Part shown: positions 1 to 64,000 of the stretch, one piece after another
Numbering within the stretch: position 1 is the stretch's first letter
How the letters are laid out: every line of letters begins with the position of its first letter
IMG/VR virus record: IMGVR_UViG_3300034157_000066
DNA: 64,000 bases
Reading direction: 5' to 3' (one strand)
Source: a virus
Taxonomy: Duplodnaviria; Heunggongvirae; Uroviricota; Caudoviricetes
The notes under the pieces: generated by a model
Databases searched by the model: none
What the model was told of the DNA's origin: nothing
What the model saw: only the letters and a program-made list of their open reading frames with translations
Made by a program: the position numbers and the translations under genes

Positions 1-6
1 GATATT

Positions 7-333
7 TTGACTAGTCTTGAAACTAAATACGGTCAACCTTCTTGTGGGCGTAACCGTGCAGCCTTCACCAGCAGGCATTGCGTAATCAAATTCCCGCTTA
101 ATTTTGATGGCCTTCGTGACAATTCGATTGAAGCCAAAGGTTATTCCGATGACTATGCAGCCTATGCCAAAGGCCGTAAAATCATGCTGGGTGATTTTAA
201 TTGTGTGGTTCAAGAAAAACTCACCATGCCAGAAAAACTGCAAGGATTGCCAACTTGGGTGTTGTCGATTGATTGCTGTCAGGTAGGTTACGATAGCAAA
301 GGCCGATTGAAAGCTTATGATTTTGGTGGTTGA
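7..333 (+). CDS. hypothetical protein (possibly 5'-truncated)
   Basis: ORF at window edge, followed by promoter of next gene. Confidence 0.55.
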   Translation: MTSLETKYGQPSCGRNRAAFTSRHCVIKFPLNFDGLRDNSIEAKGYSDDYAAYAKGRKIMLGDFNCVVQEKLTMPEKLQGLPTWVLSIDCCQVGYDSKGRLKAYDFGG

Positions 334-383
334 TTAAAATGTTATTTTTTGGTATAATAAGCCATTGAAAAGAGGATTTATTA

Positions 384-758
384 ATGCCAATTGTTGATCT
401 GAAGGTGCTTGAAGTAAGCCCTAGTCCTTATGCCAATCAGTATGTGGTTGAAATTACATTTCTTCATCCTTATGATGAGATCACGGCAACCGAAACAGCC
501 GTGTTTTCAGTTGGTCAAAAAGCTGACGTGATTGAATTTGTAAACTTCTTGAACGAAGCCGGTGACTATGTTCGAGAACATGGCCTAGAACCTGATGAAG
601 TTAAAGGTTATGAGAAATGGTGCGAATACAGTGAACCCGGCTTGCAAGTTTGGCCTTCTGATGCGAACGGTAATTACTTTGCTAACTTGGAAGACGTTGA
701 TGTCTCCTACTTCGATGTTTTTGGTAATTGCTTTGATGTAGAGTTGGTCGAGGGCTGA
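384..758 (+). CDS. acidic hypothetical protein
   Basis: GGTATAAT promoter, AGAGGA SD; about 25 D/E vs 5 K/R in 124 aa. Confidence 0.75.
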   Translation: MPIVDLKVLEVSPSPYANQYVVEITFLHPYDEITATETAVFSVGQKADVIEFVNFLNEAGDYVREHGLEPDEVKGYEKWCEYSEPGLQVWPSDANGNYFANLEDVDVSYFDVFGNCFDVELVEG

Positions 759-795
759 TTTTAGTCCTATCTTAAATCTTGAAAGGATATTGATT

Positions 796-1263
796 ATGCG
801 TATCAACAAAAACTTGAAATCGATCACCGCCGCTTCTGCGAAATTCGCCAAGCATCAATATCCTTTTGGCTCGATTTATGATTTTAACAAAGCCATCGTC
901 AAAATGGATCTTGAAAAGAATCTATTTTCCGTGACCTATCTTGAATCGTCCAGCTATGACAGTGACGATGACAGTCTTTTTTATCAGGCTTCGGATACTG
1001 AGTATTTTGGTCTTGATAACTCTACACTTCTGTCTATCGTCCGTTTCCATGTTGGGCTGGTATTGCCAAAGGAAAAGAGCCGTGTTGTTCGTCAGGTAGC
1101 CCGTGATGTAGTCAAATCCATGCGAAACAAGCACGCTTACACCCAAGTTGGTTGGTATGGTCATTCGAAAGATTATTCGCAGTATATTATGCCAATTGAT
1201 GAGTTCGTTAATTTAGTGGCTGCTGCTGTTATTCCAGTCAATCAGGAAATGGAGGTAGCATGA
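796..1263 (+). CDS. hypothetical protein
   Basis: AAAGGA SD before ATG 796. Confidence 0.7.
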   Translation: MRINKNLKSITAASAKFAKHQYPFGSIYDFNKAIVKMDLEKNLFSVTYLESSSYDSDDDSLFYQASDTEYFGLDNSTLLSIVRFHVGLVLPKEKSRVVRQVARDVVKSMRNKHAYTQVGWYGHSKDYSQYIMPIDEFVNLVAAAVIPVNQEMEVA

Positions 1264-1535
1264 GTATTCTTGGATATATCGGCCTTGGTCTTTTTCTGTT
1301 GTTTTGTATCGGTATGATCTGGCAAATCCACTCTGACATGCAAGATACCAGTAGTGCGATTTCTCGCGGTTATGGTTTTGCTAATATTACGCACTCAGCA
1401 CAGGTTTTTGAAGCTACTGGCGTTGATTTGTTGGGTGATATTGACTACTTGGCCCATGACCATAAACCAGCAAAGCAGAAAAAAACGAAACCTCGAAAAT
1501 CAAACCCAAACAGCGGTTTCGAATTTGAAATTTAA
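1260..1535 (+). CDS. small membrane protein
   Basis: GGAGG SD, ATGA overlap with upstream stop, N-terminal TM. Confidence 0.7.
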   Translation: MSILGYIGLGLFLLFCIGMIWQIHSDMQDTSSAISRGYGFANITHSAQVFEATGVDLLGDIDYLAHDHKPAKQKKTKPRKSNPNSGFEFEI

Positions 1536-1643
1536 AAAGCTTGTGTAAAAACTGCTTTTTATGTATAATAGCCCTAAGAAAGATGAATTGAACAAAAGAC
1601 AAAGTTTTCAGAAATGATTTACTCACTTATTAGAGGATCTAAA

Positions 1644-1940
1644 ATGAACACTTCAACAGCTTCTAGCGGTCATTTGTTGTTTGTTAATGGTTCTATTATG
1701 GATGGTACGTTTGAGTGCGATCCTGTTCAATTGCCTGTTCTTAACGAGGCAATCACTACCTATTCATCGTTGGTCAATAAGCACTCTCTTGCAACGGATC
1801 AGAAGCCTTTCACGGGTGAAGTCTCCTTGGTTGAGTTGTTGGCCTACATCCATGCTTATTATGACATCACAAACCCTTTGCTTAAAGACATGGCTGAATG
1901 TTTGTTGATCATTCATCGCAAGAGTATCACTATCCACTAA
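1644..1940 (+). CDS. hypothetical protein
   Basis: AGAGGA SD, own promoter. Confidence 0.65.
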   Translation: MNTSTASSGHLLFVNGSIMDGTFECDPVQLPVLNEAITTYSSLVNKHSLATDQKPFTGEVSLVELLAYIHAYYDITNPLLKDMAECLLIIHRKSITIH

Positions 1941-2005
1941 TTGTTGTGGACAAAAAAACTCATTTTTGCTATAATCATTTTCTAAATTTGAAGTGGAGTG
2001 GCGTC

Positions 2006-2356
2006 ATGGTTGGTTACGAGCGTAAATTTGAAATCAGTAAAAGTTCCATTATGCAGCCAGACCGCCAATGGATCGTAATCACGTTTAAACCGAATGGTTA
2101 CTGGTCTGAGGAAGCGATCAAGGTTCGGGCCGTTGTTATTAATAAACAAGGTATTGAAGTCTCCATCAATAACTCAATGGGTGGTGAAGCTGAATATGAC
2201 TCGATTGCTCGGGCTGAATCTTTTCATTCGGCCTATGGTCAAGCCATTCTGGATATGAAACGTATTCACGAAGCGTTCGCGTCTGGACAGCGGGATATTG
2301 ATGACATCATGAACCATGTCAATGACCAATATGCCATTGACAAAGCCAGTCGTTAA
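2006..2356 (+). CDS. hypothetical protein
   Basis: GGAG SD, promoter, downstream terminator. Confidence 0.7.
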   Translation: MVGYERKFEISKSSIMQPDRQWIVITFKPNGYWSEEAIKVRAVVINKQGIEVSINNSMGGEAEYDSIARAESFHSAYGQAILDMKRIHEAFASGQRDIDDIMNHVNDQYAIDKASR

Positions 2357-2372
2357 TCGACACTGCTAAAAG

Positions 2373-2394
2373 ACCTTCTTCGGAAGGTTTTTTT
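2373..2394 (+). terminator. intrinsic terminator (representative of dozens)
   Basis: ACCTTC-TTCG-GAAGGT plus T-run. Confidence 0.85.
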
Positions 2395-2465
2395 ATTTCC
2401 AAAAAAAGATTGTATGAAAACTGATTTTTGTGTATAATCAATCTACTTTCTTAGGAGATACACCC

Positions 2466-3209
2466 TTGAAAAACATGACTCCGATGGCAATGTTGAAACC
2501 AGAATTGGCTCAGTTTAAAGAACTGGCGTTCATTTCTTACTTTGAACTCAATCGCAAAGAAGAACGTCATACGTTTGCCAACGAGCAAATGTATGTGTCG
2601 GCGGCTGTAACGTTTGACTTCATGGGTATTTTTAACATTCGTGGTGGTATTCACTACAATGAGAAAGGCCATCAGCGATTTGATCGTAGCTTCTCGTTTT
2701 GTTTCAATTTCAAAGATGGTGAACCTACCGTTCGGGCATCTATTAAGCCATCGAAAGACCTGTCGGCTGAATACTCGCGTGAATTCTCGGTTGCTGAAAT
2801 CAAACCCAAGATGAATGCTTTGCTGACCTTGGGTATCACTGACAAAGAAGAATTCCTGAAAGCGTTTGTTCAAGAATTTGACATTATTATCAGCTCGGCT
2901 TTGACAATTTCAGCTCTGAACGCCATCAAGGCCGAACGTGTCAAAGAAGTTGAAGATGTCATGGCTCGCTTCAAAGCCGCTAATCAGGCCGTTGACGCTG
3001 CTCGGGAACTGTTATGGGCTACCGAAATTGCAAACCGTGGCGATGCTCAATTGCCAAAACAACGTGCTCAAATGGGCGAAGCAATGGACAAGGCACGGGA
3101 ATTACTGACTCAGCGAACGTTTCTGTTGACCAACAACACAAAAAACATTCCAGCGTATGCCCGTGACCTGTTCTACAAAGAGTTGAAGCAAAAAAATATC
3201 ATTTCTTGA
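2466..3209 (+). CDS. hypothetical protein, paralog of 30205..30915
   Basis: TTG start after AGGAG; MKNMTPMAMLKPEL vs MKNTTPMQVLKPLL; shared VTFD..GGI..KRF. Confidence 0.75.
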   Translation: MKNMTPMAMLKPELAQFKELAFISYFELNRKEERHTFANEQMYVSAAVTFDFMGIFNIRGGIHYNEKGHQRFDRSFSFCFNFKDGEPTVRASIKPSKDLSAEYSREFSVAEIKPKMNALLTLGITDKEEFLKAFVQEFDIIISSALTISALNAIKAERVKEVEDVMARFKAANQAVDAARELLWATEIANRGDAQLPKQRAQMGEAMDKARELLTQRTFLLTNNTKNIPAYARDLFYKELKQKNIIS

Positions 3210-3309
3210 TAGTCGCTTGTTAAGAACCATTAAAAGCCCTGAATAATCTTGTTTTTGTTCGGGGCTTTTGCTATAATAGCCTTACTCAAACACAAATGGA
3301 TTAAATATC

Positions 3310-4065
3310 ATGAATCGAGTCACCATCAAGAACTCCCCGATTGAAGGTCAGTGGATGTTGGTTGACACTCCAGAAAATTTGATGACTTTCATGGAACATA
3401 CTTCCAGCCAAGTGGTTGCACAAGTTAGCCATTTGATCCGTGAGAAAGCCGAGATTGAAAGCTGGGGTGATGTTCCACGCACTACACCGGCTGCTGGCAT
3501 CCTTGCAGCAACTGTTGCTCACTGCAAACTTCATGGTAAAAACCCAATTTATGAATTGGATGGCATTATCAACAAACGTTTCTCCAATATGCTGGCAGAA
3601 ATTCTTGATGGTAAACGAGTGCTGATTAACTCAGCAGGTGGCTATTGCTTCATGCTTCCAGAATGGGAAGTGGAGACAGAGGAACCTGTTGATATGGGGT
3701 GGAAACCTACTCACGTCATCAATGCAAACACCCAATACATCAACCTTGAAAATGACCCGTATCTGGAAGAACACACACGTCAGTATTTGGGACAACGAGA
3801 TGCGAATTTTTCCTACATCTTGAATTTGGGCGGTTATACAAAAGAAGCTCTGGTGTCGGTGTTTACCGAATTCAAAGCAAACGGTGGCAAAATCGTTTAT
3901 GTTTACACCACAGGTATGAACGTGCCTCAGATGTATGAATACTTTGATGCTGCACAGAAGGCAGGTTTGAAGGACTTTGAGTTCCATTTTAATGCCTTCA
4001 TCACTGATGGTATCCAAGGCTTTATTGAGCATATCAAAGATCGGGCCAATGTGACTATCCTGTAA
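3310..4065 (+). CDS. hypothetical protein
   Basis: 251 aa ORF, TTGTTT-17-TATAAT promoter, terminator. Confidence 0.75.
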   Translation: MNRVTIKNSPIEGQWMLVDTPENLMTFMEHTSSQVVAQVSHLIREKAEIESWGDVPRTTPAAGILAATVAHCKLHGKNPIYELDGIINKRFSNMLAEILDGKRVLINSAGGYCFMLPEWEVETEEPVDMGWKPTHVINANTQYINLENDPYLEEHTRQYLGQRDANFSYILNLGGYTKEALVSVFTEFKANGGKIVYVYTTGMNVPQMYEYFDAAQKAGLKDFEFHFNAFITDGIQGFIEHIKDRANVTIL

Positions 4066-4166
4066 TACGAAGACATCAAAACAAAGGCACCTTCTGGTGT
4101 CTTTTTTTGTTGAGATAACTAATCAATTTTGGTATAATCAAAATTCCATAACAGCGGTGAAAAATC

Positions 4167-4280
4167 ATGAAAGAAATGGTTGAAGGAATGAACAGTATCG
4201 TCATTATCGGTTTTTTGGCTATTGGTGTTTTTGCAGTTATTGAATTCTATTACCGGCATCAATTCAAAAAACACCTTTAA
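4167..4280 (+). CDS. 37-aa single-TM peptide
   Basis: MKEMVEGMNSIVIIGFLAIGVFAVIEFYYRHQFKKHL; promoter upstream; below ORF-track cutoff. Confidence 0.55.
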   Translation: MKEMVEGMNSIVIIGFLAIGVFAVIEFYYRHQFKKHL

Positions 4281-4369
4281 TTGAACAAAAATATCTTTAC
4301 ATAAAATCTGATTTTCGCTATACTTGTCTCATCAAAACGAAACACCACAAACCAGTCGGAGATACACAA

Positions 4370-4501
4370 ATGCAAGGTTCTTTCGGTGAAGCAACAGAAC
4401 GTTTTCGCGGCAAGCAACAAGACGCTTCCAAGACCAAAGAAAATCGCAAAGAACGTCAGTTCCGTGATGCTCGCCGCAACCGTCATCAAGACTCCGAATA
4501 A
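4370..4501 (+). CDS. 43-aa basic peptide, copy 1
   Basis: MQGSFGEATERFRGKQQDASKTKENRKERQFRDARRNRHQDSE; GGAG SD; two paralogs in window. Confidence 0.85.
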   Translation: MQGSFGEATERFRGKQQDASKTKENRKERQFRDARRNRHQDSE

Positions 4502-4512
4502 GGAAATCCATC

Positions 4513-4821
4513 ATGTATTTAATTGCCGTTAAAGACCTCGATCCGAAAAATGCTCTTGGCTACATGTTCTGGTCTGGATTCAAAGCTGACGCACAAGGCG
4601 ATGGCTCTCTGCCTACCTTCAACAAACCAATGGTCAGTGCTGACAAAGGCTTTCAAGAAAACGAAAAAAGCCTGCAGGCTACTCTGTTCACCACCAAAGA
4701 GTATGCTGAAAAAGAAGTTATTCGACTCAAAGAACTTATCCATAAACATACAGGTAAGTATTACGAGATGGAAACAATCAGTGCCGACTTGGCTGGTAGT
4801 ATGTTGAAGCTCTGGAAGTAA
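4513..4821 (+). CDS. hypothetical protein, paralog of 46591..46875
   Basis: shared LG(Y/F)..WSGF and F(T/S)T.EYA..E..R. Confidence 0.75.
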   Translation: MYLIAVKDLDPKNALGYMFWSGFKADAQGDGSLPTFNKPMVSADKGFQENEKSLQATLFTTKEYAEKEVIRLKELIHKHTGKYYEMETISADLAGSMLKLWK

Positions 4822-4913
4822 CCAGACTTTAAAGAAAAGGGAGCTTAGGCTCCTTTTTTGTTGCCTATTATTCTGTTTTTTGTTATCATCATAATCTAAA
4901 TTAAGGAGGCTTC

Positions 4914-5156
4914 ATGAAAACGCTTACGACAAAAAATGTTGCTGGTTCAGTTGCTGAAATGATCGGTGTTGAAGATATGATTGCCGCCTTGAAAGAGCTT
5001 CCAGCCGGTTCAAAGCTATGTGTTCGTCAAGAAGGTTTTTACGCTCTTGGTAAATTTGCTGACATCAATTTGCCGGAAGCCATCACTGTAACCGATGAGG
5101 TTACAAAAGAACAAGTTGTCGTCTACTCCATCGGAGACAGTGATCAAAACTACTAA
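4914..5156 (+). CDS. hypothetical protein
   Basis: AAGGAGG SD, terminator. Confidence 0.75.
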   Translation: MKTLTTKNVAGSVAEMIGVEDMIAALKELPAGSKLCVRQEGFYALGKFADINLPEAITVTDEVTKEQVVVYSIGDSDQNY

Positions 5157-5348
5157 TCGACAGGTTTCAAAAGAAGACAGCTACGGCTGTTTTCTTTGTT
5201 TATATATTTATTTTTATATGAATGTGATAGCATTTTGATATTTAAATTTATATAAAAAATAATTGACATCATTGTACTCCGAGGTAAATTATTAATTAAG
5301 AGTTGGGTTTAGACTAACTTGGAAGTTAATATTAATAACGGAGAATAC

Positions 5349-5831
5349 ATGTTTTCACTTATTATCTCGATCATTTCTATTGCTCTTATGGCTGCGTTAT
5401 CTGTTGCAACAATTGCTTATGGATTTTATGCCTATAACAACAATTCTATTTATACAAAAGCAACTTACTTATTAAATACTGCAAACACTATTGCTACTGC
5501 TGCTATTTTTGCGAAAAATGAAGGCGTTTCCATGACTGGCATGAGCGTTGACAATGTGAGTAAACTTAAAGATGCTGCCTATTTAACACACGTTCCTAAC
5601 TATGAAAGTGTTGACTTTGTAATTGATGCGGATGAGTCCTTAGTTAAAATACAAGACTCAGCATTACTTTCACTTGATGTTTGTAAACAGATTATTGCTA
5701 ATTATGACACCCTTAAATTTGACACTGTTTCAACTATTCCTGATGACCCTATTGATGGTCGTAAATATGGTTGTCATGTTGGTTCAAGTGGTGCTGGTTA
5801 TTACACGTTTTATTATCGTATTGATAAATAA
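5349..5831 (+). CDS. pilin-like protein lacking a prepilin leader
   Basis: MFSLIISIISIAL hydrophobic N-terminus, amphipathic continuation, C-terminal Cys pair. Confidence 0.6.
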   Translation: MFSLIISIISIALMAALSVATIAYGFYAYNNNSIYTKATYLLNTANTIATAAIFAKNEGVSMTGMSVDNVSKLKDAAYLTHVPNYESVDFVIDADESLVKIQDSALLSLDVCKQIIANYDTLKFDTVSTIPDDPIDGRKYGCHVGSSGAGYYTFYYRIDK

Positions 5832-5872
5832 TCAAGTCGAAAAAAAAGACTGTTTCAACAGTCTTCTTTTGT

Positions 5873-6283
5873 TTATTCGTCCATCTTGTCTTGGGCCATT
5901 GAAAGGCGTCTTCTAAACTCAAGTGGGTCAGCAATATACTTGATAGGGGCATTGCCATGACCAGTCCCTGATACGATAATTGTTCCAAAATTAAACATTC
6001 GGCCCATCAACCCTTGATTAACTTGAATACTTTCAACTTTTTTCAAGTTTATTTCAACAGTGTCTCTCTGGATAAATCCTTTTTTAGCAATCAATCGTTT
6101 ATTGGTGACAGCGAGTTCTGTACACTTTTTCTGAATGTAGACAACCACTAAAATCACAATACCTACAATAACAGGAATAAGTAGTACACCGAAAAAGATC
6201 TGCCAAAAGAAACCCCAGTTACTTAAACTTGCTTCATATTCAATTTTCTCACCGTCCATCAAGTTGTCACTTACATAACTCAT
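5873..6283 (-). CDS. bacterial PH-domain (bPH_2/YdbS-like) membrane protein
   Basis: TM hairpin then ELAVTNKRLIAKKGFI..INLKKVESIQVNQGLMGRMFNFGTIIV. Confidence 0.8.
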   Translation of the reverse strand: MSYVSDNLMDGEKIEYEASLSNWGFFWQIFFGVLLIPVIVGIVILVVVYIQKKCTELAVTNKRLIAKKGFIQRDTVEINLKKVESIQVNQGLMGRMFNFGTIIVSGTGHGNAPIKYIADPLEFRRRLSMAQDKMDE

Positions 6284-6434
6284 AGCATTCCTCCATTGTT
6301 CCACATAATATATCAAATATTGATATTTTTTCAAGACATATTTTAGATTATTATGTAAGTTTCCATTACAGCTTAAAATGCTTGATTAAAAAGCTAGAAT
6401 TTGATATGATTAATCAACATTTAGAGGACTTTAT

Positions 6435-6707
6435 ATGAAACACATCACTCGCTTTAATTCGGGATTGATTGCAATTATTTTTGCGTTGCTGGCGATTGTC
6501 TTTTTTCAAAGTGTTCGATATTCCGCTCATATGGAATATCATGTATCCAAAGATCTTCCGATTTGGTTTCATATCGGGTTTGTGCTGATGTTAGTTTCGA
6601 TTGTTTTTTCAACTCTATTTTGTTTGGTCGCTTGGGCATATACACCACACAATAATTTGCAGACGAATGCCGAAGAAACAACAGAACTTGACACTGTTGT
6701 TGGATAA
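6435..6707 (+). CDS. two-TM membrane protein
   Basis: AGAGGA SD, two hydrophobic segments. Confidence 0.65.
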   Translation: MKHITRFNSGLIAIIFALLAIVFFQSVRYSAHMEYHVSKDLPIWFHIGFVLMLVSIVFSTLFCLVAWAYTPHNNLQTNAEETTELDTVVG

Positions 6708-6767
6708 ATCACTTTACTAAAAATATGTTTTTTGATAGAATAGATCATAAACTTAAAATGGAAAGAC

Positions 6768-7238
6768 ATGATGAAACGATTTATTTTCTCTAAAATCACA
6801 ATTGTTTTCGTTGTCCACATAATGCTTTTGGTTGGCCTTTACTATGGCACCAAATCAATTGCAATGGTTCATGATCGGGCAGTAGTTCCTGTTTATCTGG
6901 TTGCTGTTAAACCTGATTCTGCAAAAACTTACGATGAAAATGGTTTTTTTATCGGTCAATTTGTTGGTGAATTTGACTATGAAGGTCACCGATTTGAACA
7001 AAATATTTCAATAAGCCAACGATTTGAGTTGATTCAATCGAAAAAGCCTGTTAGACACATGAAACTTCTTTCAGCGGCTGAAATAGGTCTTGATACGCCT
7101 TTCAATGGGCCGGGAACATATCTTTTTTATATACTTTCGATGGCTACATTCTTCTTAATGTTTTTGTTTACTGACCTTCCAAAATTTTACAGGGCTAATC
7201 AAAAAACTGTTTTTGATGAAAATAAAGCTTGCTCGTAA
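6768..7238 (+). CDS. two-TM protein with central soluble domain
   Basis: TM at both ends; topology like 21908 and 59759. Confidence 0.7.
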   Translation: MMKRFIFSKITIVFVVHIMLLVGLYYGTKSIAMVHDRAVVPVYLVAVKPDSAKTYDENGFFIGQFVGEFDYEGHRFEQNISISQRFELIQSKKPVRHMKLLSAAEIGLDTPFNGPGTYLFYILSMATFFLMFLFTDLPKFYRANQKTVFDENKACS

Positions 7239-7302
7239 ATGTGTTTTTTGATATGATAGACACATCAAAACGAGATACCCAATCAAATATCGGAGATACA
7301 CC

Positions 7303-7815
7303 ATGACCAAAGTTACCGCTCTCGAAACCGCAGTAATCGTGAACATCGTTGCTCTCGGCACTTCGTCGGTAAATGTTCAAACTATCACTACCGGCCCAGA
7401 AGCTGTAAAGCTCTCTCAGGTGAATGCAGTTCTCTTGAACCTGAAAGGTAAAGGTCTGGTTTCCCGTGATGGCGAAGGTGTTTCGCTGACTGAGGCTGGG
7501 GTTTCTCTCCATGCTGAACTGTTCCCGGCTCAGAAAGACCTCGATACCCTGCGTCACGAAAGCAACTTGGAACTGAACCGCCCAGCCAAGCCATCTTCAG
7601 CACATGAACTGAAACTCATCAACGAACTGATTGAACTTCGCACCAAGGCTCGACGTTTGGCAGCCGATGTGACTGAACTCGAAGCAGAAGTCATACCGCG
7701 TAGCTTCTCGGAAGTCATTTTCAGCATGTTCCCAAATGCAGTGAATGTCAAAATGGCTTCGATGGAACCTCTTGACCTGATGGGTTATCCAATGACCACC
7801 GTAGTAGTCGAATAA
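7303..7815 (+). CDS. winged-helix DNA-binding protein with coiled-coil C-terminus
   Basis: TALE.AV..NI.A.G...QV.AV..N...KGL..R....VSLT..G shared with 45105. Confidence 0.6.
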   Translation: MTKVTALETAVIVNIVALGTSSVNVQTITTGPEAVKLSQVNAVLLNLKGKGLVSRDGEGVSLTEAGVSLHAELFPAQKDLDTLRHESNLELNRPAKPSSAHELKLINELIELRTKARRLAADVTELEAEVIPRSFSEVIFSMFPNAVNVKMASMEPLDLMGYPMTTVVVE

Positions 7816-7834
7816 GAAAAAAGACTCAACAAGA

Positions 7835-7887
7835 AAGAGGCTTCGGCCTCTTTTCTTGTTGTTATTAGAACTCTTTTTTGATACAAT
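7835..7887 (+). repeat. 53-bp terminator+promoter cassette, copy 1
   Basis: 2 mismatches vs 8197..8249. Confidence 0.95.
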
Positions 7888-7915
7888 GAATAACTTATAT
7901 TAATTAGGAGCATTC

Positions 7916-8194
7916 ATGAAAAAGACATTTATTCTTGCACTTGCACTCGCTCTTTCTGTGTCGGCAGGTTGTAATGCAGAAGAAAAAACTAACACTAACA
8001 CACAAAGTAATATTTCAGGCAAAAAGACTAGATCTGTTACTTGTTATTCAGGAAATGCAGTAACTTACCAACATGACAATGTTATTTTGGTCGCTAGCAT
8101 TACTGATACTGACATTTCTGCAAGAATTCAAGAAGCTGATACTGGCATTAATATGCGGGTTCCTGTTTCGCAATGTTATTTTAAAGATAATTGA
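7916..8194 (+). CDS. small exported/lipoprotein-like protein
   Basis: signal peptide ending SAG-C; bracketed by 53-bp direct repeats. Confidence 0.75.
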   Translation: MKKTFILALALALSVSAGCNAEEKTNTNTQSNISGKKTRSVTCYSGNAVTYQHDNVILVASITDTDISARIQEADTGINMRVPVSQCYFKDN

Positions 8195-8196
8195 GT

Positions 8197-8249
8197 AAGA
8201 GGCTTCGGCCTCTTTTCTTGTTGTTATTATAACTCTTTTTTGATATAAT
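8197..8249 (+). repeat. 53-bp terminator+promoter cassette, copy 2
   Basis: AAGAGGCTTCGGCCTCTTTTCTTGTTGTTATTATAACTCTTTTTTGATATAAT. Confidence 0.95.
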
Positions 8250-8279
8250 TATCATCCACTCAATGAGATAGAGTACATC

Positions 8280-8456
8280 ATGAGCTATTTTGAAGAAGAG
8301 TCCCATCCAGTTACTCGCTTCGCACTGTTCCCACGTCAGATTGCTGGTCAGTGGTTTTGGTTAAAGTCTTTTGTATCAGATCGCGTGCTTGTTCATGGTC
8401 GTATGGATGGCTGCAGCACTGACATCTATGAATATCAGAACCATCGCTTGGTCTAA
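8280..8456 (+). CDS. 58-aa hypothetical protein
   Basis: MSYFEEESHPVTRFALFPRQIAGQWFWLK..; downstream of promoter. Confidence 0.6.
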   Translation: MSYFEEESHPVTRFALFPRQIAGQWFWLKSFVSDRVLVHGRMDGCSTDIYEYQNHRLV

Positions 8457-8520
8457 AACTAGTTGTGAAATGTCGTTTTTAATGATATGATCATCCCATC
8501 AAACATTCCGAGGATTTAAA

Positions 8521-8946
8521 ATGAAAGGTTTTGATTTTCACAAAAAAATGCAATTTCTTGACCTAGTTGTTCGAGATCACTGCAAGTCTATGCATATCTC
8601 TTTGGTTTGCTATGTCATGAACCCAAAGAAAGACAAAAAAAGCATGGCCGAATTTCATAAGCTTTCGGCTCTCAATGATGGTTTTGAGCACAGTCTGAAA
8701 ACTATCTTCCGTAAATATTTCCGTAACCTCGAAGGAAAAACGGGAGTGGATGTTGTTGTCACGAATGAAGAATTGAATGCTTTTACCAAAGCCTATAATC
8801 TTCAAAAAGACTTAATGAAAAAGGAATTTGAAAACTTGACATTGTTGGGTGCATCCGAAGAGGCTCTTGATCGCCTTGAAGTTGATATTGCTGACTGGGC
8901 TTCATTCTATCGTGATTTCATTGAAGAAGTTCAAGATTTCAAGTAA
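8521..8946 (+). CDS. hypothetical protein
   Basis: GAGGA SD, terminator. Confidence 0.7.
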   Translation: MKGFDFHKKMQFLDLVVRDHCKSMHISLVCYVMNPKKDKKSMAEFHKLSALNDGFEHSLKTIFRKYFRNLEGKTGVDVVVTNEELNAFTKAYNLQKDLMKKEFENLTLLGASEEALDRLEVDIADWASFYRDFIEEVQDFK

Positions 8947-9099
8947 CAAATTTTGACTTCACACAAAAGAGGCTTCTGCCTCTTTTTTATTATCAATAAA
9001 CTATAAAATGATAAAAAATTTCTTTACATGATGGATCAATTTCGTTATAATTATCCCATCAAAACGAAACACCACAATCAAACAGTTAGGAGATACACC

Positions 9100-9231
9100 A
9101 TGCAAGGTTCTTTCGGTGAAGCCACAGAGCGTTTTCGCGGCAAGCAACAAGACACTTCGAAATCCAAAGAAAATCGCAAAGAACGTAACTTCCGTGATAA
9201 ACGTCGCAATCGTCATCAAGACGCCGAATAA
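9100..9231 (+). CDS. 43-aa basic peptide, copy 2
   Basis: MQGSFGEATERFRGKQQDTSKSKENRKERNFRDKRRNRHQDAE; AGGAG SD. Confidence 0.85.
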   Translation: MQGSFGEATERFRGKQQDTSKSKENRKERNFRDKRRNRHQDAE

Positions 9232-9281
9232 CAGATAACAAAAAAGCCCTAGCGATAGGGCTTTTTTTATTTCTATTATTT

Positions 9282-9899
9282 TTACATTGGCACTCTACAT
9301 ACAGTCCATATTGACGAGTATCCAGAGTTACTAGTAATAGTTCCTTTTTTATAGGTATAGGTTCCAACAACTTTTTCAGTTGCTGCATATTCGCCACCAC
9401 TATACACTAAGGTACCAGCCCATTTTATATTAAGAAGTGCATATGCTGGAGAACCTGCTGTCCAACTAGAATCAGCAACATTACATTCCTCAACAGTCTT
9501 TGTTCCAATAGCTGTTCGGGTAGTTGTTTGATTTTTTAATGTTTGACTCTCATTTTTTATAGACCCAACATTTCTATATTCATGACTGACATTGTTTTGC
9601 TCTCTTTCCTGTACTGTTCTGGTTTGATCTTGATTACATCCACTACCAGTTTGAGGGAAGGACACTCCCATATTTACTGTGTTTGTGTCTGGTGTCCATG
9701 CTGTACAGCCTGTTGGAGAACCCACATTGACCCATGAACTCAATAATGGATCGGAACTTATCCATTTACTTACAAAACTAATATTTTCGCCATTTATTTG
9801 TTTTTCACCATAAATGACTTGATAAGACGCATTTGCTGTTGATGCTGTCATTAGTCCTAACAAAACTAATGAAAACATCATTTTATTTATTTTTTTCAT
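9282..9899 (-). CDS. secreted protein, tandem paralog A
   Basis: Sec signal; YQVIYGEKQING; W..VG..C..WTPD module; C-terminal YKKG..VCRVP. Confidence 0.85.
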   Translation of the reverse strand: MKKINKMMFSLVLLGLMTASTANASYQVIYGEKQINGENISFVSKWISSDPLLSSWVNVGSPTGCTAWTPDTNTVNMGVSFPQTGSGCNQDQTRTVQEREQNNVSHEYRNVGSIKNESQTLKNQTTTRTAIGTKTVEECNVADSSWTAGSPAYALLNIKWAGTLVYSGGEYAATEKVVGTYTYKKGTITSNSGYSSIWTVCRVPM

Positions 9900-9933
9900 A
9901 TTTTTACTCTTATTTTTTTATTGTTATGTTTTA

Positions 9934-10560
9934 TTATATTGGAACTCTACAAACGCTATGGAATGTGTAATACCCTGCGTTAGCAGTTTGAGCACCCTTG
10001 GTATATTTATATCCATTATATGTGTATTCTGTTAAGTATATATTGCCACTATCAGGGAATACTTTTACGCCTTCCCACATAACATACATAACACCGAATG
10101 ACGGCGTACCATTAACCCAACGTGTGTTCACATCTTTTGAACATTCTTCAATGACCTTTGTTCCATTTGCAGAACGGGTTAGTGTTTGATTTTTTAATGT
10201 TTGATTCTCATTTTTAACAGAACCTAAATTTCTGTACTCACCACTGACATTATTTTTCTCTCTTTCTTGAACTGTTCTTGTTTGATCTTGACTACATCCA
10301 GTAGCTGTTTGATCAAAGGTCACTCCAATATTTTTTGTGCTTACGTCTGGTGTCCATGCTGAACAACCTGTTGGAGAACCTACATTTGTCCAGTTACCTA
10401 ACAATGGATCAGAACTTAACCATTTGCTTACAAAACTAATATTGTCACCATTAATTTGTTTTTCACCATAAACTACAGTGTAGGATGGATCTTTTGCTTG
10501 TGCATTAACTGCCAAACCTAGCAAAGCTAACGATAGTATTTTTATCATTGATTTTTTCAT
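9934..10560 (-). CDS. secreted protein, tandem paralog B (mosaic)
   Basis: N-half like A, C-domain nearly identical to C. Confidence 0.85.
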   Translation of the reverse strand: MKKSMIKILSLALLGLAVNAQAKDPSYTVVYGEKQINGDNISFVSKWLSSDPLLGNWTNVGSPTGCSAWTPDVSTKNIGVTFDQTATGCSQDQTRTVQEREKNNVSGEYRNLGSVKNENQTLKNQTLTRSANGTKVIEECSKDVNTRWVNGTPSFGVMYVMWEGVKVFPDSGNIYLTEYTYNGYKYTKGAQTANAGYYTFHSVCRVPI

Positions 10561-10655
10561 TTAATCTCTCATATCTTATTATTATTGTTATTTATATATT
10601 ATCATGTGTTTTCCTAATTGAAATACTTTAATGCTAATATATTTATTATCATTTA

Positions 10656-11279
10656 TTATATTGGAACTCTACAAACGCTATGGAATGTGTAATAACCATA
10701 GTTAGCAGTTAATGCACCTTTAGTGTATTTATATCCATTATAGGTATATTCTGTTAAGTTAATATTACCAATATCAGGGAATACTTTTACACCTTCCCAC
10801 ATGATATACATCATACTCATTGATGGTGTGCCATTAACCCAACGTGTGTTCATATCTTTTGAACATTCATCCACAACCTTTGTTCCATTTGCCGAACGGG
10901 TTATTGTCTGATTAGTGAGTGTTTGTGATTCATTTATTGGATTGCCAATAGGTCGAAATGCTAACGTATAATTGTTTTGTTCTCTGTTCTGGACTGTTCT
11001 CGATTGTTCTTGTTCGCAGTCACTGGCTGTTTGGTCAAAAGTTATTCCAATTGCCATTGTGCTCGGGTCAGGTGTCCAACCAGAACAACCAGATGGAGAG
11101 CCTACATCAGCCCATGCTGATATTTCTGGTGATGCTTTTATCCACTTGCCTTTTTTGACAAACGTGATGTTGTCTCCATTGATTTGTTTCTCTCCATATA
11201 TAGCAGTATATGAAGCATTTGCTGTTAATGCAGTGCTCGCTAAAAGGGCACTTGTTAACATAAGTATTGTCTTTTTCAT
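10656..11279 (-). CDS. secreted protein, tandem paralog C
   Basis: same architecture; ends GYYTFHSVCRVPI like B. Confidence 0.85.
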   Translation of the reverse strand: MKKTILMLTSALLASTALTANASYTAIYGEKQINGDNITFVKKGKWIKASPEISAWADVGSPSGCSGWTPDPSTMAIGITFDQTASDCEQEQSRTVQNREQNNYTLAFRPIGNPINESQTLTNQTITRSANGTKVVDECSKDMNTRWVNGTPSMSMMYIMWEGVKVFPDIGNINLTEYTYNGYKYTKGALTANYGYYTFHSVCRVPI

Positions 11280-11571
11280 ACTAATATTATTATTATTATC
11301 TTACTACAAATTTAACACATTTTAGATAAAATCAAATATAAAAACGCACAATTATAGCTTAATATATAAGGTTTTATATTAAAAGTACTTATTATTGTTT
11401 GATGTTGTTTTTTATAAAGTTTTTTATTTAATGAACATTAAAATCACAAAAAACAAATCATCAACACCTCTAAAAATATTTATCAAATTTTGATATATTT
11501 TATAAAAAGCTTCCATTTTAGAGGTTTTCTTGCTATAATTTGGTTACTTTAGTGAGGTTGGAGCCTTCATC

Positions 11572-11676
11572 ATGTGCGACAAATGCAAAGTCTGCAAAAA
11601 AGACAATAAAGATGACACCAAACAGGTTGCTGAAAAGCCTTCTGGTGATGTGTCTGTTATCGTTAAGTCGAAATAA
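11572..11676 (+). CDS. 34-aa peptide with CxxCxxC N-terminus
   Basis: MCDKCKVCKKDNKDD..; GGAG SD; promoter upstream. Confidence 0.4.
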   Translation: MCDKCKVCKKDNKDDTKQVAEKPSGDVSVIVKSK

Positions 11677-11687
11677 GGAACTATTCC

Positions 11688-11879
11688 ATGAACCAGTTAA
11701 TGTCAGAAGAACCTTCGATTGATTACGCAATGGATCGAATGTCTATTGATGAAGCGATTGCTTACCTTCAGTCCCTGAAAGATCGGTTCATTGAACATCA
11801 TTGTGTACTCTCGTATGACTGTGTTGATGAGATTACTGGTGCATCGGCACTCAATCTTTATTCGGCTGACAAAAAGTAA
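11688..11879 (+). CDS. hypothetical protein
   Basis: AAGGA SD, terminator. Confidence 0.65.
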   Translation: MNQLMSEEPSIDYAMDRMSIDEAIAYLQSLKDRFIEHHCVLSYDCVDEITGASALNLYSADKK

Positions 11880-11976
11880 TACTGTAACAAAATAAATGAA
11901 CCGCTTTGGCGGTTTTTTGTTGCATGGCCGTTCAATATTGTTTATAATTGTTGTAATTAATCAGAGAGATATGTAA

Positions 11977-12180
11977 ATGATCGCGTGTAGTTGTCCAAAA
12001 TGTAGCACCTATGGTAATGCCTCTTATTGCATTAATGACATCATTGATGAAGGTAAGTCAGAATATGAATCCAGTCGTAAAAAGTCGGTTTTCTGGATGC
12101 GGTTTTCGCTTTGTGCTGCCGGAATATTTTGTTCTATTCCTGTTGTTATTCGTATTTTAGATTATTTTGTTAAGTCGTAA
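11977..12180 (+). CDS. small Cys-rich protein with C-terminal TM
   Basis: CxCxxC plus hydrophobic C-terminus. Confidence 0.6.
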   Translation: MIACSCPKCSTYGNASYCINDIIDEGKSEYESSRKKSVFWMRFSLCAAGIFCSIPVVIRILDYFVKS

Positions 12181-12225
12181 GTAGTTAATTTTGAATACAA
12201 TAAAGGAACCTTGTGGTTCCTTTTT

Positions 12226-12927
12226 TTAATGTATGTTTATCATGGCAATCAGTAACTTATCTTCTTCTGTCAAATCTTCCAATGTCTTTATTTCATTTTC
12301 TTTAAGGTAGTTAAGATATTGACGCTTGCTGTATTTAACGCCACCCATATTTATATGATCTTTTTCTACTATAATACCCTTTTTTTCAAGTGATGTGAGT
12401 TCAAATTCATTGCCATATGTATAACTGTATTCAAAATATAAATCAGTACAACTGTCGAATAAATACAATGATTTAAATTCATTATCGTTTATATATGACT
12501 TTTTAATGAGTGGCATATATATTTTTCTGTAACTGTTAAGTTTAAAAATAAATCCTAATCCCAAAATAAGGATAACCGTTATATTCAAAACATGCCCAAC
12601 TATACTATGATTCTCATAGTTTGATGCATAAAACATCATTGAGTAGATCAAACCTAGTATTATTAGATATTTAAACCCTTCTGGTAAAAATATGGTTCTT
12701 TTTTTATAGTCACGCTTCGAATAGTTTGTTTTATAGTAACTTAGTATGCCGACCATCACAAACATGGCTATGATGTCTAATGTAATGTAAGTTGCCAATA
12801 CTTTTTCTATTGGTGTATTAAAGGTGTAAATAGCCACAATAGACAACATCAGATAAAATGATGCTACTATTATTTTATTGCTATATATACTTTCTTTTAA
12901 TGTTTTAAAGTAATTTTTCATTTTCAT
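12226..12927 (-). CDS. multi-TM membrane protein
   Basis: about 4 TM segments then soluble domain; AT-rich; shares bidirectional terminator. Confidence 0.75.
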   Translation of the reverse strand: MKMKNYFKTLKESIYSNKIIVASFYLMLSIVAIYTFNTPIEKVLATYITLDIIAMFVMVGILSYYKTNYSKRDYKKRTIFLPEGFKYLIILGLIYSMMFYASNYENHSIVGHVLNITVILILGLGFIFKLNSYRKIYMPLIKKSYINDNEFKSLYLFDSCTDLYFEYSYTYGNEFELTSLEKKGIIVEKDHINMGGVKYSKRQYLNYLKENEIKTLEDLTEEDKLLIAMINIH

Positions 12928-13045
12928 TCCTTTCTGTGCTCACATCATTACATTTATTTTTTGTTTTTCAATCTTTTTTGATTATAAATATTACATTTTT
13001 TGTTTAATTATGATAGAATACACACTATTATTTCAGAGGTGAGTT

Positions 13046-13237
13046 ATGGAAAAGCTGAAAGCCGTTGGCACCTTTCTGTTGTTAACCGCTGTTGTGTTGT
13101 TCGTTATTTTTACAATAGTTGTGAAATCAAACCGATTTGGTGAGTGTCTAGAAGTCAATTCCTTCATGTACTGCACATTCACTCAACGAGATTTTTTGCT
13201 TTGGGATACTTTATATCCTTTCAAAAAGAATAATTAA
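13046..13237 (+). CDS. small membrane protein, tandem paralog
   Basis: TM then NR..(E/D)C....YC..TQ..F..WD shared with 13254. Confidence 0.75.
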   Translation: MEKLKAVGTFLLLTAVVLFVIFTIVVKSNRFGECLEVNSFMYCTFTQRDFLLWDTLYPFKKNN

Positions 13238-13253
13238 TTATTGGAGAACTTTC

Positions 13254-13457
13254 ATGGTGATGTTGAAGAAAATTTTTAGTTTTATTGGTTACTGTCTTAT
13301 AGGACTAGTTTTTTTCGCTGTTATTGTTGTTTTGTTTATTGGTGCAACAAACCGAATGAATGATTGTGTAAAAGAAAAAGACACCTCTTATTGCGTCATG
13401 ACCCAGCAAAAGTTTGTATTCTGGGATATGGTCAGTCCATTGTCTGATAAAAAATAA
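13254..13457 (+). CDS. small membrane protein, tandem paralog
   Basis: see 13046. Confidence 0.75.
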   Translation: MVMLKKIFSFIGYCLIGLVFFAVIVVLFIGATNRMNDCVKEKDTSYCVMTQQKFVFWDMVSPLSDKK

Positions 13458-13475
13458 TCTGAACGAGGGTTACTT

Positions 13476-13844
13476 ATGAACATTGTCGTCAGTCAAAAAA
13501 TCAAAGCACATTCACTGCCTGTTGAAACTGACCGTTCTAATCACAATGTTGTTGCGGAATATGGTGATATTTACAGTAAAGATGAAATTGCACTTGCCAA
13601 GCAAAAACTTATTCAAGCACGCAATACTGTCGTTAATAGGAATCATTTCTTTGTTAACATTGCCATGCAAATTTTGTTTACTGATGCGTCCAGTTGGCTG
13701 AAAACGTATTCACTGGCTGTTGGTCACTTCTATTTCAATACTGGCTATGTATTCAATGCTCATGAAAGTGACTTAGCTGACTTTTTTGAAGAAGAACTTA
13801 AGTGTTATGCTCTTAATTTTCTTGCAATGAAAACTGTTTTTTGA
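13476..13844 (+). CDS. hypothetical protein
   Basis: GAGG SD. Confidence 0.65.
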   Translation: MNIVVSQKIKAHSLPVETDRSNHNVVAEYGDIYSKDEIALAKQKLIQARNTVVNRNHFFVNIAMQILFTDASSWLKTYSLAVGHFYFNTGYVFNAHESDLADFFEEELKCYALNFLAMKTVF

Positions 13845-13886
13845 TAGAATAGCTCCATCAACTCAACTACACAAAGGAAATACATC

Positions 13887-14240
13887 ATGGCCCAAGCTAA
13901 GAACCTGCCTAACCTGCCAGTCAAAAAATTCGCTCTGGCTCTCTGCAGCAAGAATGTTTGGGGTGTCATCACCTCCGACCAGCCAAAAGAAATCACCTTT
14001 GGTGATGGTTCTACCAGCACTTGCCATACCGGTTTCGCTTGCCGTGGCACTGTCATCGCAGGTTGGGGCAATATGGAAGGCACTACCGTCATCAAGCAAG
14101 AAGGTGACTTGTGGGCTTCTCGTAATCCACACGTTGTAGCCTACTTGGGCGACTTCGATGGTGCTGACCTGAGCGACCCTCTGGTTCTGGCTGAAATCTT
14201 GGCTTATGGCCGTCACAAACTGTCTTGCATGAACCTGTAA
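13887..14240 (+). CDS. hypothetical protein
   Basis: AAGGA SD, terminator. Confidence 0.75.
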   Translation: MAQAKNLPNLPVKKFALALCSKNVWGVITSDQPKEITFGDGSTSTCHTGFACRGTVIAGWGNMEGTTVIKQEGDLWASRNPHVVAYLGDFDGADLSDPLVLAEILAYGRHKLSCMNL

Positions 14241-14344
14241 TAAGGCTCACTCAGTAGACAATAAAGGCCACCTTCGGGTGGCTTTTTCTTTACCTAGTAC
14301 TTTGATTGTGGTATAATCCATTATCAATTAGAGAGGTTTCGACA

Positions 14345-14989
14345 ATGGCTCTTGCTCCCGCAGAAATCAACATCAAAAATCACATCATCCAATTTCCTGA
14401 CTTGTTTCAAAGTCGTTTTTCGGTGTTGAAATTTGTATTGTTGAGCGATCCAGAATCGTGCTGGGCACAAGATGGCATTATTTACTCTCGGCATATTTCG
14501 ACCCAAGATGTTACAAATCCAAAACTGAACACCAGTCACCTACCAGATGTTCCAGCAGAATTGGCAGATCTTTGTGCCTCTCATATTACTCCAATGCAAA
14601 TTAATCGTGAAATTGAATTGGCGAAGTATTTGGTGATTGAAAAGCATTTGGACACCATCGTTAAGGTTGAGATGCCCAACGAGAAGGCTATGTCTGCCGC
14701 TGATGTTCGTCAAATTAATGATTACTCGTTGATCTTTCAAGTGCCTGATAATGTGGAAGCCAGTTGGCGTGTAGCGGTTCGTGAAGTCTTGCAAGCAGCT
14801 ATTATTGCTACCAAGCAGGAATATTGCAATCATCGCTGTGATGGATCTCACGCTGACCACTGGGTCTATCCCTTTGCGTTTAAAACCTACCATAAACTGT
14901 TGGGTGAACAGAAACGCTTTATGCCTAAATTAAACATTTCACCAGCCACAGCAGAAAAACTTAAACAACTTCGTGGTTTGTTAGGTTAA
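14345..14989 (+). CDS. hypothetical protein
   Basis: AGAGG SD, own promoter. Confidence 0.75.
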   Translation: MALAPAEINIKNHIIQFPDLFQSRFSVLKFVLLSDPESCWAQDGIIYSRHISTQDVTNPKLNTSHLPDVPAELADLCASHITPMQINREIELAKYLVIEKHLDTIVKVEMPNEKAMSAADVRQINDYSLIFQVPDNVEASWRVAVREVLQAAIIATKQEYCNHRCDGSHADHWVYPFAFKTYHKLLGEQKRFMPKLNISPATAEKLKQLRGLLG

Positions 14990-15072
14990 ATGTAGCTATC
15001 CACAATAAATAGCTTGTTCAAAAAAAAGGTTTATTGTATAATGGCTACACACAAACCGATGAGGCAACAACC

Positions 15073-15360
15073 ATGATTACGTCTTCTTATCTCAAACGTC
15101 CAGTCGTGATAATGAAGGTTCGTGCAGCCGTTGTGGAAGCCACAAAAGCGGCTGTTGATAGCGATGGGCATGGTCGAGCCTATATCACCGATTATGAAGA
15201 CAATAACATCATGCGGTTGGATGTCTTTGTGCCGGGAAATCATGATTTATTCCCTGCTGGTGGTGTGATTGTCTACGGTGAAGGATCTAAGCAGATTACC
15301 AGTTTGGTCGAAGATTCCATTGGCAAACGATTCAGTGAGTTGTTGAACTTTTCCGTTTAA
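15073..15360 (+). CDS. hypothetical protein
   Basis: GAGG SD, terminator. Confidence 0.7.
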   Translation: MITSSYLKRPVVIMKVRAAVVEATKAAVDSDGHGRAYITDYEDNNIMRLDVFVPGNHDLFPAGGVIVYGEGSKQITSLVEDSIGKRFSELLNFSV

Positions 15361-15476
15361 TTAATTTCAACGTATTAACTAAAAAGAGCCTTGATGGCTC
15401 TTTTTTTGTTTGCCATTATATTTGATTTAATAACATTATCTGTTATAGTTGCTATGAATATAATATTGAGTAATCT

Positions 15477-16067
15477 ATGATTTTAAATAAGACTAAACAA
15501 ACAGGCACTATTGGATTTGATGTAATAATGGTAATCGGCATTATGTTGTTGATTATTGCTGTTACATTGACACTTTATGGATCTGCCAGAGATAAAAGAA
15601 ATGAGCAAGAAGTTAATTATTTAGGGTTGCTCTATCATTTAAGTTTTTCTAGTGGGAATGGATTAATTGTTTATAATGAAAAAGAAGTGTCGGACATTCA
15701 AAAAACTGTTATTAAATCATTAGATTGCACCAAAAATTATTGTACTCCAATACAAACGGCTCTTTCAATTGGATCTTTTATTTCCATTAATTACACTAAT
15801 GGTGTTGCACATGATATTAAAATTTATTCAACTAATGTAAGTTCTATTTTCTTCAAGAATAACAAAAGCTCTTATTTTTATAGTGAGAAATTTCAGCTTG
15901 AAAAAACCACACTTGATGAACACCCTGATTATGCCTATCCATTAAGTATCCAGCCAAAGTTAACTCATGAATATTACTTAGCCACTGATCTAACCAATCC
16001 AGTAAGTGAAGATGTATGTATTCCATCTGGTTTGGATTGTTATGATGTTTTACATTATAGGCTTTAA
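15477..16067 (+). CDS. minor pilin-like protein
   Basis: KTKQTG|TIGFD then hydrophobic helix; paralog of 16788. Confidence 0.6.
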   Translation: MILNKTKQTGTIGFDVIMVIGIMLLIIAVTLTLYGSARDKRNEQEVNYLGLLYHLSFSSGNGLIVYNEKEVSDIQKTVIKSLDCTKNYCTPIQTALSIGSFISINYTNGVAHDIKIYSTNVSSIFFKNNKSSYFYSEKFQLEKTTLDEHPDYAYPLSIQPKLTHEYYLATDLTNPVSEDVCIPSGLDCYDVLHYRL

Positions 16068-16147
16068 AAAAATTGAAAATATAGTTTTTTCTTGCTATAA
16101 TCTTTGAGTTGTTTATCGACAATGTTAAGCCATTATGAGGATCATTA

Positions 16148-16381
16148 ATGCGAATTATTCGTATGGGATATTGCAAGAAAATGCGATTTGCTTACATTCA
16201 GGCTAATTTTTTGGAAAGAGTCTTCATCGACCTAAAAATCAAAAAACGTACTTCTGGTGTGTTCCGCACTCAATCTCTTGGGGCATGGGCAAATAAAGCA
16301 CAATACCTACTTGTTCCACGATCAACCAAAGGTCATGGTCTTTTTTCAGATAAGGAAAAAGCTGAGTATTATCGTAATTAA
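16148..16381 (+). CDS. basic hypothetical protein
   Basis: GAGGA SD. Confidence 0.6.
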   Translation: MRIIRMGYCKKMRFAYIQANFLERVFIDLKIKKRTSGVFRTQSLGAWANKAQYLLVPRSTKGHGLFSDKEKAEYYRN

Positions 16382-16442
16382 TATTTGCTAAAAGAAATCG
16401 TTTTTGTTATAATTAAATCTCAATTCAAAGAGGATTTTCATT

Positions 16443-16652
16443 ATGAGCATTCATCCCATCGTTAAAGATTTTCTCGCACAGCCTCTGCCCGATGATGCCT
16501 ACAAAGCAGCTTCATTGGATGAACACAAGATGCCTTCTCGGGCTTCGTTTGAACGAGTCAATCGCCTGCTGGCTAGCTCGACGCCAGCTCAAATAGAAAA
16601 AGCCCGTAATGCCGCTCACCAGTATCTGTTTGGTAAATCGCCTAAACAGTGA
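16443..16652 (+). CDS. hypothetical protein
   Basis: AGAGGA SD, terminator. Confidence 0.7.
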   Translation: MSIHPIVKDFLAQPLPDDAYKAASLDEHKMPSRASFERVNRLLASSTPAQIEKARNAAHQYLFGKSPKQ

Positions 16653-16787
16653 AGTGCTGAAAAAGTCCACTTACAATTAAAGAGCCTTGATGGCTCTTTT
16701 TTATTGCTTAAATTCAATACATTTCGTATTTGATTTATCAATGATATTCGTTATATTTTATTACGTCCGTAATATTTGGAGGGGCTT

Positions 16788-17402
16788 ATGAGTGCTAATA
16801 AAATCATTATTATAAAAAGCGAATTTATAATAATTACATCTATTTTAGTTATGATTATTATCTTGTCTTTTTGTACTTTCTATGAGTATAAGCGAAAAAC
16901 AGTTGTGGAGAATGTAAATTATTTAGCGTTCATCTATCATTTAGGCTTATCTAATAATACTGATGGCGTATATATCATTAACTATGATCAAGCATTAAAC
17001 ATTCAAAAAGATGTCATTAAAAATCTAAATTGTTCAAGAGATAAAGACTACTGTTTTACATTTGATGATAAATTGGTTTCAGGTGCTTTTATTGAAATCA
17101 GTTACATTAATAATAAAGTTGATTATCTTAAAATATATTCTAAAAAGATTGGTTTTATTTTTAATAACAATGTCGCAATGGAACCTTATTCAAAAGGATT
17201 ATTTCCGCCTGAGTCGATTACGCAAAGTGAAAGCTTTCGCGTTGGAAGACCTAACACTTTGGTTATTGCTGATATGATGAACCATGTGAAGCATGAATAT
17301 TACAATGAATACAATTTGGGCAAACGGATTACAGAAGAAGAGTGTATGCTGGCTAAAAATCAGTGTTTTGATGTTCTTTTTTACGAAAAAAACCCTGCAT
17401 GA
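16788..17402 (+). CDS. pilin-like protein, paralog of 15477 with degenerate leader
   Basis: shared VNYL..(L/I)YHL, IQK.VIK.L.C, HEYY, C(Y/F)DVL.Y. Confidence 0.65.
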   Translation: MSANKIIIIKSEFIIITSILVMIIILSFCTFYEYKRKTVVENVNYLAFIYHLGLSNNTDGVYIINYDQALNIQKDVIKNLNCSRDKDYCFTFDDKLVSGAFIEISYINNKVDYLKIYSKKIGFIFNNNVAMEPYSKGLFPPESITQSESFRVGRPNTLVIADMMNHVKHEYYNEYNLGKRITEEECMLAKNQCFDVLFYEKNPA

Positions 17403-17475
17403 CACTCATGAAGACGTTGACGAAAAAAGTCTTTTTTGCTATAATACATTCACTAAAAACCAATAGAGATCCAAC

Positions 17476-17892
17476 ATGACTGCGATTATCGTTAGCGACA
17501 AAATCAAAGTTCCAGAAGGGCAAGAAAACAATCCTTGCGTGGGTTGTGGTGCTTGCTGTGCCTACTTTCGTGCATCCTTTCACTGGATGGAATGCGAATC
17601 GGCTGGCGGCACCGTCCCTGATGACACCGTTGTTCAGGTCAGTCCACACCATGTCGCCATGAAGGGTACTGATAGCTCCACATCCCCTTACTGCGTTAAT
17701 CTGACTGGAACCATCGGTGTCGATGCGTTTTGCGGTGGTTACGCCACTCGTTCTTCTACTTGCCGTGATGGTTTTCCAGCTTCCTATGAAGATGGTGAAA
17801 AGAATGAGCGGTGTGATAAGGCTCGGGCAAAACACGGCCTTCGTGAGTTGACACCAGAAGATTGGGCTTGGAAAAATGCAATCACGGCTTAA
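17476..17892 (+). CDS. ykgJ: YkgJ-family cysteine-cluster protein
   Basis: NPCVGCGACCAYFRASFHW.E..AGGT..RSSTCR..C.KARAKHGL. Confidence 0.85.
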   Translation: MTAIIVSDKIKVPEGQENNPCVGCGACCAYFRASFHWMECESAGGTVPDDTVVQVSPHHVAMKGTDSSTSPYCVNLTGTIGVDAFCGGYATRSSTCRDGFPASYEDGEKNERCDKARAKHGLRELTPEDWAWKNAITA

Positions 17893-17986
17893 TAATTTCA
17901 AATAAATCATGGGGCTTCGGCCCCTTTTTTGTTGTTTTTGATTGGTTACAGTGGTATAATGAGTTATCAAAACGAGGATAAGCCCG

Positions 17987-18355
17987 ATGAAAACTTTGAA
18001 TGCCGAAACCGTCAAAATCCAGTTGAACGCTTGTGGTGTTAAGGTTAATGATATTTCGAGTGATTTGAAGAAAATCGTTGAAGCCACCGTTTCATCCAGC
18101 CAAGAATCAGCATTCATTGAAGCGAAGGTTAATGCCATTCGACTCGATTTGGCAGCAAAAGACTCCGATTTTAACCCAAAAGACATTGTTTTTTCCTTCT
18201 CTCCATTGCCCCGTTCGGTGATCGTTTACAAAAATCAGCCGTTCATTGTCGATTGCTCTCACAAAAATGGATTGTTCTTGATTTCGATGTGTGGCGAAGA
18301 GTATGAAAGTGCTCCTGTTGCAGAATACCCAGTTATTGGCACAATTACCATTTAA
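17987..18355 (+). CDS. hypothetical protein
   Basis: GAGGA SD. Confidence 0.7.
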   Translation: MKTLNAETVKIQLNACGVKVNDISSDLKKIVEATVSSSQESAFIEAKVNAIRLDLAAKDSDFNPKDIVFSFSPLPRSVIVYKNQPFIVDCSHKNGLFLISMCGEEYESAPVAEYPVIGTITI

Positions 18356-18364
18356 GGAATTGAC

Positions 18365-18748
18365 ATGAACTACAATATTGAAAATTACGAAGATAAGCAA
18401 ATGGCTACCGTCTCCAAGTGGTTTGTTGGCATTTTTGTGGTTATTGTTGTCGCTGTTTTTTATCAAGTAATTGTCAATGGTTATCAACCTACCGGAAAAA
18501 AATCGGAATTGATGAGCATAGAAGCCAATATTATTACCAGCGAACAGACTAGTAGTTTTCTTGTTCGTATTTATGACAAACAGATTGAAGGTGGTTTTCG
18601 TTGCCGGTCTGAACCGATTAAAAAACGAGCGAAACTCTTTTATCGTATGGCAGAAGTTAAAACAGTCACCGGCAAGTTGAAAATTGTCCCTGTTTTTGAT
18701 GATGTATTGAGTTGCAAAAGCATTATGTCAGATGTTCAAGTTTCATAA
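18365..18748 (+). CDS. single-TM exported protein
   Basis: AAGGA SD, TM, Cys pair. Confidence 0.7.
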   Translation: MNYNIENYEDKQMATVSKWFVGIFVVIVVAVFYQVIVNGYQPTGKKSELMSIEANIITSEQTSSFLVRIYDKQIEGGFRCRSEPIKKRAKLFYRMAEVKTVTGKLKIVPVFDDVLSCKSIMSDVQVS

Positions 18749-18860
18749 ATAGGTATGTTAAAAAAGCCTCCTTCGTGGAGGTTTTTTATTTGCTTTTTTT
18801 ATATTATTTGTTATTATTTTTAATGAAGTTAGAACTTCATAATAACTATAAGGTATAGCG

Positions 18861-19535
18861 ATGAATACAAAAAAAATAAATAAGATGTCTGGTGGTGTTT
18901 CTTTGCTTGAACCACTTATGGTGATTGCTCTCTTTGCAATGATGATTATTATGGCAATAATTTACTACAGTGCTTCAACTAAAAGGTTTAATCCAGATTT
19001 TATGGATATTGTAAGTTTTGCTAATAATTTAAACTCGTTACAATCAGATAAAGAAGTCATTACTTTAAAGTATAATGAAATAACGCCTTTTCAAAAAGAT
19101 TTGTTTAGTAAAATAGATTGTGTTAATTCCATATGTAAGCCTATTGACTTACAAAAATATCCGCCTAACACTTATTTAAGAATTTATTATAAAGATTCCA
19201 AGTTTGATTCTTTTTATCTGTACACAAAAAACAACAGTTCTATTTTTAACTTTAATACAACAGTTTATAATGATTGGGTTTCAAACATCTCTTTTGATCG
19301 ATTTAAAGAAGAAGAAATTACTTTGATTAAACGAGAGAAAAAGAGATACCCAGATATGAATCCTTTTATTACTTATTTATCAAATACATTTGATAATGTC
19401 TCTATTTATAATATCTCTGATAATGATCAATCTGTTGTTAAAGATGATAATTGTCCAGAAGCAAACTGCACCAGTGTGTTAGCGTATAAAAACAATCCAA
19501 TCGTACAACTTGCAGACAACAAAAAAGCCCTTTGA
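18861..19535 (+). CDS. type IV pilin-like protein
   Basis: KKINKMSGG|VSLLEPLMVIALF (G-1, E+5); Cys pairs. Confidence 0.7.
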   Translation: MNTKKINKMSGGVSLLEPLMVIALFAMMIIMAIIYYSASTKRFNPDFMDIVSFANNLNSLQSDKEVITLKYNEITPFQKDLFSKIDCVNSICKPIDLQKYPPNTYLRIYYKDSKFDSFYLYTKNNSSIFNFNTTVYNDWVSNISFDRFKEEEITLIKREKKRYPDMNPFITYLSNTFDNVSIYNISDNDQSVVKDDNCPEANCTSVLAYKNNPIVQLADNKKAL

Positions 19536-19564
19536 GGGCTTTTATTCATTCATTTCCGAAGCGA

Positions 19565-20176
19565 TCAAAGCTTCCCGGTATATTTCAACAACAACGTGCT
19601 CCTAATCCCCAGAATAGCCTCATTACAAGCAATCTGACCTATTTCAATCATGTGCATGGCTTCTTCACTGGTAAACACACCAACTTCGATATCTTCGTCA
19701 TCAATCCCATAGGCTTTTGACTGGTCGATGTCACTGGCACTGAACGCACACAGAAAGTGGTGATGTTTTTCACTCGATGAGCCAGCACTGGTATACCCGG
19801 AGCCTAGATCGATCAAATTGCTTTCGTTGACAATCACACCCGCTTCTTCGTTGGCTTCTTTGGCTGCAGTTTGTCGAGGTGTTTCTCTGATATCATTCTT
19901 GATGTCAATATGACCAGCTACCACACTCCAGAGATATGGGTTGGTATCATATTCGTTCACAGCAGCACCCGGCCTGAACTGACGGATTAACAGGAATGAA
20001 TCTTTATCCTTATCATACAGCGTTAGGCAGACAGCATCGGCCTTTTTGACGATCAGGAAATTCAACTCACCACGATCACCTTTGAACTTTTCAAATTCAA
20101 AATGGCGAAATCCCACTTGCATGAAGGGATAATTGATTTCAATCTTTTCGTTCAGTAATTTATAGGGTCTGTTCAT
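19565..20176 (-). CDS. Nudix hydrolase, NudF/NudK (NDP-sugar/ADP-ribose pyrophosphatase)-like
   Basis: LLIRQFRP; AG..E.P..AAKEANEEAG; YTSAG..SE; EDIEV; GGAG SD before ATG 20176. Confidence 0.85.
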   Translation of the reverse strand: MNRPYKLLNEKIEINYPFMQVGFRHFEFEKFKGDRGELNFLIVKKADAVCLTLYDKDKDSFLLIRQFRPGAAVNEYDTNPYLWSVVAGHIDIKNDIRETPRQTAAKEANEEAGVIVNESNLIDLGSGYTSAGSSSEKHHHFLCAFSASDIDQSKAYGIDDEDIEVGVFTSEEAMHMIEIGQIACNEAILGIRSTLLLKYTGKL

Positions 20177-20316
20177 GTTCGTCTCCATTTCTTGCAATAT
20201 TAACACAATATTAGTCGAAAATACATGAGTTATTTTAGTTATTTTACAAAAAAAATGTTTGAATGACGGCCTTGTTTTTGATAAAATACACACACATTCA
20301 AAGAACGAGGCACATC

Positions 20317-20577
20317 ATGTCATTTTCCAAAGAATACACCGAAGCTGAATTGAAATGGGCTGACCAGTACAAAGGTGCTGTCATCCAAAACATCAAATAC
20401 AGTGCTCCCAAGCACGCCCCGACCAATTTTCACTACTATGCCGAAATTCGTTTGGCAAATGGCGAACTGATGTTGGCTGCAACCTTGGATATGTGTGTTG
20501 AACGTCTTCAAGTTGTGGCTGAATGCCTCGCTTACTGGAAACACTTTTCGGAAGTGATTGATATTATCACTCCATAA
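20317..20577 (+). CDS. hypothetical protein
   Basis: GAGG SD. Confidence 0.7.
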   Translation: MSFSKEYTEAELKWADQYKGAVIQNIKYSAPKHAPTNFHYYAEIRLANGELMLAATLDMCVERLQVVAECLAYWKHFSEVIDIITP

Positions 20578-20712
20578 ACTACCCAGTTAATCAAACAAAC
20601 TCATTAAGCAGCTTCGGCTGCTTTTTTTTGTTTTTTTTATTCTATAATCTTGTTTTTTATGGCAGTTTTTGGTAAAATATACCCATCATAAAGACGAAGA
20701 AAGGTCATTATC

Positions 20713-21087
20713 ATGAGCATTACTTACAAGACGGCTGCAGGTAAAGCACAAATCATCGAATTTTGCCAGATTGCGAAAACCCATCGCTTGTGCATTCCGG
20801 GTTGGAACCTTATTTGTGATTTGAACTCGGTTGTTAATGGCTACACCGACCCAGTTGAAGTCGAAATCAGCCTTGCTTATGATGGTGACAAACCCATTGC
20901 CATCGCTTTGAAACATCACAAAGTGCTTCAATGTTTTGTTCGGGCCGCTTACCGCCGTAAAGGTGTCGGTTCGGAAGTCATTAAGCCTCATATGGATAAA
21001 CAGGTCAGAACCCTTTCAGGAACTGCTCACAGTAAGTCTTTTTGGCGAAAAAATGGAGTTGGTGTTGCTTATCAACCTATGGTATAA
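20713..21087 (+). CDS. GNAT-family acetyltransferase
   Basis: FVRAAYRRKGVGSEV acetyl-CoA motif A; SKSFWRKNG. Confidence 0.75.
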   Translation: MSITYKTAAGKAQIIEFCQIAKTHRLCIPGWNLICDLNSVVNGYTDPVEVEISLAYDGDKPIAIALKHHKVLQCFVRAAYRRKGVGSEVIKPHMDKQVRTLSGTAHSKSFWRKNGVGVAYQPMV

Positions 21088-21127
21088 TTACCACCTACAC
21101 TCATAGATAATACAAGGAAACAACTAC

Positions 21128-21319
21128 ATGATTTTTTACCTTGCACGCTTGATTATCCTCGCTGTTTTCATGTTCATTATTTCCATGTTTGGCTTGGCTG
21201 GATATGGCGTCTACAAGGCCAGTAATGGACTAGACTTCAATCACGGCCTCTCTGGGGTTGTTCATCATGTTTGGACAGGTAAACCACTTCCTGCCGATGA
21301 GATTACAGAGAATAAATAA
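21128..21319 (+). CDS. small membrane protein
   Basis: AAGGA SD, TM. Confidence 0.65.
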   Translation: MIFYLARLIILAVFMFIISMFGLAGYGVYKASNGLDFNHGLSGVVHHVWTGKPLPADEITENK

Positions 21320-21409
21320 AACCACTTTGTAAAAAATAAATAAAGACCGTCCTAGTGGCGGTTTTTGTTGTTATAAATAGGTTAACGTGGTATAATTATC
21401 ACTTAATCA

Positions 21410-21817
21410 ATGAGTGAGATCACTTTAATGACCATCAAATGTTTGGAGCTTTGTAGTTGGATGCACCCACATAAGCGTGGATTTGCAGACACTATCCGAC
21501 TGGGGCCATATACTGAAATCGAACCTAAACTGAATGTGCATGGTTGGTTTCTGCAGGGTGAAGAATGCTGGTTTGAAGTTGATGGTAAAGCCTATTCTTG
21601 CCCGCGTGATATGTTTGACTACAACATGAACATTTTGAATGCCCGTGAACTCTCTACATTGGAAGTCAATGCTCTCCAACAGATTGTTGAAGCTAAACTG
21701 GCGACCCCTGAACAACAGAAAATGTATGGGTTTCATCGACTTCATGGCAATAAATTCAACCCGCATACGGCTCGCCGTAAAAAACTTTTTAAAGACATGC
21801 GTAAAAAAATCAAATAA
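21410..21817 (+). CDS. hypothetical protein
   Basis: ORF between promoter and terminator; start uncertain. Confidence 0.65.
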   Translation: MSEITLMTIKCLELCSWMHPHKRGFADTIRLGPYTEIEPKLNVHGWFLQGEECWFEVDGKAYSCPRDMFDYNMNILNARELSTLEVNALQQIVEAKLATPEQQKMYGFHRLHGNKFNPHTARRKKLFKDMRKKIK

Positions 21818-21907
21818 GCACCAAATAATCACTATAAAAGGGCTTCGGCCCTTTCTTTTTGCTTGTGTGTTTGTTATAATAAAGTCCTATATTCAGAGAT
21901 TGTTCTC

Positions 21908-22387
21908 ATGAAAAAACCATTTTGGAAATCCTATTTCAGCGAACTGAAAACCATGTTCAGGCAGAACGTTTTGTTTATGTCGATACTGCTTGCTGTAGTC
22001 GTTACATCTCCGATTGGATACTCTTTCATGAGTTGGTATTCAACAGAAGTTCCGGCGACTCTCGTTGTTCATGATCCTGTTGCTTATCCCCACAAATATA
22101 AACAAAAAGTGGAATATCGGTACTACGCTACTTTTTACTTTCCAGACATACAAGCCAATAAAACAATTTCTGTTGCTGAACGAACGCATTTTCATGCACA
22201 GGCTGGTGATGTTTATTTGTTCTCTCGCAGTGATAAACTTCAAACTGGCCCCTACAACATCTATTCGTTTATAGCATTAATTCAATGTATTATTGCATTT
22301 ATGTTTGTCTGCGGATTGATTTGGTCTTTCTTTGAATTTACCAACACTTATTTCAGTGTTAAAAAGAAAGAAAGCACCTATCCATAA
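21908..22387 (+). CDS. two-TM protein with central beta-rich domain
   Basis: TM-soluble-TM topology. Confidence 0.7.
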   Translation: MKKPFWKSYFSELKTMFRQNVLFMSILLAVVVTSPIGYSFMSWYSTEVPATLVVHDPVAYPHKYKQKVEYRYYATFYFPDIQANKTISVAERTHFHAQAGDVYLFSRSDKLQTGPYNIYSFIALIQCIIAFMFVCGLIWSFFEFTNTYFSVKKKESTYP

Positions 22388-22476
22388 ACCAATTAAAATG
22401 TGATTTTTGTAGAAATCCATTGCAGGTCATCGTTCAGAATGGTATAATTACCCCATCAAGAGAAAAGGGGTTACAT

Positions 22477-22737
22477 ATGAACAAATTCATTATCGCCGTT
22501 GTTCTTTGCTTGTTCACTACCTTGGCTTCCGCTAGTGAACCAGTTCGGATTAAATATAATGGCAGTCGTGGTTGGGATGTTTCTTCCCCTATGTATCGTT
22601 CAACCACCAGTCAGGCAAAATCGAAGGTTCGTTACTACGAAAACCTTCCTAAAAAACAAGTAAAACAAGCTTTCCGTGACATGGACAGAAAAATAAATAC
22701 CAGTATTAATAAAAGCCTTAAAAAGATGTTTCGCTGA
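22477..22737 (+). CDS. small secreted basic protein
   Basis: Sec signal ..TLASA|SE. Confidence 0.7.
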   Translation: MNKFIIAVVLCLFTTLASASEPVRIKYNGSRGWDVSSPMYRSTTSQAKSKVRYYENLPKKQVKQAFRDMDRKINTSINKSLKKMFR

Positions 22738-22804
22738 CAGGCGGGTGTTGAATGTAAGTTGGTTGTTGTGTAAACTATGAATATAACCCAAGAGGATTCA
22801 AATC

Positions 22805-22924
22805 ATGAAAAATGAACTTGTTTCACTGGTTGTTTCTGCAAGTTGCATTCCATTCATCCTTCCAGCTTACATCGGATACCACATGTTCTTTGCTCGAAAT
22901 GATAAAGCACCAGTAAAACGCTAA
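22805..22924 (+). CDS. 39-aa membrane peptide
   Basis: AGAGGA SD; MKNELVSLVVSASCIPFILPAYIGYHMFF.. Confidence 0.5.
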   Translation: MKNELVSLVVSASCIPFILPAYIGYHMFFARNDKAPVKR

Positions 22925-23045
22925 GTCTCAACGGTAGATTAAAAAAGCCTAGATTAAAGAATTTAGGCTTTTTTATTTAAAATGAATACAATGTTCGTTT
23001 TTTGTTGTATAATAAGCCATAACTTTCTTATTGTAGGTAATTGTC

Positions 23046-23393
23046 ATGAGCACAGCACTTAAAATAGGCATTACTTTCGGCATTATCCTTATTCTTTTGT
23101 GCTTTACGATGCTGTTTCAAATATTTTCAGGCTCCTATCAGACCTACACCACGTCTGCCAGTCGAGTAGAAATTCTGAAATATGAACAGAGTGATAAAAG
23201 CGGGATCACTCGAGTTTTGTTGAAAAACCAAAATTCTGATGATTATTTCTTTGCTTCTGTTCCTGATAGTTGCAAATTTCTACCTATAAATTCTGTGGTT
23301 GATGTGACGGTTCAACGCCATGTTACACAGCTTTTGTGGTTTATTAACACTTACTCCATTCGCCTTGTTGAAGGTGATGTTTGCCAAAAATAG
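23046..23393 (+). CDS. single-TM exported protein
   Basis: N-terminal TM; similar terminators on both sides. Confidence 0.7.
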   Translation: MSTALKIGITFGIILILLCFTMLFQIFSGSYQTYTTSASRVEILKYEQSDKSGITRVLLKNQNSDDYFFASVPDSCKFLPINSVVDVTVQRHVTQLLWFINTYSIRLVEGDVCQK

Positions 23394-23494
23394 AACTCAA
23401 GACACTATAAAATAAGCCTATATTTCAAAATTTAGGTTTTTTTTTGTTTCAATTATGCTATAATAGCTTATTGAAATTACTAGGCTACAAGAAC

Positions 23495-24109
23495 ATGAAT
23501 GACGACAATATGTTGGAACTTGTTCACCCTCCTTATGTTTCCTATTTGGAAGCTGTCAAGAAAAACAAACTGGCTGATTTGACCATTCTCAATAGTTTGT
23601 GTTCCGACAATTTTGTTTATAATTTCCGTCAAAATTCCTTATTTCATAGAGAATGTCAGAAAGCGGGTGTTTATTCACTCGTTACGAAAACACTGGTTGA
23701 GAACCTTGCTGAACTTCTTAAAGGTAAATGTTGCCTTGAAGTTATGGCCGGTAGTGGTCGTTTAGCTCACCACTTGAATCAAGCGGGTGTGTCTGTTTTG
23801 GCAACCGATGACAATTCTTGGTCACTTAATGACCTTGAAGTAACGCAGATGTCAGGTTTAGACGCTGTTCGTCAATATTATGACCAGATGGACGTTCTCA
23901 TTCTCTGTTGGCCTCCTATGAACAGTGCCGCTTTCGAGATCATCAAGGCTTGGGGCACTGAAAAGCCTATTCTGGTGGGTGGTGAAATCGGTGGCTGTTG
24001 TGCAGATGAATTGTTCGATATTCACTTTAAAGGTGACTTTCTTGATGTGGGTAGCGTCTCATTTTCAGGCATACACGATTCATTCCAGTGGGGATACTTT
24101 AAACCATAA
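23495..24109 (+). CDS. SAM-dependent methyltransferase-like protein
   Basis: motif I LEVMAGSG; DVLILCWPP; GGE.GGC. Confidence 0.75.
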   Translation: MNDDNMLELVHPPYVSYLEAVKKNKLADLTILNSLCSDNFVYNFRQNSLFHRECQKAGVYSLVTKTLVENLAELLKGKCCLEVMAGSGRLAHHLNQAGVSVLATDDNSWSLNDLEVTQMSGLDAVRQYYDQMDVLILCWPPMNSAAFEIIKAWGTEKPILVGGEIGGCCADELFDIHFKGDFLDVGSVSFSGIHDSFQWGYFKP

Positions 24110-24159
24110 CTTTGGCTATTAAAACTAAGTTTTATATGATATTTAGTTCTTTATCTTGG

Positions 24160-24204
24160 GTTGACCTTCAAGATCGATAGCATTATAATATCGACACTTT
24201 GAAG
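24160..24204 (+). promoter_or_regulatory. promoter embedded in a hairpin that sequesters the SD of the hydrolase gene
   Basis: TTGACC-N17-TATAAT; CCTTCAA/TTGAAGG and TCGATA/TATCGA arms. Confidence 0.7.
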
Positions 24205-24217
24205 GAGATAGTAAGTT

Positions 24218-24715
24218 ATGATGCTTTTGAAAAACCTTACAATTCTACTGGCCCTTAGTGCCTCTACTGTTTTCGCTGCTGAAAAAGAGGCTGTTAGCCG
24301 TTGCGAATCGAATGATGAATGCTTGAAGTTGGCCGAGGTTCTTTACTTTGAAGCTCGGGGTGAAACCAAAGAAGGCATCATTGCTGTTGGTCAGGTAGTT
24401 CTTAACCGAACTGCTCGGGCTGGTGATACGATTGTCGCAGTTGTCGATAAAAAAGTGACTATCAAAAACAAGATCATTTGTCAGTTTTCATATGTCTGTG
24501 AGCTTCTTAATGGGAAGCCGAAGCGAATCAAAAATGACAAGTTGAAAGTTATCGCCCAAGGCTTGTTGGATAACAAATATCCAGATTACGCCAAAGGTGC
24601 TGACCATTTCTTTAACACGTCTATCGAAGCCCCTAGTTGGTCTAAGAACATGACGCACGTAAACTCTATCGGAAGTCATATGTTCTACGACTCAACCCGT
24701 GAAACAGACTCCTAA
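24218..24715 (+). CDS. cell wall hydrolase, SleB/Hydrolase_2 family
   Basis: LAEVLYFEARGE..AVGQVVLNR..CQFS..GADHFF..W..IGSHMFY; signal peptide. Confidence 0.9.
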   Translation: MMLLKNLTILLALSASTVFAAEKEAVSRCESNDECLKLAEVLYFEARGETKEGIIAVGQVVLNRTARAGDTIVAVVDKKVTIKNKIICQFSYVCELLNGKPKRIKNDKLKVIAQGLLDNKYPDYAKGADHFFNTSIEAPSWSKNMTHVNSIGSHMFYDSTRETDS

Positions 24716-24839
24716 TCCTGCTTAGCAATACTCTCAGCCCCTTTTGATTTCGGTCATTAGGGGCTTTTTTGTCACCTTAATTTATTGAATATTATCCGCT
24801 ATTCATGTATAATCTAAGTTCTTAATAGGAGTTCACCTT

Positions 24840-25085
24840 ATGCGAAGCCGCCGCTACTACATGCCCGCCATTGCACTTGCTGTAAGTTCGCAGAAAGGTT
24901 TTTCAAACGTTGAATCAACAGACGATTTGGTCAAACAACAACGAGAATATGAAGCGAATATCGGAAAGAAAAAATATCCATCCGATTGCTATCCTACAAT
25001 CCCCGAAGTTAATCTTTTCACTTCTCCTTATGAAAAACCTTACGGGAAATCGTTTCGACATTCTTTTATCGGAAAAGCCAAATAA
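24840..25085 (+). CDS. small protein, PYGK C-terminal family 1
   Basis: ends KPYGKSFRHSFIGKAK. Confidence 0.7.
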   Translation: MRSRRYYMPAIALAVSSQKGFSNVESTDDLVKQQREYEANIGKKKYPSDCYPTIPEVNLFTSPYEKPYGKSFRHSFIGKAK

Positions 25086-25104
25086 CCAGTGGAGACTTTA
25101 TTTC

Positions 25105-25323
25105 ATGTATGGTCATAATATCATTGTCCACGGAATTAGTAATGGTCGCTCTGGCGTTGGGGTGTTTGTTCGACGCCTATTGCCCATTCTTTTGATTACG
25201 GGTGATTTGGTTGTTGATCATGTTGTTCCTGACGAATTCAGCAAAAATAAAGGTGTTCAGCTTTCAATCAATCGACCTTACGGTAAAAAATATCGCAAGT
25301 CTTTTCTTGGTAAATCTAATTAA
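25105..25323 (+). CDS. small protein, PYGK C-terminal family 2
   Basis: GGAG SD; ends RPYGKKYRKSFLGKSN. Confidence 0.7.
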   Translation: MYGHNIIVHGISNGRSGVGVFVRRLLPILLITGDLVVDHVVPDEFSKNKGVQLSINRPYGKKYRKSFLGKSN

Positions 25324-25343
25324 TCAGTAGGAGATCTTTTTTC

Positions 25344-25565
25344 ATGTATCGTAAAGACATTATTGTTATTGGTGGTCTTGGTGGAGTTGGCTTAGGCCGG
25401 GTTATGCGAGCTAATTCCAACATCCCGATCATTTCTGGTGATTTTATCGTCACTCATCATGGTTTCGTTGATTATGTCGAACCGATTGTAATCAAGACCG
25501 ACAACCGCCTTTATTACCAGCAGTTTGATAAGCCTTATGGTAAAAATTATCGCCGGTCAAAATGA
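25344..25565 (+). CDS. small protein, PYGK C-terminal family 3
   Basis: AGGAG SD; ends KPYGKNYRRSK. Confidence 0.7.
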   Translation: MYRKDIIVIGGLGGVGLGRVMRANSNIPIISGDFIVTHHGFVDYVEPIVIKTDNRLYYQQFDKPYGKNYRRSK

Positions 25566-25634
25566 AGTTTTTCTATACAGGCTACTTTATGTTTGTTATA
25601 ATGGCTTCAATATTTGATAACAGGAGATAACACT

Positions 25635-25856
25635 ATGGGTTTGGCATTCGGTATTAGCGTTGATGACGTAGCTTCTGTTCTGGCTAGTTGCGGTGTTTCT
25701 CAGATCACAGAAGATGAATTGAACAACCTCTTTGAATCCCTTGATCAAGATCGCGTTGAAAAAGCTGCTCTGGCAGGTGATGATATGGATGAGCAAACTC
25801 ATTATGCTCACGCTGAAATTGCTGTTCAACTGAAAGAGCATGGGTTTCTTTCTTAA
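25635..25856 (+). CDS. small acidic protein
   Basis: AGGAG SD; about 15 D/E vs 3 K/R. Confidence 0.7.
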   Translation: MGLAFGISVDDVASVLASCGVSQITEDELNNLFESLDQDRVEKAALAGDDMDEQTHYAHAEIAVQLKEHGFLS

Positions 25857-25958
25857 TTTTTCATTTGTTACAAAAGAATAGGCTTCGGCCTATTTTTTTG
25901 TTTGATAAAATCTTCATTTTGTTGTATAATTTATTCCTAAACAAAGAGGGTAGCAATT

Positions 25959-26462
25959 ATGACAGTTTTCAAATACAATGTTGGCGATAAGGTGATTGAC
26001 CTTTCCAGCCTGTCTTTGTGGAATAATTCTAGCCACTTTTCTCAGTTTGAAAACGGCTTCGTAAAAACTGTCACCAGTGCGACTGCAGAACATTTTTCTG
26101 TCACTAGTTATGACGTGACAAAACCAATGAATTATGACGCCCACAATGATCGCTTTATCTTTAACCAAAAAGATGGCAGTTGCCGCGATTACACTCACTC
26201 CATTGATAATCACCTTTATCACTTCGTTCATGACCATGAGCGGGTTGTTGCCTTTGTCAAAAAGAAAATTGCCGAAGCTTTTGCAAAAGCGAATGAAGAT
26301 GATGACAAAGAAATTGCTTCTTTGGAAGCTCAAATTCGCAGCCTTCAAGCTCGGATTGAAAAAATCAAAGCGGGTGGACGTGAAGCCGTCTTTGGTAAAG
26401 TTCCACAGCACGAATTCTTGCAGAATCGTGAAAAATTCATTTTGACCAGTCTGGGTCTTTAA
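25959..26462 (+). CDS. hypothetical protein with coiled coil
   Basis: AGAGG SD. Confidence 0.75.
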   Translation: MTVFKYNVGDKVIDLSSLSLWNNSSHFSQFENGFVKTVTSATAEHFSVTSYDVTKPMNYDAHNDRFIFNQKDGSCRDYTHSIDNHLYHFVHDHERVVAFVKKKIAEAFAKANEDDDKEIASLEAQIRSLQARIEKIKAGGREAVFGKVPQHEFLQNREKFILTSLGL

Positions 26463-26484
26463 TCTTTTAACTGAGGTTTACAAC

Positions 26485-26745
26485 ATGTATCATATGACCA
26501 TAGGTGATGTGGCTGGTCTTACAGCTTGTGTTTTGTTTGTTGTTCTTATGATTGTTGTCCATAATCTTGGCGTAAAAGTTATGCGACCCGAGGCCGAAGA
26601 AAATAAAGAAGATTATTTGGCTCAAGGTTTTATATGGGGGCTTCGTATTATGATTGTAGGCTTTTCGCTTGTCCCCTTTGGCTTTTTCGCCTTTGTTTAC
26701 CTATCCAATCATCCACACGCTTTGGACTTTTTGATTTTTAAATAA
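26485..26745 (+). CDS. two-TM membrane protein
   Basis: GAGG SD, two TMs. Confidence 0.7.
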   Translation: MYHMTIGDVAGLTACVLFVVLMIVVHNLGVKVMRPEAEENKEDYLAQGFIWGLRIMIVGFSLVPFGFFAFVYLSNHPHALDFLIFK

Positions 26746-26818
26746 AAAACGGAGAAAAATGTTGTTTTCATCGGTAACCCTTGGTATAATTACCACACTA
26801 ACCCAGTGAGGCTCTACC

Positions 26819-27097
26819 ATGTCCCGTTATACTCGCAACGACCTTTACGCTGAACTCAACGAAGTTAACAAAAACTTGGCTGGCTCCGGCTACTATCTGG
26901 CTGCTCAAAGTCGTAATGGCTACACAGGTCTTGATGAATACCGTGGCGATGCCAGCGAAGGCCATGCAGGTAAATGTGTCCGCAACCTGAAATGTGGTAC
27001 ACCGCGTGAATGTATTCAGGCTGCTTATGACTACGAACCGCCTGAAGAAGCTCGCAGCTTGAACGGCACTCAAAAAAGCCCTTTCGGCCCGATGTAA
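26819..27097 (+). CDS. hypothetical protein
   Basis: GAGG SD, promoter, terminator. Confidence 0.75.
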   Translation: MSRYTRNDLYAELNEVNKNLAGSGYYLAAQSRNGYTGLDEYRGDASEGHAGKCVRNLKCGTPRECIQAAYDYEPPEEARSLNGTQKSPFGPM

Positions 27098-27224
27098 GCA
27101 AATCTTAAAACCAACTAAAAGGCCGTTATACGGTCTTTTTTTATTAAACAACATTTTCAGTAGTTTGGTTGTCTTAACCATTTAATTCTGCTATAATCGT
27201 TTTATTCATTTTGAGGTCATTCTA

Positions 27225-27563
27225 ATGACAGCCACCACTGAAAAAGCTTTTGCTTCAATCGTTTCTAATGTTGATAACGATGCTGTTTACAACATCACAG
27301 CCAAAGTGCTTGATACCAACATTATCAAGAAAATTCGCATTAAAAATGCAACCATTGATTCTGATGGCCCGATTGAAATCCTTTCCATTTTCGGCACCCA
27401 GTGGCATGAATGCCCCGATAAAGACAGATTGTCATTTGAACGATTTGACCGGGCGATCAGTGCTTACTTGATTGAAGTCACTAAGCATTGTCACCCCCTT
27501 GATCTTATGCGTCATCTGGCCGACAAAGGTTTCTCTTTCGAGTATTACCCAGACAGAATTTGA
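27225..27563 (+). CDS. hypothetical protein
   Basis: GAGG SD. Confidence 0.7.
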   Translation: MTATTEKAFASIVSNVDNDAVYNITAKVLDTNIIKKIRIKNATIDSDGPIEILSIFGTQWHECPDKDRLSFERFDRAISAYLIEVTKHCHPLDLMRHLADKGFSFEYYPDRI

Positions 27564-27637
27564 TTGTCTTTTTCTTTATTTTTTGCTATACTTCTAGTGT
27601 TGTATAATCTTCTACAACCATTCAATGTGAGGTGTGT

Positions 27638-27832
27638 ATGGCTGGTTACATTCATGACGATATCAAAGAAATTATGGATGAAGCTGCTGAAAATAAACGG
27701 CAGTCTGGTGGTAATGTTTCTTTACCATCCACAGAAGGTTGGAGTGACGACCAGTTGAAAGATTTGAATGTCATGATGCAGTATGCATGGAACCGTGGAT
27801 ACAAGTCTGCAGCAAAGGATTTTACCGAGTAG
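27638..27832 (+). CDS. hypothetical protein
   Basis: GAGG SD. Confidence 0.65.
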   Translation: MAGYIHDDIKEIMDEAAENKRQSGGNVSLPSTEGWSDDQLKDLNVMMQYAWNRGYKSAAKDFTE

Positions 27833-27947
27833 TCTTTATTTTTATTTGTGCCCAATTAGACCACCTTCTGGTGGTTTTTTCATGCCTTTTATTTCCCCTT
27901 TGACCTTTTTTGTGGTATAATGGCGTTATTCAAAAAGGGGTGCTTTT

Positions 27948-28556
27948 ATGAAAATTATCGAACATGAATCTGCACAGTATAAGCCAAGAACTGTACACAA
28001 TGCTCATACTGCAGATCTTACTGTCGCTTTCGCAGAAGACTTTACCTCGGCAGGTGAAAAACTTACCAAGCGTGAAGCTGGCAAACGGTATGTGGCTATC
28101 CCTTTGAGCACAGATCCCCTTGTTGCCGCTCGTATGCTCTATGCCGCGTGCAAAAAACACAATGTATCCACCTTGAACGTAGCGGGGAATGGTATCTATT
28201 CTCTGTCTGGCGAATGGGCACCGGGTCTGTTGACCAATGATCAAAAACTCAAAACCTTGGATGAAGCAAAACTTGTTAATGAATTTCAAGTGTCATTGAA
28301 CCAGTGGGTTTATATGGTTATTGCCAAAGTCCATGAGTTCTGGCCGCTGACTAACCTTATCTCAGGTGGTCAAACAGGTGCTGACTGGGCGGGTGGTATT
28401 GCTGGTGAAGCTATTGGCTTGAATGTGACGATGACATTCCCTAAACATTGCTTGCAACGTGATGAGCATCATAAAGACTTCACCCAGCCTGTTGAAATGG
28501 TTCAAAAGAAAGTTGATGCTTATTTGAACTATATTGATAGCTCGAAAAAACTCTAA
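27948..28556 (+). CDS. SLOG-superfamily protein (cpYpsA/MoCo-carrier-like motifs, permuted order)
   Basis: RT.HNA..AD.TVAF, TLNVAGN, LISGGQTGAD. Confidence 0.7.
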   Translation: MKIIEHESAQYKPRTVHNAHTADLTVAFAEDFTSAGEKLTKREAGKRYVAIPLSTDPLVAARMLYAACKKHNVSTLNVAGNGIYSLSGEWAPGLLTNDQKLKTLDEAKLVNEFQVSLNQWVYMVIAKVHEFWPLTNLISGGQTGADWAGGIAGEAIGLNVTMTFPKHCLQRDEHHKDFTQPVEMVQKKVDAYLNYIDSSKKL

Positions 28557-28644
28557 TACGTTATCAACCTAGATATAGACCACCTTCGGGTGGTTTTTTT
28601 GTTAAAAAACTGTTATACTTTATGAAATTATAGTAGAGGTTTCA

Positions 28645-28839
28645 ATGAAAACACGCATCCTAGAAGTTGAACGTAACAACGGCAAAAAGGCTTATATTTG
28701 TCAGTACAAATGGCTTTTCTGGTGGCGGCCATGTAATACCTATATCACTCATTTTCCAAGAGGCTCTTGCCGTGATGGTTATGCCAAAAGAGAATATGCC
28801 GAGGAACGCATTCGAGACTTTTTGGCCGGAGAGCCTTAA
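28645..28839 (+). CDS. hypothetical protein
   Basis: AGAGG SD; QYKWLFWW. Confidence 0.65.
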   Translation: MKTRILEVERNNGKKAYICQYKWLFWWRPCNTYITHFPRGSCRDGYAKREYAEERIRDFLAGEP

Positions 28840-28901
28840 AAAAGAGTTTTATTAAATCTGTATTTGATGTATAATTAACTCAAATCAAACGAGGCTATAC
28901 C

Positions 28902-29492
28902 ATGAACTCCCTTGAAAACCTGAATGCTCAACTCAAAGCCATTCATGAGCAACGTGCTCAAATCTTTGAGAAAATCAAGCCTCTTCAAGAACAAGCGTCT
29001 GTTCTCTACAGCCAGATTATAGAACTTAATGATGCCATCACTGTTGAAACACTGAAAACTGAACAGTCTGAACAAGACCGTTTTGATTTCTTGATGGCTG
29101 AAAGTGGTTCTGGTTCGGATATGATTCGGTATCGTGCGGCTGATACGCTTATTCGGTCAATGGGCCTTTACATGAGTGGTCACTGTCCATTCAGCCAGCA
29201 GCGTTCAGCAGATGTGTTTATTTTTAAGGCTGATGAAGATCGCAACACCCAGTCTATTGCATCTATCAAAAAATTGATAGAACTGTTCAAACCAATGGAC
29301 GACGATGGTAATAAATTGTTTCGTGTGTTCTGCGAAGATTACACTATTTTTTGTCATTCAGATGGAAAGTTCTCTCTTCGTGGATGTTACAACAAGAACC
29401 AAGAATTCGAAACGCTGGAAGCTTTGTTTACTTACTATGTCGCAACCTATCATTGTTACGACAGTAATGATAATGACAACAGCGACGATTGA
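28902..29492 (+). CDS. hypothetical protein with N-terminal coiled coil
   Basis: GAGG SD, terminator. Confidence 0.75.
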   Translation: MNSLENLNAQLKAIHEQRAQIFEKIKPLQEQASVLYSQIIELNDAITVETLKTEQSEQDRFDFLMAESGSGSDMIRYRAADTLIRSMGLYMSGHCPFSQQRSADVFIFKADEDRNTQSIASIKKLIELFKPMDDDGNKLFRVFCEDYTIFCHSDGKFSLRGCYNKNQEFETLEALFTYYVATYHCYDSNDNDNSDD

Positions 29493-29653
29493 AGAAAGGG
29501 CCAGATGGCCCTTTTTTTTATTCCTTGTCAATCAAGAAGATGGCTTATTTTATTCATGTAAATTTTAGAAAAAAACAAAAATAATGCTTTACAGTGGTTT
29601 CCTTTTTACTTATAATAACCCCATCGAAACGAAACAACATAAGGATACAAAAT

Positions 29654-29785
29654 ATGCAAGGTTCTCACCGCGACATGATGGAAAAGTTTGCAGGCAAGCA
29701 GAAAGACACCACCAAACGTGGCGAAAACAAAGCCAGCCGTCAAATGCGTGACCAGCGTCGTCAGCGTCATCCAGACGCAGAATAA
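29654..29785 (+). CDS. 43-aa basic peptide, copy 3 (divergent)
   Basis: MQGSHRDMMEKFAGKQKDTTKRGENKASRQMRDQRRQRHPDAE; AAGGA SD. Confidence 0.85.
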   Translation: MQGSHRDMMEKFAGKQKDTTKRGENKASRQMRDQRRQRHPDAE

Positions 29786-29791
29786 AACCAC

Positions 29792-29876
29792 GCCCGGTTG
29801 GTGAAATTGGTAGACACGAGGGACTTAAAATCCCTTTCCGTAAGGAGTGCCGGTTCGAGTCCGGCACCGGGCACCA
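29792..29876 (+). tRNA. tRNA-Leu (anticodon TAA)
   Basis: GCCCGGT/ACCGGGC acceptor, TGGTAGA D-loop, AGGGA-CTTAAAA-TCCCT anticodon arm, long variable arm, GTTCGAG T-loop, encoded CCA. Confidence 0.95.
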
Positions 29877-29914
29877 GATTAAAAATAACATTAACCACTT
29901 TTTACTTAATGAGT

Positions 29915-30049
29915 GTGCCAGAGGTGAGCCAATAATGCAGCATTAAAACTTAATTTAATCTATAATTGAATCTAGTATAATGATTGTTGAATACCGACTA
30001 ACCCTTAGTTCCTATTAAAGTAAGTGCCAGAGGTGAACTACCGATGCAG
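29915..30049 (+). repeat. two copies of GTGCCAGAGGTGA-N7-ATGCAG, 109 bp apart
   Basis: 29915..29940 and 30024..30049. Confidence 0.85.
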
Positions 30050-30204
30050 TTCTAAATTCAAATAAAATTGAGAATTTAAATTTGATATTAGTATAAAGAA
30101 AAACCCCGTTGACTCGGGGTTTTTTATTGCGTTAAATTCAAAAATAAGTTTATTTCCTGTCTTTTCTTTGGTATAATAACGCTATTCCATACAGGGTCAT
30201 TGCC

Positions 30205-30915
30205 ATGAAAAACACTACCCCCATGCAAGTCTTGAAACCTTTGTTGACTCTGTTTAAGAATCTTCAAGGCTTTACGCTTATTGAATTAAATGGCAAAAAA
30301 GGTGGCACTACTTTTGTCGGTTCGACAATGTATAAATCAAAACCTGTCACGTTTGATTATATTGCTATCTTGGGCACTGGTGGTATCTACCATGACTTGG
30401 GAAGCCATAAACGCTTTGTCAACACTATCTCACTGGCTTTCAGCTATACTGACCGTGAAACGGCTGTCGTGCGGGCGGGTGTGGGCATTCACCACCGGGT
30501 TGACTACTCAGCGGAGATTGATGTTTCCACTGCAAAAACCCTGCTCACCGTATTTTTGGAAAACCCAACGATTGAGCATTTTGTTAAGACATTCAGTATC
30601 CTTCAAAGTTCTAAACTTAACGATTCTGATATTCGTCAATTTAAGGCACCGTATCTTGTAAAAGTAGATACCTTGAAATTGAAACTGGACAAGTTGAATG
30701 AATCGTTGAGAATTAAACGCAATCAATACTATGCGTTGAAAGGTAAAGGTAAGTCAGCCGAAGTTCAAAAAGAAGTCGAACACCTTCATGACCAAGTTAA
30801 AGCCCTTCAACAAGAACTTCGCTCTATTTTCAAAGATGATACGAAAAATATGCCCTATGTTGTAAGGCATTCGTTCAACAAAGAGACGGAACAAGTTCAA
30901 TTTCGTTATACCTAA
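30205..30915 (+). CDS. hypothetical protein, paralog of 2466..3209
   Basis: see 2466; C-terminal coiled coil. Confidence 0.75.
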   Translation: MKNTTPMQVLKPLLTLFKNLQGFTLIELNGKKGGTTFVGSTMYKSKPVTFDYIAILGTGGIYHDLGSHKRFVNTISLAFSYTDRETAVVRAGVGIHHRVDYSAEIDVSTAKTLLTVFLENPTIEHFVKTFSILQSSKLNDSDIRQFKAPYLVKVDTLKLKLDKLNESLRIKRNQYYALKGKGKSAEVQKEVEHLHDQVKALQQELRSIFKDDTKNMPYVVRHSFNKETEQVQFRYT

Positions 30916-30981
30916 CGAAAAAGATAGCTTTAAAAACTCAATTTTGGTATAATGGGTTATCAAATCAAAAAGGATATTTAC

Positions 30982-31218
30982 ATGCGTCGTAATTATGAAG
31001 AAATCAATAAAAAATGCGAACTCCTGCAAAATCTTGGCTTTGAGATTGAGCATCAAGATTCTCGCGTTAGCTTTAATGGTCATCTTTTTGATTTTTCAGC
31101 CATTGCCTGCGATGAAGCGTCTATCTTGAAAACAGCCTTGACTGTTATGTTTGAGCATGGCCGGGAACAAGGTAAAGAAGAAATACGGGATGGCATGAAG
31201 AAACTCCTGCAGATCTGA
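30982..31218 (+). CDS. hypothetical protein
   Basis: AAGGA SD. Confidence 0.7.
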   Translation: MRRNYEEINKKCELLQNLGFEIEHQDSRVSFNGHLFDFSAIACDEASILKTALTVMFEHGREQGKEEIRDGMKKLLQI

Positions 31219-31261
31219 TTTATCCTTGTAAAATAATTTTTGGGTAAAAATAGGTGAACAC

Positions 31262-31456
31262 ATGACTGAATATGGCATTGCACGAAATACCCGAAACCTT
31301 GCAGACACTTCTGGCATTATCTGTTCTGGTTTGTCAAAAGGTGCGGCAGAGGATTGGATGCATTCTCACCTTGCCAGTCAGGGAAGTCAGACTGAATTCT
31401 GTATCGTCAGTCGTGAAGTCAGTGATTGGGACTTGGCAGAAGACGCAGAAGTTTAA
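31262..31456 (+). CDS. hypothetical protein
   Basis: AGGTG SD. Confidence 0.65.
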   Translation: MTEYGIARNTRNLADTSGIICSGLSKGAAEDWMHSHLASQGSQTEFCIVSREVSDWDLAEDAEV

Positions 31457-31586
31457 AGGTTCCATCAACATTGAATAAAACGTGCCCTTCGGGGCATTTT
31501 TTATGACTTAAAATTGATATTTATAAAAAAAATGTTGTGTATTTCGGTTGTTTTTGATAAAATAATCACATTGAAAATATTCGTTA

Positions 31587-31853
31587 ATGGTGATAATGAT
31601 GAACTATCCACATCTTCTTGATAAAGTTCAGGTTATTGATGAAAATAGCATTCACTATCTGGAAACAGGTCGTGTCAGTAATTCTGTGATGAATTATTAC
31701 CGCATTGTTGCTCTTGATTGTGGTTGTGTGGCAAAATTCTTTCTGTGTGATATTGCCTGTAAAGGTTATGGTGACAAAGAAGGTCGTTATCTTTATACAA
31801 CTGGCTTGCCTTTTAAAACGTGTGAAAAACATCAACAACCGGCCAACGAATAA
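31587..31853 (+). CDS. Cys-rich hypothetical protein
   Basis: CGC, CDIAC, CEKH; start uncertain. Confidence 0.55.
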   Translation: MVIMMNYPHLLDKVQVIDENSIHYLETGRVSNSVMNYYRIVALDCGCVAKFFLCDIACKGYGDKEGRYLYTTGLPFKTCEKHQQPANE

Positions 31854-31866
31854 GGAGCCTTTCGAC

Positions 31867-32079
31867 ATGAGTAAAGAAGTTCCACACATCAAAACCCCAG
31901 CTTACATTAAGTCGCTTGAAGATGACCGTGTTCGTCTTCAATCTGTCGAAGCTGACAATGCCCGCTGGTTGGCTGAAATCAAACGATTGCGTGAAACGAT
32001 TTCAGAAAAAAACGAAGAAATTCGTGATCTGTCAAAATTTCAGCTCTACTGCTATAAGAATACCGACTACAAAGGTTAG
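31867..32079 (+). CDS. coiled-coil hypothetical protein
   Basis: AAGGAG SD. Confidence 0.7.
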   Translation: MSKEVPHIKTPAYIKSLEDDRVRLQSVEADNARWLAEIKRLRETISEKNEEIRDLSKFQLYCYKNTDYKG

Positions 32080-32178
32080 AAAACCTTATTTTTACTCAAT
32101 CTTTTCTCAAAATATCTTCTTTTTTCGTTCTCATCATGGTATAATCAAACCATCGAAACGAATTAGGAAGATTTTTTC

Positions 32179-32787
32179 ATGGCTAAGCTTTATTTCCGCC
32201 ACGCAGTGATGAATTCAGGCAAGAGCCTCGCTCTGTTGCAGGTAAATCACAACTACGTTTCCGAAGGCCGTGATACTGTCCTGTTCTCTCACAAAATCGA
32301 CAACCGCTTTGGCGAAGACGTTATTGCTTCTCGCATTGCAGGGGCCAGCATTCAAGCCCCAAGCATTTCGATTAACGATGACGTTAACGTGTTCGACATT
32401 GTTGCGGCAAAAGTTGAAGCAGGCAAAGACGTTGCTTGTGTCCTTTGTGATGAATCCCAATTCTATACGGCTGCACAAATCGACCAACTCTCAGACGTGG
32501 TTGACGTGCTCAATATTCCTGTTATTTGCTACGGCCTGAAAAACAGCTTTAAAGGCGAACTGTTTCCAGCCTCGAAACGCTTGATGGAATTGGCCGACAT
32601 TATCGAAAGTCTTGACCAAGTGTGCTGGTGCGGTTGTAAAGCTCGCATGACCTTGAAATTCAACTCCGAAACCGGAGAAGTTATTCGTGATGGTGGTGAC
32701 GTGGAAGTCGGTGCTGAAAGCAAATACCGCTCCGTTTGCCGCAAACACTGGAAACTGGGTTTGATGTTTAAACCATCAGTTGCATAA
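32179..32787 (+). CDS. tdk: thymidine kinase
   Basis: AVMNSGKS P-loop, IASRIAG, DESQF, CYGLKNSF, C.CG.KA, KYRSVCRKHW. Confidence 0.95.
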   Translation: MAKLYFRHAVMNSGKSLALLQVNHNYVSEGRDTVLFSHKIDNRFGEDVIASRIAGASIQAPSISINDDVNVFDIVAAKVEAGKDVACVLCDESQFYTAAQIDQLSDVVDVLNIPVICYGLKNSFKGELFPASKRLMELADIIESLDQVCWCGCKARMTLKFNSETGEVIRDGGDVEVGAESKYRSVCRKHWKLGLMFKPSVA

Positions 32788-32815
32788 ATCATTAAATTTA
32801 ACAGGAGTAAAAAAC

Positions 32816-33082
32816 ATGCTCTCTATTTTCGGAATTGGTCACAAAAAAACAGAAACAAAACCCTTTAAGTCACATTTATTTCATGGGCCATATCAGCCTT
32901 GTGAAGTCTATCAATCACAAGAAAGTGGTATTAATCATCTTGTCGCTCGAACTGTCCATACGAGCAAAGACATTCAATTTCCGCCCCGGTTTCTTTCGAT
33001 TGATGTCGAAGATTGGATGTTTGCCAACGGTTATTCCAAGGCACAAATCTCTATTGATTCTTCAATTAAAATTATTTGGTAA
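32816..33082 (+). CDS. hypothetical protein
   Basis: AGGAG SD. Confidence 0.7.
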   Translation: MLSIFGIGHKKTETKPFKSHLFHGPYQPCEVYQSQESGINHLVARTVHTSKDIQFPPRFLSIDVEDWMFANGYSKAQISIDSSIKIIW

Positions 33083-33134
33083 TTCATTTTGTTTTGTGTT
33101 ATAATGCCTCATCATTTACGACATGGGAGGCTTT

Positions 33135-33662
33135 ATGACCATCATTCAAACCGTTCGTTATAACCTAGCCGACTTGGCTCGTAGGGGAAAAGAACAACGT
33201 ATTAAACAACAACTGGTCAGTCATATACTTGATGGGTTGAATACACCTTATCAACCGGCTATCAGTTATCCACAGGTTCCCCAGTATCGTGAAACCATCT
33301 TCAACTTTTATACCAGACGGCATTACATTAGTCTTAACTTGATGCGAATTATTAACGCTGTCAAAAAAGAGAAAAATGATAAGCTGGCTCATGAAATTGA
33401 TGTTGTTGTGGGTGATTTTTCCTACATCCCTGATGTCAATTCTTACTGCCAGCCTATGATCAGGTTGCAGATCCAGTCACAATCAGTACTTCGACCAGCA
33501 GATGAGTTTGCCTCAGATTCGGCAGATATTGAAATCAACAACCATCGCATGGAACTGAAAATTGTTCGTTGTTGTGAACTCATCGAAAAATATCAAGTGA
33601 GTGATTCATTGCTTGATTTGATGGCAACTTTTTATCATCAGCCAGATATTATTTTAAGTTAG
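33135..33662 (+). CDS. hypothetical protein
   Basis: GGAGG SD, terminator. Confidence 0.7.
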   Translation: MTIIQTVRYNLADLARRGKEQRIKQQLVSHILDGLNTPYQPAISYPQVPQYRETIFNFYTRRHYISLNLMRIINAVKKEKNDKLAHEIDVVVGDFSYIPDVNSYCQPMIRLQIQSQSVLRPADEFASDSADIEINNHRMELKIVRCCELIEKYQVSDSLLDLMATFYHQPDIILS

Positions 33663-33767
33663 ATGGCTATTTATTTGTTCTAGAAAGAGGCTTCGGCCTC
33701 TTTTTTATTGACCATTTTTTAGATTTTTGATATAATCTAGCTTCAAACTAGCCATTTAGGTGATTTC

Positions 33768-34067
33768 ATGAAACAAGTTGCCGCTCTCTTGTCAGCTCTG
33801 TTTAACCCAATTCCAGTTGCTGTGATGGATTTTGAAGAAAAGAAATTGCGTAATTTCTCGCTGCAGGAAGCATTGGCTTGCAAAGAGTTCAAATTGCGGT
33901 GTGGTTTACCTTTTAAAACGATTTCCTTGTGTTATATGGTTAAAGAGGATAATCGTCCACGGGTCTTGATTCAAGTTGAAGGGATGCCTATGCGTTTCTG
34001 TTACTACGATGATGGCATTTGGAATGAATCTGATTATTCAGATTATGATCTTGTTATGGTGGATTAA
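33768..34067 (+). CDS. hypothetical protein
   Basis: AGGTG SD. Confidence 0.7.
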   Translation: MKQVAALLSALFNPIPVAVMDFEEKKLRNFSLQEALACKEFKLRCGLPFKTISLCYMVKEDNRPRVLIQVEGMPMRFCYYDDGIWNESDYSDYDLVMVD

Positions 34068-34129
34068 CTAGTAACTTATATTTACAAGTTGCTTTTTATT
34101 TGTTATAATAACTCTCCAACAAAAGAGGA

Positions 34130-34477
34130 ATGATGATGGCTCCTATAACTCCACCGAAAGAACCTGTTCAACCACTCACTAAACAACAAGTCAAACAAAA
34201 CCTAGCGGATCGAGTTTTCCCTGACTTTGTTATTCAGGCTTTCAACGAATGTATCACTGAATCCAACACCAAGGGTTCGACCACTGTGATGCAAGAAGAT
34301 GTTGTTATTCGAATTCTGGAACTTGGTTCTATTGAACTCGGTGTTCTTGAACGACACACTGTTTTTGAGAACAACTGGCTTGATGTTGAACGTCATTATA
34401 AAAAAGCCGGTTGGAAAGTTAAATACGATAAACCGGGTTTCAACGAGAGCTATAAAGCTTACTTTGTTTTCTCGTAA
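34130..34477 (+). CDS. hypothetical protein
   Basis: AGAGGA SD; WLDVE.HYKKAGWKV.YDKPGFNE. Confidence 0.75.
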   Translation: MMMAPITPPKEPVQPLTKQQVKQNLADRVFPDFVIQAFNECITESNTKGSTTVMQEDVVIRILELGSIELGVLERHTVFENNWLDVERHYKKAGWKVKYDKPGFNESYKAYFVFS

Positions 34478-34571
34478 ATACCATTCATTGTTTTAAAGAG
34501 GCTTCGGCCTCTTTTTTGTTGTTTAAAATTTATATTTATGATATCATTGCTCTATCTTATGGGAGTATCCT

Positions 34572-34943
34572 ATGCACGCCTCATTAAAGCACCCTAGTTT
34601 TTCTTTCTACCAAAAAATGTTCGACTTCATTGTAATACAGCTTCGTTCTTGTTTTTTTACAGGTAAACTGACTGCTGAACAATTTACTAATGGTATGTTG
34701 ACCATTACTGATATTTCTGTGAAGTTCTATGACCTCGATACTGCGAATGTTGTTGTTCTCTGTCGGGCTGAGTTTGACATTCTTGAAAATGCCTACAAAG
34801 CCATGAAAGAGGATGTCCTCAGTTTAACCCCGCAAACAGAACTTGATGCCTTAATGCTTAAATCTACTTCTGATGGTTATGACCAGTGTTTTGAAATCTG
34901 GCGTAATCACATTCATGTTCAAGAACCAGAGATCATCAACTAA
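34572..34943 (+). CDS. hypothetical protein, tandem paralog of 34979
   Basis: F..F.K.FD......R..FF..K.T.E.F shared. Confidence 0.75.
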   Translation: MHASLKHPSFSFYQKMFDFIVIQLRSCFFTGKLTAEQFTNGMLTITDISVKFYDLDTANVVVLCRAEFDILENAYKAMKEDVLSLTPQTELDALMLKSTSDGYDQCFEIWRNHIHVQEPEIIN

Positions 34944-34978
34944 TTAGCTTATCCACTTAATTTTACAGGGGCTTTATC

Positions 34979-35356
34979 ATGCATAAATCATTTACTCAAA
35001 CCACGTTTGCTACCTTTGAAAAGTTTTTTGACACTGTGACTGCCACTATTCGTGGGGCGTTCTTTCAAAATAAGATGACGCCTGAAAAGTTCGCTTCATC
35101 TATGCAAGTTGCTGTTAGTATGGCCGTAAAGGTTGCCAGTCTCAAAGAATCTCATACGGTCATATTTACACAAAAAGAGTTCGATTTGATGAAAATGGCC
35201 TATGAATTTCAAGAAATGGATTTGAAAAACCTTATGCCGGTGGCTGATGATCAAACAAAATCAATCATTCAGGATAAATTGATGGCGAATCGACAGTCTT
35301 TTGAAATCCTGAAAGCTCATATCACTATCAAACAACCTGTTGCAACGGCTGTTTAA
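34979..35356 (+). CDS. hypothetical protein, tandem paralog of 34572
   Basis: see 34572. Confidence 0.75.
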   Translation: MHKSFTQTTFATFEKFFDTVTATIRGAFFQNKMTPEKFASSMQVAVSMAVKVASLKESHTVIFTQKEFDLMKMAYEFQEMDLKNLMPVADDQTKSIIQDKLMANRQSFEILKAHITIKQPVATAV

Positions 35357-35385
35357 ATCAGGTAAATCAAACGAGGTAATCGATC

Positions 35386-35712
35386 ATGCAAGATAATTCT
35401 TTTGTCTTAATGTTTTTTGGTCTTGCAGTATTAACCTTTTTTGTCTTCATGACGTGGGTTATGCTTCGTGGCCCAGTAGAGCGTCTGCAGGCCGATGGCA
35501 CGCCTTATCCCAAAGAACCTGACTGGCAAGATCGAGAAGCCTTCGTAGGCCCATTAGAGCCTTGCTTCTTCTATAACTCAGAAAGTCCTGCAGGTTCCTA
35601 TACGATTGCGTCTTCAAAAATCAGAAAGGAAGACATCAAATGGTTTGGTGCTGAGTTCAATACAGCCGAAATGAAGGCGTGGCTGAATAAGTTTGGCTAT
35701 TATCATGCGTAA
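35386..35712 (+). CDS. membrane protein, paralog of 36435
   Basis: TM plus FVGPLEPC motif. Confidence 0.75.
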   Translation: MQDNSFVLMFFGLAVLTFFVFMTWVMLRGPVERLQADGTPYPKEPDWQDREAFVGPLEPCFFYNSESPAGSYTIASSKIRKEDIKWFGAEFNTAEMKAWLNKFGYYHA

Positions 35713-35956
35713 GCTGATTAACGCTCTTATTTGCATTATTAGTGGGCATTTTTATAGACCGTCTTACGAATCACGGTTTATTTTGTCCGGCAAGTATTCG
35801 CGTTATCGAAAAACTTACTTTTGTTTTACGTGTGACAGGTGCAACAAAAGAACAAAATGGATACCATCCCGACAGCTTGACGCTTTCAATTCCAAGCATT
35901 GTCCAACATGGGGCAATCCAATGTCAGATTCCCAAGGATATCGAAAGAAAGATTGA
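35705..35956 (+). CDS. Cys/His-containing hypothetical protein
   Basis: overlaps upstream stop; C...GH, CDRC. Confidence 0.55.
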   Translation: MRKLINALICIISGHFYRPSYESRFILSGKYSRYRKTYFCFTCDRCNKRTKWIPSRQLDAFNSKHCPTWGNPMSDSQGYRKKD

Positions 35957-36009
35957 TCGCCCAATCAATTCATGGTAAAATGCCTCATCAACTCAATAAG
36001 GTAATCATC

Positions 36010-36339
36010 ATGCCAGAAGTTAACAAGCCTAATCTGAAACCTGTTCCTTATGTGGTGGGTAATTTCTACCGCACTCAGGGTGGTAATATGGTTCGTTTCG
36101 TTCAAGTTCATAACGAAGGAACATCGCATGAAACGATGTCAGACGAATCCGGCGTTCATCGTTATACTCAGCGTGATTATGGCCGTGTAACAGGTAGCTG
36201 TCATGAATACAGCGATCCTCGCAATGTGCTGCCAACTTACTCAATCGAGTTCGTTGATACACTTATTGATGAAATCCAAGACTTGAAAGCACAGGTTGCT
36301 GCACTTCAAGTGAATGAAGAAGACCATATACCAGCGTAA
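36010..36339 (+). CDS. hypothetical protein
   Basis: AAGG SD; G.FYRTQGG.MVR..GRVTG. Confidence 0.7.
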   Translation: MPEVNKPNLKPVPYVVGNFYRTQGGNMVRFVQVHNEGTSHETMSDESGVHRYTQRDYGRVTGSCHEYSDPRNVLPTYSIEFVDTLIDEIQDLKAQVAALQVNEEDHIPA

Positions 36340-36434
36340 CGTGTTTGTTCTTTAAAAAAGCCCCGCTAGGGGCTTTTTTGTTGATTAAATATCATATTTC
36401 ATGTTATACTTTTCAAAATATTTGGAGACACATC

Positions 36435-36740
36435 ATGATCGCTCAATGGGCAGCATATGCTTTTCTGGTTTTCGTCTTTGGCGGATCAATCTTATTGGTT
36501 CTCTATGTGCCTATTCATTTTTCAAGGGTCGATTATGAATTGATCAAAGCTCCCTATAAGACAAAGTGGCCGCACACTATCCATTTTGTTGGCCCTCTGG
36601 AACCTTGCAGGTTTGAGCCATACCACCATTACATGACCGCCCAATCGACCATCAGAAAACAACAGCTTGGCTTTTTCAGTAAAACCACTGAGAATGAGTT
36701 TAAGAAACGTCTCTATCAAGTGGGTGGCTTCATCCTTTAA
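36435..36740 (+). CDS. membrane protein, paralog of 35386
   Basis: GGAG SD; FVGPLEPC. Confidence 0.75.
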   Translation: MIAQWAAYAFLVFVFGGSILLVLYVPIHFSRVDYELIKAPYKTKWPHTIHFVGPLEPCRFEPYHHYMTAQSTIRKQQLGFFSKTTENEFKKRLYQVGGFIL

Positions 36741-36813
36741 TTTTCAAAAAAATGGTTTTTGTTTGGCGATATTCATGTTATAATGCCTCATCAAAACTAA
36801 TAGGGTTCAGGCC

Positions 36814-37251
36814 ATGTCCGAAGTTTCTCAAAATCAAATCGTTCAAGAAAAACAGTTTTGGACGAACGATGAAGTTGATGACTTGCTCAATGAGCTTGAG
36901 AGCGTCATGGGCATGATGTCGCCTTACTATTCGCAATGTAATGCAGGTTCCAGTGCCGAGGAACTTCTTCGGCGGATGCGTAAAAAACAAGACTTGGTTG
37001 GCCCACACTTTGAACAAGTGTATCAAGCGGCTTCTTGTTCTGTCTGCAAGCAAAGCTTTGGTTTGTCTTCAAAAAACAAAGTGATGGACGAACATCAGCA
37101 ACACAGTATGGCAATGCAACACATTAAAGAAGTTCATGGTGTTGAAGATTACAAAGAACGCCGTCAAATGATTGTGAAATCTCACTATATTCTGGTCGAG
37201 TTTGAACATCGGCAAGCTTACCTTGATAGCTTGAACGTTAAGAAAAAATGA
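36814..37251 (+). CDS. protein with C2H2-like zinc motif
   Basis: CSVC..H....H. Confidence 0.65.
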   Translation: MSEVSQNQIVQEKQFWTNDEVDDLLNELESVMGMMSPYYSQCNAGSSAEELLRRMRKKQDLVGPHFEQVYQAASCSVCKQSFGLSSKNKVMDEHQQHSMAMQHIKEVHGVEDYKERRQMIVKSHYILVEFEHRQAYLDSLNVKKK

Positions 37252-37348
37252 TGTATAACGTTAATTGAAAAGGCCACTTCGGTGGCCTTTTTGTTGATAA
37301 ATTTCTTGTTTTATAGTATAATTAACACATCAAATCAGGAAGAACCTC

Positions 37349-37732
37349 ATGAAAAACCTTATTGTTGTTGGGCATGAATGTAATGATGTAGACATGACTT
37401 ATCAAGTTATCAAAAGAGTTTCATTGGAACATGATGTAACTTCAATTTGCGTCGGTGCCGAAAAAGGGTTGTTAACTTCTGTTGAGTGTCAAGCTCATCT
37501 TTTTGCTAACCATCAAGATCTTGTTGTTTTTGATGCCAGCATCAATATTCCCAAACGAAAACCCTTCGCACTTCCAATTTCTCAGATGAGCCGTATTTTT
37601 GAGAGAGCAAAACTTTGGGGTAATAATAATGTTCTACTGGTGCTTCATACTGGCCTTTATAAACGTTATAATCGTATTATTAAGAAAGCATTGGATCAAA
37701 AAATTGACGTTGTGATTGTCCGGGTTTTCTAA
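37349..37732 (+). CDS. hypothetical protein
   Basis: bracketed by duplicated terminator/promoter. Confidence 0.7.
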   Translation: MKNLIVVGHECNDVDMTYQVIKRVSLEHDVTSICVGAEKGLLTSVECQAHLFANHQDLVVFDASINIPKRKPFALPISQMSRIFERAKLWGNNNVLLVLHTGLYKRYNRIIKKALDQKIDVVIVRVF

Positions 37733-37830
37733 TATTTATCGGTGTTGAAAAAAGGCCACTTCGGTGGCTTTTTTGTTGTTTAATTTTTATAACTATAGTA
37801 TAATTAATCATCAAACATATAGGTGGTGTT

Positions 37831-38229
37831 ATGAAAAAATTAGCCGAAGTGACGTGCGTTAGCTACCGAGTAGAACTCACTCATAAACAGTTCATTGCCC
37901 TTGAAAAACGCGATGAGCAAGAGCAAGATGCGAACAGTCATTTTGACTTGCAGTCGATTCTGTCTGGTGTGACTCACGCCGAAGAACTCGAGTTCAATGG
38001 TCACTTTGGGGCGGCTGTCTATTTCAGCTTGCGAGCTGATTGCCTTGATGATGCCGAAGTTGTGGCAAAAATGATCAAAATGTATGCCAACAAGAAAAGT
38101 GTGGATGATATTTTCGATGAGTCCTTGAAGTCGAGCTACAATCATCGCAAAAACACGCAATCTATTTCAGGTTTTGAATCCCGGCTTGGTCGTTATAAAG
38201 ATCATGATGATCAAGTGAAATCACTCTAA
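37831..38229 (+). CDS. hypothetical protein
   Basis: AGGTG SD. Confidence 0.7.
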   Translation: MKKLAEVTCVSYRVELTHKQFIALEKRDEQEQDANSHFDLQSILSGVTHAEELEFNGHFGAAVYFSLRADCLDDAEVVAKMIKMYANKKSVDDIFDESLKSSYNHRKNTQSISGFESRLGRYKDHDDQVKSL

Positions 38230-38353
38230 ATTTGTAAGCCTATAAGCATACGGAAATCTATTTTTTGTTAGCCTATAGGCATACAAGTTGTTGTTATTTT
38301 TAGCCAACATTGATATAATCAGCCTATTGAAATAACCATTACACAGGTGATCT

Positions 38354-38995
38354 ATGTTTAAAAAGCTTCTGGTTGGTTTTAGCCTCTTTCTGTTCTCCAT
38401 CATCACTTTGGCAGAGCCGTTGAAGTACCCTTTCAAGTTTGAAGATTTGAAAAATGCATTGGGTGCCGATGGTTTTATTGAGCTGACTTTGCCTAAGTTG
38501 GAGAATTTTCCAACCGATGGTTTAACTCGCTATGAAGTCAAAGAGATTCCTGAGAATCCCAATTTTGTCATTGTTCGTTTGCATTTAGACAGTAAACGTC
38601 CCTTGGGGTTTCACGTTAAAGGCGACTCAGCCAATAACATTCCGAGTGTCCAGTTTTACTATGGTTATGGAACACTCAATGCAGTTCGTATGGCGTATGA
38701 CTTCAGTAATGAAACCACCAGAACAATTGCTATTGATAAAATGGACGAAACCAAAAGAGCATTTATTGCCAACTTAGAACATGATGGTTATTCTCATACC
38801 ATGTTTTTGTTTGGTGATATGATGAAGGATGATGTTCGAGTGACCTTTTCTGTTTTGGATTATATGCGTTCGCAGGTTCTTTATGCGACTATCACTAATG
38901 ATCAAGTTACAGAGCGATTCACAACGCTTCAAGATATCAACCGCAAGGAAGAGAGTCTTAATCTTAACCATGCCGTTTATAAGGTCTTTCGTTAA
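38354..38995 (+). CDS. secreted protein, possible distant paralog of 53140
   Basis: Sec signal; L...GYS....KD......ITN..V shared. Confidence 0.7.
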   Translation: MFKKLLVGFSLFLFSIITLAEPLKYPFKFEDLKNALGADGFIELTLPKLENFPTDGLTRYEVKEIPENPNFVIVRLHLDSKRPLGFHVKGDSANNIPSVQFYYGYGTLNAVRMAYDFSNETTRTIAIDKMDETKRAFIANLEHDGYSHTMFLFGDMMKDDVRVTFSVLDYMRSQVLYATITNDQVTERFTTLQDINRKEESLNLNHAVYKVFR

Positions 38996-39118
38996 ACAAA
39001 ATCAGTAACACTGGACCCTTATACAGTGATGTTTAAGGGTTTTTTGTTATTAAGTTATTGACCCTGCTGGTCAATTCGATTAAAATAGACGCATCAAAAC
39101 ATTCAACAGGATTTTCTA

Positions 39119-39538
39119 ATGCCTTCTTATTCTTTTCGCAATCGCTATAACAAAGTTATTCGTGGCACTGTCAGTGTTCGTTCAGAAGACAACCTTTTCG
39201 ATAAAATTGATGAGCAAACCGATCCCTTTGCTTTTGAATACTGCAAGGTCACCAGTAATACCTTGTGGTTTGACGAAGACCCTACTTGGTTGATGTTTGA
39301 CAGTAAATCAAATCAACTCGTTGCGGCCACAGACGCGAATCAGGAAATCATTGAAAGCCTTCAAAACAAGCTGGCTGAGTCAAAGTTTGATGATTATACC
39401 TGTTTTGTGATGGCTCGCCGGGATCTGGCCGAAGGTGATCTTAATGGTGCTCTTGCTCGTATTAAAGTTGATCGGGATAAATTGATTTGCCTTGATAAAA
39501 AACTCTACGATTACGTTAACTTTCTACTCGAAAATTAA
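39119..39538 (+). CDS. hypothetical protein, tandem paralog of 39611
   Basis: Y.FRNR..K.I.G.V..DPFAFEYCK. Confidence 0.8.
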   Translation: MPSYSFRNRYNKVIRGTVSVRSEDNLFDKIDEQTDPFAFEYCKVTSNTLWFDEDPTWLMFDSKSNQLVAATDANQEIIESLQNKLAESKFDDYTCFVMARRDLAEGDLNGALARIKVDRDKLICLDKKLYDYVNFLLEN

Positions 39539-39610
39539 TTGAATAAATCTTGTTTTTAGTCAATTTATGTATTAAACTAGCTCATCAGAAGAAAACATAA
39601 TGGTGTATCA

Positions 39611-39841
39611 ATGGCTACTTACATTTTCCGCAATCGTCATGATAAAGCTATCTGTGGCAGTGTGGCAGCGAGTTCACCCACCATTCTTTTTAACCATATT
39701 GATGACAAAGCCGATCCATTTGCTTTTGAATACTGTAAATCAAGCAGTGACGCTCTTTGGTTGGATGAAGAACAGGAATGGTTTATTTTTAAACCGATGG
39801 AAAACTTCCACGTCATCCCGGCAATTATTCCCGCCGAATAA
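39611..39841 (+). CDS. hypothetical protein, shorter paralog of 39119
   Basis: DPFAFEYCK; lacks C-terminal extension. Confidence 0.75.
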   Translation: MATYIFRNRHDKAICGSVAASSPTILFNHIDDKADPFAFEYCKSSSDALWLDEEQEWFIFKPMENFHVIPAIIPAE

Positions 39842-39947
39842 AATACCATTCATGATCGAGCCTGATTAATTTCAGGCTTTTTTGTTTCTTTTATAGACCA
39901 TTTTACAGATTTATGATATTATTCCTTCATCTTAGTTGAGGTGCTTT

Positions 39948-40421
39948 ATGAATATTTATCAAGCCATCAAAAACTTTATTCTGGCTATGGTTGTTTGCCG
40001 TAAGTATGGTTTAACTTATAAACCCTTTTGCTTATTTGTAAACAGCGAATACAATGATGTCTTGAAACATATCAAGCTAAACCCATTTCATCCAGAATTT
40101 AACAGCATTCTTTTTCATGAAGTCGGTCATCATGTTCATCATAAATTAGTCAATTACAATACATTCTTTGCATTAAAAACAAATTCAGATGATGTTGTTA
40201 TTTATAATGAAGACTTAAATTATCATCAACTTATTGTGGCTGAGGCATTTGCTAGCCGATTTGCGATGAAAACAGGAAAAGCTAATCCGGCCTTTCTGGT
40301 GATGGCATTTAATTCTCACGCAAGAATTCCATTTCATCCAAAAAATGAACTTTCATCTAAATCTTATTTTACAAGTTATGTTGATTGTGTTGCGAAGCAT
40401 TATCTTCGCATCATTCGATAA
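39948..40421 (+). CDS. putative zincin-like (HExxH) protein
   Basis: LFHEVGHHVH and downstream E.FASRFA. Confidence 0.55.
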   Translation: MNIYQAIKNFILAMVVCRKYGLTYKPFCLFVNSEYNDVLKHIKLNPFHPEFNSILFHEVGHHVHHKLVNYNTFFALKTNSDDVVIYNEDLNYHQLIVAEAFASRFAMKTGKANPAFLVMAFNSHARIPFHPKNELSSKSYFTSYVDCVAKHYLRIIR

Positions 40422-40494
40422 TTAATTAAAAACCTTTATTTTATTGGTTAACTTTGGTATAATACGTTATCGAAACTAATTCAGGAAAACCATC

Positions 40495-40788
40495 ATGTCC
40501 AATTCTCAAACAATTCCGGCAGACATTGAAACAGGCTTGATTCAATATGCAAAAGGTCGGATGCTTGCTAAATCCATCAAGGGTGTTGACCTTAATAGTG
40601 ACGCGGTTGTGAAAATCGTTAATCCAAACTCAAAACCTGATGATATTCGTTATGAAGTATCATGGTTTACTGCTAACAATGAACGTTTTTCGGTTGATTG
40701 CATCATAAAACACCCGCATTGCATGTCGTTCATGGACATGGGGATCTATGTCTCTGGGGGTAGTTATGGCCTTAAGAAAATCGCTTAA
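40495..40788 (+). CDS. hypothetical protein
   Basis: AGGA SD. Confidence 0.7.
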   Translation: MSNSQTIPADIETGLIQYAKGRMLAKSIKGVDLNSDAVVKIVNPNSKPDDIRYEVSWFTANNERFSVDCIIKHPHCMSFMDMGIYVSGGSYGLKKIA

Positions 40789-40919
40789 TTGACAAATTGT
40801 GCTATAAAAAAAGGATAATTTATCAGCAGATAAACAAACCAAAAAAAGAACAATCTAAGAAATCATAATTGTATTTTTTTATTTTATGTTATAATAAAGT
40901 AAATAACATATAAAAAATA

Positions 40920-42527
40920 ATGATAGTCTTCAAAAATAAAAAACAAAAAGGTTTTACCCTTTTTGAAATGCTACTTTCTCTATTTATAATAATGTCTCTT
41001 CTCACAGGGTTTTTTTATTGGTACATCCAACTGCAACGAGATCAAAAAGCGACTATATTCGGAAAAGATATAGTATCCATAATTATAGCTTTTGACAAAC
41101 GTATCCACGTTGACGGCTGGGATATTGACAACTTTAAAAATGGTACTGAATGGAGTGGTTCAGCCGCTATTATTGAGATGATCAATACTGAATTCATAGC
41201 AAAAAATGCCAGTTGTGCAACAGCAAAAAGCTGGGCTCCAGTTCTCGAAAAAGAGAATTCAACAAAACTAATCCCTTGTGATTTTTGGTCCATAATCCCT
41301 TATGATTTTATTGTAAGAGCAAAAATAACGTCAGATGCAGAAGGTTTTATACAAAACTTTAAAGTTATTTTCCAGCCTAAAAGTGACATCATTTTTTTAG
41401 AAAACTTTCGATACTTCAATAAAGCAAAGATGGCAGCCAATGCTAACAACTCATTAAATATAACGGGTGGTCATCAATTCTATTTTGCTGCACTCTCCGA
41501 TCCAGCTACAAAAATAACCAATGTTGCATGTCTTGCTTTAAAAGCAAACTGTACCTTAGTCGCCAGCTACGACCGTGAGGGTGGAAATGAGTATTTAAGA
41601 GTTGATGGAACAAACTCAATGTTAGGCTCAGCGGTGACCTTTAAAGAATCAAAAGGTCATGATCGACTAAGTTGCATCAAATGGGAAAAAAATGCAGTCA
41701 GTAGCATTTGGGAATCGAAGACTGTAGATTGCGGTATCGGCATACACAATAAAACTAGCAACCCAGTAGCGGTAGATATAGCCGCCAGCTCAACTACAAG
41801 CAAGCGAGTAATGCTCGACAGGCTATGCCCTGTATTCACCCACTCAGCAGACACTATTATCGAGACAGGTCAAACAGCACCTTGTGGACTACTTCCGCAA
41901 GATGATGGTGGAACAGAGGTTGCCTATCAGGTTATAGATACGTTATCCGCAGGAAAAGGATTAATTAAGACGCTCTATACGGACACTATATTTTCTGACG
42001 AAATAAACACTAATTACATGAACGTCAAAAAAGACTTGGCTGTTCTAGGTGATTCTAAAATGGACGGAACCTTAACTGTCAAAGGTGCAGGACAATTCGA
42101 TTCAAACGTAAATGTCAAAGGTGCAGGGCAATTCGATTCAAACGTAACTGTCAAAGGTAGAGGGCAATTCGACAATAATATCAATTTAACCAAAGTCGAA
42201 GTAGAAGGCAATTCTTGCTCCCCTAATGGTTTAGTATCAAGAGATGCAAAAGGAGCTGTATTATCTTGCCAAGCTGGTTTATGGGCTAAGCAATTTGACG
42301 GGTTCGACTTTGTTGAATACTATGTAACCTCAAACAATCCCGCTGCAGGCGTTTCAAATTTGGGTAAACACAAATTTTGCTCAATTTCTGGTATTGGTGG
42401 TGAGCGTCCACATGGTTATGTTTACCGAACTACCTATACCCCAGATGCTGCTGGTAAGTATTCCTTTCAAGCATCATGGTATGGTTATGAGTTGACAATG
42501 GATCTTCGTGTAACTTGCATAGACTAA
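40920..42527 (+). CDS. PilV-like type IV pilus tip adhesin 1
   Basis: KKQKG|FTLFE class III signal; G.SC..NGL.SRD..G.VLSCQ.G.W shufflon-type constant end; 80-aa tip with LGKHKFC. Confidence 0.8.
   Translation: MIVFKNKKQKGFTLFEMLLSLFIIMSLLTGFFYWYIQLQRDQKATIFGKDIVSIIIAFDKRIHVDGWDIDNFKNGTEWSGSAAIIEMINTEFIAKNASCATAKSWAPVLEKENSTKLIPCDFWSIIPYDFIVRAKITSDAEGFIQNFKVIFQPKSDIIFLENFRYFNKAKMAANANNSLNITGGHQFYFAALSDPATKITNVACLALKANCTLVASYDREGGNEYLRVDGTNSMLGSAVTFKESKGHDRLSCIKWEKNAVSSIWESKTVDCGIGIHNKTSNPVAVDIAASSTTSKRVMLDRLCPVFTHSADTIIETGQTAPCGLLPQDDGGTEVAYQVIDTLSAGKGLIKTLYTDTIFSDEINTNYMNVKKDLAVLGDSKMDGTLTVKGAGQFDSNVNVKGAGQFDSNVTVKGRGQFDNNINLTKVEVEGNSCSPNGLVSRDAKGAVLSCQAGLWAKQFDGFDFVEYYVTSNNPAAGVSNLGKHKFCSISGIGGERPHGYVYRTTYTPDAAGKYSFQASWYGYELTMDLRVTCID
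42075..42173 (+). repeat. 36-bp in-frame tandem repeat, about 2.7 units
   Basis: (T/N)VKG(A/R)GQFD(S/N)NV units. Confidence 0.9.
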
Positions 42528-42629
42528 TATTAATCATTTTGAACAGAAATCGCAGCCTAGGCTGCTTTTTTGTTTTTTGTAAATGTTTTGACATTAAAAC
42601 TCATTTTTGGTATAATTATTTCATCAAAA

Positions 42630-42651
42630 CGAGATAATATAGGAACTCTCG
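42630..42651 (+). promoter_or_regulatory. leader hairpin CGAGA-N12-TCTCG with SD in loop (also 43084..43105, 45081..45102)
   Basis: three near-identical leaders ending TCTCGACATGGCTAAG. Confidence 0.65.
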
Positions 42652-42653
42652 AC

Positions 42654-42977
42654 ATGGCTAAGAAAGCAAAATTCACTTTCAAACTCCATCCAAAAGCAAA
42701 AGGTTTGGCTGTTGTTGGAAATTCCCGTCAGGACTGTGATGTTAAATTTAACACCCTTCGCATTGGTGTTATTCACGCTCCTAACTGGTCATCGCAAAGC
42801 AAAGAGTACTCAGTATCTTTCGCTGTCAAACACACCGATGAAGAGAATCCTAATCGTAAATGGAAATGGGTTCGCCTTTCCAAGACCACCCCGACTCTTG
42901 ATGAAATGAAGGAATGGTTGAATAAAGTCGCTGATCAGGTTGTTGAAAAATACGAATTGCACTCGTTTACCGACTAA
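42654..42977 (+). CDS. hypothetical protein, tandem paralog of 43108
   Basis: MAKKA.FTFKLHPK..W.WVRL..T..LD.MK.WL. Confidence 0.8.
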   Translation: MAKKAKFTFKLHPKAKGLAVVGNSRQDCDVKFNTLRIGVIHAPNWSSQSKEYSVSFAVKHTDEENPNRKWKWVRLSKTTPTLDEMKEWLNKVADQVVEKYELHSFTD

Positions 42978-43107
42978 TCAATAAACTCACTTATATAAAG
43001 CCCCGACCTTGGGGCTTTTTGTTGTTTTGTTTATAAAGCCGTTGACTAAAAAACTCATTTTTGATATACTTATCCCATCAAAACGAGACAACATAGGAAA
43101 TCTCGAC

Positions 43108-43431
43108 ATGGCTAAGAAAGCAAACTTTACCTTCAAACTGCACCCAAAAGAAACCGGGTTGGGGGCTGTTGGTCATCCATTTCAAAGCTGTGACATCAAG
43201 CTGAATAAACAAACAGTTGGTACCATCCATGCTCCTACTTGGATGACAAAAGGGAATGAGTTTTCGGTTTCATTTACTGTTAAGCACAAAGACCCAGCTA
43301 TCACCTACTGTGACTGGAAATGGGTTCGCCTGAAACATACGACTGCATCGCTTGATGATATGAAAGCATGGTTGAAAGCTAACATCGACACAATTACTAC
43401 CAAGTTAGAGCTTCATGCTCAGGAAGACTAA
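43108..43431 (+). CDS. hypothetical protein, tandem paralog of 42654
   Basis: see 42654. Confidence 0.8.
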   Translation: MAKKANFTFKLHPKETGLGAVGHPFQSCDIKLNKQTVGTIHAPTWMTKGNEFSVSFTVKHKDPAITYCDWKWVRLKHTTASLDDMKAWLKANIDTITTKLELHAQED

Positions 43432-43475
43432 AACCACATGTAAAGAAAGAGCAGCCTAGGCTGCTTTTTTTGTTA

Positions 43476-43838
43476 TTAGTTTACGGCTACACGACAGACT
43501 TTATATTGTTTGTAAATTGGGTCAACTGTAACGACATCGCCTTTTGTATAACGATAACCACCGTCTGTGTATTCATCCATTGTGTAGTTTCCGCCCGTAG
43601 TAATGATTTCATTGTGCCATTGAATAGTGTGGGTTTGATAAGATATGGAACCAGAAGTCCACAATGATCTTAAAGTATCATCATCACAGATTGGGTTTGA
43701 TGGCTCAACTGGTGGAGTTCCACCACCTTCTTTGAATACTATAGAATTCTTTTCTAGATTACTGTAAATCACTGTGTAATCGGCCTGTGAGACTCCTATG
43801 AAACAAAGAGCTGCAAGGCATAATATATATTTTTTCAT
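43476..43838 (-). CDS. secreted protein, short paralog of the 9282-11279 family
   Basis: DYTVIY N-motif, EYT..GY.YTKG..VCRV C-domain, no central module; TTGACT-17-TACAAT promoter. Confidence 0.8.
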   Translation of the reverse strand: MKKYILCLAALCFIGVSQADYTVIYSNLEKNSIVFKEGGGTPPVEPSNPICDDDTLRSLWTSGSISYQTHTIQWHNEIITTGGNYTMDEYTDGGYRYTKGDVVTVDPIYKQYKVCRVAVN

Positions 43839-44004
43839 ATTGTTATTTTTATAATTGTGTGTATTCATTGTAGCACAATAATATAAAAGTCAAAAAAAAA
43901 TTCAATTTATTAATACTTGATTGATACTTTTAAAATGAATATTCGTTGACATAAAAACTCATTTTTGATATAATTACACCATCAAATCAAATGAGACTCA
44001 GACC

Positions 44005-44640
44005 ATGAATTCTGTTATTGACATCATTGCCACCTACGAAACTTCTGTTAACCAACTGCGTGAACAGCAACAAGCTGCTTTGCCAACATTGATGTTGTTT
44101 GGTGATGATTCTCAGTTCATGGACACCGCTTACATCATCGAGGCTATCAATGAACTCAAAGATAAATTACCAGAAGATTTCAGTGTCATTGCCGCTCGGG
44201 TTGTGGCTGACCTTGCTCAACTTCATGAAATGATTGCTGACAGCAACTCGCTTATCAAAGAAAACAACGACATTCTTGATGAACAAGTGGGTGACCTTCG
44301 TGAAGCGTTGGAAACTCAGTTGGCGGATGTTCCAGAAACACGTTTTACCCGTGCTATTCTCATTGGCACTGGTCATATGAGCTATGATGAGGTTCAAATC
44401 CTCAACAAAGTTTATGATAAGTTGAACGTTACCCATGTCAACCATGAACACCACAAAGACTCTGTTTACTGCACTGATGAAGAATGCTCTACACTTCGTG
44501 AAGCCATCATCACAGAATTTTCGATTATTCTCGCTGAGCAACAGCTCGCTAGCACTCTGAAATTCAGTAATTATGTGCATAGTGAGGCTATCATGGGTTA
44601 TACCAGTGAGCTGGTGAAGGTTATCAAATCTAAACGCTGA
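44005..44640 (+). CDS. hypothetical helical protein
   Basis: promoter, terminator. Confidence 0.75.
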   Translation: MNSVIDIIATYETSVNQLREQQQAALPTLMLFGDDSQFMDTAYIIEAINELKDKLPEDFSVIAARVVADLAQLHEMIADSNSLIKENNDILDEQVGDLREALETQLADVPETRFTRAILIGTGHMSYDEVQILNKVYDKLNVTHVNHEHHKDSVYCTDEECSTLREAIITEFSIILAEQQLASTLKFSNYVHSEAIMGYTSELVKVIKSKR

Positions 44641-44732
44641 CTGGTGGTGTTTAAAAGGGGCTTCGGCTCCTTTTTTATTGATTTATTCCATTTAAGTGAT
44701 ATAATAGTGGTATAAATTTCGAGGTGAACAAT

Positions 44733-45017
44733 ATGAAACGTTCTAAACTTAAAGATACTTTTTTCTTGATGAAAGAAGAAAAATCACCTTGTCCTAAATG
44801 CCATAAAAAAGCAATGCAATTCAACCCTAATGGTTCTTCTGGTTTTGATTTGGCTTGTATTTTCACTTGCACTAAGTGTGGTGAAGAAAAACAAGAAATG
44901 GACTGCTGCACCTTTTATGCCGAAACAATCCGAAATAGACGCAAACTGTTAGTAAAATATGGAATTTTCCAACTTATAAATCGTCGAAATCCTGACCTGT
45001 ATCTTCTTCGACTTTAA
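44733..45017 (+). CDS. zinc-ribbon-like protein
   Basis: CPKC..CTKC. Confidence 0.7.
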   Translation: MKRSKLKDTFFLMKEEKSPCPKCHKKAMQFNPNGSSGFDLACIFTCTKCGEEKQEMDCCTFYAETIRNRRKLLVKYGIFQLINRRNPDLYLLRL

Positions 45018-45104
45018 TAAATATCAGGTAGAAAAAACTTGTTTTTGTTTTCTTAACGCGATATAATAGACACATCAAAACGAGACAACACAGGAAATCT
45101 CGAC

Positions 45105-45368
45105 ATGGCTAAGCTCAACATCACCGCACTTGAACAAGCAGTTATGGCTAACATCAAGGCTTTCGGCGTCGGTCAAACCATTCCTCAAAATGTCTTGGCA
45201 CAAGGCCAATCAACCATCAAGCCTACTCAGGTTGGTGCAGTGGTCAATAACATGGTCAGCAAAGGTCTGTTGACTCGTCAGAAAGACCTGTTCGGCACTA
45301 ACGTTAGCCTGACCCGTTCCGGTAAAATCCAAACAACCAAACTGTTCAAACAAGCCATTGCCGCTTAA
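45105..45368 (+). CDS. winged-helix DNA-binding protein
   Basis: related to N-terminus of 7303; QVGAVVNNMVSKGLLTR..VSLTRSG. Confidence 0.65.
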   Translation: MAKLNITALEQAVMANIKAFGVGQTIPQNVLAQGQSTIKPTQVGAVVNNMVSKGLLTRQKDLFGTNVSLTRSGKIQTTKLFKQAIAA

Positions 45369-45481
45369 TTGACCAGTGAATAAAGACCCGCTTCGGCGGG
45401 TTTTTTGCTTTTATTGATCGACAAAAATCTAGTTTAATGGTAAAATACATTCATTAAATCACCACCGTCAGGTATCTCGAC

Positions 45482-45943
45482 ATGGCTAAGCCAATCTCAT
45501 CAGTTGATCTTGAGTTTCTTGTTGAAGACTCAAAAATCCAGAAAGCTCTGGTTCCTGCTAGTTTGGTCAAATTGAACCCTATGGAAGCTGATGTGTTTGC
45601 TGGCTGGCTTGATGAACTGGTGGGTTATATTCAAATCCCTGATGAATCTCATGGCCGTCTGTTCAAACACTGTGAACTCTCATCTATCGGCTTTGTTGCC
45701 AAAGATGGTTTGAGCTATGTGCCCGTGTGTGTTTTTACCTCTGACACGCCAGTCTTTGATTCGGAAATTTTCAGCGGCAAATCGTTTGATGGATTGCCTT
45801 GGGTGGTTCTCTATCATGGTCGAGATAACTGCAGCTATGGCCGTCGCTTTGCTTCCGAGTTTGACGCCAATCGTTTTTTGAAGAACGGGTTCGTTAATGG
45901 TTTCTTCAATGTTCATGGAAAACTTGAATTCTATAATTCTTGA
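45482..45943 (+). CDS. hypothetical protein
   Basis: HGRDNCSYGRRF; shares TCTCGACATGGCTAAG start. Confidence 0.75.
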   Translation: MAKPISSVDLEFLVEDSKIQKALVPASLVKLNPMEADVFAGWLDELVGYIQIPDESHGRLFKHCELSSIGFVAKDGLSYVPVCVFTSDTPVFDSEIFSGKSFDGLPWVVLYHGRDNCSYGRRFASEFDANRFLKNGFVNGFFNVHGKLEFYNS

Positions 45944-46018
45944 TTTCACCATAAAAAAATAGACACCACTTTTGGGTTGTGATATCATAGCCCTATCAAA
46001 TTAAAGGATAATTATCAC

Positions 46019-46513
46019 ATGCTTGCTATTCGTCAACCAGTGTATTCTAAGCGTTACACCATTTTCAATAAACATGTTGGTGGTCGTAACCGTCTACCAC
46101 AAGGCTTTCACGCCCTGAACCGTCTGTGGGCAACCAAAGACCATATGTCGGTACCGGCTCAGATGCTGCTGACTCAATGGGGGACTGAATCTGAAGTCGA
46201 AATCGTGCTTGAAGGTGGCACAGACACTGAGCTTGAAGCTCTCTATCTGGCATTGAGTAACATCACTGATATTCCATCAGCCAAGTTCAATGAGCCTGAC
46301 ATGCGTAATTCCTGCATGGTTGTGACCTTCGTTGCAACTGACCGCATTGTGGCTGGTGGTTCGGAACTTCGTGGTCGCCGTATTCCGCCATACGAGGCAG
46401 AAGCTTTTCTGCAGGCTAACACAGTTGGTATGACGGATGGTTCCCGCGTTCAGTTGTCCGATGATGAAATCTTCGTGGTGGTAAACAGTGCGTTCCTTCG
46501 TTTGGCCGATTAA
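46019..46513 (+). CDS. peptidyl-tRNA hydrolase type 2 (PTH2)-like protein
   Basis: Q.FHA, IVLEGG...L..L, F.EPD..N pattern. Confidence 0.55.
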   Translation: MLAIRQPVYSKRYTIFNKHVGGRNRLPQGFHALNRLWATKDHMSVPAQMLLTQWGTESEVEIVLEGGTDTELEALYLALSNITDIPSAKFNEPDMRNSCMVVTFVATDRIVAGGSELRGRRIPPYEAEAFLQANTVGMTDGSRVQLSDDEIFVVVNSAFLRLAD

Positions 46514-46535
46514 CTCACTCAAAAAAGCTTGTTTT

Positions 46536-46563
46536 AAGCCCGTTATAGCGATATAATGGGCTT
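46536..46563 (+). promoter_or_regulatory. hairpin-embedded promoter
   Basis: AAGCCCGTTATA-GCGA-TATAATGGGCTT; TTGTTT-17-TATAAT. Confidence 0.8.
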
Positions 46564-46590
46564 TCACACATTCAGGCAAAAGGAATTTTT

Positions 46591-46875
46591 ATGTATATCT
46601 TAATTCGTGATGATGCGACAAAAGTTTTGGGCTTTACAGTGTGGTCTGGTTTCTCAGAAAATTCTGGTATTGTTGAGAGCTTCAATGATGTGGCTGTCGT
46701 CAGCTTTGAGAAAAATCAAAAATCGGTATCCATTCGGATGTTCAGCACCCCTGAATATGCCAGCACCGAAGCAGTTCGTATTTCTAAAATTATCAAAGAA
46801 ACGCATGGTAAAGATATTAAACTTGATATTATGCCATTGCAGGTCTACATTCGCCAGATTGAAAACTGGCAATAA
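46591..46875 (+). CDS. hypothetical protein, paralog of 4513
   Basis: see 4513. Confidence 0.75.
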   Translation: MYILIRDDATKVLGFTVWSGFSENSGIVESFNDVAVVSFEKNQKSVSIRMFSTPEYASTEAVRISKIIKETHGKDIKLDIMPLQVYIRQIENWQ

Positions 46876-46897
46876 TCAGTTTTAAAAGCTTGTTTTT

Positions 46898-46923
46898 GGT
46901 CTGTTATAGCGGTATAATAGACC
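46898..46923 (+). promoter_or_regulatory. hairpin-embedded promoter
   Basis: GGTCTGTTATA-GCGG-TATAATAGACC; TTGTTT-17-TATAAT. Confidence 0.8.
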
Positions 46924-46952
46924 CATCAACCAAACACGCCAAGGATTACAAA

Positions 46953-47204
46953 ATGCACACTCAAAACACCCTGCACTTGACCGACAAACAATACAAGCTC
47001 GCTGTTGTTTTGCTGACCACCGCCGAACCTGCTATCAGCAATGCCACTTTGGTGGATGTTATGGTTAGTGAAGGCATCCGTCAATACCCGGCTGAACAGA
47101 TGGTTGAGCAGCGTGCCCGCTTCTACTCCGAAACTCAGATGATTGACGAAGACCATCCGCTTCACGACATGGTTTCGACATTGGTTGATCAAAAAGCCGC
47201 TTAA
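46953..47204 (+). CDS. hypothetical protein
   Basis: AAGGA SD. Confidence 0.7.
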   Translation: MHTQNTLHLTDKQYKLAVVLLTTAEPAISNATLVDVMVSEGIRQYPAEQMVEQRARFYSETQMIDEDHPLHDMVSTLVDQKAA

Positions 47205-47242
47205 TTGCGGCATCACCCTTTTTCATTTGTTGGAGTGTTAAC

Positions 47243-47566
47243 ATGTGGCTTGATAAAGAACTAACCACGAAACAATTACTCACCATTGCCATTGGTTTCA
47301 TGGCGTTTACGCAAATATCCGGCTGTGATAATTCGGTTAAATCGGCTGATGGATCTACTTATCACATTGTTACCGGGGATAGCGGCCAAGGTTATCTGTT
47401 TAGCGAAAGGACTCTCCCAACTCGCTGCCTGAATGGCGTTTGGTATTACTCGGCTGAGTATGTTCACAATACTTACTTCGCTCCTGTTTTTACTAAAAAA
47501 GGCACTGTGGCGTTGTGTGATGGAACTCAAAACCAATATATTCCAGAGCCAGAAATCTCAATTTAA
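47243..47566 (+). CDS. putative lipoprotein
   Basis: ISG-C lipobox; C.NGV.YY..P..K.G...C. Confidence 0.65.
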   Translation: MWLDKELTTKQLLTIAIGFMAFTQISGCDNSVKSADGSTYHIVTGDSGQGYLFSERTLPTRCLNGVWYYSAEYVHNTYFAPVFTKKGTVALCDGTQNQYIPEPEISI

Positions 47567-47591
47567 ACCATTTCATGTAGGAGTTGCCGAT

Positions 47592-47816
47592 ATGAGAACT
47601 TTATCCGCTAACAACGTTTTGAATGGAACTAAGTTTAAGTTTCATGAAAAAATTGAAGTCACACCAACCAAACATTTTACCGTTGTTGATGCTGCCATCG
47701 CTATAAACCCCGTCAGTGGCGATGTCAACGTTACTCTCACTATTGATTATGTTAATGGCAACCACTCTGGTATTGATGTGATTAATGCTTCTCAGTTGAA
47801 AGAATTCTTGAAATAA
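47592..47816 (+). CDS. hypothetical protein
   Basis: AGGAG SD. Confidence 0.65.
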   Translation: MRTLSANNVLNGTKFKFHEKIEVTPTKHFTVVDAAIAINPVSGDVNVTLTIDYVNGNHSGIDVINASQLKEFLK

Positions 47817-47912
47817 ATCAACTGCCTTTCAATAACCCAGCCTAGTGTTGGGTTTTTTGTTGTATTTATTTTATTTATCTAGTATAATCACCTCATCAAA
47901 AGGAACCATACT

Positions 47913-48272
47913 ATGAACAGACAATCAGTTAAGAACTTTTTATCGAATATTTTCGTAGCCAAGCATAAAGAGTTGAAGGAATCTAAACATTTCGCTGACT
48001 GCTCTATTCATCGTGGACTTAGTGATGTTACCCAATCACTGCAAAGCTCCCGCAGTATTGTAGCTAGTCTTACTGATTCTATTGGTGTCCTTATTCGATC
48101 ACCCATGATTATCAGAAAGTTGGATAAAATACAACAGCGGATTGATGAAATTGCGGCGTTTACAAAAACTCAAGACTTTGCTACAATGGTTCTTGAGCGT
48201 CCAGCCGATGTTCAAAAACTTCGTGATGAACTTGATGCGTTAGTTGCAGAAGCTAACAGCAAACGTCTATAA
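47913..48272 (+). CDS. hypothetical helical protein
   Basis: AAGGA SD. Confidence 0.7.
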   Translation: MNRQSVKNFLSNIFVAKHKELKESKHFADCSIHRGLSDVTQSLQSSRSIVASLTDSIGVLIRSPMIIRKLDKIQQRIDEIAAFTKTQDFATMVLERPADVQKLRDELDALVAEANSKRL

Positions 48273-48290
48273 TATTCGAGGATTTTTCTG

Positions 48291-48638
48291 ATGAGTTTTC
48301 TTGCCTTTGGTGGTTTCGTTGCTCGTTTGCTGGGTGCTAATAATCCAGAACCCGCACAGGGTTATTTGCCGAAAGGCCGTAACTATGCCCCTATCCGCAC
48401 TCAGGTTAAATTGTCGAACACTGTTGAACGAATCAACAAAAAGATCGACCTTATCAAAATTCATGAAAAACGTCTCTACAAGCTTGAAAAAATTGTCAGC
48501 CGAATTGAGCGAATTGAACGCTTCATGAATACCTATGAGTTCAATAAACTGAAAACCAATTATCCAGAAATCGAAAAAGAGTTGTTGGATGAAATTGACG
48601 ACCTTCGTTATAAAGCTAAATATTTGCTTAACGAATGA
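48291..48638 (+). CDS. coiled-coil hypothetical protein
   Basis: GAGGA SD. Confidence 0.7.
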   Translation: MSFLAFGGFVARLLGANNPEPAQGYLPKGRNYAPIRTQVKLSNTVERINKKIDLIKIHEKRLYKLEKIVSRIERIERFMNTYEFNKLKTNYPEIEKELLDEIDDLRYKAKYLLNE

Positions 48639-48757
48639 TATTCACAACCTTCTAAATAGCACAACCCAGTGTTGGGTTTTTTATGAGTATCAAAAAATAG
48701 ATTGTTTCATTCTCTTGTGTATGTTATTATCCACGAATTAGAAAAGAGGATTTAAAG

Positions 48758-49315
48758 ATGTTGAACAAAGCAGTAACCCAAAAAAGCAAATTCGTCTCCT
48801 ACATCTTGCGACATGGTGCAGTAGAGGCTGGCGTGCCTATTGATAAAGAAGGCTGGGTGTTGGTGTCTGACCTGCTTGCAGCGTCTGTAAAAGCTAAACA
48901 GGCTATCACCACCGAAGAACTCGCATTCATTGTCGAGAACAACAACAAGAAACGTTTTTCCTACTCGGCTGACGGCTTGTCTATTCGTGCTAGCCAAGGC
49001 CATTCCAGTGAAAGCGTCGATATTACGTTCGAACCCAAAGAACCGCCAAAATCGCTGTTCCACGGCACCACAGTGGCCTTTGTTGATGTCATCATGGCCG
49101 AAGGTCTGAAAAAGATGAACCGTCACTATGTCCATCTGTCATTGAACATTGAAACCGCTATCAATGTGGGCAGTCGGCACGGGAAGGTTGCTATGCTTCA
49201 AGTTAATGCTGCACAGATGCAAAAGGATGGATTCTCGTTCTACTGCTCTGAAAACGATGTCTGGTTGACCGATAACGTCCCTGCTCGCTACATTGAGCTT
49301 GTTGAATTGAAGTAA
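48758..49315 (+). CDS. kptA: RNA 2'-phosphotransferase (Tpt1/KptA)
   Basis: SKFVSYILRH, KKRF, IRASQGHS, LFHGT, R.YVHLS, VGSRHG, VWLT..VP. Confidence 0.95.
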   Translation: MLNKAVTQKSKFVSYILRHGAVEAGVPIDKEGWVLVSDLLAASVKAKQAITTEELAFIVENNNKKRFSYSADGLSIRASQGHSSESVDITFEPKEPPKSLFHGTTVAFVDVIMAEGLKKMNRHYVHLSLNIETAINVGSRHGKVAMLQVNAAQMQKDGFSFYCSENDVWLTDNVPARYIELVELK

Positions 49316-49443
49316 ACACCTAAGCACTGTTCAGACCAAGAGCCTCTTCGGAGGCTTTTTCATTTATTTTAAAATAAACCTTGCTCATAAATCTGTTTTT
49401 CATTATAATAACACCATCGAAACGAAATACAGGAAGCGACCCC

Positions 49444-49758
49444 ATGAGCCAGACCATTACTCAAAACACTCTGTTCACTCGTCAGGATTACATGGCTGAC
49501 AAATGCACCCATGAACAATACTACGCTCAGTTCATCAATGATGCGGGTATCGAGATGGTTAAAAAGAGCCAAGCTTACAAAACCCTGATCAAAAAAGGCT
49601 CCAAAGATGTTTCGATGGTCGAGGTTGGCGTGTGGGATCTCATCGGCACCGCTGGTGAATCCGTAAACCTGATGAAAACTCTGGGTGATAATTGGTCGTT
49701 GGCTGGGGCTGTCTGCATCAATAAAGCTATTGCTCGCCAATTGCTTGAAGCTGCATAA
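49444..49758 (+). CDS. hypothetical protein, paralog of 56250
   Basis: R..Y...KCT...YYAQFI..LGD.WSLA..V.INK.IA. Confidence 0.8.
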   Translation: MSQTITQNTLFTRQDYMADKCTHEQYYAQFINDAGIEMVKKSQAYKTLIKKGSKDVSMVEVGVWDLIGTAGESVNLMKTLGDNWSLAGAVCINKAIARQLLEAA

Positions 49759-49859
49759 CAAGTTCACGAACCATAAAACTAAGGGCTTCGGCCCTTTTTT
49801 GTTGCCTTAAATATCGTAGTGCGTTATAATGGGCCATCACAAACGAAATGGTGAACATC

Positions 49860-50021
49860 ATGAGTTTTGTCATCACAGAGTTCAGCAAAGCCCCTAAACA
49901 CTATTCCATCTCTCAAAAAATCGAAAATGCTGCAGGGTTTACTTGGAAAGAAGTCGCCACTGTAAAACAACGTTCGACGGCTTTCTTTTTAATCTCACTC
50001 ATTGAGAAAATGTCCCGATAG
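49860..50021 (+). CDS. 53-aa hypothetical protein
   Basis: between promoter and terminator. Confidence 0.55.
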   Translation: MSFVITEFSKAPKHYSISQKIENAAGFTWKEVATVKQRSTAFFLISLIEKMSR

Positions 50022-50154
50022 TTCAACAATAAAACAGATTAAAGGGCTTCGGCCCTTTGTTTTATATTATTACCATAATTTATAAAACGTTAAAACTTCC
50101 CTTTTATTCTATTCATTTCATGTTATCATTATAATAATAATAACAATAAAAAAC

Positions 50155-51819
50155 ATGAAAAAAGCCATAAAAAACTCTCAAAAAGGGTTAACCCTTGTCG
50201 AAACACTTCTATCTTTATCAATAGTAATTGCCATTGTCATTAGTTTTCTATATTGGTACTTGGAACAAAAAAGAGAACAGCAAGCAACTATTTTTGGAAA
50301 GGAAGTTGTCTCTATTATATCTGCATTTGACAATCGCGTTCATATAGATGGTTTGGATATTGATAATTTCAAAAATGGTCATGAATGGAATGGTTCTTCT
50401 GCTTTTCTTAATATGCTGAATACTGAATTTATTGCTAAGAACTCTTCTTGTGGTCAGCCCAATAATTGGGTGCCAGTCTTAGAAAAAGAAAAATCTATAA
50501 AATTAGTTCCTTGTGATTTTTGGACGAAAGTACCATATCAATTCATTATAAATTCAAAAATAATACCCGATGATGATGGGTTTATAAAAAAGTTCATCGT
50601 CAGCTTCCAATCGAAAAATGAAGCATCTTTTTTAGAAAATTTCCGATTCTATAATCTTGCAAAAATGACTGCAAATGCTAATAACTCGTTAAATATAACA
50701 GGCAGTCATCAATTCTATTTTGCTGATATTACTGATCCCACTATTAATATATCTAATTCAAAATGTATTAGCTTAAAAGCTGATTGTATATTAGTCGCTG
50801 CTTATGATCGTAATGGTGGAAATGAATATTTAAGAGTTGATGGAACTAACTCAATTATAGGATCGGCGGTTACGTTTAAAGATACAAAAACAACTGATCG
50901 ACTTCAATGTATTAAATGGGAAAAGAATGTAAGTGGTAATTTATGGGAATCTAAATCAGTTGATTGTGGTATTGGTATACATAAAGAAACAAATTCTCCA
51001 GTTGCTGTTGATATCGCAATCAGTTCATCTACACATGAACGTATAATGTTAGATAGATTATGCCCAGTCTTCAAAAATACACCAGATTCTTTAATTGAAA
51101 CCATTCAAAAAACACCTTGTGGTCTATTCCCGCAAGATGACAATGGAATAGAAGTAGCTTATCAGGTTATAGATACTGTATCAGCAGGCAAAGGTTTAAT
51201 TAAAACACTCTACACTAGCACTGTATTTTCGGATGAAGTTAATACCAACTATATGAATGTGAAAAAAGATTTAGCCGTTTTAGGAAATTCTGTTATGGAT
51301 GGCACTTTAACAGTAAAGGGCACTGGTCAATTTGACAATAATATTAATTTAACTAAAGTTGAAATTGCTGGTAAAGCTTGTGCTACTGATGGCTTATTAT
51401 CCAGAGACGTTAAAGGATCAATCTTAACTTGCACATCAAAATTATGGAGATCCGCAGAAGAAACAAAAATTCAAAGTGGTCGTAATTATACTCTGACTTG
51501 TGGTTCTTATTGGATGAATGCAGGCCAAAAAATTTGTGGTTCAATGCCTTATGTTGACATTGTTTTCAAGGATGAAATGCCCACAATACCCCATATTATT
51601 GCAAGTGCAGAATCTCTTTTTCCTTATACACCATGTGCGTCTGGGGCTATGGATGCTATTGACCATGTAATCAGCAATGTGACTACAAAAGGATTTCGCC
51701 TGTATGGTGGTGCTAGTCCAATTTCAGCATCTTCTGATTCTTGTGGTGATCCAGCAGTACACGGAAGAGCCGTTAGTTTATTTTCATGGATGGCAGTGGC
51801 TAAAACGGCTTCGTTTTAG
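50155..51819 (+). CDS. PilV-like type IV pilus tip adhesin 2
   Basis: NSQKG|LTLVE; body paralogous to 40920; tip IQSG..I.F....P.I..NVTTKGF..SWMA (H-type-lectin/tail-fibre-like). Confidence 0.8.
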   Translation: MKKAIKNSQKGLTLVETLLSLSIVIAIVISFLYWYLEQKREQQATIFGKEVVSIISAFDNRVHIDGLDIDNFKNGHEWNGSSAFLNMLNTEFIAKNSSCGQPNNWVPVLEKEKSIKLVPCDFWTKVPYQFIINSKIIPDDDGFIKKFIVSFQSKNEASFLENFRFYNLAKMTANANNSLNITGSHQFYFADITDPTINISNSKCISLKADCILVAAYDRNGGNEYLRVDGTNSIIGSAVTFKDTKTTDRLQCIKWEKNVSGNLWESKSVDCGIGIHKETNSPVAVDIAISSSTHERIMLDRLCPVFKNTPDSLIETIQKTPCGLFPQDDNGIEVAYQVIDTVSAGKGLIKTLYTSTVFSDEVNTNYMNVKKDLAVLGNSVMDGTLTVKGTGQFDNNINLTKVEIAGKACATDGLLSRDVKGSILTCTSKLWRSAEETKIQSGRNYTLTCGSYWMNAGQKICGSMPYVDIVFKDEMPTIPHIIASAESLFPYTPCASGAMDAIDHVISNVTTKGFRLYGGASPISASSDSCGDPAVHGRAVSLFSWMAVAKTASF

Positions 51820-51897
51820 TATTATAGTTATATTGAATTATTTTGTTGATATTCACTGTTAATTGTTATATAATCCCGAAATCTTCGAGGGCTATTT

Positions 51898-52983
51898 ATG
51901 ACTATTAATAAACAACAAGAATTTGATACATTTGTTCAAAAATTTGTATCTGATAACTGGGACACCCTTTCTACTGGTAAAAAGTATCGAAACCTTTTTT
52001 CTAATGATCGAGACGGCGGTTTGAACTATATGCCAGATCGCAATGAATCTCCAGAACCCACTTATATCGGAAACTCAAAACAATTTGAACAATTATTGAA
52101 TGAGTTTTTCGATAAGTTCATTTTAATTGATGGTCTTGTTTTTGATCTAAATGGTCATTTCTCTGCTATTAATGGTCGAACATTGGTTGATGTGATGGAC
52201 ACTGCAGCCGATGAACAGAAATATTCAGCACGCTATTTTCGACGTGAAAACCTTCTCAGGCACTTTTCTCAAATGCTGTTGTCAGACATTTTTACGGCCT
52301 TCATTCAGGTACGTGACCAATTGGCAAGTCCGGTCTATTACCGTATGTTTGCTTATGACGACAATCTAATTGAAATAAAAGCAGGCACCTCTTGTCCCAT
52401 GTGTGATGAATATGTGGCTATCATGATCAATTATGAAACCAATACTATTGTTCCCCATCTTGAAGCGTCACCCTGCAAGTTACCTAAGTCAGCTACCCGA
52501 GTTTCAGTCACCTTAAAAAGCCCTTCTGGTAAGTTGGTCTTTCTTAATGACCCGAGAGAGTTCTTTAAAGAAGAAAGATCCGACCAATATGAAACGTCTA
52601 TTAATTCAACATTAGGGTGTATCGAAGAAACTAAATTTCATGCAAAACATAATATTGGTTATTTCTTTATTGGCAATACCGTTGCTGACATCATTCAAAA
52701 GAAAGGTGAAGTACTGACACTTTGTTATAATGATGAAGATGATAAACAAGTGGCTAAATATAAAGACTATAAACACAAAGGTGATATCTGCACAGGACTT
52801 TGGTGGTATACAGTTCTTGATTATGACCTCTATCTTAAACTGTGTGAAGCACAAGAAGTTAATCCCGACTCTATTAAACATACTGTTGTGACGATTAAGG
52901 CATTGAAGTATAAAGTTAGCCATAGTTTAGCCGCTCATTTAAAAGGACATCATACTGGTGTTTATTCAAAAATAACTTATTGA
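51898..52983 (+). CDS. hypothetical protein with CxxC, paralog of 54182
   Basis: CP.C.EY, SPSGKLVFLNDPR, GYFFIGN, CTGLWWY. Confidence 0.8.
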   Translation: MTINKQQEFDTFVQKFVSDNWDTLSTGKKYRNLFSNDRDGGLNYMPDRNESPEPTYIGNSKQFEQLLNEFFDKFILIDGLVFDLNGHFSAINGRTLVDVMDTAADEQKYSARYFRRENLLRHFSQMLLSDIFTAFIQVRDQLASPVYYRMFAYDDNLIEIKAGTSCPMCDEYVAIMINYETNTIVPHLEASPCKLPKSATRVSVTLKSPSGKLVFLNDPREFFKEERSDQYETSINSTLGCIEETKFHAKHNIGYFFIGNTVADIIQKKGEVLTLCYNDEDDKQVAKYKDYKHKGDICTGLWWYTVLDYDLYLKLCEAQEVNPDSIKHTVVTIKALKYKVSHSLAAHLKGHHTGVYSKITY

Positions 52984-53139
52984 TACGTTAGTTTGTTTAT
53001 ATAACTAAGAGCTTCGGCTCTTTTTTATTGCCTGTTATATTCATTATTTGGAATAGTATTATAATAAGTTCGTTATTTGTTAAATTAAAGACGAAAAAAA
53101 AGGCTGCTAGTTAAGCAACCTTTCTTTACTGAGTGTTTC

Positions 53140-54021
53140 TTAGTTGTTGAGAATTCGGCCCAACTTAGTAAACTCAACATCGTAATCTTTTTTCTTTATA
53201 TCCGCTTCAATTTTTTCATAGTTGTTAAAGACTTCTTTATTGGTAATAACCATCACAGCCTTGTCATACTTATAATTATAAATAATTCGCTCAGCCATAC
53301 TCGATTTATAAACGTTGATAGCGATGACAGTTTCATCTTTTGCATACAATGGGCTTTCTTGGAAGTAACCGAAAAGGCTCTCATACGAATACCCTTTATT
53401 TTTCAAAGCTGTTTTATATTCGTTCACCACGTAGTCGATTTTACCAGCATCACCAGCAGACTTGGTGTTTGTTACCAGTTCGGCTTTCATGACATAGCCA
53501 TGACCATAGGTATACCGAATATCGTATGTAGAATCAAAATCACCTACTGCAAATTCAGTGTATGGACTGTCTTTCACATTAATATTCACCAAAATACCAT
53601 TTTTGTAAAAGGTCATCTTGTTGATCGTAGCTGGATTAGCAAACCCTCTTTTCGTCGCATCAGGATTTTCTTCACTTTTTACATCATTTCCAAGTCCATT
53701 ATAATATTTTGTACGATAATCCCGTGCATCTTTATGATCAACGATGAAGTAGCTGATATACCGCAGACTCATTTTTGGAACGAAGATTTCAAGTTCATCT
53801 TTTTCCCCCACCTGCGTTGTCAGCACATCAACAGATGGCGGCACATTTTTGTCATAGTCATAGTCTTTCAAAGGATCTACGTCATTGACTTCTTTAAACA
53901 GTTCAAAGGTTCCGACAGCCACTTCAGAAACGGCTTTCATCGTTTCTTTTGGGTCAGATGCCAGTGTAACCGACGACATCAACACAGCACCCATCAACAA
54001 GCCCAGTTTAATTCGTTTCAT
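53140..54021 (-). CDS. secreted protein
   Basis: Sec signal ..SVTLA|SD; sits between the two paralogs. Confidence 0.75.
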   Translation of the reverse strand: MKRIKLGLLMGAVLMSSVTLASDPKETMKAVSEVAVGTFELFKEVNDVDPLKDYDYDKNVPPSVDVLTTQVGEKDELEIFVPKMSLRYISYFIVDHKDARDYRTKYYNGLGNDVKSEENPDATKRGFANPATINKMTFYKNGILVNINVKDSPYTEFAVGDFDSTYDIRYTYGHGYVMKAELVTNTKSAGDAGKIDYVVNEYKTALKNKGYSYESLFGYFQESPLYAKDETVIAINVYKSSMAERIIYNYKYDKAVMVITNKEVFNNYEKIEADIKKKDYDVEFTKLGRILNN

Positions 54022-54181
54022 GTAGATTTTCTCCACCGCTCTATTAATGATGGCCCATTTTATCATTAAAAATAGCGTATGGCTAGAATTTATAAAGTTT
54101 TTTACTTTTTGAATAGTATTATAATCTTGTTGATATTCTGTCTAGTTTCCTTTATAATCCCGAAATCTTAGAGGACTCATT

Positions 54182-55237
54182 ATGTCAATAACAATGGTGG
54201 AAAAATATGATGCTTTATTAAAGCAGTTTGTGACGAACAACATGGCTACTTTACTGGCTAGTAGACGATATAAAGAGCCAAAAGATGGTAAAGCAGAATA
54301 TGCCCTTCATTACTTGCCTGAACACAATAAAACACCTGATCCCGGTTTTATCGGTGAGACACCTCAGTTTAACGAACTTCTTGAAACTTTTATTGACACT
54401 TTTATTAATCTTGAAACTATCTCCTTCCAAATGCAAGGACACTTTCCTGAGTTAAATGGGCGTTCTGTTGCTTATGTTATCGAGAATGTTCGTTCTTATA
54501 AGCGAGATATTATTCGCTTTGAATATGAATATAAATTACTGCTTGACGTATTCCATGCTTTCTTGGGTATTCGTGATAATACTAAAATTAATTATTTCAT
54601 GTTTAGTTATGGACATAATCAAATTGAGTTCCAAAGCACACTTGGCTGTCCATCTTGTAATGAATACTTATCCATGATTATTGATTACGATAAAATGGGC
54701 GTTGTTTCACTTATCAAAAAACCAGATTGTCCATTAGCTGCAGCTCCAAAAAATGTGGTGGTTGAACTTAAATCACCTTCTGGTAAGTTGGTGTTTCTTA
54801 ATGACCCTCGACAGTTCTTGAAAATTGAACGTGATAACAGATATAAAGTCTCTATTAATTCAACAATGGGTTGTCTTCAAGAAACAGAAGCTTATGCCGA
54901 ACAGAATGTGGGCTATTTCTTTATTGGTAACTGTATGCCTTATATATTCCAGAAAGGCAATGAAATTCTATTCAGCTCTTTCAATGAAGAAAGCGATGAG
55001 GATATCGAACATTTTAAAGAGTATGAAGAACTGGGTTACGTGTGTACCGGCCTCTGGTGGTATTCAATCCTTGACCATCAATTGTTCTTAGACCTTTGTG
55101 CCAGTAAGGGCGTTAACCCGGCTTCTATTGAACATACTGTGGCGATCACCAATAAAGAAACCTTCACCGTTGATCATGACATGACCGCACACAAAGAAGG
55201 ACATTTTTCTGGAACGTATTCAACAATAACCTACTAA
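54182..55237 (+). CDS. hypothetical protein with CxxC, paralog of 51898
   Basis: same motifs; duplicated promoter TTGTTGATATTC..TATAATCCCGAAATCTT. Confidence 0.8.
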   Translation: MSITMVEKYDALLKQFVTNNMATLLASRRYKEPKDGKAEYALHYLPEHNKTPDPGFIGETPQFNELLETFIDTFINLETISFQMQGHFPELNGRSVAYVIENVRSYKRDIIRFEYEYKLLLDVFHAFLGIRDNTKINYFMFSYGHNQIEFQSTLGCPSCNEYLSMIIDYDKMGVVSLIKKPDCPLAAAPKNVVVELKSPSGKLVFLNDPRQFLKIERDNRYKVSINSTMGCLQETEAYAEQNVGYFFIGNCMPYIFQKGNEILFSSFNEESDEDIEHFKEYEELGYVCTGLWWYSILDHQLFLDLCASKGVNPASIEHTVAITNKETFTVDHDMTAHKEGHFSGTYSTITY

Positions 55238-55412
55238 TCAGTAAGGCTTTTATAAATGGGGCTTCGGCTCCATTTTTTTGCTTATAAAATGACAACCCGT
55301 TCTCATCAATATTACAATTCCCCACTTTTCCCCCTCATTTGGGTAAATTCCCCTTGTTTTGGTGGTGGCACTTTGTTATAATCATCACACACAAACAGAC
55401 AGAGATAAACAA

Positions 55413-56126
55413 ATGTTCAAGAAAGCCATTATCGTTGCAGTTGCCAGCTTGATTGTAGGTTGTTCGGCAAACGGTGTAAAAGCCCCAGTCAATGTTGATG
55501 TGAAAGCATCTGTTAATGGCCTTCAAAATTTTAACGTGGCTGAAAACAAAAGCCTAACTGTTTCCGGTAAAGAACTTCAGTTCATCACCTTCTACAAGAA
55601 GACTGAAACCGTTGTTGTTGAAAACGGTAAGAAGTTCAAAGACACTTTGGAAGATTTCGGTAGTGGCGTTCAGTGGAATGAAGATTATGTCGTCACTGCC
55701 AAACACGTTAACTTTGCAGACAACTCTGCTTACAAGTGCCGTGAAGGGTGCGATATTCAGTTTGTTAAGCGTAAAGCCACTGTTGCTGCACCAGTATGGC
55801 GGGATGTGGTAGCTCTGGAACAAATCACCTTCGTGGGTGTTGACCAGACGAATACCCTGCAAGCAAAAACGGGCAGCGACATTGATATGCAAACCACCAC
55901 TTCTTCTAACCACTCAGTTAAAGTTCATGTAGTGTCAGTTCCAACTGTTGGCGGTATGTCCGGTGGCCCAGCTTACGCGAAAGATGGTTCGGTGGTTGGT
56001 GTGCTGACTGGTAGTGTTACCCTTGGCAAGAACCCTACTGAAATGGGTGTCTTTGTTCCTTACGAGACTATCAAATCTGAATGGGATAAGTTCCAAGCCC
56101 AACAAGCTCAGGTCGCTATGAAATAA
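55413..56126 (+). CDS. lipoprotein trypsin-like serine protease
   Basis: IVG-C lipobox; VTAKH, CDIQF, GMSGGP catalytic triad motifs. Confidence 0.85.
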   Translation: MFKKAIIVAVASLIVGCSANGVKAPVNVDVKASVNGLQNFNVAENKSLTVSGKELQFITFYKKTETVVVENGKKFKDTLEDFGSGVQWNEDYVVTAKHVNFADNSAYKCREGCDIQFVKRKATVAAPVWRDVVALEQITFVGVDQTNTLQAKTGSDIDMQTTTSSNHSVKVHVVSVPTVGGMSGGPAYAKDGSVVGVLTGSVTLGKNPTEMGVFVPYETIKSEWDKFQAQQAQVAMK

Positions 56127-56249
56127 CGAATACTCATTAAACAGACCGCCTTCGGGCGGTTTTTTGTTGTTAATATTCTTGTTTTTGTTGCTTGCCATTG
56201 TGGTTTTTGTTATACTTGAACCATCAAAACGACATCAAGGAATTACGTC

Positions 56250-56567
56250 ATGACTACTGCTCAGACTCAAGTTTCCAAGTTTGATCGTGAACAATACCTC
56301 AATGGCAAATGCACACCTGCCGACTACTACGCACAGTTCATCACACCGACTGGTGTTGCGTTGGTTGAACGTAGTCCCATCTTTCAAACTCTCAAAAACA
56401 CTGAAGTCAAAAAACTTACCGATCTTCCTTTGATGGGTTGGAACGGTATTGGTTCCGCATCGGATGCTTGCCGGTTGCTGACTGAACTTGGCGATCACTG
56501 GTCGTTGGCGACATCGGTTGTCATTAATAAAACAATTGCAGCTCATCTTCTGGGTATTAAATTCTAA
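56250..56567 (+). CDS. hypothetical protein, paralog of 49444
   Basis: see 49444. Confidence 0.8.
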   Translation: MTTAQTQVSKFDREQYLNGKCTPADYYAQFITPTGVALVERSPIFQTLKNTEVKKLTDLPLMGWNGIGSASDACRLLTELGDHWSLATSVVINKTIAAHLLGIKF

Positions 56568-56675
56568 TTGTTTTCATTTGAATGGATGGGTTTTTATACT
56601 CCATCTTTTTCTTTTTTTCTTGCCTTATTATGTGTTTAGTATTATAATACGTTATCACTTAAAGGAGATTCCACT

Positions 56676-56906
56676 ATGTATCTTGCCAACATGACTATCT
56701 TGAATGGTGTTGCTTCGGAATCTGGCCGTGTTCCTGATGTCGAGTTGAATATCTATAAAAATGACAAAGACGAACTCGAAGTCATTGAGTTCATCACCCG
56801 CGATGGTAGCGGCCTTGGTAATAATCCACAAATCTTGATCCCTGTTTCAGAGATCGACAATGTGATTGCCATGCTGCAACAAGTAAAAGCCCAACAATCC
56901 GCATAA
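56676..56906 (+). CDS. hypothetical protein
   Basis: AAGGAG SD. Confidence 0.7.
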   Translation: MYLANMTILNGVASESGRVPDVELNIYKNDKDELEVIEFITRDGSGLGNNPQILIPVSEIDNVIAMLQQVKAQQSA

Positions 56907-56915
56907 GGATTCATC

Positions 56916-57065
56916 ATGTATAACCTTGCTAATTTTCATGCCTACAACAATGAAATCTTGAAGCCTGATACTCAGGTTCTGTTGTGGTCGCGGGCAACTG
57001 GCTACTTCTTTACGACTGCCAGCGAAGTCTCTGGTCAACTGGTGGTTATCGCTGTTAGTGACTAA
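56916..57065 (+). CDS. 49-aa hypothetical protein
   Basis: AAGGA SD; MYNLANFHAYNNEILKPD.. Confidence 0.55.
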   Translation: MYNLANFHAYNNEILKPDTQVLLWSRATGYFFTTASEVSGQLVVIAVSD

Positions 57066-57139
57066 CCTCTTATCGGATGGAGCTTGATCGTTTTAGAGAT
57101 TTTTGATATAATCATGCTCTAACTCACAGAGGTATTCAC

Positions 57140-57415
57140 ATGTCCACAGCAGAAAATCAACCCCATATTGACATTGACCAAGTTATTCTTGATTTTCAGG
57201 CTAGCCATGTTGATTGCTCATTCCTGCAAGTCGTTCCAGAAGCCAAAATTTCCGCAAAAACTCAGGCTCTCTTGGATAAGGTCTTGGCTGACCCCAAGTT
57301 TGGTAACTTTTTGCACTCTGGTGAAAAATCAATCGGTTTTAATGCTTTTAAAGAAGCTTCTATCATTTTCAAACAAGCTTTTGAACGCACCCAGCACAGT
57401 CGAGGAAACCACTAA
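57140..57415 (+). CDS. hypothetical protein
   Basis: AGAGG SD. Confidence 0.7.
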   Translation: MSTAENQPHIDIDQVILDFQASHVDCSFLQVVPEAKISAKTQALLDKVLADPKFGNFLHSGEKSIGFNAFKEASIIFKQAFERTQHSRGNH

Positions 57416-57570
57416 TGTTCGGATTTCAGTTTTTCCGTTTTGACATCTATAAATTCAAGGGTGATCTTCAGTTTAACCAGAAATGGCGACCAACGATTGA
57501 CCCAAAAGAAACTGAAAAGAAACAACGCCTCTCGTATCAACGCCTGACTGGCACCTATAAGCCTTACTAA
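57415..57570 (+). CDS. 51-aa hypothetical protein
   Basis: GAGGA SD, TAATG overlap; MFGFQFFRFDIYKFKG.. Confidence 0.55.
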   Translation: MFGFQFFRFDIYKFKGDLQFNQKWRPTIDPKETEKKQRLSYQRLTGTYKPY

Positions 57571-57584
57571 ATTTTACATTTTTT

Positions 57585-57621
57585 GATTGCCAGTCTAATA
57601 GGGAACTGTTACACTGGCTTT
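57585..57621 (+). repeat. 37-bp promoter repeat, copy 1
   Basis: TTGCCA-17-TACACT with GCCAGT/ACTGGC arms; 3 mismatches vs 58696..58732. Confidence 0.9.
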
Positions 57622-57648
57622 CTGTTTTATTGTGAAAGGTATTTTTAC

Positions 57649-58674
57649 ATGATCCTAATCCCAGAAGACTTGTCCAGACAAGCATTGACTCGACTGACTA
57701 CTCATGTTCGGTCTTTGATGGGGCGTCTGAAACGTAATTATCCACAACTGACTTTTGATATTCTCGAAAAAGAGATTGTTGCTCGCATTAAAGCGACGGC
57801 CAGCGATGGCTTTTCTTATTGCGAAGTAACCGGCTTTAAATTGAATGATATGGGTAATGTGTTTATTATTCCTATCAACCCCAATGCAACCACTACTGTA
57901 ACTATTAATCAGTTGCTTATTGTTCATCAGCAAACCATTGATTGTTGGTTTGAACTTCATAAGATCTTGAAAGAAACACCCTCATTTCTGGCCTTGGATG
58001 ATTTTAAATCCCAACTTAGTTTGGTTCAAAAAACCATTCGTGGGAAAAGCAAAGAAAAAAGCCTGTCACCAAAGACCGTAAACCATACCCCTTTGCTTGA
58101 ACGAGCTTTGATTACACCAGAACGCATTATCAACTTCAATAATCGTCTAGCAACATTGGAGATAAATACAGGCCCAATCTTTAAACCATCGGCTCACGTT
58201 CGTAAAGTTTCATTCTATTCAGACCGGGCCATTCTTCGCAAAATTGAAATGTGCAAAGAGCGTTCCAAAAACAAAGGTTTTACCAGCGATCTCACTTTTG
58301 AGAACTCTAAGCACCTATTTAGCGTCACTCACTGTCAATTGACGGGTTTGCCGTTAGTTAAGGCCACTAAAACACAGGAAGACAATCCATTTGGTTTCTC
58401 GATTGACCGCATCAATCGTTTCGAAGGTTATAATGTCTCCAATCTGTTGATTGTGGCTCATGAAGTCAACAAGATAAAATCCAAACTGGAATGGTCGAAC
58501 TATACCGAAAGTGTTGAAAACCTTCGTGAGATCTTGACCAACACCAAGGATATGATGCTGAAACGTCATGCACATGACAATTTGCACAATCGACAGAAGC
58601 CGCTACCCATTGATACCATTATCAGTAACTATCTTGCGAAATCTGAAAACCACAAGAAATTCGTCTTCAATTAA
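57649..58674 (+). CDS. HNH/His-Me-finger endonuclease-like protein
   Basis: CQLTG..FSIDRIN..GY..SN.LIV..VN.IK. Confidence 0.65.
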   Translation: MILIPEDLSRQALTRLTTHVRSLMGRLKRNYPQLTFDILEKEIVARIKATASDGFSYCEVTGFKLNDMGNVFIIPINPNATTTVTINQLLIVHQQTIDCWFELHKILKETPSFLALDDFKSQLSLVQKTIRGKSKEKSLSPKTVNHTPLLERALITPERIINFNNRLATLEINTGPIFKPSAHVRKVSFYSDRAILRKIEMCKERSKNKGFTSDLTFENSKHLFSVTHCQLTGLPLVKATKTQEDNPFGFSIDRINRFEGYNVSNLLIVAHEVNKIKSKLEWSNYTESVENLREILTNTKDMMLKRHAHDNLHNRQKPLPIDTIISNYLAKSENHKKFVFN

Positions 58675-58695
58675 ACCTTAATTTCAACGAACGAA

Positions 58696-58732
58696 GATTG
58701 CCAGTCTAATAGAAAACTGTTATACTGGCTTT
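58696..58732 (+). repeat. 37-bp promoter repeat, copy 2
   Basis: TTGCCA-17-TATACT. Confidence 0.9.
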
Positions 58733-58754
58733 TTAATTTCTGGAGGTCATTTTA

Positions 58755-59216
58755 ATGGGTAACTTCTCTTTCATTTCGCAAAACAAACACGAGCCTTTGC
58801 TGAATCCTTGGCATGAACGCACTCTGTGTGAATTGCAGCTCATCTCTGATGGCGTTTTGGTTGAAGTCATGCGTGGTGTCTATACAGGTTATGGTGCGGT
58901 TGATGTCAATGATGAATTTCAACAGATCCTGTTGGTTGATGGTATCTGGACGGATATCACTGAGCAATCAAAGGTAAAAGCCACAGGCACTGATGGCGAC
59001 CTCTGGGTGACTAAATCGTGGGATGATATCAATACTACGATGTATGACAGCACTGTCAACGGCATTGCTGCTTGGCACTTGAATTCTATGACCTCCCGTG
59101 TTCCTTTTGCGACGGCGAAAAGCTTGATGGATGACGATCAGGGTGATCCCAATCATAGTGGCCGTGATAGTGATTGGCATGACGATGAGGACGATGAGAG
59201 CGGTAACTGGCGTTAA
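58755..59216 (+). CDS. acidic hypothetical protein
   Basis: GGAGG SD; D/E-rich tail. Confidence 0.75.
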   Translation: MGNFSFISQNKHEPLLNPWHERTLCELQLISDGVLVEVMRGVYTGYGAVDVNDEFQQILLVDGIWTDITEQSKVKATGTDGDLWVTKSWDDINTTMYDSTVNGIAAWHLNSMTSRVPFATAKSLMDDDQGDPNHSGRDSDWHDDEDDESGNWR

Positions 59217-59289
59217 TCATTTTTAAGTTTTAATCTTGTGGAAGCTTTCCTTGTGTGATAGAATGACCTCACAAATTTGGAGAGTTTCC

Positions 59290-59646
59290 ATGAACAATAA
59301 AATCACTCCTTTTCAGCTTGTGTCCATGATTAAAAGCTTTGGCGGTTCCAATGCCAAGTTTACTGCAGCTCTTGATTCATCTTCAAAACAATATTGCAGA
59401 CAACTCAAAAAGAAAAACCTCAAAATCATTGATGATTGTGTCAAGGAAGAAGCTGTCTTTAATCTTCTGCTTGATCGCATGACATCCACACCTACTGGCT
59501 TTTCGCTGGTCATCGGTCGTAGTGAAAAAAATATACTCGACCGTGCGTTCAAACAATTTCGTGAAGCTATGTTGAATAAGCCAGATTGCGATATTGCCGT
59601 TTATGACAACGCTTATCAGCAATTGTTGATGACCATTAGCGAATAA
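59290..59646 (+). CDS. hypothetical protein
   Basis: GGAG SD. Confidence 0.7.
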   Translation: MNNKITPFQLVSMIKSFGGSNAKFTAALDSSSKQYCRQLKKKNLKIIDDCVKEEAVFNLLLDRMTSTPTGFSLVIGRSEKNILDRAFKQFREAMLNKPDCDIAVYDNAYQQLLMTISE

Positions 59647-59758
59647 TCTCTCTTTTACAATCAAGACCTCATTATTGAGGTTTTTGTTGCTGCAGTTTTA
59701 AAATCTTGATATAATCATTCCATCAAAACCATTCATTTGTGATAGGTGGTAACCTCTT

Positions 59759-60229
59759 ATGCAGTACATCAGAAAGAACCTGCTTTGCATTTTTCTTTTT
59801 TGTGTGGGTGTCGTCATGATTTCGTATGGCGTCAAGCTTTATAACTTTGGTGTTAATTATGAGGAAAAATCAACTCGAAACATCACGCTTGTTGATACCA
59901 GTAGCACTACCTACAAGCAGAAACAAAACACTTTTTACAATACCACTGGTTTCTTTCTCGATGATTTGACTGGCAAACGGTTTCGACTTGCCATTCAAGA
60001 CAAGGTTTATCGTGAATTCGAAGCGGGTGGTAATAAGCCTATCCCTATGCAAAAGGAACTCAGTCAAGAAAACCTTGATAACAATGTTCATGGGGCTATC
60101 TGGAAATTGCTGGGTGTTTTGATGTTTATCGTGGGTAACTTGTTTGTTATTTGGGTATTAGTGAGTAAATTTGTCGAATATAAAGCAAAGTGGCTTCATT
60201 TTGTTAAATTTGGCAAATACCAAGAATAA
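59759..60229 (+). CDS. two-TM protein with central domain
   Basis: TM-soluble-TM. Confidence 0.7.
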   Translation: MQYIRKNLLCIFLFCVGVVMISYGVKLYNFGVNYEEKSTRNITLVDTSSTTYKQKQNTFYNTTGFFLDDLTGKRFRLAIQDKVYREFEAGGNKPIPMQKELSQENLDNNVHGAIWKLLGVLMFIVGNLFVIWVLVSKFVEYKAKWLHFVKFGKYQE

Positions 60230-60268
60230 CCCTTGCAGGTTTATCTGTTTGTTGATAAAATATTGTCT

Positions 60269-60319
60269 TCGAAGCGGCAAAAGGCGAGCATTCAAATAAG
60301 CCTTTCCTTTTGTTTCTGC
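60269..60319 (+). ncRNA. candidate structured 5'-UTR element, copy 1
   Basis: homologous to 61961..62003 with compensatory stem changes. Confidence 0.55.
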
Positions 60320-60340
60320 TCATTACTTGGAAGATAGATT

Positions 60341-61072
60341 ATGAACAATTCCGAAACTCAAGATGAACTTAAAAAAATCCCAAGTTTTGGTCTTGTCGAA
60401 TATTTTTCCAATAATTTCGCTGACTCTTCTTTTGAGTATGGCAGTGATCGATGGGGTATTTGCCGTTATCCATTAGATTCTGCTGGGAAGCGTATTGTTG
60501 AATTGCTTGAATATTGCCCTCATACTTTAGGTTTGAATGGGGGAGCAGCCGATAAATCTGAAACTATTGTGATCTTGACTTCATATAAAGGTGACACTCC
60601 TAATTCGATTTATTTCAAATTCAATCCTGAGATTGTTGATGTTTATTCAAATCATTTCGATGACTTGGATTGTGACAATATTAATGCCTTTGTCAACCGA
60701 CTTATCCAGCATATGGAATTTATTAACAAGGTTAACACTTTTGATAAATTTGAATTATTTAAATGTGCTGACTTCAATGTTTTTTTTAATTTTAAATATG
60801 ATCATACCGTTAATCGTATTTTTCGAGTTGCAAATATCGCCTTTAACCCGATTGCAGGCCATGACAAAAAGGTCGTATGCACCTTCACTAATAATACGTT
60901 AACAACAATGTCCAGCCTGCGAAAAATGGATATGGAATTTTTTAACCGTTACTATAAACACAAAATACAGGAAGCCATTCCTGATCAGAGTTTTGATGAC
61001 CTTCATGCGTTGATTGACATCTCAAATTGGAATGAAAATTTAAAATCGCTTGTAAAGATGGCCTACTATTGA
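60341..61072 (+). CDS. hypothetical protein
   Basis: 243 aa, AT-rich. Confidence 0.75.
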   Translation: MNNSETQDELKKIPSFGLVEYFSNNFADSSFEYGSDRWGICRYPLDSAGKRIVELLEYCPHTLGLNGGAADKSETIVILTSYKGDTPNSIYFKFNPEIVDVYSNHFDDLDCDNINAFVNRLIQHMEFINKVNTFDKFELFKCADFNVFFNFKYDHTVNRIFRVANIAFNPIAGHDKKVVCTFTNNTLTTMSSLRKMDMEFFNRYYKHKIQEAIPDQSFDDLHALIDISNWNENLKSLVKMAYY

Positions 61073-61109
61073 TACAATAAGCTCAACAACAAACACCCGA
61101 GGAAAATAA

Positions 61110-61508
61110 ATGAATCATATTCAAAAATTTAACCGTGCTCTGTTGAAAGCCATTGCTGCCAAAAAAATCGTTGTTGCTGACCGTAACAGTGGTGCTATCC
61201 GTGAAGCTGTCGTCAAGTTCAGCTTTTCCCATGATGGTGTTACCCACTTCTATGCACTGTCGTCTGAGCGGACGGCTCCCGGTCTGGAACTGTTGGGCTA
61301 TGACGCACCGCCTAAGCTCACTCTGTCGGCTTACAATGCGTCCTTCACCAGTGGGGCTAACACTGACTTGCCGGAAGGCGTTGATGTGTCGGCTATCAAA
61401 TACATCGAATCTTACTCTGTTATTTCGGAAGAAGACGCTGCCAAGGCCCGTGAAATCTTGGTAGAAGCGTTTAACCGCTTCAATGTTGAAATGTGCCTTC
61501 CACACTAA
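61110..61508 (+). CDS. hypothetical protein
   Basis: GAGGA SD, terminator. Confidence 0.75.
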   Translation: MNHIQKFNRALLKAIAAKKIVVADRNSGAIREAVVKFSFSHDGVTHFYALSSERTAPGLELLGYDAPPKLTLSAYNASFTSGANTDLPEGVDVSAIKYIESYSVISEEDAAKAREILVEAFNRFNVEMCLPH

Positions 61509-61638
61509 AATATCCACTTTGAACACTGGGGCTTCGGCCCCTTTTTTTGTTTTTAAAATAAATGCTTGATCAAAAAACTCGTTTTTGTTATACTTACCAC
61601 ATCAAACAGATTGTAGTTCTCAAACTTTGAGGTTTATC

Positions 61639-61914
61639 ATGAAAGTTATTATTGCTGGCAATGTGTCTCATGAAATCAAAGTAACTCGAATCAAGCCTAA
61701 GCTGTGGGGTGTTCGTTGCTTTACTAACGGCATACTCAATCAAGAAATCCAAGTTCAATGCAAAGCGGATATCGGGGTTGCAGCGGCTGACATGCTTCGC
61801 TGGGAAGACAAGTGCGGTAATCACTCCGACCAAGCCACCGCCAGCCGTGAGCGTTTTAACAAAGGCCCAAAATGGCGAGCTTACCAACGACCAACTAAAA
61901 AAATCACGGTCTAA
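61639..61914 (+). CDS. hypothetical protein
   Basis: GAGG SD. Confidence 0.7.
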   Translation: MKVIIAGNVSHEIKVTRIKPKLWGVRCFTNGILNQEIQVQCKADIGVAAADMLRWEDKCGNHSDQATASRERFNKGPKWRAYQRPTKKITV

Positions 61915-61960
61915 TTCAAAAAAGCTTGTTTTGGGTTGAGTATTTTAGTATAATGACCCA

Positions 61961-62003
61961 TCGAAGCAGCAAGGGTGAGCATAAGCCTTTCCCTTGCCTC
62001 TGC
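61961..62003 (+). ncRNA. candidate structured 5'-UTR element, copy 2
   Basis: GCAG-CAAGGG..CCCTTG-CCT-CTGC stem just after promoter. Confidence 0.55.
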
Positions 62004-62027
62004 AAACCTCAGCGAATGGAATGACTA

Positions 62028-62576
62028 ATGAATAATCAAAAAAAAGAAACGCCAAGTCAGTTTCGTAAGCGTTTCAAACATTATCAAGGTCACTATGTCC
62101 GCGTTGTGGATATCGATCTTGAACACGTTGAAAAACTCGTCACCAATCATTATGTCGCTTCTGGCATTAGCTGGAATGAGGTTGATATTGCTGTTGATTT
62201 TTTTAATAAACAGCTCAAATCGTTCATTCATAAAAACATGAGTGAAACCAACCATCAGAAAGCGTCTATCAAATCGTTGGATTTTTGGATCTACTACGTT
62301 CCAAACGGCAATGGAAAAGCAGTGGTGACGGTTCAAACTGAAACCATTAAAGATTTCTTGAAACCTGCCTTATATTACGCTGGCATGTCTTACCCTGAAT
62401 ATGGTGATGAGCAAGAAGCTGTCTTGAAACTGGCTACTGATAGCTTTGACCGGAGCTATGCAGACGCCGCTAAGTTCGTTGACGCCGCTCGACTGCATGA
62501 TGAAAACGAAGCCTTGAAACGCCGGGTTGCTTGGCTTGAAAAACAGAACATCGGCATTGATTTTAAAAATATTTGA
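62028..62576 (+). CDS. hypothetical protein
   Basis: 182 aa, C-terminal coiled coil. Confidence 0.75.
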   Translation: MNNQKKETPSQFRKRFKHYQGHYVRVVDIDLEHVEKLVTNHYVASGISWNEVDIAVDFFNKQLKSFIHKNMSETNHQKASIKSLDFWIYYVPNGNGKAVVTVQTETIKDFLKPALYYAGMSYPEYGDEQEAVLKLATDSFDRSYADAAKFVDAARLHDENEALKRRVAWLEKQNIGIDFKNI

Positions 62577-62649
62577 AATAGTGGTTGCCTATAAATCTGT
62601 TTTTTGGTAAAATTATCACATCAAAACAGAAACCCAAAAGGGAAACATC

Positions 62650-63102
62650 ATGGAAACCATCATCAAGTTTGAAGCCGGTAAAACCTATGCAACCCCTTCG
62701 ATTTGTGACTCCCAGATGATGGTGACTGCGACTATCGTAAAACGCACGGCTAAACGTGTAACCTTTCACATGAAAGGCGAAACCAAAACCAAAACAAAAG
62801 GCATCACTATCTATGATGGCAAGGAAGTGTTTTATCCTTGGGGCCAATACAGCATGTGCCCAAGCCTTCATGCTGATGATGTGGTTGAAGAAAAGGCTTC
62901 GACCCCAGACCCGATTGAATCCAAGGTGCTGTTTGAAAGTGGCGAAACACTGGCCGACTTGTTCGAAGAAGGTAAAGAATTGTTCTCGCAAGAGCAAATC
63001 GACGGTATTAAATCTGCTTTGGCTGGCCTGTTGTTTGGCGAAGCTTGCACACCAGAACGCCCAACCGCAAAAATCTACAACATGGCCGATTACCGCCGTT
63101 AA
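62650..63102 (+). CDS. hypothetical protein
   Basis: FEAGKTY..SICD..KRTAKRVT..G.YSM.P.L.A. Confidence 0.75.
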   Translation: METIIKFEAGKTYATPSICDSQMMVTATIVKRTAKRVTFHMKGETKTKTKGITIYDGKEVFYPWGQYSMCPSLHADDVVEEKASTPDPIESKVLFESGETLADLFEEGKELFSQEQIDGIKSALAGLLFGEACTPERPTAKIYNMADYRR

Positions 63103-63185
63103 TTCGGTGGTTTTGCCGAAAATTGTTGTTTTTGTATGGGTGGTTTGGTATAATCACCCTACTCACTTCTTCCAAGGCGAACATC

Positions 63186-63656
63186 ATGAACAACGATCAT
63201 AACTGCGAAACAGACACCAAACTTTTTCAGTTTCGTTTTCACAATGTCTATATGGGTGAGGTTTGGGCCGCAGATTACTCTTCTGCACTTACGAAAGCCC
63301 AGAGCCTTTATCCAGATGCCCCTAAACATCTTTTTGAAATGAAGTTTGTTGCCAACCTTTACCCCGTTCAAAAACTGACCATCAACGATATTCGTGCCGC
63401 TCTGGATGCCCGTCAGGTGCCTTATCAAGATCCCGGCAGTGATGAACACCAGTTGATCTTGCGTGGCACCGCTGACATCATCGAAGGTGGCTATGGTCAC
63501 GGTGAAGACCGCTGGGAACTCTATATTCGTGCTACCGAAGACAAAGAAAGCCAGTTGTTCATGTTTAAAGATATTGCAGAGTTGTTGACTCATCTGGACA
63601 CGGCTTATGTTCAGCAACCTTATGATGAGTGGAGTGCTCAACCGCTTTCCGCTTAA
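63186..63656 (+). CDS. hypothetical protein
   Basis: AAGG SD, hairpin promoter, terminator. Confidence 0.7.
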   Translation: MNNDHNCETDTKLFQFRFHNVYMGEVWAADYSSALTKAQSLYPDAPKHLFEMKFVANLYPVQKLTINDIRAALDARQVPYQDPGSDEHQLILRGTADIIEGGYGHGEDRWELYIRATEDKESQLFMFKDIAELLTHLDTAYVQQPYDEWSAQPLSA

Positions 63657-63767
63657 ATCAACCCCCTTTCCCAACTTACCCGCCTAATGCGGGTTTTTTT
63701 ATTAACAAAATATTGTATTTATGACGTGTATCCTGTATAATCCGGCTCAACTATGAGGTGAATTATT

Positions 63768-64000
63768 ATGTCCGAAATTAATACTAAAAACATTGTTGAA
63801 CTGGAACAGGCTTTTAATCGTGTGATGTCAAAATGGAACTTAGTTGTCTTAGATGGCATTGTAGGTTCACGCTTGAAGCTTGAAGACGGTTTGCCTTGGT
63901 TTGAAGTCTATGGCTCTCTGGCGAAGGTTAAAGCAAAAGAAGTGGTGCAGGATCTCGCCAATGAAATGAATATCAAAGTGCTCTTAAATCGTTCAGAATC
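63768..64000 (+). CDS. hypothetical protein (3'-truncated by window)
   Basis: GAGGTG SD, open to window end. Confidence 0.65.
   Translation, partial: MSEINTKNIVELEQAFNRVMSKWNLVVLDGIVGSRLKLEDGLPWFEVYGSLAKVKAKEVVQDLANEMNIKVLLNRSE

Follow-up and report, generated by a model that had tools for sequence, protein, structure and literature searches.

Promoter-early stem-loop (PeSL) cassettes occur in the T4-type phages RB49/phi1, PST/T4 and nt-1/KVP40, and their traits include upstream attenuation by the stem and the formation of mini-circles (PMC2839356; PMC4122927). Their stems can overlap the -10 box and contain G-T pairs, and one stem attenuates in a lacZ assay (PMC2839356). Structured promoters are also known from conjugative plasmids, in which the ssDNA promoters Frpo and ssi lie in the leading region beside oriT; Frpo mimics a double-stranded promoter by means of complementary regions for the -35 and -10 boxes (PMC11541004). 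In phage N4, the vRNAP promoter is used by a phage polymerase and consists of a hairpin in the template strand whose 3-nt loop is conserved and centred at -11 (PMC4496689). A preliminary description of the DNA considered here named the N4 and Frpo promoters as precedents and overlooked the real one, the PeSL cassettes.

The window, as the whole stretch of 64,000 nucleotides analysed is called here, contains an array (345..63741, + strand) of about 92 sigma-70-type promoter cassettes, mostly with one promoter per small gene of unknown function. These cassettes feature TTG at -35, often a TG extended -10, a C/A-rich start region and a ribosome site, and position counts over 63 promoters reveal an AT-rich upstream region. 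Profile hits for promoters number 100 on the + strand versus 10 on the - strand. A separate canonical terminator lies directly upstream of 38 of the 92 promoters and is absent from 54, as classed by a simple rule that probably missed a few terminators. Nine Pfam families are represented among the 98 proteins of the window, and the gene content of the array region varies among relatives. The carrier is a giant uncultured mobile element of 1,917,244 bp with a G+C content of 38%, whose mostly hypothetical genes include several pilin/shufflon-like ones; given these genes and its 1.9-Mb size, it could be a conjugative megaplasmid. In such general features only (megabase size, mostly hypothetical genes, several of them pilin/shufflon-like), the carrier resembles the pMEGA megaplasmids of Enterobacteriaceae, although the G+C content of pMEGA4 is 26%; promoters and hairpins are unmentioned in the pMEGA paper (10.1101/2025.09.30.679422). 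DNA searches revealed no match to the window among phages or plasmids, and no relatives turned up in viral or GTDB scans.

The array resembles PeSL cassettes in its sigma-70-like -35/-10 promoters with an AT-rich upstream region, in intergenic stem-loops with G-T pairs that precede the boxes, fall within them or overlap them, in a 3' end formed by the ribosome site and start codon of a small gene of unknown function within a variable region, and in gene exchange at the cassette that leaves one chimeric cassette behind (only two clear cases). Of the stem-loops in PeSL positions, 38 are upstream terminators, 8 are strong stems that overlap the -10 box and one overlaps the -35 box; about 45 promoters have none. 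In the same test, 12 of 26 RB49 promoters reach -10 kcal/mol or better, with the same layout as in the array; embedded stems are thus sparser here (8 of 92), and nothing like the poly-G/poly-C stem sequence of RB49 recurs among them. The array, known from sequence alone, also seems to differ from PeSL phages in being carried by a 1.9-Mb element and no known T4-type phage. What is new is this carrier, not the kind of promoter. The favoured reading, with a probability of roughly 0.55, is that the promoter-embedded hairpins form PeSL-like composite cassettes whose stem acts in read-through RNA; about one in ten array promoters carries a conserved hairpin that probably acts on RNA from the upstream gene. 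If so, PeSL-type cassettes, with gene shuffling at the cassette level, would reach beyond T4-like phages to an uncultured element of megabase scale. A testable rule is added as well, namely that embedded stems sit at promoters lacking a separate terminator; it bears on the role of -10-overlapping PeSL stems without U-tracts.

Pairing was tested in 63 gene-leading TATAAT promoters and 29 held-out promoters with variant -10 boxes, all picked regardless of hairpins. Controls were chimeras joining the upstream half of one promoter to the downstream half of another (half-swap), and shuffles of each promoter's own spacer or own discriminator. An earlier "independent" set of 74 promoters was discarded as biased, conserved orthologs having been removed from it; its + strand lacked any excess, yet its - strand had an unexplained one (z -3.4), which cautions that noise can affect the swap control.

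All inverted repeats quoted in the preliminary description were found in place. In the half-swap test, z ranges from -6.0 to -7.3 on the + strand (92 promoters) and from -3.8 to -4.4 on the - strand, with values of -2.2 and -3.2 for the 29 held-out promoters. The two promoter halves are correlated in GC (rho 0.45), but this does not explain the excess, since it persists in own-spacer (z -6.7) and own-discriminator (z -5.5) shuffles. The excess is a tail effect: stems at -10 kcal/mol or better, hereafter strong, occur at 8 of 92 promoters against 1.2 expected, those at -8 kcal/mol or better at 13 against 3.9, and z drops to -1.9 and -1.2 when the top 16-20 promoters are removed. The proposal of a hairpin at each promoter consequently holds for a tail of promoters (8-13 of 92) and fails as a design of every one. 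Several of the cases listed for it are at chance level, namely 4125, 33720, 27599 and 26773, whose stability is matched by 31%, 30%, 17% and 10% of chimeras, respectively; relatives have weaker stems at 4125 and at 26773. As a class, hairpins over the -35 box show no enrichment (z -1.6), and the one at 3232-3269, which represents a second PeSL-type position, is alone in standing out.

Hairpins of the array, with their stability and their behaviour in relatives
Feature	Position	Strand	Stability (kcal/mol)	Context and relatives
12-bp hairpin around -10 box (TATAAT 46552-46557), one G-T pair	46536..46563	+	-16.9 (dinucleotide z -3.4)	Upstream ORF ends 46513, no upstream terminator; conserved in 7 relatives, distant L013 among them, with loop changes, one C-G to T-G and loss of one terminal pair
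11-bp hairpin around -10 box (46913-46918)	46898..46923	+	-13.3	Core in common with 46536 hairpin; G-U pair invariant in 8/8 sequences; two-sided T-A to C-G in L013
Hairpin from -35 to just beyond -10 box (TACACT 57610)	57589..57618	+	-16.0	T-rich tail after stem, terminator-like; loop variation only, stem unchanged
Sister copy of 57589 hairpin (TATACT 58721)	58700..58729	+	-14.6	T-rich tail weakly conserved; two-sided C-G to T-A in L014/L015/L017/L018
Hairpin around -10 box (63149), one G-T pair	63134..63162	+	-13.2	8-bp core without change in close relatives
Hairpin around -10 box (61949)	61933..61959	+	-10.3	Cassette is a gene gain/loss junction
8-bp hairpin around TATCAT (45983)	45974..45993	+	-11.3	Absent from preliminary list; T-G to C-G, G-T to A-T, two-sided changes
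Two-part stem around -10 box (24184)	24165..24205	+	-13.5	Alternative fold puts -35 box in loop; -8.7 to -12.5 in relatives, some pairs broken
15-bp stem, -35 box in loop, spacer as 3' arm (-10 at 3272)	3232..3269	+	-21.8	Stem persists in L023/L025; changes G-C to G-T and T-G to T-A
Intermediate hairpin	55362..55388	+	-9.2	Remodelled in relatives, -6.2 to -11.3
Borderline hairpin	7239..7265	+	-8.0	4% of chimeras equally stable; variable in relatives

Such stems might be by-products of template-switch quasi-palindromes, local cassette duplication and general promoter conservation, with no selection on structure, an explanation that is considered unlikely. It is consistent with the presence of two sister pairs (46536/46898 and 57589/58700) among the 8 strong cases, which leaves about 6 independent origins, and with the lack of excess in an independent set of low power, made up of 26 promoters whose genes, in relatives, have no homologs in the window (z -0.8 and -1.5; no strong stems, P=0.09 at the window's rate). 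A small E. coli control of 11 pattern matches, one of them a -20 kcal palindrome that is perhaps no promoter, also hints at an excess. Loops within strong promoters are conserved as well, and the difference between stem and loop is not significant (p=0.14). Template switching, however, should perfect palindromes rather than retain wobbles. In a relative that has 65% identity in the neighbouring protein, the stems are still present, showing two-sided changes and G-T pairs that have been kept. Variability at stem positions is 15%, compared with 34% in other promoters (p=2e-6), and two-sided compensatory changes, few in number, occur at 46913, 58721 and 45983; one alignment-level covariation test was not significant (75 of 500 shuffles). 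Conservation and two-sided changes support the view, already put forward in the preliminary description, that selection acts on hairpins, here on a subset of them.

The position of strong stems relative to terminators points to RNA. Strong stems are found at 8 of the 54 promoters without an upstream terminator and at none of the 38 with one (p=0.011; p=0.033 after merging duplicates), and within-class z is -8.0 and -1.7, respectively. The -10 boxes of all 8 lie 28-75 nt past a same-strand stop codon. Because all strong stems occur at promoters without a terminator, a hairpin in read-through RNA is indicated, and of the functions originally suggested, this one fits best. A hairpin read by a dedicated factor, the other suggestion, finds no counterpart in a fixed dyad, loop or sequence, and neither a fixed dyad centre nor an operator register was found across promoters. 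Neither terminator nor strong stem is present at 46 of the 54 promoters, and the U-tract is missing at 5 of the 8 strong stems.

In the proposed mechanism, each small gene has, as its sequence shows, its own host-type sigma-70 promoter, and where the gap holds no separate terminator, a minority of spacers and discriminators have been shaped into an 8-12 bp stem, as shown by excess pairing, conservation and some covariation. RNA initiated at the promoter itself includes no more than the last part of the 3' arm; by geometry, therefore, only read-through RNA can form the stem. There, its most probable role is to mark or protect the upstream message at its 3' end. It may function as a pause or attenuator, as the U-rich tails at 57589 and 58700 suggest, or as a barrier against 3' exonucleases, that is, a 3'-end stabiliser. 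Stems of 8-12 bp are short for an RNase III site. Transcript-specific hairpins occlude the ribosome site of the T4 genes e, soc, 49 and I-TevI, and there too the promoter lies inside the hairpin, so that only read-through RNA folds. Unlike in T4, the ribosome site is not preferentially hidden in the array: occlusion is not enriched (mean accessibility loss about 0.11 at strong stems versus 0.18 elsewhere), and hiding in read-through RNA is partial and limited to 46913 and 61949.

Under negative supercoiling, the inverted repeats could also extrude as cruciforms or single-strand hairpins and thereby tune or silence the promoter at the DNA level. Flanks are AT-rich, DNA energy parameters give an equal excess on both strands (z -5.2 and -5.1), an N4 hairpin placed in the rrnB promoter spacer abolishes activity in a gyrase-dependent manner (PMC4496689), and E. 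coli promoter regions are enriched in inverted repeats (PMC6060812). Such a switch nevertheless seems improbable, as it does not predict the link to missing terminators, conserved G-T pairs would be A-C mismatches on the opposite strand, and the stems are weak as DNA (-2 to -9 kcal/mol). It is more doubtful still that the conserved stems act through a non-template fold, in which the final T of the -10 box is held in a G-T wobble, and so switch some of the genes in response to supercoiling or single-strandedness; if true, this would place a switch on a giant mobile element, operating for instance right after transfer into a new cell.

Strand specificity, together with a wobble at the last T of TATAAT that works only on the + strand, had been claimed from the outset, and the evidence for both is suggestive only. 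The last T of the -10 box faces a G in 5 of 8 natives, compared with 31% of chimeras of equal stability (p=0.066); natives and chimeras have the same G-U fraction. With a strand-neutral pick, the + strand is the better folder in 8 of 10 cases, with one tie, while a strand-neutral count of G-T versus A-C is not significant (p 0.05-0.14). One-sided core-stem changes, counted by hand with misaligned rows removed, comprise 6 G-T and 1 A-C (p=0.06). The native-versus-chimera test between automatically assigned orthologs, some of which are paralogs, gives p=0.025 on the + strand and p=0.21 on the - strand. One idea, prompted by two sister promoters, is that G in place of A avoids a reverse TATAAT.

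Palindromes overlapping promoters are typical of operators, and the arms might represent half-sites for dimeric repressors, most plausibly at 57589 and 58700, which have a 30-bp sequence over -35 to -10 in common. This possibility is quite remote: arms are unlike between promoters and spacing is variable, and both 58700 arms change together in four relatives, whereas 57589 keeps the old arms, a pattern that fits structure and not sequence recognition.

Promoters that work as single-stranded DNA or as hairpins, like Frpo or the N4 vRNAP promoter, are the least credible interpretation, as their architecture differs from that of the array. The carrier could be a conjugative megaplasmid and the sigma-70 boxes combine with fold-back, as in Frpo/ssi, but the stems are short and local, pairing spacer with start region, and in many of them some of the -10 box remains as loop, so that the boxes are not both double-stranded. 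Neither a long fold-back with double-stranded -35 and -10 nor a long distal partner of the Frpo type was found, only interrupted matches (mean duplex -16.4 versus -16.0 in the null). As in N4, stem bases near the start site vary and need only pair; array loops, however, measure 4-9 nt with variable centres, no template-strand hairpin with a fixed 3-nt loop centred at -11 was found, the bias, if any, is toward the non-template strand, and the promoters are of the ordinary host sigma-70 type.

For the PeSL-like cassettes, the common promoter boxes double as exchange points in gene gain and loss, as seen at two junctions. Two relatives carry chimeric promoters with the crossover at the -10 box, accompanied by gene loss or gain; one (L016:9497) joins 61949 and 62608, and the other (L020:6783) joins 21083 and 21391.

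Hairpins in which the spacer pairs with the end of the -10 box or the initiation region are real at promoters of the window, yet confined to about 10-15% of them. Pairing was assessed in two sets defined blind to folding: 63 TATAAT promoters that lead genes, and 29 variant promoters held out from the first set. Spacers are rich in T and start regions in A and C, a bias that would inflate the apparent pairing against simple shuffles; the controls were therefore halves swapped between promoters and shuffles of each promoter's own spacer. Half-swapping revealed excess pairing on the + strand (z -6.0 to -7.3), on the - strand (z -3.8 to -4.4) and in the held-out promoters (z -2.2 and -3.2), and the own-spacer shuffle gave z -6.7. 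This excess is a tail: eight promoters reach -10 kcal/mol or better (strong stems) against 1.2 expected, and it fades after removal of the top 16-20. A set of 26 promoters of genes without a window homolog showed no excess in a low-power test (P=0.09). Even so, the idea in the preliminary description that every promoter has a hairpin does not hold. The strings quoted there are all present in the window; for four of these examples, 10-31% of random chimeras do as well. No common dyad centre was found among window promoters.

The result that discriminates between mechanisms is the context of the strong stems, which are tied to missing terminators. None occurs among the 38 promoters with a canonical terminator just upstream, whereas the 54 without one hold all eight (p=0.011; p=0.033 with sister copies merged); pairing within these classes gave z -1.7 and -8.0, respectively. 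Every strong stem lies shortly downstream of a same-strand stop codon, the place expected for a terminator or 3' stabiliser, and we infer that the stems serve the message from upstream at its 3' end. A transcript started at the promoter that carries the stem cannot form it, but RNA arriving from upstream can; the two stems with U-rich tails may cause pausing or termination at that message's 3' end, and the remainder may protect or process it. Models in which the embedded stems act at the DNA level or as operators offer no reason for this link, and hiding of ribosome sites by the stems is unsupported. Most likely, the stems resemble PeSLs, the promoter-early stem-loop cassettes of T4-type phages, and act on read-through RNA.

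Among relatives, the distant locus L013 retains three of the six stems listed by hairpin start in the table. Stem positions vary at 15%, compared with 34% for the same positions in other promoters, and within strong promoters they are not significantly less variable than their own loops. Native orthologs folded better than ortholog chimeras on the + strand (p=0.025) and not on the - strand (p=0.21); the evidence for selection on the strong subset comprises few events. The + strand-specific wobble suggested earlier is no more than suggestive. A strand-neutral pick favoured the + strand in 8/10 cases (p=0.03 after dropping a tie), one-sided changes lean the same way (6 vs 1), as does an invariant G-U pair at 46898. 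None of these is strong: the G-U fraction of native hairpins is no different from that of chimeras, pairing of the final T of the -10 box with G reached p=0.066, and DNA energy parameters showed no strand asymmetry.

PeSL stems, in which G-T pairs are marked, are mostly placed so that they fall between the two promoter boxes or extend over the -10 box, and one lowered lacZ expression as a strong terminator does (PMC2839356); similar cassettes are carried by other T4-type phages (PMC4122927). In the same folding test, 12/26 promoters of RB49 reached -10 kcal/mol or better, many of their stems wrapping the -10 box as those of the window do. Relatives provide two cases of the PeSL signature of a single chimeric cassette at a missing gene, and in both the crossover falls at the -10 box. 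Features of the two precedents invoked earlier, N4 vRNAP hairpin promoters and the F-plasmid ssDNA promoter Frpo, were sought at window promoters and not found. Novelty is confined to the carrier and to the terminator-exclusion pattern, which is seen within the 64-kb window.

Features in the window (plain coordinates) and in loci of relatives (L numbers)
Position	Feature	Observation
3232-3269	15-bp stem, -35 box inside loop	-21.8, strongest promoter-embedded hairpin in window; conserved in L023/L025 with wobble-type changes
45974	stem	retained in relatives; two-sided change
46536	stem	retained in relatives
46898	stem	retained in relatives; two-sided change, T-A to C-G
57589	stem	retained in relatives
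58700	stem	retained in relatives; two-sided change, C-G to T-A
63134	stem	retained in relatives
L016:9497	chimeric promoter	cassettes 61949/62608 joined; gene at 62028 absent
L020:6783	chimeric promoter	cassettes 21083/21391 joined; gene at 21128 absent
61962-61995, 60268-60310	leaders after promoters 61949 and 60256	related; that of 61949 folds as 5' hairpin; similar leaders in L011 (15330, 16290)
9282-11279 (-)	three related tandem genes	signal-peptide-like starts; copy number differs in relatives
40920-42527, 50155-51819, others	pilin/shufflon-N-like genes	50155 C-terminus 60-67% identical to proteins of large Pseudomonas plasmids; gene 50155 lacking from relatives' matching region
42654, 43111, 45105, 45482	four genes	near-identical ribosome-site/start segment, MAK at end; two are tandem paralogs
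51898-52983, 53140-54066 (-), 54182-55237	block of unknown genes, 300-360 aa each	outer genes: related promoters, partly repeated sequence; extra - strand copy in L008/L009
L020:14347-15495, L021:14339-15487	TnpB/IS605-type gene inserted within array	not in window

The window is a + strand array of densely packed small genes, mostly unknown; those recognisable encode thymidine kinase, RNA 2'-phosphotransferase, a cell-wall hydrolase and pilin/shufflon-like products. Window proteins are encoded on a 1,917,244-bp contig and relatives lie on contigs of 1.84-1.86 Mb, the close ones sharing 83-86% DNA identity with the window and two distant ones 65-71% identity to the query protein; phage and plasmid records gave no match to the window. 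One window protein, a member of alignment A1, matches PHROG families annotated as Srd or decoy of host sigma70.

Follow-up and report, generated by a model that had tools for sequence, protein, structure and literature searches.

Why does a phage-like element carry several genes for a small basic peptide, and why does one of them end a few bases before a tRNA gene? The reason that phages carry tRNA genes is itself debated; the main proposals are codon supply and a way around defences that cleave tRNA. We analysed a stretch of 64,000 nucleotides from a virus of the Caudoviricetes (IMG/VR record IMGVR_UViG_3300034157_000066; hereafter the window), in which open reading frames (ORFs) of 43 codons start at 4370, 9100 and 29654.

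Coding status and family of the three ORFs

Each of the three ORFs encodes 43 residues, as the initial annotation had it, and a profile search in all six frames of the window gives these three copies and no others. Identity is 88% between copies 1 and 2 and 53% between copies 1 and 3, and 22 of 43 positions are invariant among the three copies and two close relatives. All three have a Shine-Dalgarno site. The dN/dS is 0.26 between copies 1 and 2 and 0.37 between copies 1 and 3, and in the family none of 272 pairs reaches 1 and the median is 0.36. This agrees with the earlier proposal of selection on the peptide, although the "many synonymous changes" reported between copies 1 and 2 are a somewhat generous wording for six synonymous and five non-synonymous codon differences. 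Judged by these substitution patterns, the three ORFs are real genes under purifying selection. The opposite reading, that they are not protein genes and that their similarity is that of a conserved RNA or repeat, can point to the shortness of the ORFs and to public gene calls on orthologous DNA, which disagree for copy 2 (43 aa in some assemblies, a 120-aa call over the site in another, a nearby gene on the reverse strand in others). We consider it highly improbable: variation in the family is skewed to the third codon position (entropy of 59, versus 39 for the first and 33 for the second), the frame is unbroken in every one of 35 distinct DNA versions, an ATG with a Shine-Dalgarno site was present at each copy whose upstream sequence was read, and the RNA folds do not stand out (z-scores of -1.4 and -2.2, the second aided by the terminator).

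The copies differ in age. The dS is 0.30 for copies 1 and 2, which alone look like a younger duplication, and exceeds 1.2 for copy 3, which has separate orthologues and a genomic context of its own at the head of a tRNA operon. On these distances the copies are old paralogues rather than the product of simple dosage amplification, and their description as "dosage-amplified" fits poorly.

By sequence comparison, the three belong to a previously unnamed family of microproteins with several copies per giant phage-like element; one IMG/VR contig of 290 kb has six, four of them heading tRNA clusters. Members have 41-46 residues and a net charge of +4 to +9, form 69 clusters at 90% identity and are known from metagenomes only. 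They share an MQGS start, E-[RK]-F and, ahead of an acidic tip, R..RRNRH. The family alignment shows no variation at R35 and R38, at least 90% conservation of R32 and H39, and a nearly constant N37. Searches of Pfam, PHROG (best match no better than E 0.12), NCBIfam and PDB sequences gave no match, in line with the expectation that no characterised family would be hit. Copy 1 with its flanks (BLAST) and the peptide (tblastn) had no match among 50,697 phage records, scanning 185,579 species genomes for a pattern gave no relative, a feature search of the ESM Atlas gave no usable match, and a search for longer (fused) forms found none. A search of the two related IMG/VR records for the Terminase_6N family was negative, so their phage nature rests on the IMG/VR classification and the gene content.

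Organisation of the transcription units

As had been proposed, each copy has a separate promoter-like site, near-consensus and of sigma-70 type (TTTACA-17-TATA[CA]T, 10-11 of 12 consensus positions), and terminators flank the units (Table 1). The family also uses CGT/CGC for 89% of its Arg codons, versus 54% in the other genes of the window. Each copy is thus probably a small insulated unit, read by the host sigma-70 RNA polymerase and highly expressed. The element CATC(A/G)AAACGAAAC, found downstream of all three promoters (at 4330, 9057 and 29622), had been taken for a leader, but it is not specific to the peptide and is better described as a start-site motif common to many promoters of the window: CATCRAAACGA occurs 11 times on the + strand versus 1.6 expected, directly 3' of -10 boxes and in the promoters of unrelated genes. 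The promoters also bear on the choice of start codon. A 67-aa extension of copy 2 should not be translated, because its ATG (9028) precedes the -10 box, and the annotations of several relatives include spurious N-terminal extensions that begin 5' of the promoter -10 box.

The 102-aa ORF that follows copy 1 is not conserved beside more distant family members, and a conserved protein partner was discarded as a candidate, given that the ORFs 3' of copy 1 and of the relatives in L011, L014, L015, L019 and L040 are mutually unrelated. The two GTGCCAGAGGTGA repeats and their mini-ORFs apparently lie within the unit of copy 3 and tRNA-Leu.

Table 1. Features of the three units in the window (a dot marks features without a strand).
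Feature	Position	Strand	Remarks
Copy 1 promoter, TTTACA-17-TATACT	4296..4324	+	10/12 consensus
Copy 1 start-site motif CATCAAAACGAAAC	4330..4343	+	Generic among the element's promoters
Copy 1, basic microprotein P0001, 43 aa	4370..4501	+	GGAG Shine-Dalgarno site 8 nt upstream
102-aa ORF, 11 nt 3' of copy 1	4513..4821	+	Probably co-transcribed; no family match
Copy 2 promoter, TTTACA-17-TATAAT	9023..9051	+	11/12; downstream of terminator at 8965-8986
Copy 2 start-site motif CATCAAAACGAAAC	9057..9070	+	
Copy 2, microprotein P0002, 43 aa	9100..9231	+	Single-gene unit
Two-way intrinsic terminator hairpin	9240..9267	.	Ends copy 2 unit
Copy 3 promoter, TTTACA-17-TATAAT	29588..29616	+	11/12; downstream of terminator at 29491-29518
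Copy 3 start-site motif CATCGAAACGAAAC	29622..29635	+	
Copy 3, microprotein P0003, 43 aa	29654..29785	+	tRNA-leading subgroup
tRNA-Leu(UAA), 6 nt 3' of copy 3 stop	29792..29876	+	Rfam tRNA, 59.4 bits; no promoter or terminator between
Two GTGCCAGAGGTGA repeats, each followed by a 3-codon mini-ORF	29915..30055	+	ATG CAG CAT TAA 29935-29946; ATG CAG TTC TAA 30044-30055; read from sequence
GC-rich hairpin and T run	30099..30125	.	Likely end of copy 3 / tRNA-Leu unit

Linkage to tRNA genes

Copy 3 does end 6 nt before tRNA-Leu(UAA), as first noticed, and this is the sole tRNA of the window. ORF and tRNA lie on one strand with neither promoter nor terminator between them, which is the arrangement of a mixed mRNA-tRNA operon. 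Among distinct family members, 17 of 29 have a tRNA a few bases 3' of the stop codon (5-12 nt in the relatives), a fraction that overstates the unbiased frequency of linkage because 11 loci came from a metagenome search seeded with copy-3-like sequences; among the members picked from the profile search, 4 of 7 are linked. All such counts come from related copies and are not independent. The usual order after the stop is tRNA-Arg(UCU) at +9 and then tRNA-Leu(UAA), even in the most diverged members. About ten distinct members have tRNA-Arg(UCU) at exactly +9, including some that are just 38-49% identical and whose spacers differ in sequence but have the same length. In the tree, the tRNA label requires 3 changes versus 9.6 in shuffles, and a weakly supported split separates a tRNA-leading group (with copy 3; 15 of 15 linked) from a mostly stand-alone one (with copies 1 and 2). 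Support for the deepest split is weak (61/64). The position of many members at the head of tRNA operons points to a putative role with tRNA or the ribosome.

The remaining 12 of the 29, copies 1 and 2 among them, have no adjacent tRNA. Copy 2 and relatives in L014 and L015 each consist of a promoter, the ORF and a terminator, with nothing 3' of them, and because of these stand-alone units the peptide itself seems to be the product.

The short distance between stop codon and tRNA raises the alternative that the ORF acts mainly in cis, as the translated leader of a tRNA operon, in which ribosomes would control read-through or Rho termination, or set when RNase P processes the first tRNA, and the peptide mRNA of tRNA-linked copies would itself be shorter-lived once RNase P has cut. 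Since this distance is constant and only 6-12 nt, a terminating ribosome would cover the 5' end of the tRNA. There is a precedent in Escherichia coli, where RNase P separates the secG-leuU mRNA-tRNA co-transcript, whose mRNA then decays in under 30 s (PMC2241853). There too a protein cistron lies directly 5' of a tRNA-Leu, in what appears here to be one transcription unit. But secG encodes an unrelated membrane protein, whereas the microprotein family stays with tRNA-Arg(UCU) and tRNA-Leu(UAA) across many duplications and lineages at a fixed spacing of 6-12 nt. We regard a role mainly in cis as unlikely. The amino-acid sequence is conserved, unlike that of typical leader peptides, and single-gene copies with their own terminator exist. 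The ORFs are also nearly devoid of the codons of the downstream tRNAs (Leu makes up 0.2% of residues versus 8.2% in the genes of the window, and AGA 3 of 243 Arg codons versus 15%), a codon content that rules out a codon-sensing leader of the attenuation type. In the minimum-free-energy fold of the copy 3 unit, part of the ORF is paired with the 5' strand of the tRNA, but such complementarity is inconsistent across units (z-scores from -2.0 to +2.0). An anti-acceptor RNA switch was rejected, the ORF-tRNA duplex energies in 15 units being no better than those of codon-shuffled ORFs.

Another point of comparison is Tpr of E. coli, a 29-aa "protamine-like protein" encoded in the tyrT-tyrV transcript (PMC3141248). 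It is likewise a tiny Arg-rich peptide within the transcript of a tRNA operon, but it sits 3' of the tRNAs, within rttR. A relationship was discarded as not significant (hhalign probability of 0.8% over 12 aligned columns).

A predicted Arg-rich helix and its possible targets

AlphaFold2, run on the family alignment (pLDDT of 78, about 90 over residues 21-40), predicts helices at 5-11 and 19-36. The protein is thus modelled as largely one long helix, whose C-terminal part is the Arg-rich R-x-x-R-R-N-R-H with its acidic tip; the conservation of R..RRNRH and the predicted helix at 19-36 together correspond to the short Arg-rich helical stretch of an arginine-rich motif (ARM). Foldseek matched the model to nothing in the PDB, which is unsurprising for a helix of 43 residues. 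In the ARM of HIV-1 Rev, Arg35, Arg39, Asn40 and Arg44 read bases in the major groove of the RRE (PMC4488727). The microproteins resemble Rev and lambda N, both small viral regulators, in their short, Arg-dense predicted helix, and Rev also in the modelled combination of Arg with Asn (here R-R-N-R with a conserved Asn). Unlike in Rev and lambda N, which carry further domains (NusA/RNA polymerase; oligomerisation, export), the motif here makes up the C-terminal half of a 43-aa protein that stands alone and has an acidic tip, and profile searches detect no sequence relationship to either.

Small ribosome-associated proteins and ArfA offer a second comparison. Sra/bS22, RMF, bL34, bS21 and ArfA fall in the same range of 40-70 aa, are strongly basic and are highly expressed (a prediction in our case), and bS21 is encoded by some uncultured phages. 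No match to Sra, RMF, bL34, bS21 or ArfA was found in Pfam, NCBIfam or PDB sequences even at E up to 10; the best PDB row was a match of 19 residues to eukaryotic eS24 that is not significant (E 0.064). The "RNR" motif of the RNase P protein and bL34, considered because of the RRNR stretch and a size of 44-46 aa, were dropped for want of a profile match.

The conserved Arg-rich helix and the linkage to tRNAs fit an RNA- or ribosome-directed role. We tentatively favour an Arg-rich RNA-binding microprotein of a phage translation module that acts in trans, made from insulated copies which, in one subgroup, head tRNA operons. In that subgroup, which includes copy 3, the ORF would be the first cistron of the operon; an RNase P cut at the 5' end of the tRNA would free the tRNAs and, because the first of them begins 6-12 nt past the stop, would leave the peptide mRNA almost without a 3' tail. 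In trans, the protein would be an ARM-type RNA binder that acts on the translation machinery, be it tRNAs of the element, those of the host or the ribosome, and it would belong to the tRNA-based translation module that the element carries. We infer RNA or ribosome binding from composition and gene context only; translation in vivo, the target and the effect on translation are likewise inferred.

By composition alone RNA and DNA binders are indistinguishable, and Arg-rich basic helices bind DNA or acidic proteins too. The microprotein could instead be a small basic effector against DNA or a host protein (host shut-off, nucleoid binding, inhibition of a nuclease or defence protein) with no functional tie to the tRNAs, which would simply share, and co-duplicate with, a strong promoter. 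The stand-alone units, with their varied and unrelated neighbours, and the dozen members without an adjacent tRNA would be expected under such a role. We nevertheless find it somewhat less likely than the favoured reading, given the +9 spacing of tRNA-Arg(UCU), kept down to 38% identity, and the linkage to tRNAs of one whole subgroup. A narrower variant would make the peptide a dedicated partner of the element's tRNAs, one that keeps host defences from cleaving tRNA-Arg(UCU) or tRNA-Leu(UAA), or the corresponding host tRNAs, or that aids their maturation. Exactly these tRNAs appear to be co-transcribed with the ORF, and phage tRNAs are known to counter tRNA-targeting defences (PMC10264068; PMC11555353), but the existence of stand-alone copies and the lack of similarity to known nuclease inhibitors make so specific a task quite improbable.

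Returning to the RNA-binding microprotein, its most far-reaching form, which we offer as speculation, would be a new class of phage translation factor made stoichiometrically with the element's own tRNA-Arg(UCU) and tRNA-Leu(UAA). It would bind these tRNAs or the ribosome, favouring the decoding of the AT-rich codons of the element or protecting the tRNAs from host tRNA-cleaving defences, and the spacing of 6-12 nt would couple translation to RNase P processing.

For annotation, the family illustrates how easily such small genes are missed or mis-called. For phage biology, it is a conserved microprotein whose physical link to one set of two or three tRNA species has lasted, in giant phage-like elements, across many lineages and duplications. 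If it does bind tRNA or the ribosome, the family would give phage tRNAs a protein partner and also provide a natural case in which tRNA processing defines the 3' end of an mRNA. A peptide of 43 residues is easily synthesised, and thus offers a concrete handle on why phages carry tRNAs.

A family of basic microproteins

The three ORFs proposed in the initial annotation (copies 1 to 3) each translate into 43 residues. Identity is 88% between copies 1 and 2 and 53% between copies 1 and 3, and together with two close relatives the three share 22 invariant positions. A six-frame run of the family profile over the window returned exactly these copies and nothing more. As had been claimed, each has its own promoter, a near-consensus sigma-70-type site 45-50 nt 5' of the ORF (TTTACA-17-TATACT or TATAAT, matching the consensus at 10-11 of 12 positions), and all three carry a Shine-Dalgarno site. 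The copy units are insulated, going by the terminators found around them. Copy 2 has a 67-aa reading that begins at an ATG 5' of the -10 box, so the start giving 43 aa is the credible one.

Features of the microprotein units and their surroundings, in window coordinates
Feature	Position	Strand	E value
Copy 1	4370-4501	+	
Copy 2	9100-9231	+	
Copy 3	29654-29785	+	
Terminator just upstream of copy 2	8965-8986		
Hairpin closing the copy 2 unit	9240-9267		
Terminator just upstream of copy 3	29491-29518		
Circularly permuted YpsA/SLOG-family protein, near copies	27948-28556		
Thymidine kinase, near copies	32179-32787		1e-39
HNH endonuclease-like protein, near copies	57583-58674		
CATCRAAACGA sites	4330, 7263, 9057, 29622, 32151, 42622, 43076, 45073, 47894, 49415, 56222	+	

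Copies 1 and 2 differ by 6 synonymous and 5 non-synonymous codon changes (dN/dS 0.26), and copies 1 and 3 give a ratio of 0.37 with dS > 1.2. Among 35 distinct DNA versions gathered from related loci, dN/dS was below 1 in all 272 usable pairs (median 0.36), and third codon positions hold most of the variation. Within the first four codons (MQGS), those for Gly and Ser vary synonymously among relatives; the constraint therefore acts on the peptide. Set against these patterns, and with RNA folding of the units unremarkable, it is extremely improbable that the ORFs are not coding.

Searching 1.8 billion representative proteins with the profile gave 21 family clusters at 50% identity, and a word-indexed search gave 69 at 90% identity. 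All come from metagenomes, and the sole name they carry is "hypothetical protein". The length is 41-46 aa throughout, except in some members with false upstream extensions, and a search for longer fused forms found none. In the family alignment M1, S4, E10, F12, R35 and R38 are invariant, Q2, G3, R32 and H39 are at least 90% conserved, and N37 is nearly constant. Members are rich in Arg (16%) and Lys (14%), almost devoid of aliphatic residues, carry a net charge of +4 to +9, and end in a short acidic tip. AlphaFold2, run on the family alignment (mean pLDDT 78), predicts a short helix at 5-11 and a long one at 19-36; Foldseek found no match to this model, as expected at such a size.

The family has no match in Pfam, PHROGs, NCBIfam or PDB sequences, no relative was found in phage GenBank records or in 185,579 species genomes, and sequence tests against lambda N-like proteins, Sra, RMF, bL34, bS21, ArfA and Tpr were negative. 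Judged by sequence, it belongs to no named family. The selection on the peptide proposed earlier held, as dN/dS is not near 1, and no known family was matched.

Genomic setting and a shared start-site motif

JGI and Logan assemblies of wastewater type contain near-identical DNA, on contigs reaching 1.85-1.92 Mb, and IMG/VR classes its related contigs of 152-290 kb as proviruses. Orthologous or related DNA (L001, L004, L026 and L028; contigs 0.8-1.9 Mb) lies on metagenome contigs of 1.54, 1.85, 1.86 and 1.92 Mb; about 1.5 kb before the window start, orthologous contigs carry an MCP chemotaxis gene (L001) or a TnpB gene (L004). Terminase_6N was looked for in two related IMG/VR records and not found. 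The element could be a giant provirus of a bacterium with a small genome, or else belong to something larger.

The window consists mostly of ORFs without family match, and also holds thymidine kinase, an HNH endonuclease, pilin-like proteins and weak baseplate-like matches. Two large proteins (40920-42527 and 50155-51819) combine an N-terminal pilin methylation motif with a Shufflon_N (PilV-like) C-terminal region, so that type IV pilin-like genes sit in a phage-like region. In another locus (L035 2501-4721), a diverged stand-alone member adjoins a non-coding unit of some 250 nt with its own promoter and a terminator at its end. This unit has no match in Rfam and is followed by a TROVE (Ro60-like) gene; it might be a Y-RNA-like partner.

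The motif CATCRAAACGA, taken in the initial annotation for a leader of the peptide, proved generic to the promoters of this element. It occurs 11 times on the + strand of the window (1.6 expected) and never on the - strand, always 4-6 nt 3' of the -10 box in a promoter-like site, and among the genes it precedes are several unrelated ORFs as well as thymidine kinase. With the pattern relaxed to -10 box, 4-7 nt, CATCRA, there are 29 sites on the + strand and 4 on the - strand. Since promoters of unrelated genes share it, the motif belongs to the start site or initially transcribed region and is not peptide-specific; an initiator or initially-transcribed signal is conceivable, as is a 5' tag common to the element's mRNAs. 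Three of these leaders (42622-42660, 43076-43114 and 45073-45111) contain a hairpin, CGAGA(N13-14)TCTCG, around the Shine-Dalgarno site just before ATG GCT AAG, which may be a translational control hairpin. The genes starting at 42660 and 43114 have near-identical first residues and look like paralogues.

Linkage to tRNA genes

As first noted from the sequence, the stop codon of copy 3 is followed after 6 nt by tRNA-Leu(UAA), the sole tRNA in the window. A tRNA directly after the microprotein gene is a family trait. A 290-kb relative has six family copies, four of which directly precede tRNAs. Behind copy-3-like genes in metagenome loci come tRNA-Arg(UCU) at +9 and, next, tRNA-Leu(UAA); some units additionally carry tRNA-Met(CAU) or an unusual tRNA-like RNA. 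The most diverged checkable members, P0020 and P0021 (38% and 49% identical to copy 1), also have tRNA-Arg(UCU) at +9, with spacers of equal length and unrelated sequence. Another member, P0024 (44% identity to copy 1), has a tRNA 66 nt past its stop, cut by the contig end. No conserved protein neighbour of the microprotein genes was found across the compared loci. That the peptide is a specific tRNA guard we consider quite doubtful.

Counting a partial tRNA in L018, 17 of 29 distinct peptides are tRNA-linked. Copy-3-like sequences served as seeds for the metagenome scan, which inflates this fraction; for members picked from the profile search it is 4 of 7. In the maximum-likelihood tree, the group with copy 3 is tRNA-leading (15/15 linked), and that with copies 1 and 2 mostly stand-alone (12/14 unlinked). 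The tRNA label needs 3 changes on this tree versus 9.6 in shuffles, with a weak deepest branch (61/64) and related copies that are non-independent observations. The term "dosage-amplified", used initially, is only partly apt: the paralogues are old, each with orthologues in related elements, and they fall into two context classes. The stand-alone class would also fit an effector directed at DNA or protein, its tRNA linkage being incidental; given the shared +9 position in diverged members, we regard this as unlikely, if far from negligible.

Four loci have a tRNA-like gene 7 nt past the microprotein gene (L017, - strand, reverse complement ~3524-3600; L028 3134-3210; L029 1669-1746; L037 2634-2710). 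ARAGORN assigns it a two-base "anticodon" (ga), and the L037 copy, the only one of the four scanned, scores 44 bits as a tRNA in Rfam; in appearance it is a tRNA look-alike, aberrant or non-decoding. In the copy 3 unit, 3' of tRNA-Leu (29915-30055), lie two repeats of GTGCCAGAGGTGA, 109 nt apart, each with a strong Shine-Dalgarno 7 nt ahead of a three-codon mini-ORF (M-Q-H-stop and M-Q-F-stop). Both open with M-Q, like the microprotein, and recall the lambda bar minigenes.

Two explanations of the linkage were rejected. For a codon-sensing leader, the ORFs contain too little Leu (0.2%, versus 8.2% in window genes) and too few AGA codons (3 of 243 Arg codons, versus 15%). For a base-pairing switch, ORF-tRNA duplexes are no stronger than codon-shuffled controls. 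The ORFs prefer CGT and CGC for Arg, and in codon usage they resemble highly expressed genes; being nearly without Leu and AGA codons, they can be translated without the element's tRNAs. A translated leader acting mainly in cis would agree with the tRNA-leading arrangement, but the single-gene copies with their own terminator (copy 2, L014 and L015) indicate that the peptide itself is a product, and we hold such a leader to be improbable.

A possible role in translation

The best-supported reading, which we infer tentatively, is that of a free-standing arginine-rich-motif protein that may bind RNA of the translation apparatus and is made alongside the tRNAs of the element. In kind only, its conserved, predicted R-R-N-R-H helix resembles the Rev ARM; in Rev, arginines and Asn40 make base contacts in the RNA major groove (PMC4488727). 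Among Arg-rich peptides encoded within tRNA operons, the closest precedent is E. coli Tpr, a 29-aa protamine-like peptide within the tyrT transcript (PMC3141248), which lies downstream of its tRNAs and is unrelated to the family. In E. coli tpr (L041 1088-1177), Q-G-S-x4-A-x-E-R-x-R aligns with the family's N-terminal Q-G-S-x3-A-x-E-R-F-R, a statistically insignificant likeness (hhalign probability 0.8%) that is curious as both are tRNA-operon encoded.

The ORF-tRNA arrangement itself resembles E. coli secG-leuU, where RNase P splits mRNA from tRNA, after which the mRNA is degraded within 30 s (PMC2241853). If the analogy applies, peptide from tRNA-linked copies would come in a short pulse coupled to tRNA output, and stand-alone copies with terminator hairpins would yield longer-lived messages. 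The microprotein family is real, conserved and undescribed, and its place as the leading gene of tRNA operons, in elements that look like giant phages, is both unusual and conserved.

Follow-up and report, generated by a model that had tools for sequence, protein, structure and literature searches.

Six genes scattered through a 64,000-nucleotide stretch of DNA catalogued as viral (IMG/VR record IMGVR_UViG_3300034157_000066), referred to in its entirety as the window, encode pilus-type proteins. These are a leaderless protein with a predicted pilin fold (5349..5831), three small paralogues (15477..16067, 16788..17402 and 18861..19535) and two large PilV-like proteins (40920..42527 and 50155..51819), all on the plus strand, and all six ORFs were found where an initial annotation, made from the sequence alone, had placed them. 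That annotation had recognized class III-type N-termini in four of the genes. A six-frame scan for a basic leader, a glycine, four residues, a glutamate or aspartate and then an uncharged hydrophobic stretch returned the same four, 15477, 18861, 40920 and 50155, and no others among 269 ORFs of at least 60 amino acids; there were 0 matches in reversed proteins and on average 0.12 in shuffled ones. The leader-glycine feature reads KG/FTLFE in 40920, KG/LTLVE in 50155, GG/VSLLE in 18861 and TG/TIGFD in 15477, placing Glu5 in the first three (in 18861 if cleavage follows the second glycine) and Asp5 in the last. The short basic leader ending in glycine is absent from 5349, which has no leader, and from 16788, which has no glycine, and neither protein carries an acidic residue at +5.

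The six genes had also been described as more AT-rich than their neighbours, which holds for five of them but not for 40920, whose GC content of 38.7% is not lower. Against a mean of 40.1% (sd 4.5) for 119 window ORFs, 5349 stands at 33.7% and 50155 at 33.9%, while the three small paralogues (27.7%, 29.0% for 16788 and 29.9% for 15477) account for three of the four lowest values. Terminator-like hairpins lie on both sides of each gene, consistent with the proposed stand-alone cassettes; since terminators are enriched about 3-fold across the whole element, such bracketing is not peculiar to the pilin-type genes. The remark that no pilus machinery is in view is likewise borne out, with none of 105 window ORFs matching T2SSE, T2SSF, Secretin or Peptidase_A24, the profiles for ATPase, platform, secretin and peptidase, in a Pfam search at Pfam sensitivity.

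Pilin-like proteins and putative tip adhesins

The 160-residue product of 5349 begins MFSLII and had been noted as a leaderless pilin-like ORF, a description that fits both a good ribosome-binding site (GGAG 8 nt upstream of the ATG) and a predicted pilin-like fold. The first 25 or so residues are invariant among homologues that are otherwise only about 30% identical. A VIA search with the AF2 model (pLDDT 70.9) ranked nothing but type IV pilins, pseudopilins and PilM in its top ten (Z 4.0-5.9), headed by the major pilins CofA (5.9) and TcpA (5.5) and followed by EpsG (5.2), PilA1 (5.1) and PulG (5.1), scores that lie below the safe level of the tool; a Foldseek search of the model against the PDB gave no match. 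Homologues flank a secretin/ATPase cluster in three related loci (L010, L019 and L017) and in the Pseudomonas megaplasmid pMPPla107, and these cluster pilins share with 5349 an N-terminus of the form M-F/Y-S/A-L-I-I and an invariant hydrophobic helix, with neither leader nor Glu5. The gene at 5349 adds a further, dispersed copy to the family that supplies filament subunits for a megaplasmid-type pilus machine.

Among the small paralogues, 15477 (196 amino acids; basic leader, glycine, TIGFD with aspartate at +5) and 18861 (224 amino acids; leader, GG, VSLLE) are putative minor pilins. The product of 15477 is paralogous to those of 18861 (BLASTP E 8e-11) and 16776/16788 (E 5e-25), and members of its family in other elements retain the leader-G-x4-[E/D] arrangement. 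The third gene, encoding 204 amino acids from the ATG at 16788, where the database representative P0108 also begins, had been called a degenerate paralogue. It is a divergent paralogue without the glycine, 32% identical to 15477 and carrying the sub-family motif KSEF, but it is retained rather than decaying, because its orthologue in the related locus L013 is 88% identical. Orthologues of 18861 (53-96% identity) are syntenic with a NUDIX gene, and the family numbers only 16 representatives in 1.8 billion proteins. When the AF2 model of 18861 (pLDDT 69.6) was compared with 48,161 PDB chains, the top two matches, to its globular part, were the type IVb minor pilins CofB of ETEC (Z 4.3, 127 aligned) and TcpB of V. 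cholerae (Z 4.2, 125 aligned), both below the tool's secure level; the top AFDB cluster was prepilin-type (E 6e-4), and Foldseek against the PDB found no match. The three genes form a small uncatalogued family, and the weak fold match points to a CofB/TcpB-like protein, although these small proteins differ from TcpB and CofB in having no sequence similarity to them and no extra C-terminal domains.

The gene at 40920 encodes 535 amino acids, with the leader KG/FTLFE, a constant body, a conserved cysteine junction and a variable tip (A), while the 554-residue product of 50155 has the same body and an unrelated tip (B). The bodies, about 400-440 residues long, align at 58% identity. Only 40920 exceeds the curated Pfam cut-off for N_methyl (E 4e-6, 26.5 bits against 21.2), with 50155 falling below it at 0.014. 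The same pattern applies to Shufflon_N (PF04917), which is matched by 40920 at 1e-8 (35.5 bits, cut-off 27.5) and by 50155 at 2.4e-5 (24.4 bits, under the cut-off); in both, the match lies at the C-terminal end of the profile, at positions 280-324 only in 40920, and covers just the junction. The body of about 400 residues has no profile match and no solved-structure match, and no PLSDB plasmid carries a full-length match to it. Homologues of 40920 at 73% identity bear the NCBI names PilV or FimT in P. aeruginosa and P. putida, and genes of this family also occur singly in Pseudomonas chromosomes. Residues 450-535 of 40920, its tip, have 70-74% identity to segments without annotation on megaplasmids of P. 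aeruginosa. Tip B matches the P. putida protein P0012 at 89-100% identity, whereas the bodies share 55-83% by sliding identity, and the tips are therefore exchanged as cassettes. From these sequence comparisons, 40920 and 50155 are identified as putative PilV-like tip adhesins with a shared body and unrelated, horizontally exchanged tips. Neither an inverted-repeat set of the sfx type nor silent tip segments lie 3' of 40920 or 50155, and no recombinase family is represented among the 105 window ORFs; tip variation is carried by separate full-length genes.

A further family is linked to the PilV-like genes. Three tandem genes on the minus strand (9282..11279) encode exported proteins whose homologues are immediate neighbours of the lone PilV-like gene in each of three Pseudomonas islands (E 1e-20, 1.7e-14 and 5e-19), and the family has 29 matches on pMPPla107. 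Because of this genetic linkage, the products are candidate pilus-dependent exoproteins.

A dispersed machine on plasmid-like relatives

The window had been taken for a phage-like early region. Phage-type early genes are indeed present, including thymidine kinase, Tpt1, Srd-like, endonuclease VII, HNH and endolysin-type genes, but no capsid, terminase, portal or tail gene was detected among the 105 ORFs with Pfam and PHROGs at the thresholds used, a T4_baseplate match remained sub-threshold (E 0.004), and the relatives resemble giant plasmid-like elements. No relative was found in IMG/VR, and no DNA similarity was found to plasmid, phage or E. coli collections. The window most likely belongs to a very large extrachromosomal element that is plasmid-like and low in GC, and the phage framing is not supported; given the wealth of phage-type early genes, the element may nevertheless be a phage or a hybrid.

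Machinery of this kind is encoded on a 677,834-bp contig, on which one locus (L021) is collinear with the window from 4.9 to 29.5 kb at 33-90% amino acid identity and another (L019), about 320 kb away, encodes a lipoprotein Secretin (5e-12), T2SSE (2.5e-94), T2SSF (4.9e-21), three leaderless "MFSLI" pilin-like proteins and a PilV-like protein. The same secretin/ATPase/platform cluster occurs in L010, on a 1.86-Mb contig, and in L014, L017 and the complete 972-kb pMPPla107 (NZ_CP031226.1). A PilV-like gene lies 4 kb from the machine in L010 and L019, and no prepilin peptidase gene was found within 10 kb of the machine in the relatives. On pMPPla107, where a family profile detects three leaderless pilins, the machine occupies 10-21 kb, with the third leaderless pilin at 41 kb, a Peptidase_A24 gene at 520 kb and a PilV-like gene at 697 kb. 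The suggestion that a pilus is built from machinery encoded elsewhere thus gains support from a window-like region and a full machine on one contig and from the likewise dispersed parts of pMPPla107. The initial annotation had named, as evidence against its own reading, a pil operon on another part of a plasmid that is not a phage, and these relatives have one. Their identity to the window suggests that its own replicon would carry such a machine as well.

Several known systems resemble parts of this arrangement. pMPPla107 has the mating type MPF_I, which is also that of R64, where the thin pilus makes use of PilV. Shared with R64 (IncI1; type IVb thin pilus, PilV shufflon adhesins) are a large tip adhesin that starts with a prepilin-type leader, a conserved cysteine-containing junction (Shufflon_N 280-324) followed by alternative C-terminal tips, and, in the relatives, a lipoprotein secretin, T2SSE ATPase and T2SSF platform on MPF_I-type conjugative replicons. 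However, R64 varies one PilV gene by a shufflon, whereas the window has separate full-length genes and no shufflon or recombinase match; in addition, the body of about 400 residues has no Shufflon_N match, the major subunits lack leader and Glu5, and the genes lie scattered across hundreds of kb. The likeness to pMPPla107 extends to the gene order (small protein, secretin, two unknown proteins, leaderless pilins, large unknown protein, GspE, GspF), to additional pilin, peptidase and PilV-like genes at scattered sites, and to an expanded exported family. In contrast, the small paralogue family of the window matches there only N-terminally, and the window has T4-type early genes, of which the Srd-like gene, the only one compared, has no match on pMPPla107. 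Both pMPPla107 and the pMEGA megaplasmids of Enterobacteriaceae are giant replicons with tRNA genes, and for pMEGA a 2025 bioRxiv preprint reports a low GC content, a secretin, expression of BfpA-like pilins and, in each genome, 7-16 shufflon/pilin-like proteins (10.1101/2025.09.30.679422). No description of a megaplasmid-type type IV filament with leaderless pilins was found in the literature searched.

Weighing the possible roles of the six genes

The six genes probably supply substrates for the element's own type IVb-like pilus, with motor and channel encoded hundreds of kb away on the same plasmid-like element. The initial annotation had offered, as one of two options, feeding the pilins into the host pilus, jamming or re-tipping it, for which prophage FimU provides a precedent (PMC12952977) but which nothing found here backs. 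In its full form, this reading has the element's pilins and adhesins entering the resident host type IV pilus, re-tipping or poisoning it and so blocking pilus-dependent phages or rival conjugative elements. It would accord with the phage-type early genes and lack of machinery in the window, and with solitary PilV-like genes in Pseudomonas islands that lie beside Rep and restriction-modification genes without a pil cluster; the draft genome of P. entomophila 6C6, which has such a gene, yields no match to the leaderless-pilin profile and only two T2SSE ATPases. In published work, FimU from a prophage takes the place of the host minor pilin and blocks phages that bind the tip, and PilA-like proteins are known from lytic phages (PMC12952977). 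Like the FimU of P. aeruginosa F10-like phages, the window's proteins place a pilus tip component on a mobile element away from a pilus operon, but P-FimU is closely homologous to a minor pilin of the host and acts in the host type IVa pilus (PMC12952977), whereas the families of the window are tied to a separate, element-encoded machine. Relatives of the window have that dedicated machine, complete, on the same replicon, with subunits from the family of 5349, the PilV-like genes of L010 and L019 sit close beside it, and a 535-residue adhesin with exchangeable tips suits binding better than blocking, which together make hijacking of the host pilus quite improbable.

It is also unlikely that the three small paralogues are ordinary N-terminally anchored, single-pass periplasmic proteins whose pilin-like start is a signal-anchor coincidence. 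They have no sequence match in Pfam, NCBIfam or PDB, the 18861 model combines a moderate pLDDT with a best Z of only 4.3 and an empty Foldseek search, the acidic residue is often Asp or moved to +6 in the family, 16788 wholly lacks the glycine, and an aspartate precedes VSLLE in some 18861 orthologues. Yet the leader-Gly-x4-acidic-hydrophobic pattern recurs in members that have otherwise diverged, both best structural matches among all chains compared are type IVb minor pilins, and these genes accompany other pilus genes in every relative examined. The resemblance to TcpB and CofB, minor pilins that dock TcpF and CofJ, raises the further idea of a secretion platform instead of an adhesive pilus, in which a TCP- or CFA/III-like exporter would use its minor pilins and PilV-like tip complex to load exported "rod-and-head" proteins (9282-11279 and their many paralogues). 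The placement of this exported family beside PilV-like genes in the three islands, and its expansion on pMPPla107, would suit such an exporter and recall the exoproteins TcpF and CofJ. Nevertheless, the link between exported family and pilus genes is genetic only, and as an alternative a secretion platform has a low probability; being compatible with an adhesive or mating role, it is a complement more than a competitor.

Proposed working of the pilus

If the six proteins do belong to an element-encoded pilus, 5349 would provide one more version of the major subunit that lacks a leader, while 15477, 16788 and 18861 would act as minor pilins priming or capping the fibre. Cleavage of the proteins that bear a leader would fall to a prepilin peptidase, encoded at another site of the element or provided by the host. 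The products of 40920 and 50155 would serve as alternative PilV-type tip adhesins, whose interchangeable C-terminal tips set the surface or recipient cell bound, and in place of a shufflon the element would keep several complete PilV genes, each with its own promoter. All six proteins would presumably be incorporated into the fibre, which may function in mating or adhesion.

A broader proposal, which we consider doubtful, is that megabase-scale elements encode type IV filaments of a separate class, in which a major subunit needing neither peptidase nor Glu5 is combined with minor pilins and hard-wired PilV-type adhesins bearing classical leaders, and from which the adhesin genes and the linked exported protein travel alone into chromosomes without the machine. 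If this were true, the travelling adhesin genes would be portable host-range cartridges, able to use the pilus of another.

Pilin-like genes and their products

The window, 64 kb long, has a GC content of 38% and carries about 119 densely packed ORFs, mostly small and on the plus strand. The six plus-strand pilin-like ORFs named in the initial annotation are all present as described. A six-frame scan for a prepilin-type start, comprising a basic leader, Gly, four residues, an acidic residue and an uncharged hydrophobic stretch, matched exactly four window ORFs, at 15477, 18861, 40920 and 50155. Since this start occurs 0 times in reversed sequences and at a mean of 0.12 in shuffled proteins, chance is excluded and the pattern is considered real. 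The AT-richness attributed to the genes relative to their surroundings holds for five of the six and fails for 40920; 15477, 16788 and 18861 are three of the window's four lowest-GC ORFs. Their stand-alone layout is visible in terminator-like hairpins bracketing each gene, although the same is true of most genes here. The absence of pilus machinery was confirmed, with T2SSE, T2SSF, Secretin and Peptidase_A24 matching none of 105 window ORFs. A single tRNA gene, tRNA-Leu(UAA), lies at 29792-29876. The minus-strand ORF at 17353-18186 (277 aa) is probably spurious, overlapping two plus-strand genes conserved in relatives, at 17476-17892 (CxxCxxCC, 96% identical) and 17987-18355 (99% identical).

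The small paralogues at 15477, 16788 (ORF from 16776) and 18861 are mutually related (E 8e-11 and 5e-25). Their family is very small: among 1.8 billion proteins it has only 16 representatives. Diverged members keep the same N-terminus, a basic leader of 9-11 residues, Gly, and Glu/Asp at +5 or sometimes +6; the Gly is lost in one sub-family, which includes 16788. The AlphaFold model of the 18861 product (pLDDT 69.6) ranked CofB first (Z 4.3) and TcpB second (Z 4.2) in an exhaustive structural scan of 48,161 PDB chains, and its top AFDB cluster is a prepilin-type protein. CofB and TcpB are type IVb minor pilins. Because these Z values are low and a Foldseek search of the PDB gave no match at E <= 0.001, the small paralogues are taken as likely, rather than certain, minor pilins.

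The protein encoded at 5349-5831, which begins at an ATG with a good RBS, possesses neither a leader nor Glu5. Its residues 1 to ~25 are invariant among homologues that are otherwise ~30% identical, as is characteristic of N-terminal helices that form filaments. The predicted structure (pLDDT 70.9) consists of a ~55-residue helix followed by a small sheet, and all ten of its best PDB matches are type IV pilins, pseudopilins or PilM, with top Z scores for CofA (5.9), TcpA (5.5), EpsG (5.2), PilA1 (5.1) and PulG (5.1); Foldseek against the PDB returned no match to this model at E <= 0.001. Sequence-profile searches of the PDB found nothing significant for the leaderless, small-paralogue or PilV-like families.

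PilV-like proteins with exchangeable tips

The two large pilin-like products, encoded at 40920-42527 (535 aa) and 50155-51819 (554 aa), both match Pfam N_methyl and Shufflon_N, the latter limited to the last 45 positions of the profile. Their bodies of ~440 aa are 58% identical up to a conserved Cys-Pro-x-Gly ... Cys-x-x-Gly-x-Trp junction, after which they diverge completely. Database homologues with 60-73% identity include P. aeruginosa and P. putida proteins that carry the NCBI names 'shufflon system plasmid conjugative transfer pilus tip adhesin PilV' or 'FimT family'. The tip of the second protein is 89-100% identical to that of the P. putida homologue P0012 while the bodies are 55-83% identical, and the tip of the first shares 70-74% identity with unannotated segments of P. 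aeruginosa megaplasmids. By sequence comparison, the tips of the PilV-like proteins thus move independently of their bodies. A shufflon was ruled out at these genes: an inverted-repeat set, silent segments and a recombinase were all not found in the window.

Just before the junction, the first gene carries three tandem 36-nt (12-aa) stalk units (42068-42172) and the second carries one at the same place; the relatives P0034, P0038 and P0045 have much longer repeat stalks there, so that stalk length varies between paralogues. Directly downstream of the first gene lie two tandem paralogous genes of ~135-140 aa (42570-43431), with 77% nucleotide identity over 172 nt. A promoter-plus-leader module of 43-54 nt is common to at least three to four genes in this neighbourhood, and the ORFs of these genes all start ATGGCTAAG; besides the tandem pair, the segments concerned are 42586-42662, 43040-43116, 43944-43986, 45033-45113 and 45474-45491. 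This module looks like a reusable expression cassette placed before unrelated or paralogous small genes.

Neither tblastn of the PilV-like protein against phages nor tblastn of 18861 against phages and plasmids gave a match. Scans of IMG/VR found no member of the small-paralogue or leaderless-pilin families and a single record for the PilV family, a Pseudomonas provirus with the gene at the record's edge and a Rep gene adjoining. Solitary PilV-like genes also occur in chromosomal islands of three Pseudomonas genomes (L003, 1033-12492; L005, 1-7973; L006, 1469-5762), where they directly adjoin a gene of an exported family that the window carries as three tandem minus-strand genes (9282-11279). 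These islands contain a Replicase/PriCT gene and the exported-family gene, together with restriction-modification genes and one that is SSB-like; a large serine recombinase is encoded by one of the three, and one is positioned at a predicted provirus edge. Each may be a small mobilisable element carrying its own adhesin.

A distant pilus machine on giant replicons

The location of the machine, a cluster of secretin, T2SSE ATPase and T2SSF platform genes, was read from contigs of relatives. The close relative, a 1.85-Mb JGI contig, is collinear with window 6.4-28.5 kb, the proteins being 60-99% identical, and a more distant one, a 677,834-bp JGI contig, is collinear at its 91-112 kb with window 4.9-29.5 kb (33-90% identity), including three small-family members. 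The latter contig carries the machine at 422-442 kb, in the order of a 144-aa protein, a lipoprotein secretin (PF00263, 5e-12), 514-aa and 145-aa proteins, a leaderless pilin starting MFSLI, an 85-aa protein, a second leaderless pilin-like gene, a 596-aa protein, the T2SSE ATPase (2.5e-94) and the T2SSF platform (4.9e-21). A further MFSLI pilin lies on the other side of the cluster, as do DsbB and a PilV-like gene. Further copies are found on contigs of 1.86 Mb, 498 kb and 234 kb, the last with 58% GC (L017). Because the cluster is shared with a contig bearing a window-like region, these contigs were treated as one kind of giant element; the 1.86-Mb contig could be an ordinary bacterial chromosome, as prompted by its MutS, RNase R, SppA and DsbB, and this possible reading was set aside.

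In the high-GC machine of L017, the secretin (7085-8875) has a DotD-like domain at its C-terminus, and the large protein preceding the ATPase (11263-12762) is an RCC1-repeat beta-propeller, whose 596-aa counterpart in the cluster at 422-442 kb has no family match. Near the pilus cluster of a 175-kb relative contig (L004), a stand-alone 137-aa ORF (16644-17057) matches solely the C-terminal domain of the RNA polymerase alpha subunit.

Matches to the leaderless pilin family extend to 0.8-1.0 Mb megaplasmids of Variovorax and Pseudomonas. The complete megaplasmid pMPPla107 (971,889 bp, MPF_I) has the machine cluster at 10-21 kb, adjoining parAB, and 29 matches to the exported family. Its other pilus parts are dispersed: a third leaderless pilin maps to 41 kb, another set, of classical type IVb kind, to 113-116 kb, the sole Peptidase_A24 to 520 kb, and a PilV-like gene of 497 aa that shares the junction to 697 kb. 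This scattering indicates that pilus genes lying out of sight of any machinery are the normal layout for this kind of element. A 2025 preprint describes pMEGA, low-GC conjugative megaplasmids that reach 1.58 Mb; they have >100 tRNAs as well as Dot/Icm genes and a secretin, express two BfpA-like pilins, and encode 7-16 'possible shufflon/pilin proteins' in each genome (10.1101/2025.09.30.679422).

Nature of the element and probable role of its pilin-like genes

Plasmids and phages gave no match to 10 kb of the window by megablast, nor did complete E. coli genomes to 4 kb by distant blastn, so none of the deposited plasmids, phages or E. coli megaplasmids is closely related to the window. T4-type early genes are present and virion genes are absent from the window; the element may be a plasmid, a phage or a hybrid. 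The 363-aa product of 57583-58674 resembles, at residues ~211-311, the Srd anti-sigma factor/sigma-70 decoy of T4-like Acinetobacter and Pseudomonas phages, and has no match on pMPPla107.

The six genes probably encode subunits of a type IVb-like pilus belonging to the element itself, together with alternative adhesins for its tip; the machine would be encoded far away on a giant plasmid-like replicon, and a fixed multi-gene adhesin repertoire would take the place of a shufflon. A story in which a phage sabotages the host pilus is tempting and unsupported. The idea that a mobile element provides part of a pilus tip and thereby blocks phages is established for prophage FimU (PMC12952977). Hijacking of a host pilus by the element's pilins is improbable here, and is retained mainly on account of solitary PilV-like genes in genomes that give no match to the leaderless-pilin profile.

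If the element does build its own pilus, the fibre would be made of subunits that break two type IV pilin rules, the cleaved leader and Glu5, both of which are, to our knowledge, regarded as universal. Three uncatalogued protein families are flagged for annotation: the PilV-like body, the small family resembling minor pilins, and the leaderless pilins. The same reading would offer a concrete experimental handle on how Mb-scale plasmids of the pMPPla107 and pMEGA types find recipients. Giant low-GC extrachromosomal elements would then set their mating or adhesion range by a fixed library of complete tip-adhesin genes, used instead of a DNA-inversion switch.

Follow-up and report, generated by a model that had tools for sequence, protein, structure and literature searches.

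Leader Elements and Their Promoters

Two short and similar sequences on the + strand of the viral DNA analysed here (64,000 nucleotides, hereafter the window) stand behind a promoter and ahead of a gene, which raises the questions of whether they form a regulatory element, whether it acts as DNA or as RNA, and what would recognize it. A preliminary description had placed them at 60269-60319 (copy A) and 61961-62003 (copy B), right after a -10 box in both cases, and both copies are indeed found there, starting 7 nt (A) and 6 nt (B) past the -10 hexamer of the following promoters.

60233..60261, + strand, promoter of copy A: -35 TTGCAG (60233-60238), 17-nt spacer, -10 TAAAAT (60256-60261)
61926..61954, + strand, promoter of copy B: -35 TTGTTT (61926-61931), 17-nt spacer, -10 TATAAT (61949-61954); promoter repeat family D20

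The window contains two occurrences of the shared core, GAGCAT followed after 0-12 nt by AAGCCTTTCC, where 100 dinucleotide shuffles predict 0.00. When the 64 kb were scanned with a covariance model made from orthologues, copy A scored 84.2 bits and copy B 58.8 bits, while the next-best match, at 15.7 bits, was the antisense of copy B. Copies A and B are the sole copies of the element within the 64-kb window.

Both promoters combine good -10 boxes with weak -35 boxes that match the consensus at only 3 of 6 positions, which is why a simple consensus scan missed them; that of copy A also carries a TG at -15/-14 and belongs to promoter repeat families D2 and D6. Transcription is predicted to start at ~60268 for copy A and at ~61960-61961 for copy B. 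Among orthologues the distance from -10 box to element is constant at 6-7 nt and the promoter hexamers are kept, the spacer sequence having diverged. Regarding the extent of the element, both strings proposed earlier are in place, but their first 7 nt (TCGAAGC) are not specific to it, since they resemble a CATC[A/G]AAAC stretch found after the -10 box of at least ten other promoters of the window (families D2 and D6). No terminator lies between the upstream genes and either promoter, so that in some of the transcripts the hairpin described below would be internal.

Architecture of the Hairpin

RNAalifold yields for the aligned sequences a single hairpin of 15 pairs. Single-sequence minimum free energy (MFE) folding gives the same fold for copy A, and consensus and single-sequence folding were likewise used for copy B. 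The parts of both copies are as follows.

60269..60319, + strand, leader element copy A
before P0, + strand, unpaired 5' end of copy A (TCGAA)
60274-60277 with 60316-60319, + strand, P0 of copy A (GCGG with CTGC)
60278-60284 with 60306-60312, + strand, P1 of copy A (CAAAAGG with CCTTTTG)
60313-60315, + strand, 3-nt bulge of copy A
60285/60305, + strand, 1x1 internal loop of copy A
60286-60289 with 60300 and 60302-60304, + strand, P2 of copy A (GAGC with G and CTT; C 60301 bulged)
60290-60299, + strand, apical loop of copy A
61961..62003, + strand, leader element copy B
61966-61969 with 62000-62003, + strand, P0 of copy B (GCAG with CTGC)
61970-61975 with 61991-61996, + strand, P1 of copy B (CAAGGG with CCCTTG)
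61997-61999, + strand, bulge of copy B
61977-61980 with 61985 and 61987-61989, + strand, P2 of copy B (GAGC with G and CTT)
61981-61984, + strand, shortened apical loop of copy B (ATAA)

The overall design is thus an irregular hairpin of ~45 nt in which a 4-bp base helix, a 3-nt bulge on the 3' side, a 7-bp helix and a 1x1 internal loop lead to an invariant 4-bp upper helix with one bulged pyrimidine, topped by a variable and deletable apical loop. The stem is A/U-rich and no U-run follows it. The hairpin begins 11-12 nt past the -10 box, after 5-6 unpaired nt counted from the predicted transcription start, and ends 9-20 nt upstream of the Shine-Dalgarno (SD) sequence, which it does not cover; in the MFE structure of 11 of the 14 full leaders it is an autonomous 5' domain, with the SD mostly open.

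Such a position, with at most 5-6 nt between hairpin and predicted 5' end in every copy, and such autonomy would suit a passive stabilizer that shields the mRNA end from the 5'-end-dependent decay initiated by RNase E or RppH and needs no specific factor, a protection by 5' stem-loops that is documented (PMC7509114). The predicted stability of the hairpin is modest, however (-11 to -17 kcal/mol; z-scores relative to shuffles, -0.7 and -1.9), and its placement is not ideal for pure end protection. In ompA-type protection, 5-6 unpaired 5' nucleotides exceed the optimum. Free, compensated drift of the stem would also be expected, while 34 of the 55 alignment columns, including unpaired bases, bulges and most pairs, are invariant among relatives whose proteins are 47-60% identical. 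We consider this explanation unlikely, although it carries more weight than any of the other alternatives discussed below.

An alternative register (AAGGC/GCCTT) had been put forward as well. It is 100% pair-compatible with all sequences, and in the A copies it nearly equals the main register in energy (-11.5 against -11.1 kcal/mol); its changes are one-sided wobbles only, and it is 5-7 kcal/mol worse in the B copies of the window and of lineages L128 and L130, as well as in the A copy of L119. These data bear on the possibility of a small riboswitch, that is, of a hairpin whose invariant internal loop and bulges bind a metabolite: the invariance of unpaired nucleotides and the compatibility of both registers would fit it, against which stand the energies and one-sided changes of the second register, the lack of an expression platform (neither a U-tract terminator nor a conserved SD-sequestering helix in the 14 leaders), regulated genes that are unrelated and bear no metabolic signature, and the absence of an Rfam match. 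A minimal ligand-sensing hairpin is the less likely kind of leader, and a metabolite riboswitch appears very improbable.

Several further structural candidates were rejected. A bistable switch between the second register combined with a GAAGCGG:UUGUUUC helix and the main fold is opposed, as a conserved feature, by the energies and by the lack of double-sided changes. Sequestration of the SD by CCUUUCC is not conserved among leaders, the loop-SD pairing UUCCAA:UUGGAA is perfect in L134 only and not conserved either, and pairing of the loop GAGCA with a downstream UGCUC is limited to some A copies. An upstream ORF starting from AUA or AUU in the loop is at odds with linker lengths that differ by non-multiples of three. 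The UUCAAAU resemblance to a T-loop comes with no flanking T-stem and a loop that is variable or deleted, the 3-nt bulge is not followed by the G.A tandem of a K-turn, and the core sites of an integron attC are absent.

Conservation and Covariation among Relatives

Orthologues of both downstream genes were found in about ten metagenomic lineages, on contigs of up to 1.86 Mb, with the element at the same place. The element-bearing lineages are L118, L119, L122, L123, L128, L130, L134 and L135-138, and the element precedes gene A and/or gene B in every lineage whose gene A protein is at least 47% identical to the others. Among gene-A orthologues the mean pairwise identity of the element is 93%, well above that of promoter (65%), linker (68%), coding sequence (CDS, 69%) and protein (56%); for gene-B orthologues the element reaches 86%, against 70, 66 and 80%. 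Judged from these alignments, purifying selection on the element is far stronger than on its flanks.

Variation is confined to the apical loop, the 1x1 loop, the bulged pyrimidine, the 3-nt bulge and two stem pairs, the 34 invariant columns including unpaired positions. The two varying pairs pass through A:U, G:U and G:C states and contribute 7-8 double-sided cells, a number reached by 0-2 of 500 shuffles, and 99.6-100% of the alignment cells are paired, against 52-65% in slid controls. The stem covariation claimed for the two copies of the window is real and is reproduced in relatives, the metagenomic orthologues supplying further homologues with compensatory changes. It concerns two base pairs and ~4-5 independent events in 16 closely related sequences, the remaining pairs being uninformative because they are invariant. 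The B copies of the window and of L118 show in addition a matched loss of one nucleotide in each arm, whereas copy B of L135-138 contains a G.A mismatch in the main helix. What had been read as a 6-nt insertion in the apical loop proved to be the reverse, a deletion private to the B copy of the window, since the 6 nt are present in every other copy, A or B.

Pairs of the G:U type are fixed in 13 of 16 and 16 of 16 sequences, with G:U intermediates in L122 and L135. On the opposite strand they would be C.A mismatches, so that the fold, judged by its wobble pairs, belongs to the + strand RNA. Within one genome, copies A and B differ in stem sequence and always keep the pairing, and in the window copy B also differs in arm spacing, which points to an RNA rather than a DNA site. 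The same data weigh on a DNA-level operator, in which a repressor or activator would bind the double-stranded inverted repeat from +6 to +50. Inverted repeats downstream of promoters can be operators, and some phage helix-turn-helix (HTH) regulators bind the DNA and RNA versions of one site; here, on the contrary, the G:T positions break the DNA symmetry in most copies, the half-sites are not the same in both copies of a genome, the invariant centre lacks symmetry, and the 6-nt deletion plus the 1+1-nt shortening of the arms changes the arm spacing of the window's B copy by 8 bp. A DNA operator is thus very unlikely.

Strong conservation might alternatively be that of a mobile promoter-leader cassette whose copies resemble each other through duplication and gene conversion, the leader sequence having no role of its own. 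In L135 and L136 a truncated third copy stands behind a B-type promoter before another gene; in L119, copies A and B share a GGGG:CCCC stem and differ at only 3 positions, as conversion would produce. Promoter and terminator modules abound in the genome, and shuffling of the PeSL type is documented in T4-type phages (PMC2839356). Nonetheless, the copies occupy orthologous positions at which the 51 nt are 86-100% identical while the flanking promoter, linker and CDS are at 50-69%, conversion tracts limited exactly to the hairpin in every lineage are implausible, and the substitutions respect base pairing. We regard this explanation as quite improbable.

Coding on the opposite strand can be given a practically negligible probability. 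There, an SD-like AAGGAAAGG precedes an ATG (the CAT of GAGCAT in reverse complement) that would open a small antisense ORF, and the ATG and a purine-rich stretch are present in all copies. The peptides of 9-40 aa are alike, however, over the first 7-8 residues only, all of them inside the conserved element; the covarying position encodes F, P or L, the frame is shifted in the B copies of the window and of L118, and no minus-strand promoter is seen at the locus.

Database Searches

In line with the earlier remark that the element matches no known riboswitch, no Rfam family was found on it, either at the gathering threshold or at E<=10. In the whole window the only gathering-level match in Rfam 15 is a tRNA at 29792-29873, and at E<=10 three chance-level matches, none on the element, were returned for 60200-62100. 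Searches of INPHARED with the DNA and with proteins A and B, of IMG/VR with both proteins and of PLSDB with blastn gave no match, and a strict 26-base pattern had zero matches in GTDB genomes and IMG/VR. The IMG/VR loci containing the core pattern (at least 117) were all discarded as chance matches with unrelated flanks. A scan of JGI metagenomes returned at least two contigs with two copies of the element each.

Genes behind the Leaders

The preliminary description regarded the downstream ORFs as unrelated, and this is borne out by the comparison of proteins A and B (BLASTP E of 4.9; hhalign probability of 0.5%). The features behind the leaders are listed below.

60329..60333, + strand, SD-like GGAAG of gene A, separated by 9 nt from the element and by 7 nt from the ATG; mostly unpaired in most leaders (ensemble folding)
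60341..61072, + strand, gene A, 243 aa; 19 homologue clusters, all metagenomic
61110..61508, + strand, 132-aa gene, always following gene A, in the same transcription unit
61528..61541, + strand, intrinsic terminator hairpin, then a T-run; ends the gene A unit; repeat family D3
62028..62576, + strand, gene B, 182 aa; N-terminal domain with a weak ParE/RelE-fold lead, C-terminus a long helix

Gene A has no match in Pfam, PHROG, NCBIfam or PADLOC, and its AF2 model (pLDDT 83) has no clear PDB match with Foldseek or VIA-align; the 132-aa protein has no Atlas match. Taken together, genes A and B, the 132-aa gene and a 91-aa gene gave no informative family or fold match, no HTH or RHH domain was detected in the six neighbouring proteins with Pfam, PHROGs, NCBIfam and PADLOC, and no candidate binding protein emerged from these searches. 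An Atlas lead (score 0.91, 143-157 shared features) suggested gene A as a Rep_trans/Phage_CRI replication initiator with the hairpin as its nick site; it was rejected because the model, at pLDDT 83, lacks a supporting PDB match and because the constant distance between -10 box and hairpin speaks for a function as RNA.

The terminator behind the gene A unit is relevant to another possibility, namely an action of the nascent hairpin on RNA polymerase, by itself or together with a protein, that would let the enzyme read through downstream terminators. The lambda nut (boxA/boxB) and HK022 put sites, which work in this manner, occur in few copies per genome, shortly after an early promoter and as structured nascent RNA. 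The copies of the present element seen here are likewise few per genome, each just after a promoter, in a genome dense in intrinsic terminators. In contrast, the aligned leaders contain nothing like boxA (CGCTCTTA) or boxB (GAAAA loop), no terminator separates the element from the gene behind it, Rfam gives no match, and the apical loop, the binding place of N-type proteins in boxB, is precisely the variable and dispensable part, deleted in the window's B copy. Processive antitermination of the nut/put type consequently has little probability.

Preferred Reading of the Element

Apart from the apical loop, hardly any nucleotide of the element varies, and this holds for unpaired bases as well as for pairs free to covary. 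We therefore favor, and give an even chance to, a reading in which the 5'-terminal irregular hairpin is the operator of a trans-acting factor that recognizes it sequence-specifically and controls two or more genes together post-transcriptionally. Two mRNAs, and in one relative no fewer than three, would carry the element as their 5'-terminal domain, folding independently of the ribosome-binding site. The candidate factor, probably a protein encoded by the genetic element or by the host, would set the stability and/or the translation of these messages together, and as a side effect of its position the hairpin may shield the 5' end partly from 5'-end-dependent decay. What the sequences show directly is the two copies, their place behind the -10 box, their conservation, pairing, covariation and strand, and the lack of database matches; the transcription start, the binding factor and the regulatory outcome are what we infer. 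A more specific version is tentative and clearly less probable: an RNA-binding regulator with the hairpin as its operator would govern a small post-transcriptional regulon, comprising three or more unrelated genes, in uncultivated phage- or plasmid-like elements of megabase size.

Regarding the original interpretation as a ligand- or protein-binding leader, its core holds, the element being a novel, structured and cis-acting leader of two unrelated genes whose transcription is predicted. Ligand binding is disfavored for a simple hairpin without a conserved expression platform, while protein binding is plausible, the 34 of 55 invariant columns fitting sequence-specific recognition.

If the RNA-binding regulator reading is true, it would add a new RNA-protein regulatory pair without a sequence relative in any catalogue. 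The element would be a candidate new Rfam family, having no match in the catalogues searched. Its 51 nt of RNA at 86-100% identity, compared with ~50% for protein, constitute one of the strongest purifying-selection signals of the region. They may mark genes A and B and the third gene as co-regulated, giving a handle on otherwise featureless ORFs in giant uncultivated elements (contigs of 0.35-1.86 Mb) that are almost unannotated. As a compact and portable leader, it might also serve as an expression part.

Comparison with Known Systems

A conserved hairpin in the 5' leader of a phage early gene is in itself a familiar kind of element, and the present one can be set against several 5' structures. 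In the ompA-type stabilizer, a stem-loop at the mRNA 5' end acts independently of the CDS and is portable between genes (Emory et al. 1992, as cited in PMC7509114). The ompA stem-loops act through structure, while the element described here is nearly invariant in sequence and has a predicted single-stranded 5' tail of 5-6 nt. The hp2 of the rne 5'-UTR, a conserved stem-loop that provides post-transcriptional feedback to RNase E levels (Diwa et al. 2000, as cited in PMC7509114; PMC13692253), resembles it as an evolutionarily conserved stem-loop in a 5' UTR, but belongs to a single autoregulated host gene, lies deeper in a long UTR and is unrelated in sequence.

PeSLs of T4-type phages combine a sigma70-type early promoter with a stem-loop into a module that is reused before small genes of unknown function in plastic regions; their stem-loops are G/C-tract hairpins of variable sequence located upstream of or across the promoter, and they terminate upstream transcription (PMC2839356). 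Here, duplicative spread is similarly suggested by the third copy. The hairpin does not lie upstream of or across the -35/-10 boxes or just before the start, as in PeSLs, but downstream of the predicted start, without a U-tract, invariant in sequence and staying with its gene across lineages; as for the promoters, strong and sigma70-like with an AT-rich upstream region in PeSLs, the predicted ones here have both a good -10 and a weak -35 (3/6), with 17-nt spacers.

The operators of Aca1 and Aca2 are conserved 5'-UTR hairpins of phage anti-CRISPR operons. They recur ahead of adjacent operons, which places several units under joint control, and a protein that the element itself encodes binds them in a sequence- and structure-specific manner, binding of Aca2 blocking translation (PMC13551039). 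The cognate regulator of such systems is usually a small HTH or RHH protein encoded within the operon or beside it; among the six proteins neighbouring the present element none with such a domain was detected, nor was a paired promoter inverted repeat found. The sequences are unrelated, and the hairpin described here ends 9-20 nt before an SD that is left uncovered. One of the traits by which an Aca-type, protein-bound 5'-UTR operator is recognized is shared by the leader element.

Two copies of one leader in the window

The window is a dense run of small genes on the + strand; every gene has a host-type promoter to itself and often a terminator as well. Among deposited phages, IMG/VR and plasmids, no relatives of it turned up by DNA or by protein. 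Homologues of the two genes that follow the leader lie on metagenomic contigs (loci holding them carry L numbers) of 0.35 Mb (L135, 350 kb), 0.50 Mb (L128, 498 kb), 1.28 Mb (L119, ENA k141_1011963) and 1.86 Mb (L129, JGI Ga0308158_10000001), and contigs of such length make this family of genetic elements megabase-sized.

The preliminary description had placed two leaders directly after -10 boxes and ahead of unrelated ORFs, and both strings were indeed read exactly there:

60233-60261, + strand, sigma70-type promoter of copy A (TTGCAG-17-TAAAAT), repeat families D2 and D6
60269-60319, + strand, leader copy A
60341-61072, + strand, gene A, 243 aa
61926-61954, + strand, sigma70-type promoter of copy B (TTGTTT-17-TATAAT), repeat family D20
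61961-62003, + strand, leader copy B
62028-62576, + strand, gene B, 182 aa

The -10 box is separated from the element by 7 nt in copy A and 6 nt in copy B, so that the predicted start is the element's first T or one base ahead of it, and the proteins of genes A and B are unrelated. The common core of the copies occurs twice in the window, 0.00 occurrences being expected. Both promoters belong to the large promoter families repeated within the window (D2, D6, D20), and were missed by the consensus promoter scan because their -35 boxes match at only 3/6 positions. The proposed Rfam check returned no family for the element, neither at the gathering threshold nor with the cutoff relaxed to E<=10.

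At least ten window promoters with -35 and -10 boxes in common also share a conserved sequence at the beginning of the transcribed region, CATC[A/G]AAAC(GA), about 6 nt past the -10 box (for example 7229-7276, 42588-42635, 43042-43089, 45039-45086, 49381-49428, 56188-56235 and 62585-62632). The element opens with a 7-nt variant of this genome-wide start-region consensus.

Distribution and conservation in relatives

Protein searches gave homologue clusters for gene A (n=19, 39-95% identity) and gene B (n=12, 51-92%), and 17 retrieved loci were compared, together with two that scanning JGI metagenomes for a DNA pattern had supplied. Further copies exist ahead of gene A and B orthologues and carry compensatory changes. 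Throughout the syntenic clade (L118, L119-121 with L129, L122, L123, L128, L130, L134 and L135-138; gene A proteins 46-99% mutually identical), each locus has the element ahead of A and/or B, always 6-7 nt past a -10 box. It was not found ahead of the 51%-identical gene B homologue, nor in a more distant lineage whose gene A (39-49% protein identity with that of the window) lies in a different neighbourhood immediately after a terminator. In that lineage (L124-127, L131) gene A adjoins genes for an NAD-dependent DNA ligase, a Bax1-I protein and a class II tRNA synthetase. So far the element is known from a single clade of giant metagenomic elements.

Mean pairwise identity among orthologues (gene A; gene B)
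Element: 93% (range 86-100); 86%
Promoter, 50 nt upstream: 65%; 70%
Linker up to ATG: 68%; 66%
Coding DNA: 69%; 80%
Protein: 56%; 79%

In the element alignment (16 distinct sequences) 34/55 columns are invariant. That the leader is a cassette homogenised by conversion is conceivable and unlikely. On the 498-kb contig (L128:8904-9310) gene A has lost about its N-terminal half, leaving a 121-aa C-terminal ORF, and despite this loss both the promoter and the leader hairpin are preserved in full. A third copy (L136:10470-10531 and L135:10472-10531; CM 27.9 and 24.5 bits), seen only for its first 20-22 nt, where these loci end, is found 5.5 kb beyond gene B behind a B-type promoter, with a thymidine kinase gene and an 82-aa gene preceding it. 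In this genome the corresponding position would fall past the window's end.

Fold, covariation and strand

The element is predicted to fold as one irregular hairpin of 15 pairs, and single-sequence minimum-energy folds give the same hairpin at -11 to -17 kcal/mol.

Consensus hairpin (RNAalifold)
Base helix: GCRG:CUGC
Bulge: 3 nt, 3' side
Main helix: CAARRGG:CCYYUUG
Internal loop: 1x1, C/U-U
Upper helix, invariant: GAG:CUU plus C:G, with one bulged pyrimidine
Apical loop: AU-N6-AA

Paired cells amount to 99.6-100% across alignments, falling to 52-65% in a control with the partner slid. The covariation claimed earlier was recovered in two neighbouring main-helix pairs, which appear as A:U, G:U and G:C; double-sided cells number 7-8, a count that only 0-2/500 shuffles reach. 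Mapped on protein relatedness, stem changes must have arisen independently no fewer than four to five times:

A-type versus B-type: AAGG:CCUU versus GGGG:CCCC
L119 copy A: GGGG:CCCC
L130 copy B: AGGG:CCCU
Window and L118 B copies: matched loss of one nucleotide per arm
Sister lineages L122 and L135: uncompensated A-to-G, giving G:U

Remaining variable columns fall in the apical loop, internal loop, bulged pyrimidine and 3-nt bulge, with one exception, a single G.A mismatch in copy B of L135-138. Invariant pairs speak neither for nor against pairing; with two covarying pairs among close relatives, the evidence is consistent but thin. The supposed 6-nt insertion in the apical loop is instead an N6 deletion, present in the window's B copy only.

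G:U pairs are fixed in 13/16 and 16/16 sequences. Read from the minus strand, or in an antisense RNA, these and the intermediate G:U pairs would turn into C.A mismatches, which favours a + strand RNA. Stem sequences differ between the two copies of one genome, as does arm spacing in the window's B copy, with pairing kept; a dimeric DNA operator is thus disfavoured and highly unlikely. An antisense peptide is scarcely credible: a minus-strand ATG with an SD-like run would open peptides of 9-40 aa, their agreement is confined to the conserved element, and two copies are frameshifted.

The alternative register suggested earlier (AAAGGC:GCCUUU) is 100% compatible with the alignment, but shows only one-sided wobble changes. 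In energy it nearly equals the main fold in A copies alone, and it is less stable by 5-7 kcal/mol in several other copies, most of them B, so that a conserved two-state switch is unlikely. Of 14 full leaders, 11 fold the hairpin as a 5' domain of its own, and SD and AUG are mostly open. A riboswitch retains only a very slight chance, as no conserved SD-sequestering helix occurs in these 14 leaders and the alternative register is uncompetitive in several copies. An antitermination signal is distinctly unlikely, the leaders having no boxA or boxB motif. A terminator or attenuator was rejected, since no U-tract follows the stem.

Genes behind the leaders

The AF2 model of gene A is confident (pLDDT 83, pTM 0.73) and has no clear PDB match (Foldseek E >= 0.056; best VIA-align Z 5.6); its protein, with invariant motifs CRYPL, DTPxSxYF and D.EFF..YYK, may have an undescribed fold. 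The gene B model (mean pLDDT 63; residues 10-105 about 77-87) best matches ParE/RelE-superfamily toxins over residues 22-109 (best Z 7.0, rmsd 2.8 A, 80 residues; six ParE-type chains at Z 5.1-7.0; RelE, YoeB and YafQ at Z 4.0-4.9), followed by a disordered linker and a long C-terminal helix. A family-consistent ParE/RelE fold of this N-terminal domain is only a weak lead, since the Z values lie inside the noise range. No binding partner for the hairpin was found. Neighbouring proteins gave no family matches.

The B-type linker has its own conserved block, CAGCGAATGGA[A/T]TGA (window 62004-62030; L118:6114-6140; L119:6411-6442), holding a mini-ORF of two codons (ATG GAA/GAT TGA) shortly before gene B begins.

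Proposed function and comparison with known systems

Considering that (i) nucleotide identity is kept and not pairing alone, and (ii) this extends to unpaired bases, only the apical loop varying freely, we give about an even chance to the element being a 5' operator hairpin under sequence-specific recognition, through which A, B and at least one further message would be controlled jointly after transcription, in their stability and/or translation. The main rival, a purely passive 5' stabiliser, has a real if minor chance.

As an RNA motif the element is undescribed, though it belongs to a familiar kind. The Aca1 and Aca2 5'-UTR hairpins, repeated ahead of neighbouring operons (PMC13551039), are one precedent, and the rne 5'-UTR stem-loop is another (PMC7509114). 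In the PeSL cassettes of T4-type phages, stem-loops lie ahead of the start site and serve as terminators (PMC2839356), whereas the present hairpin is transcribed and remains with its genes.
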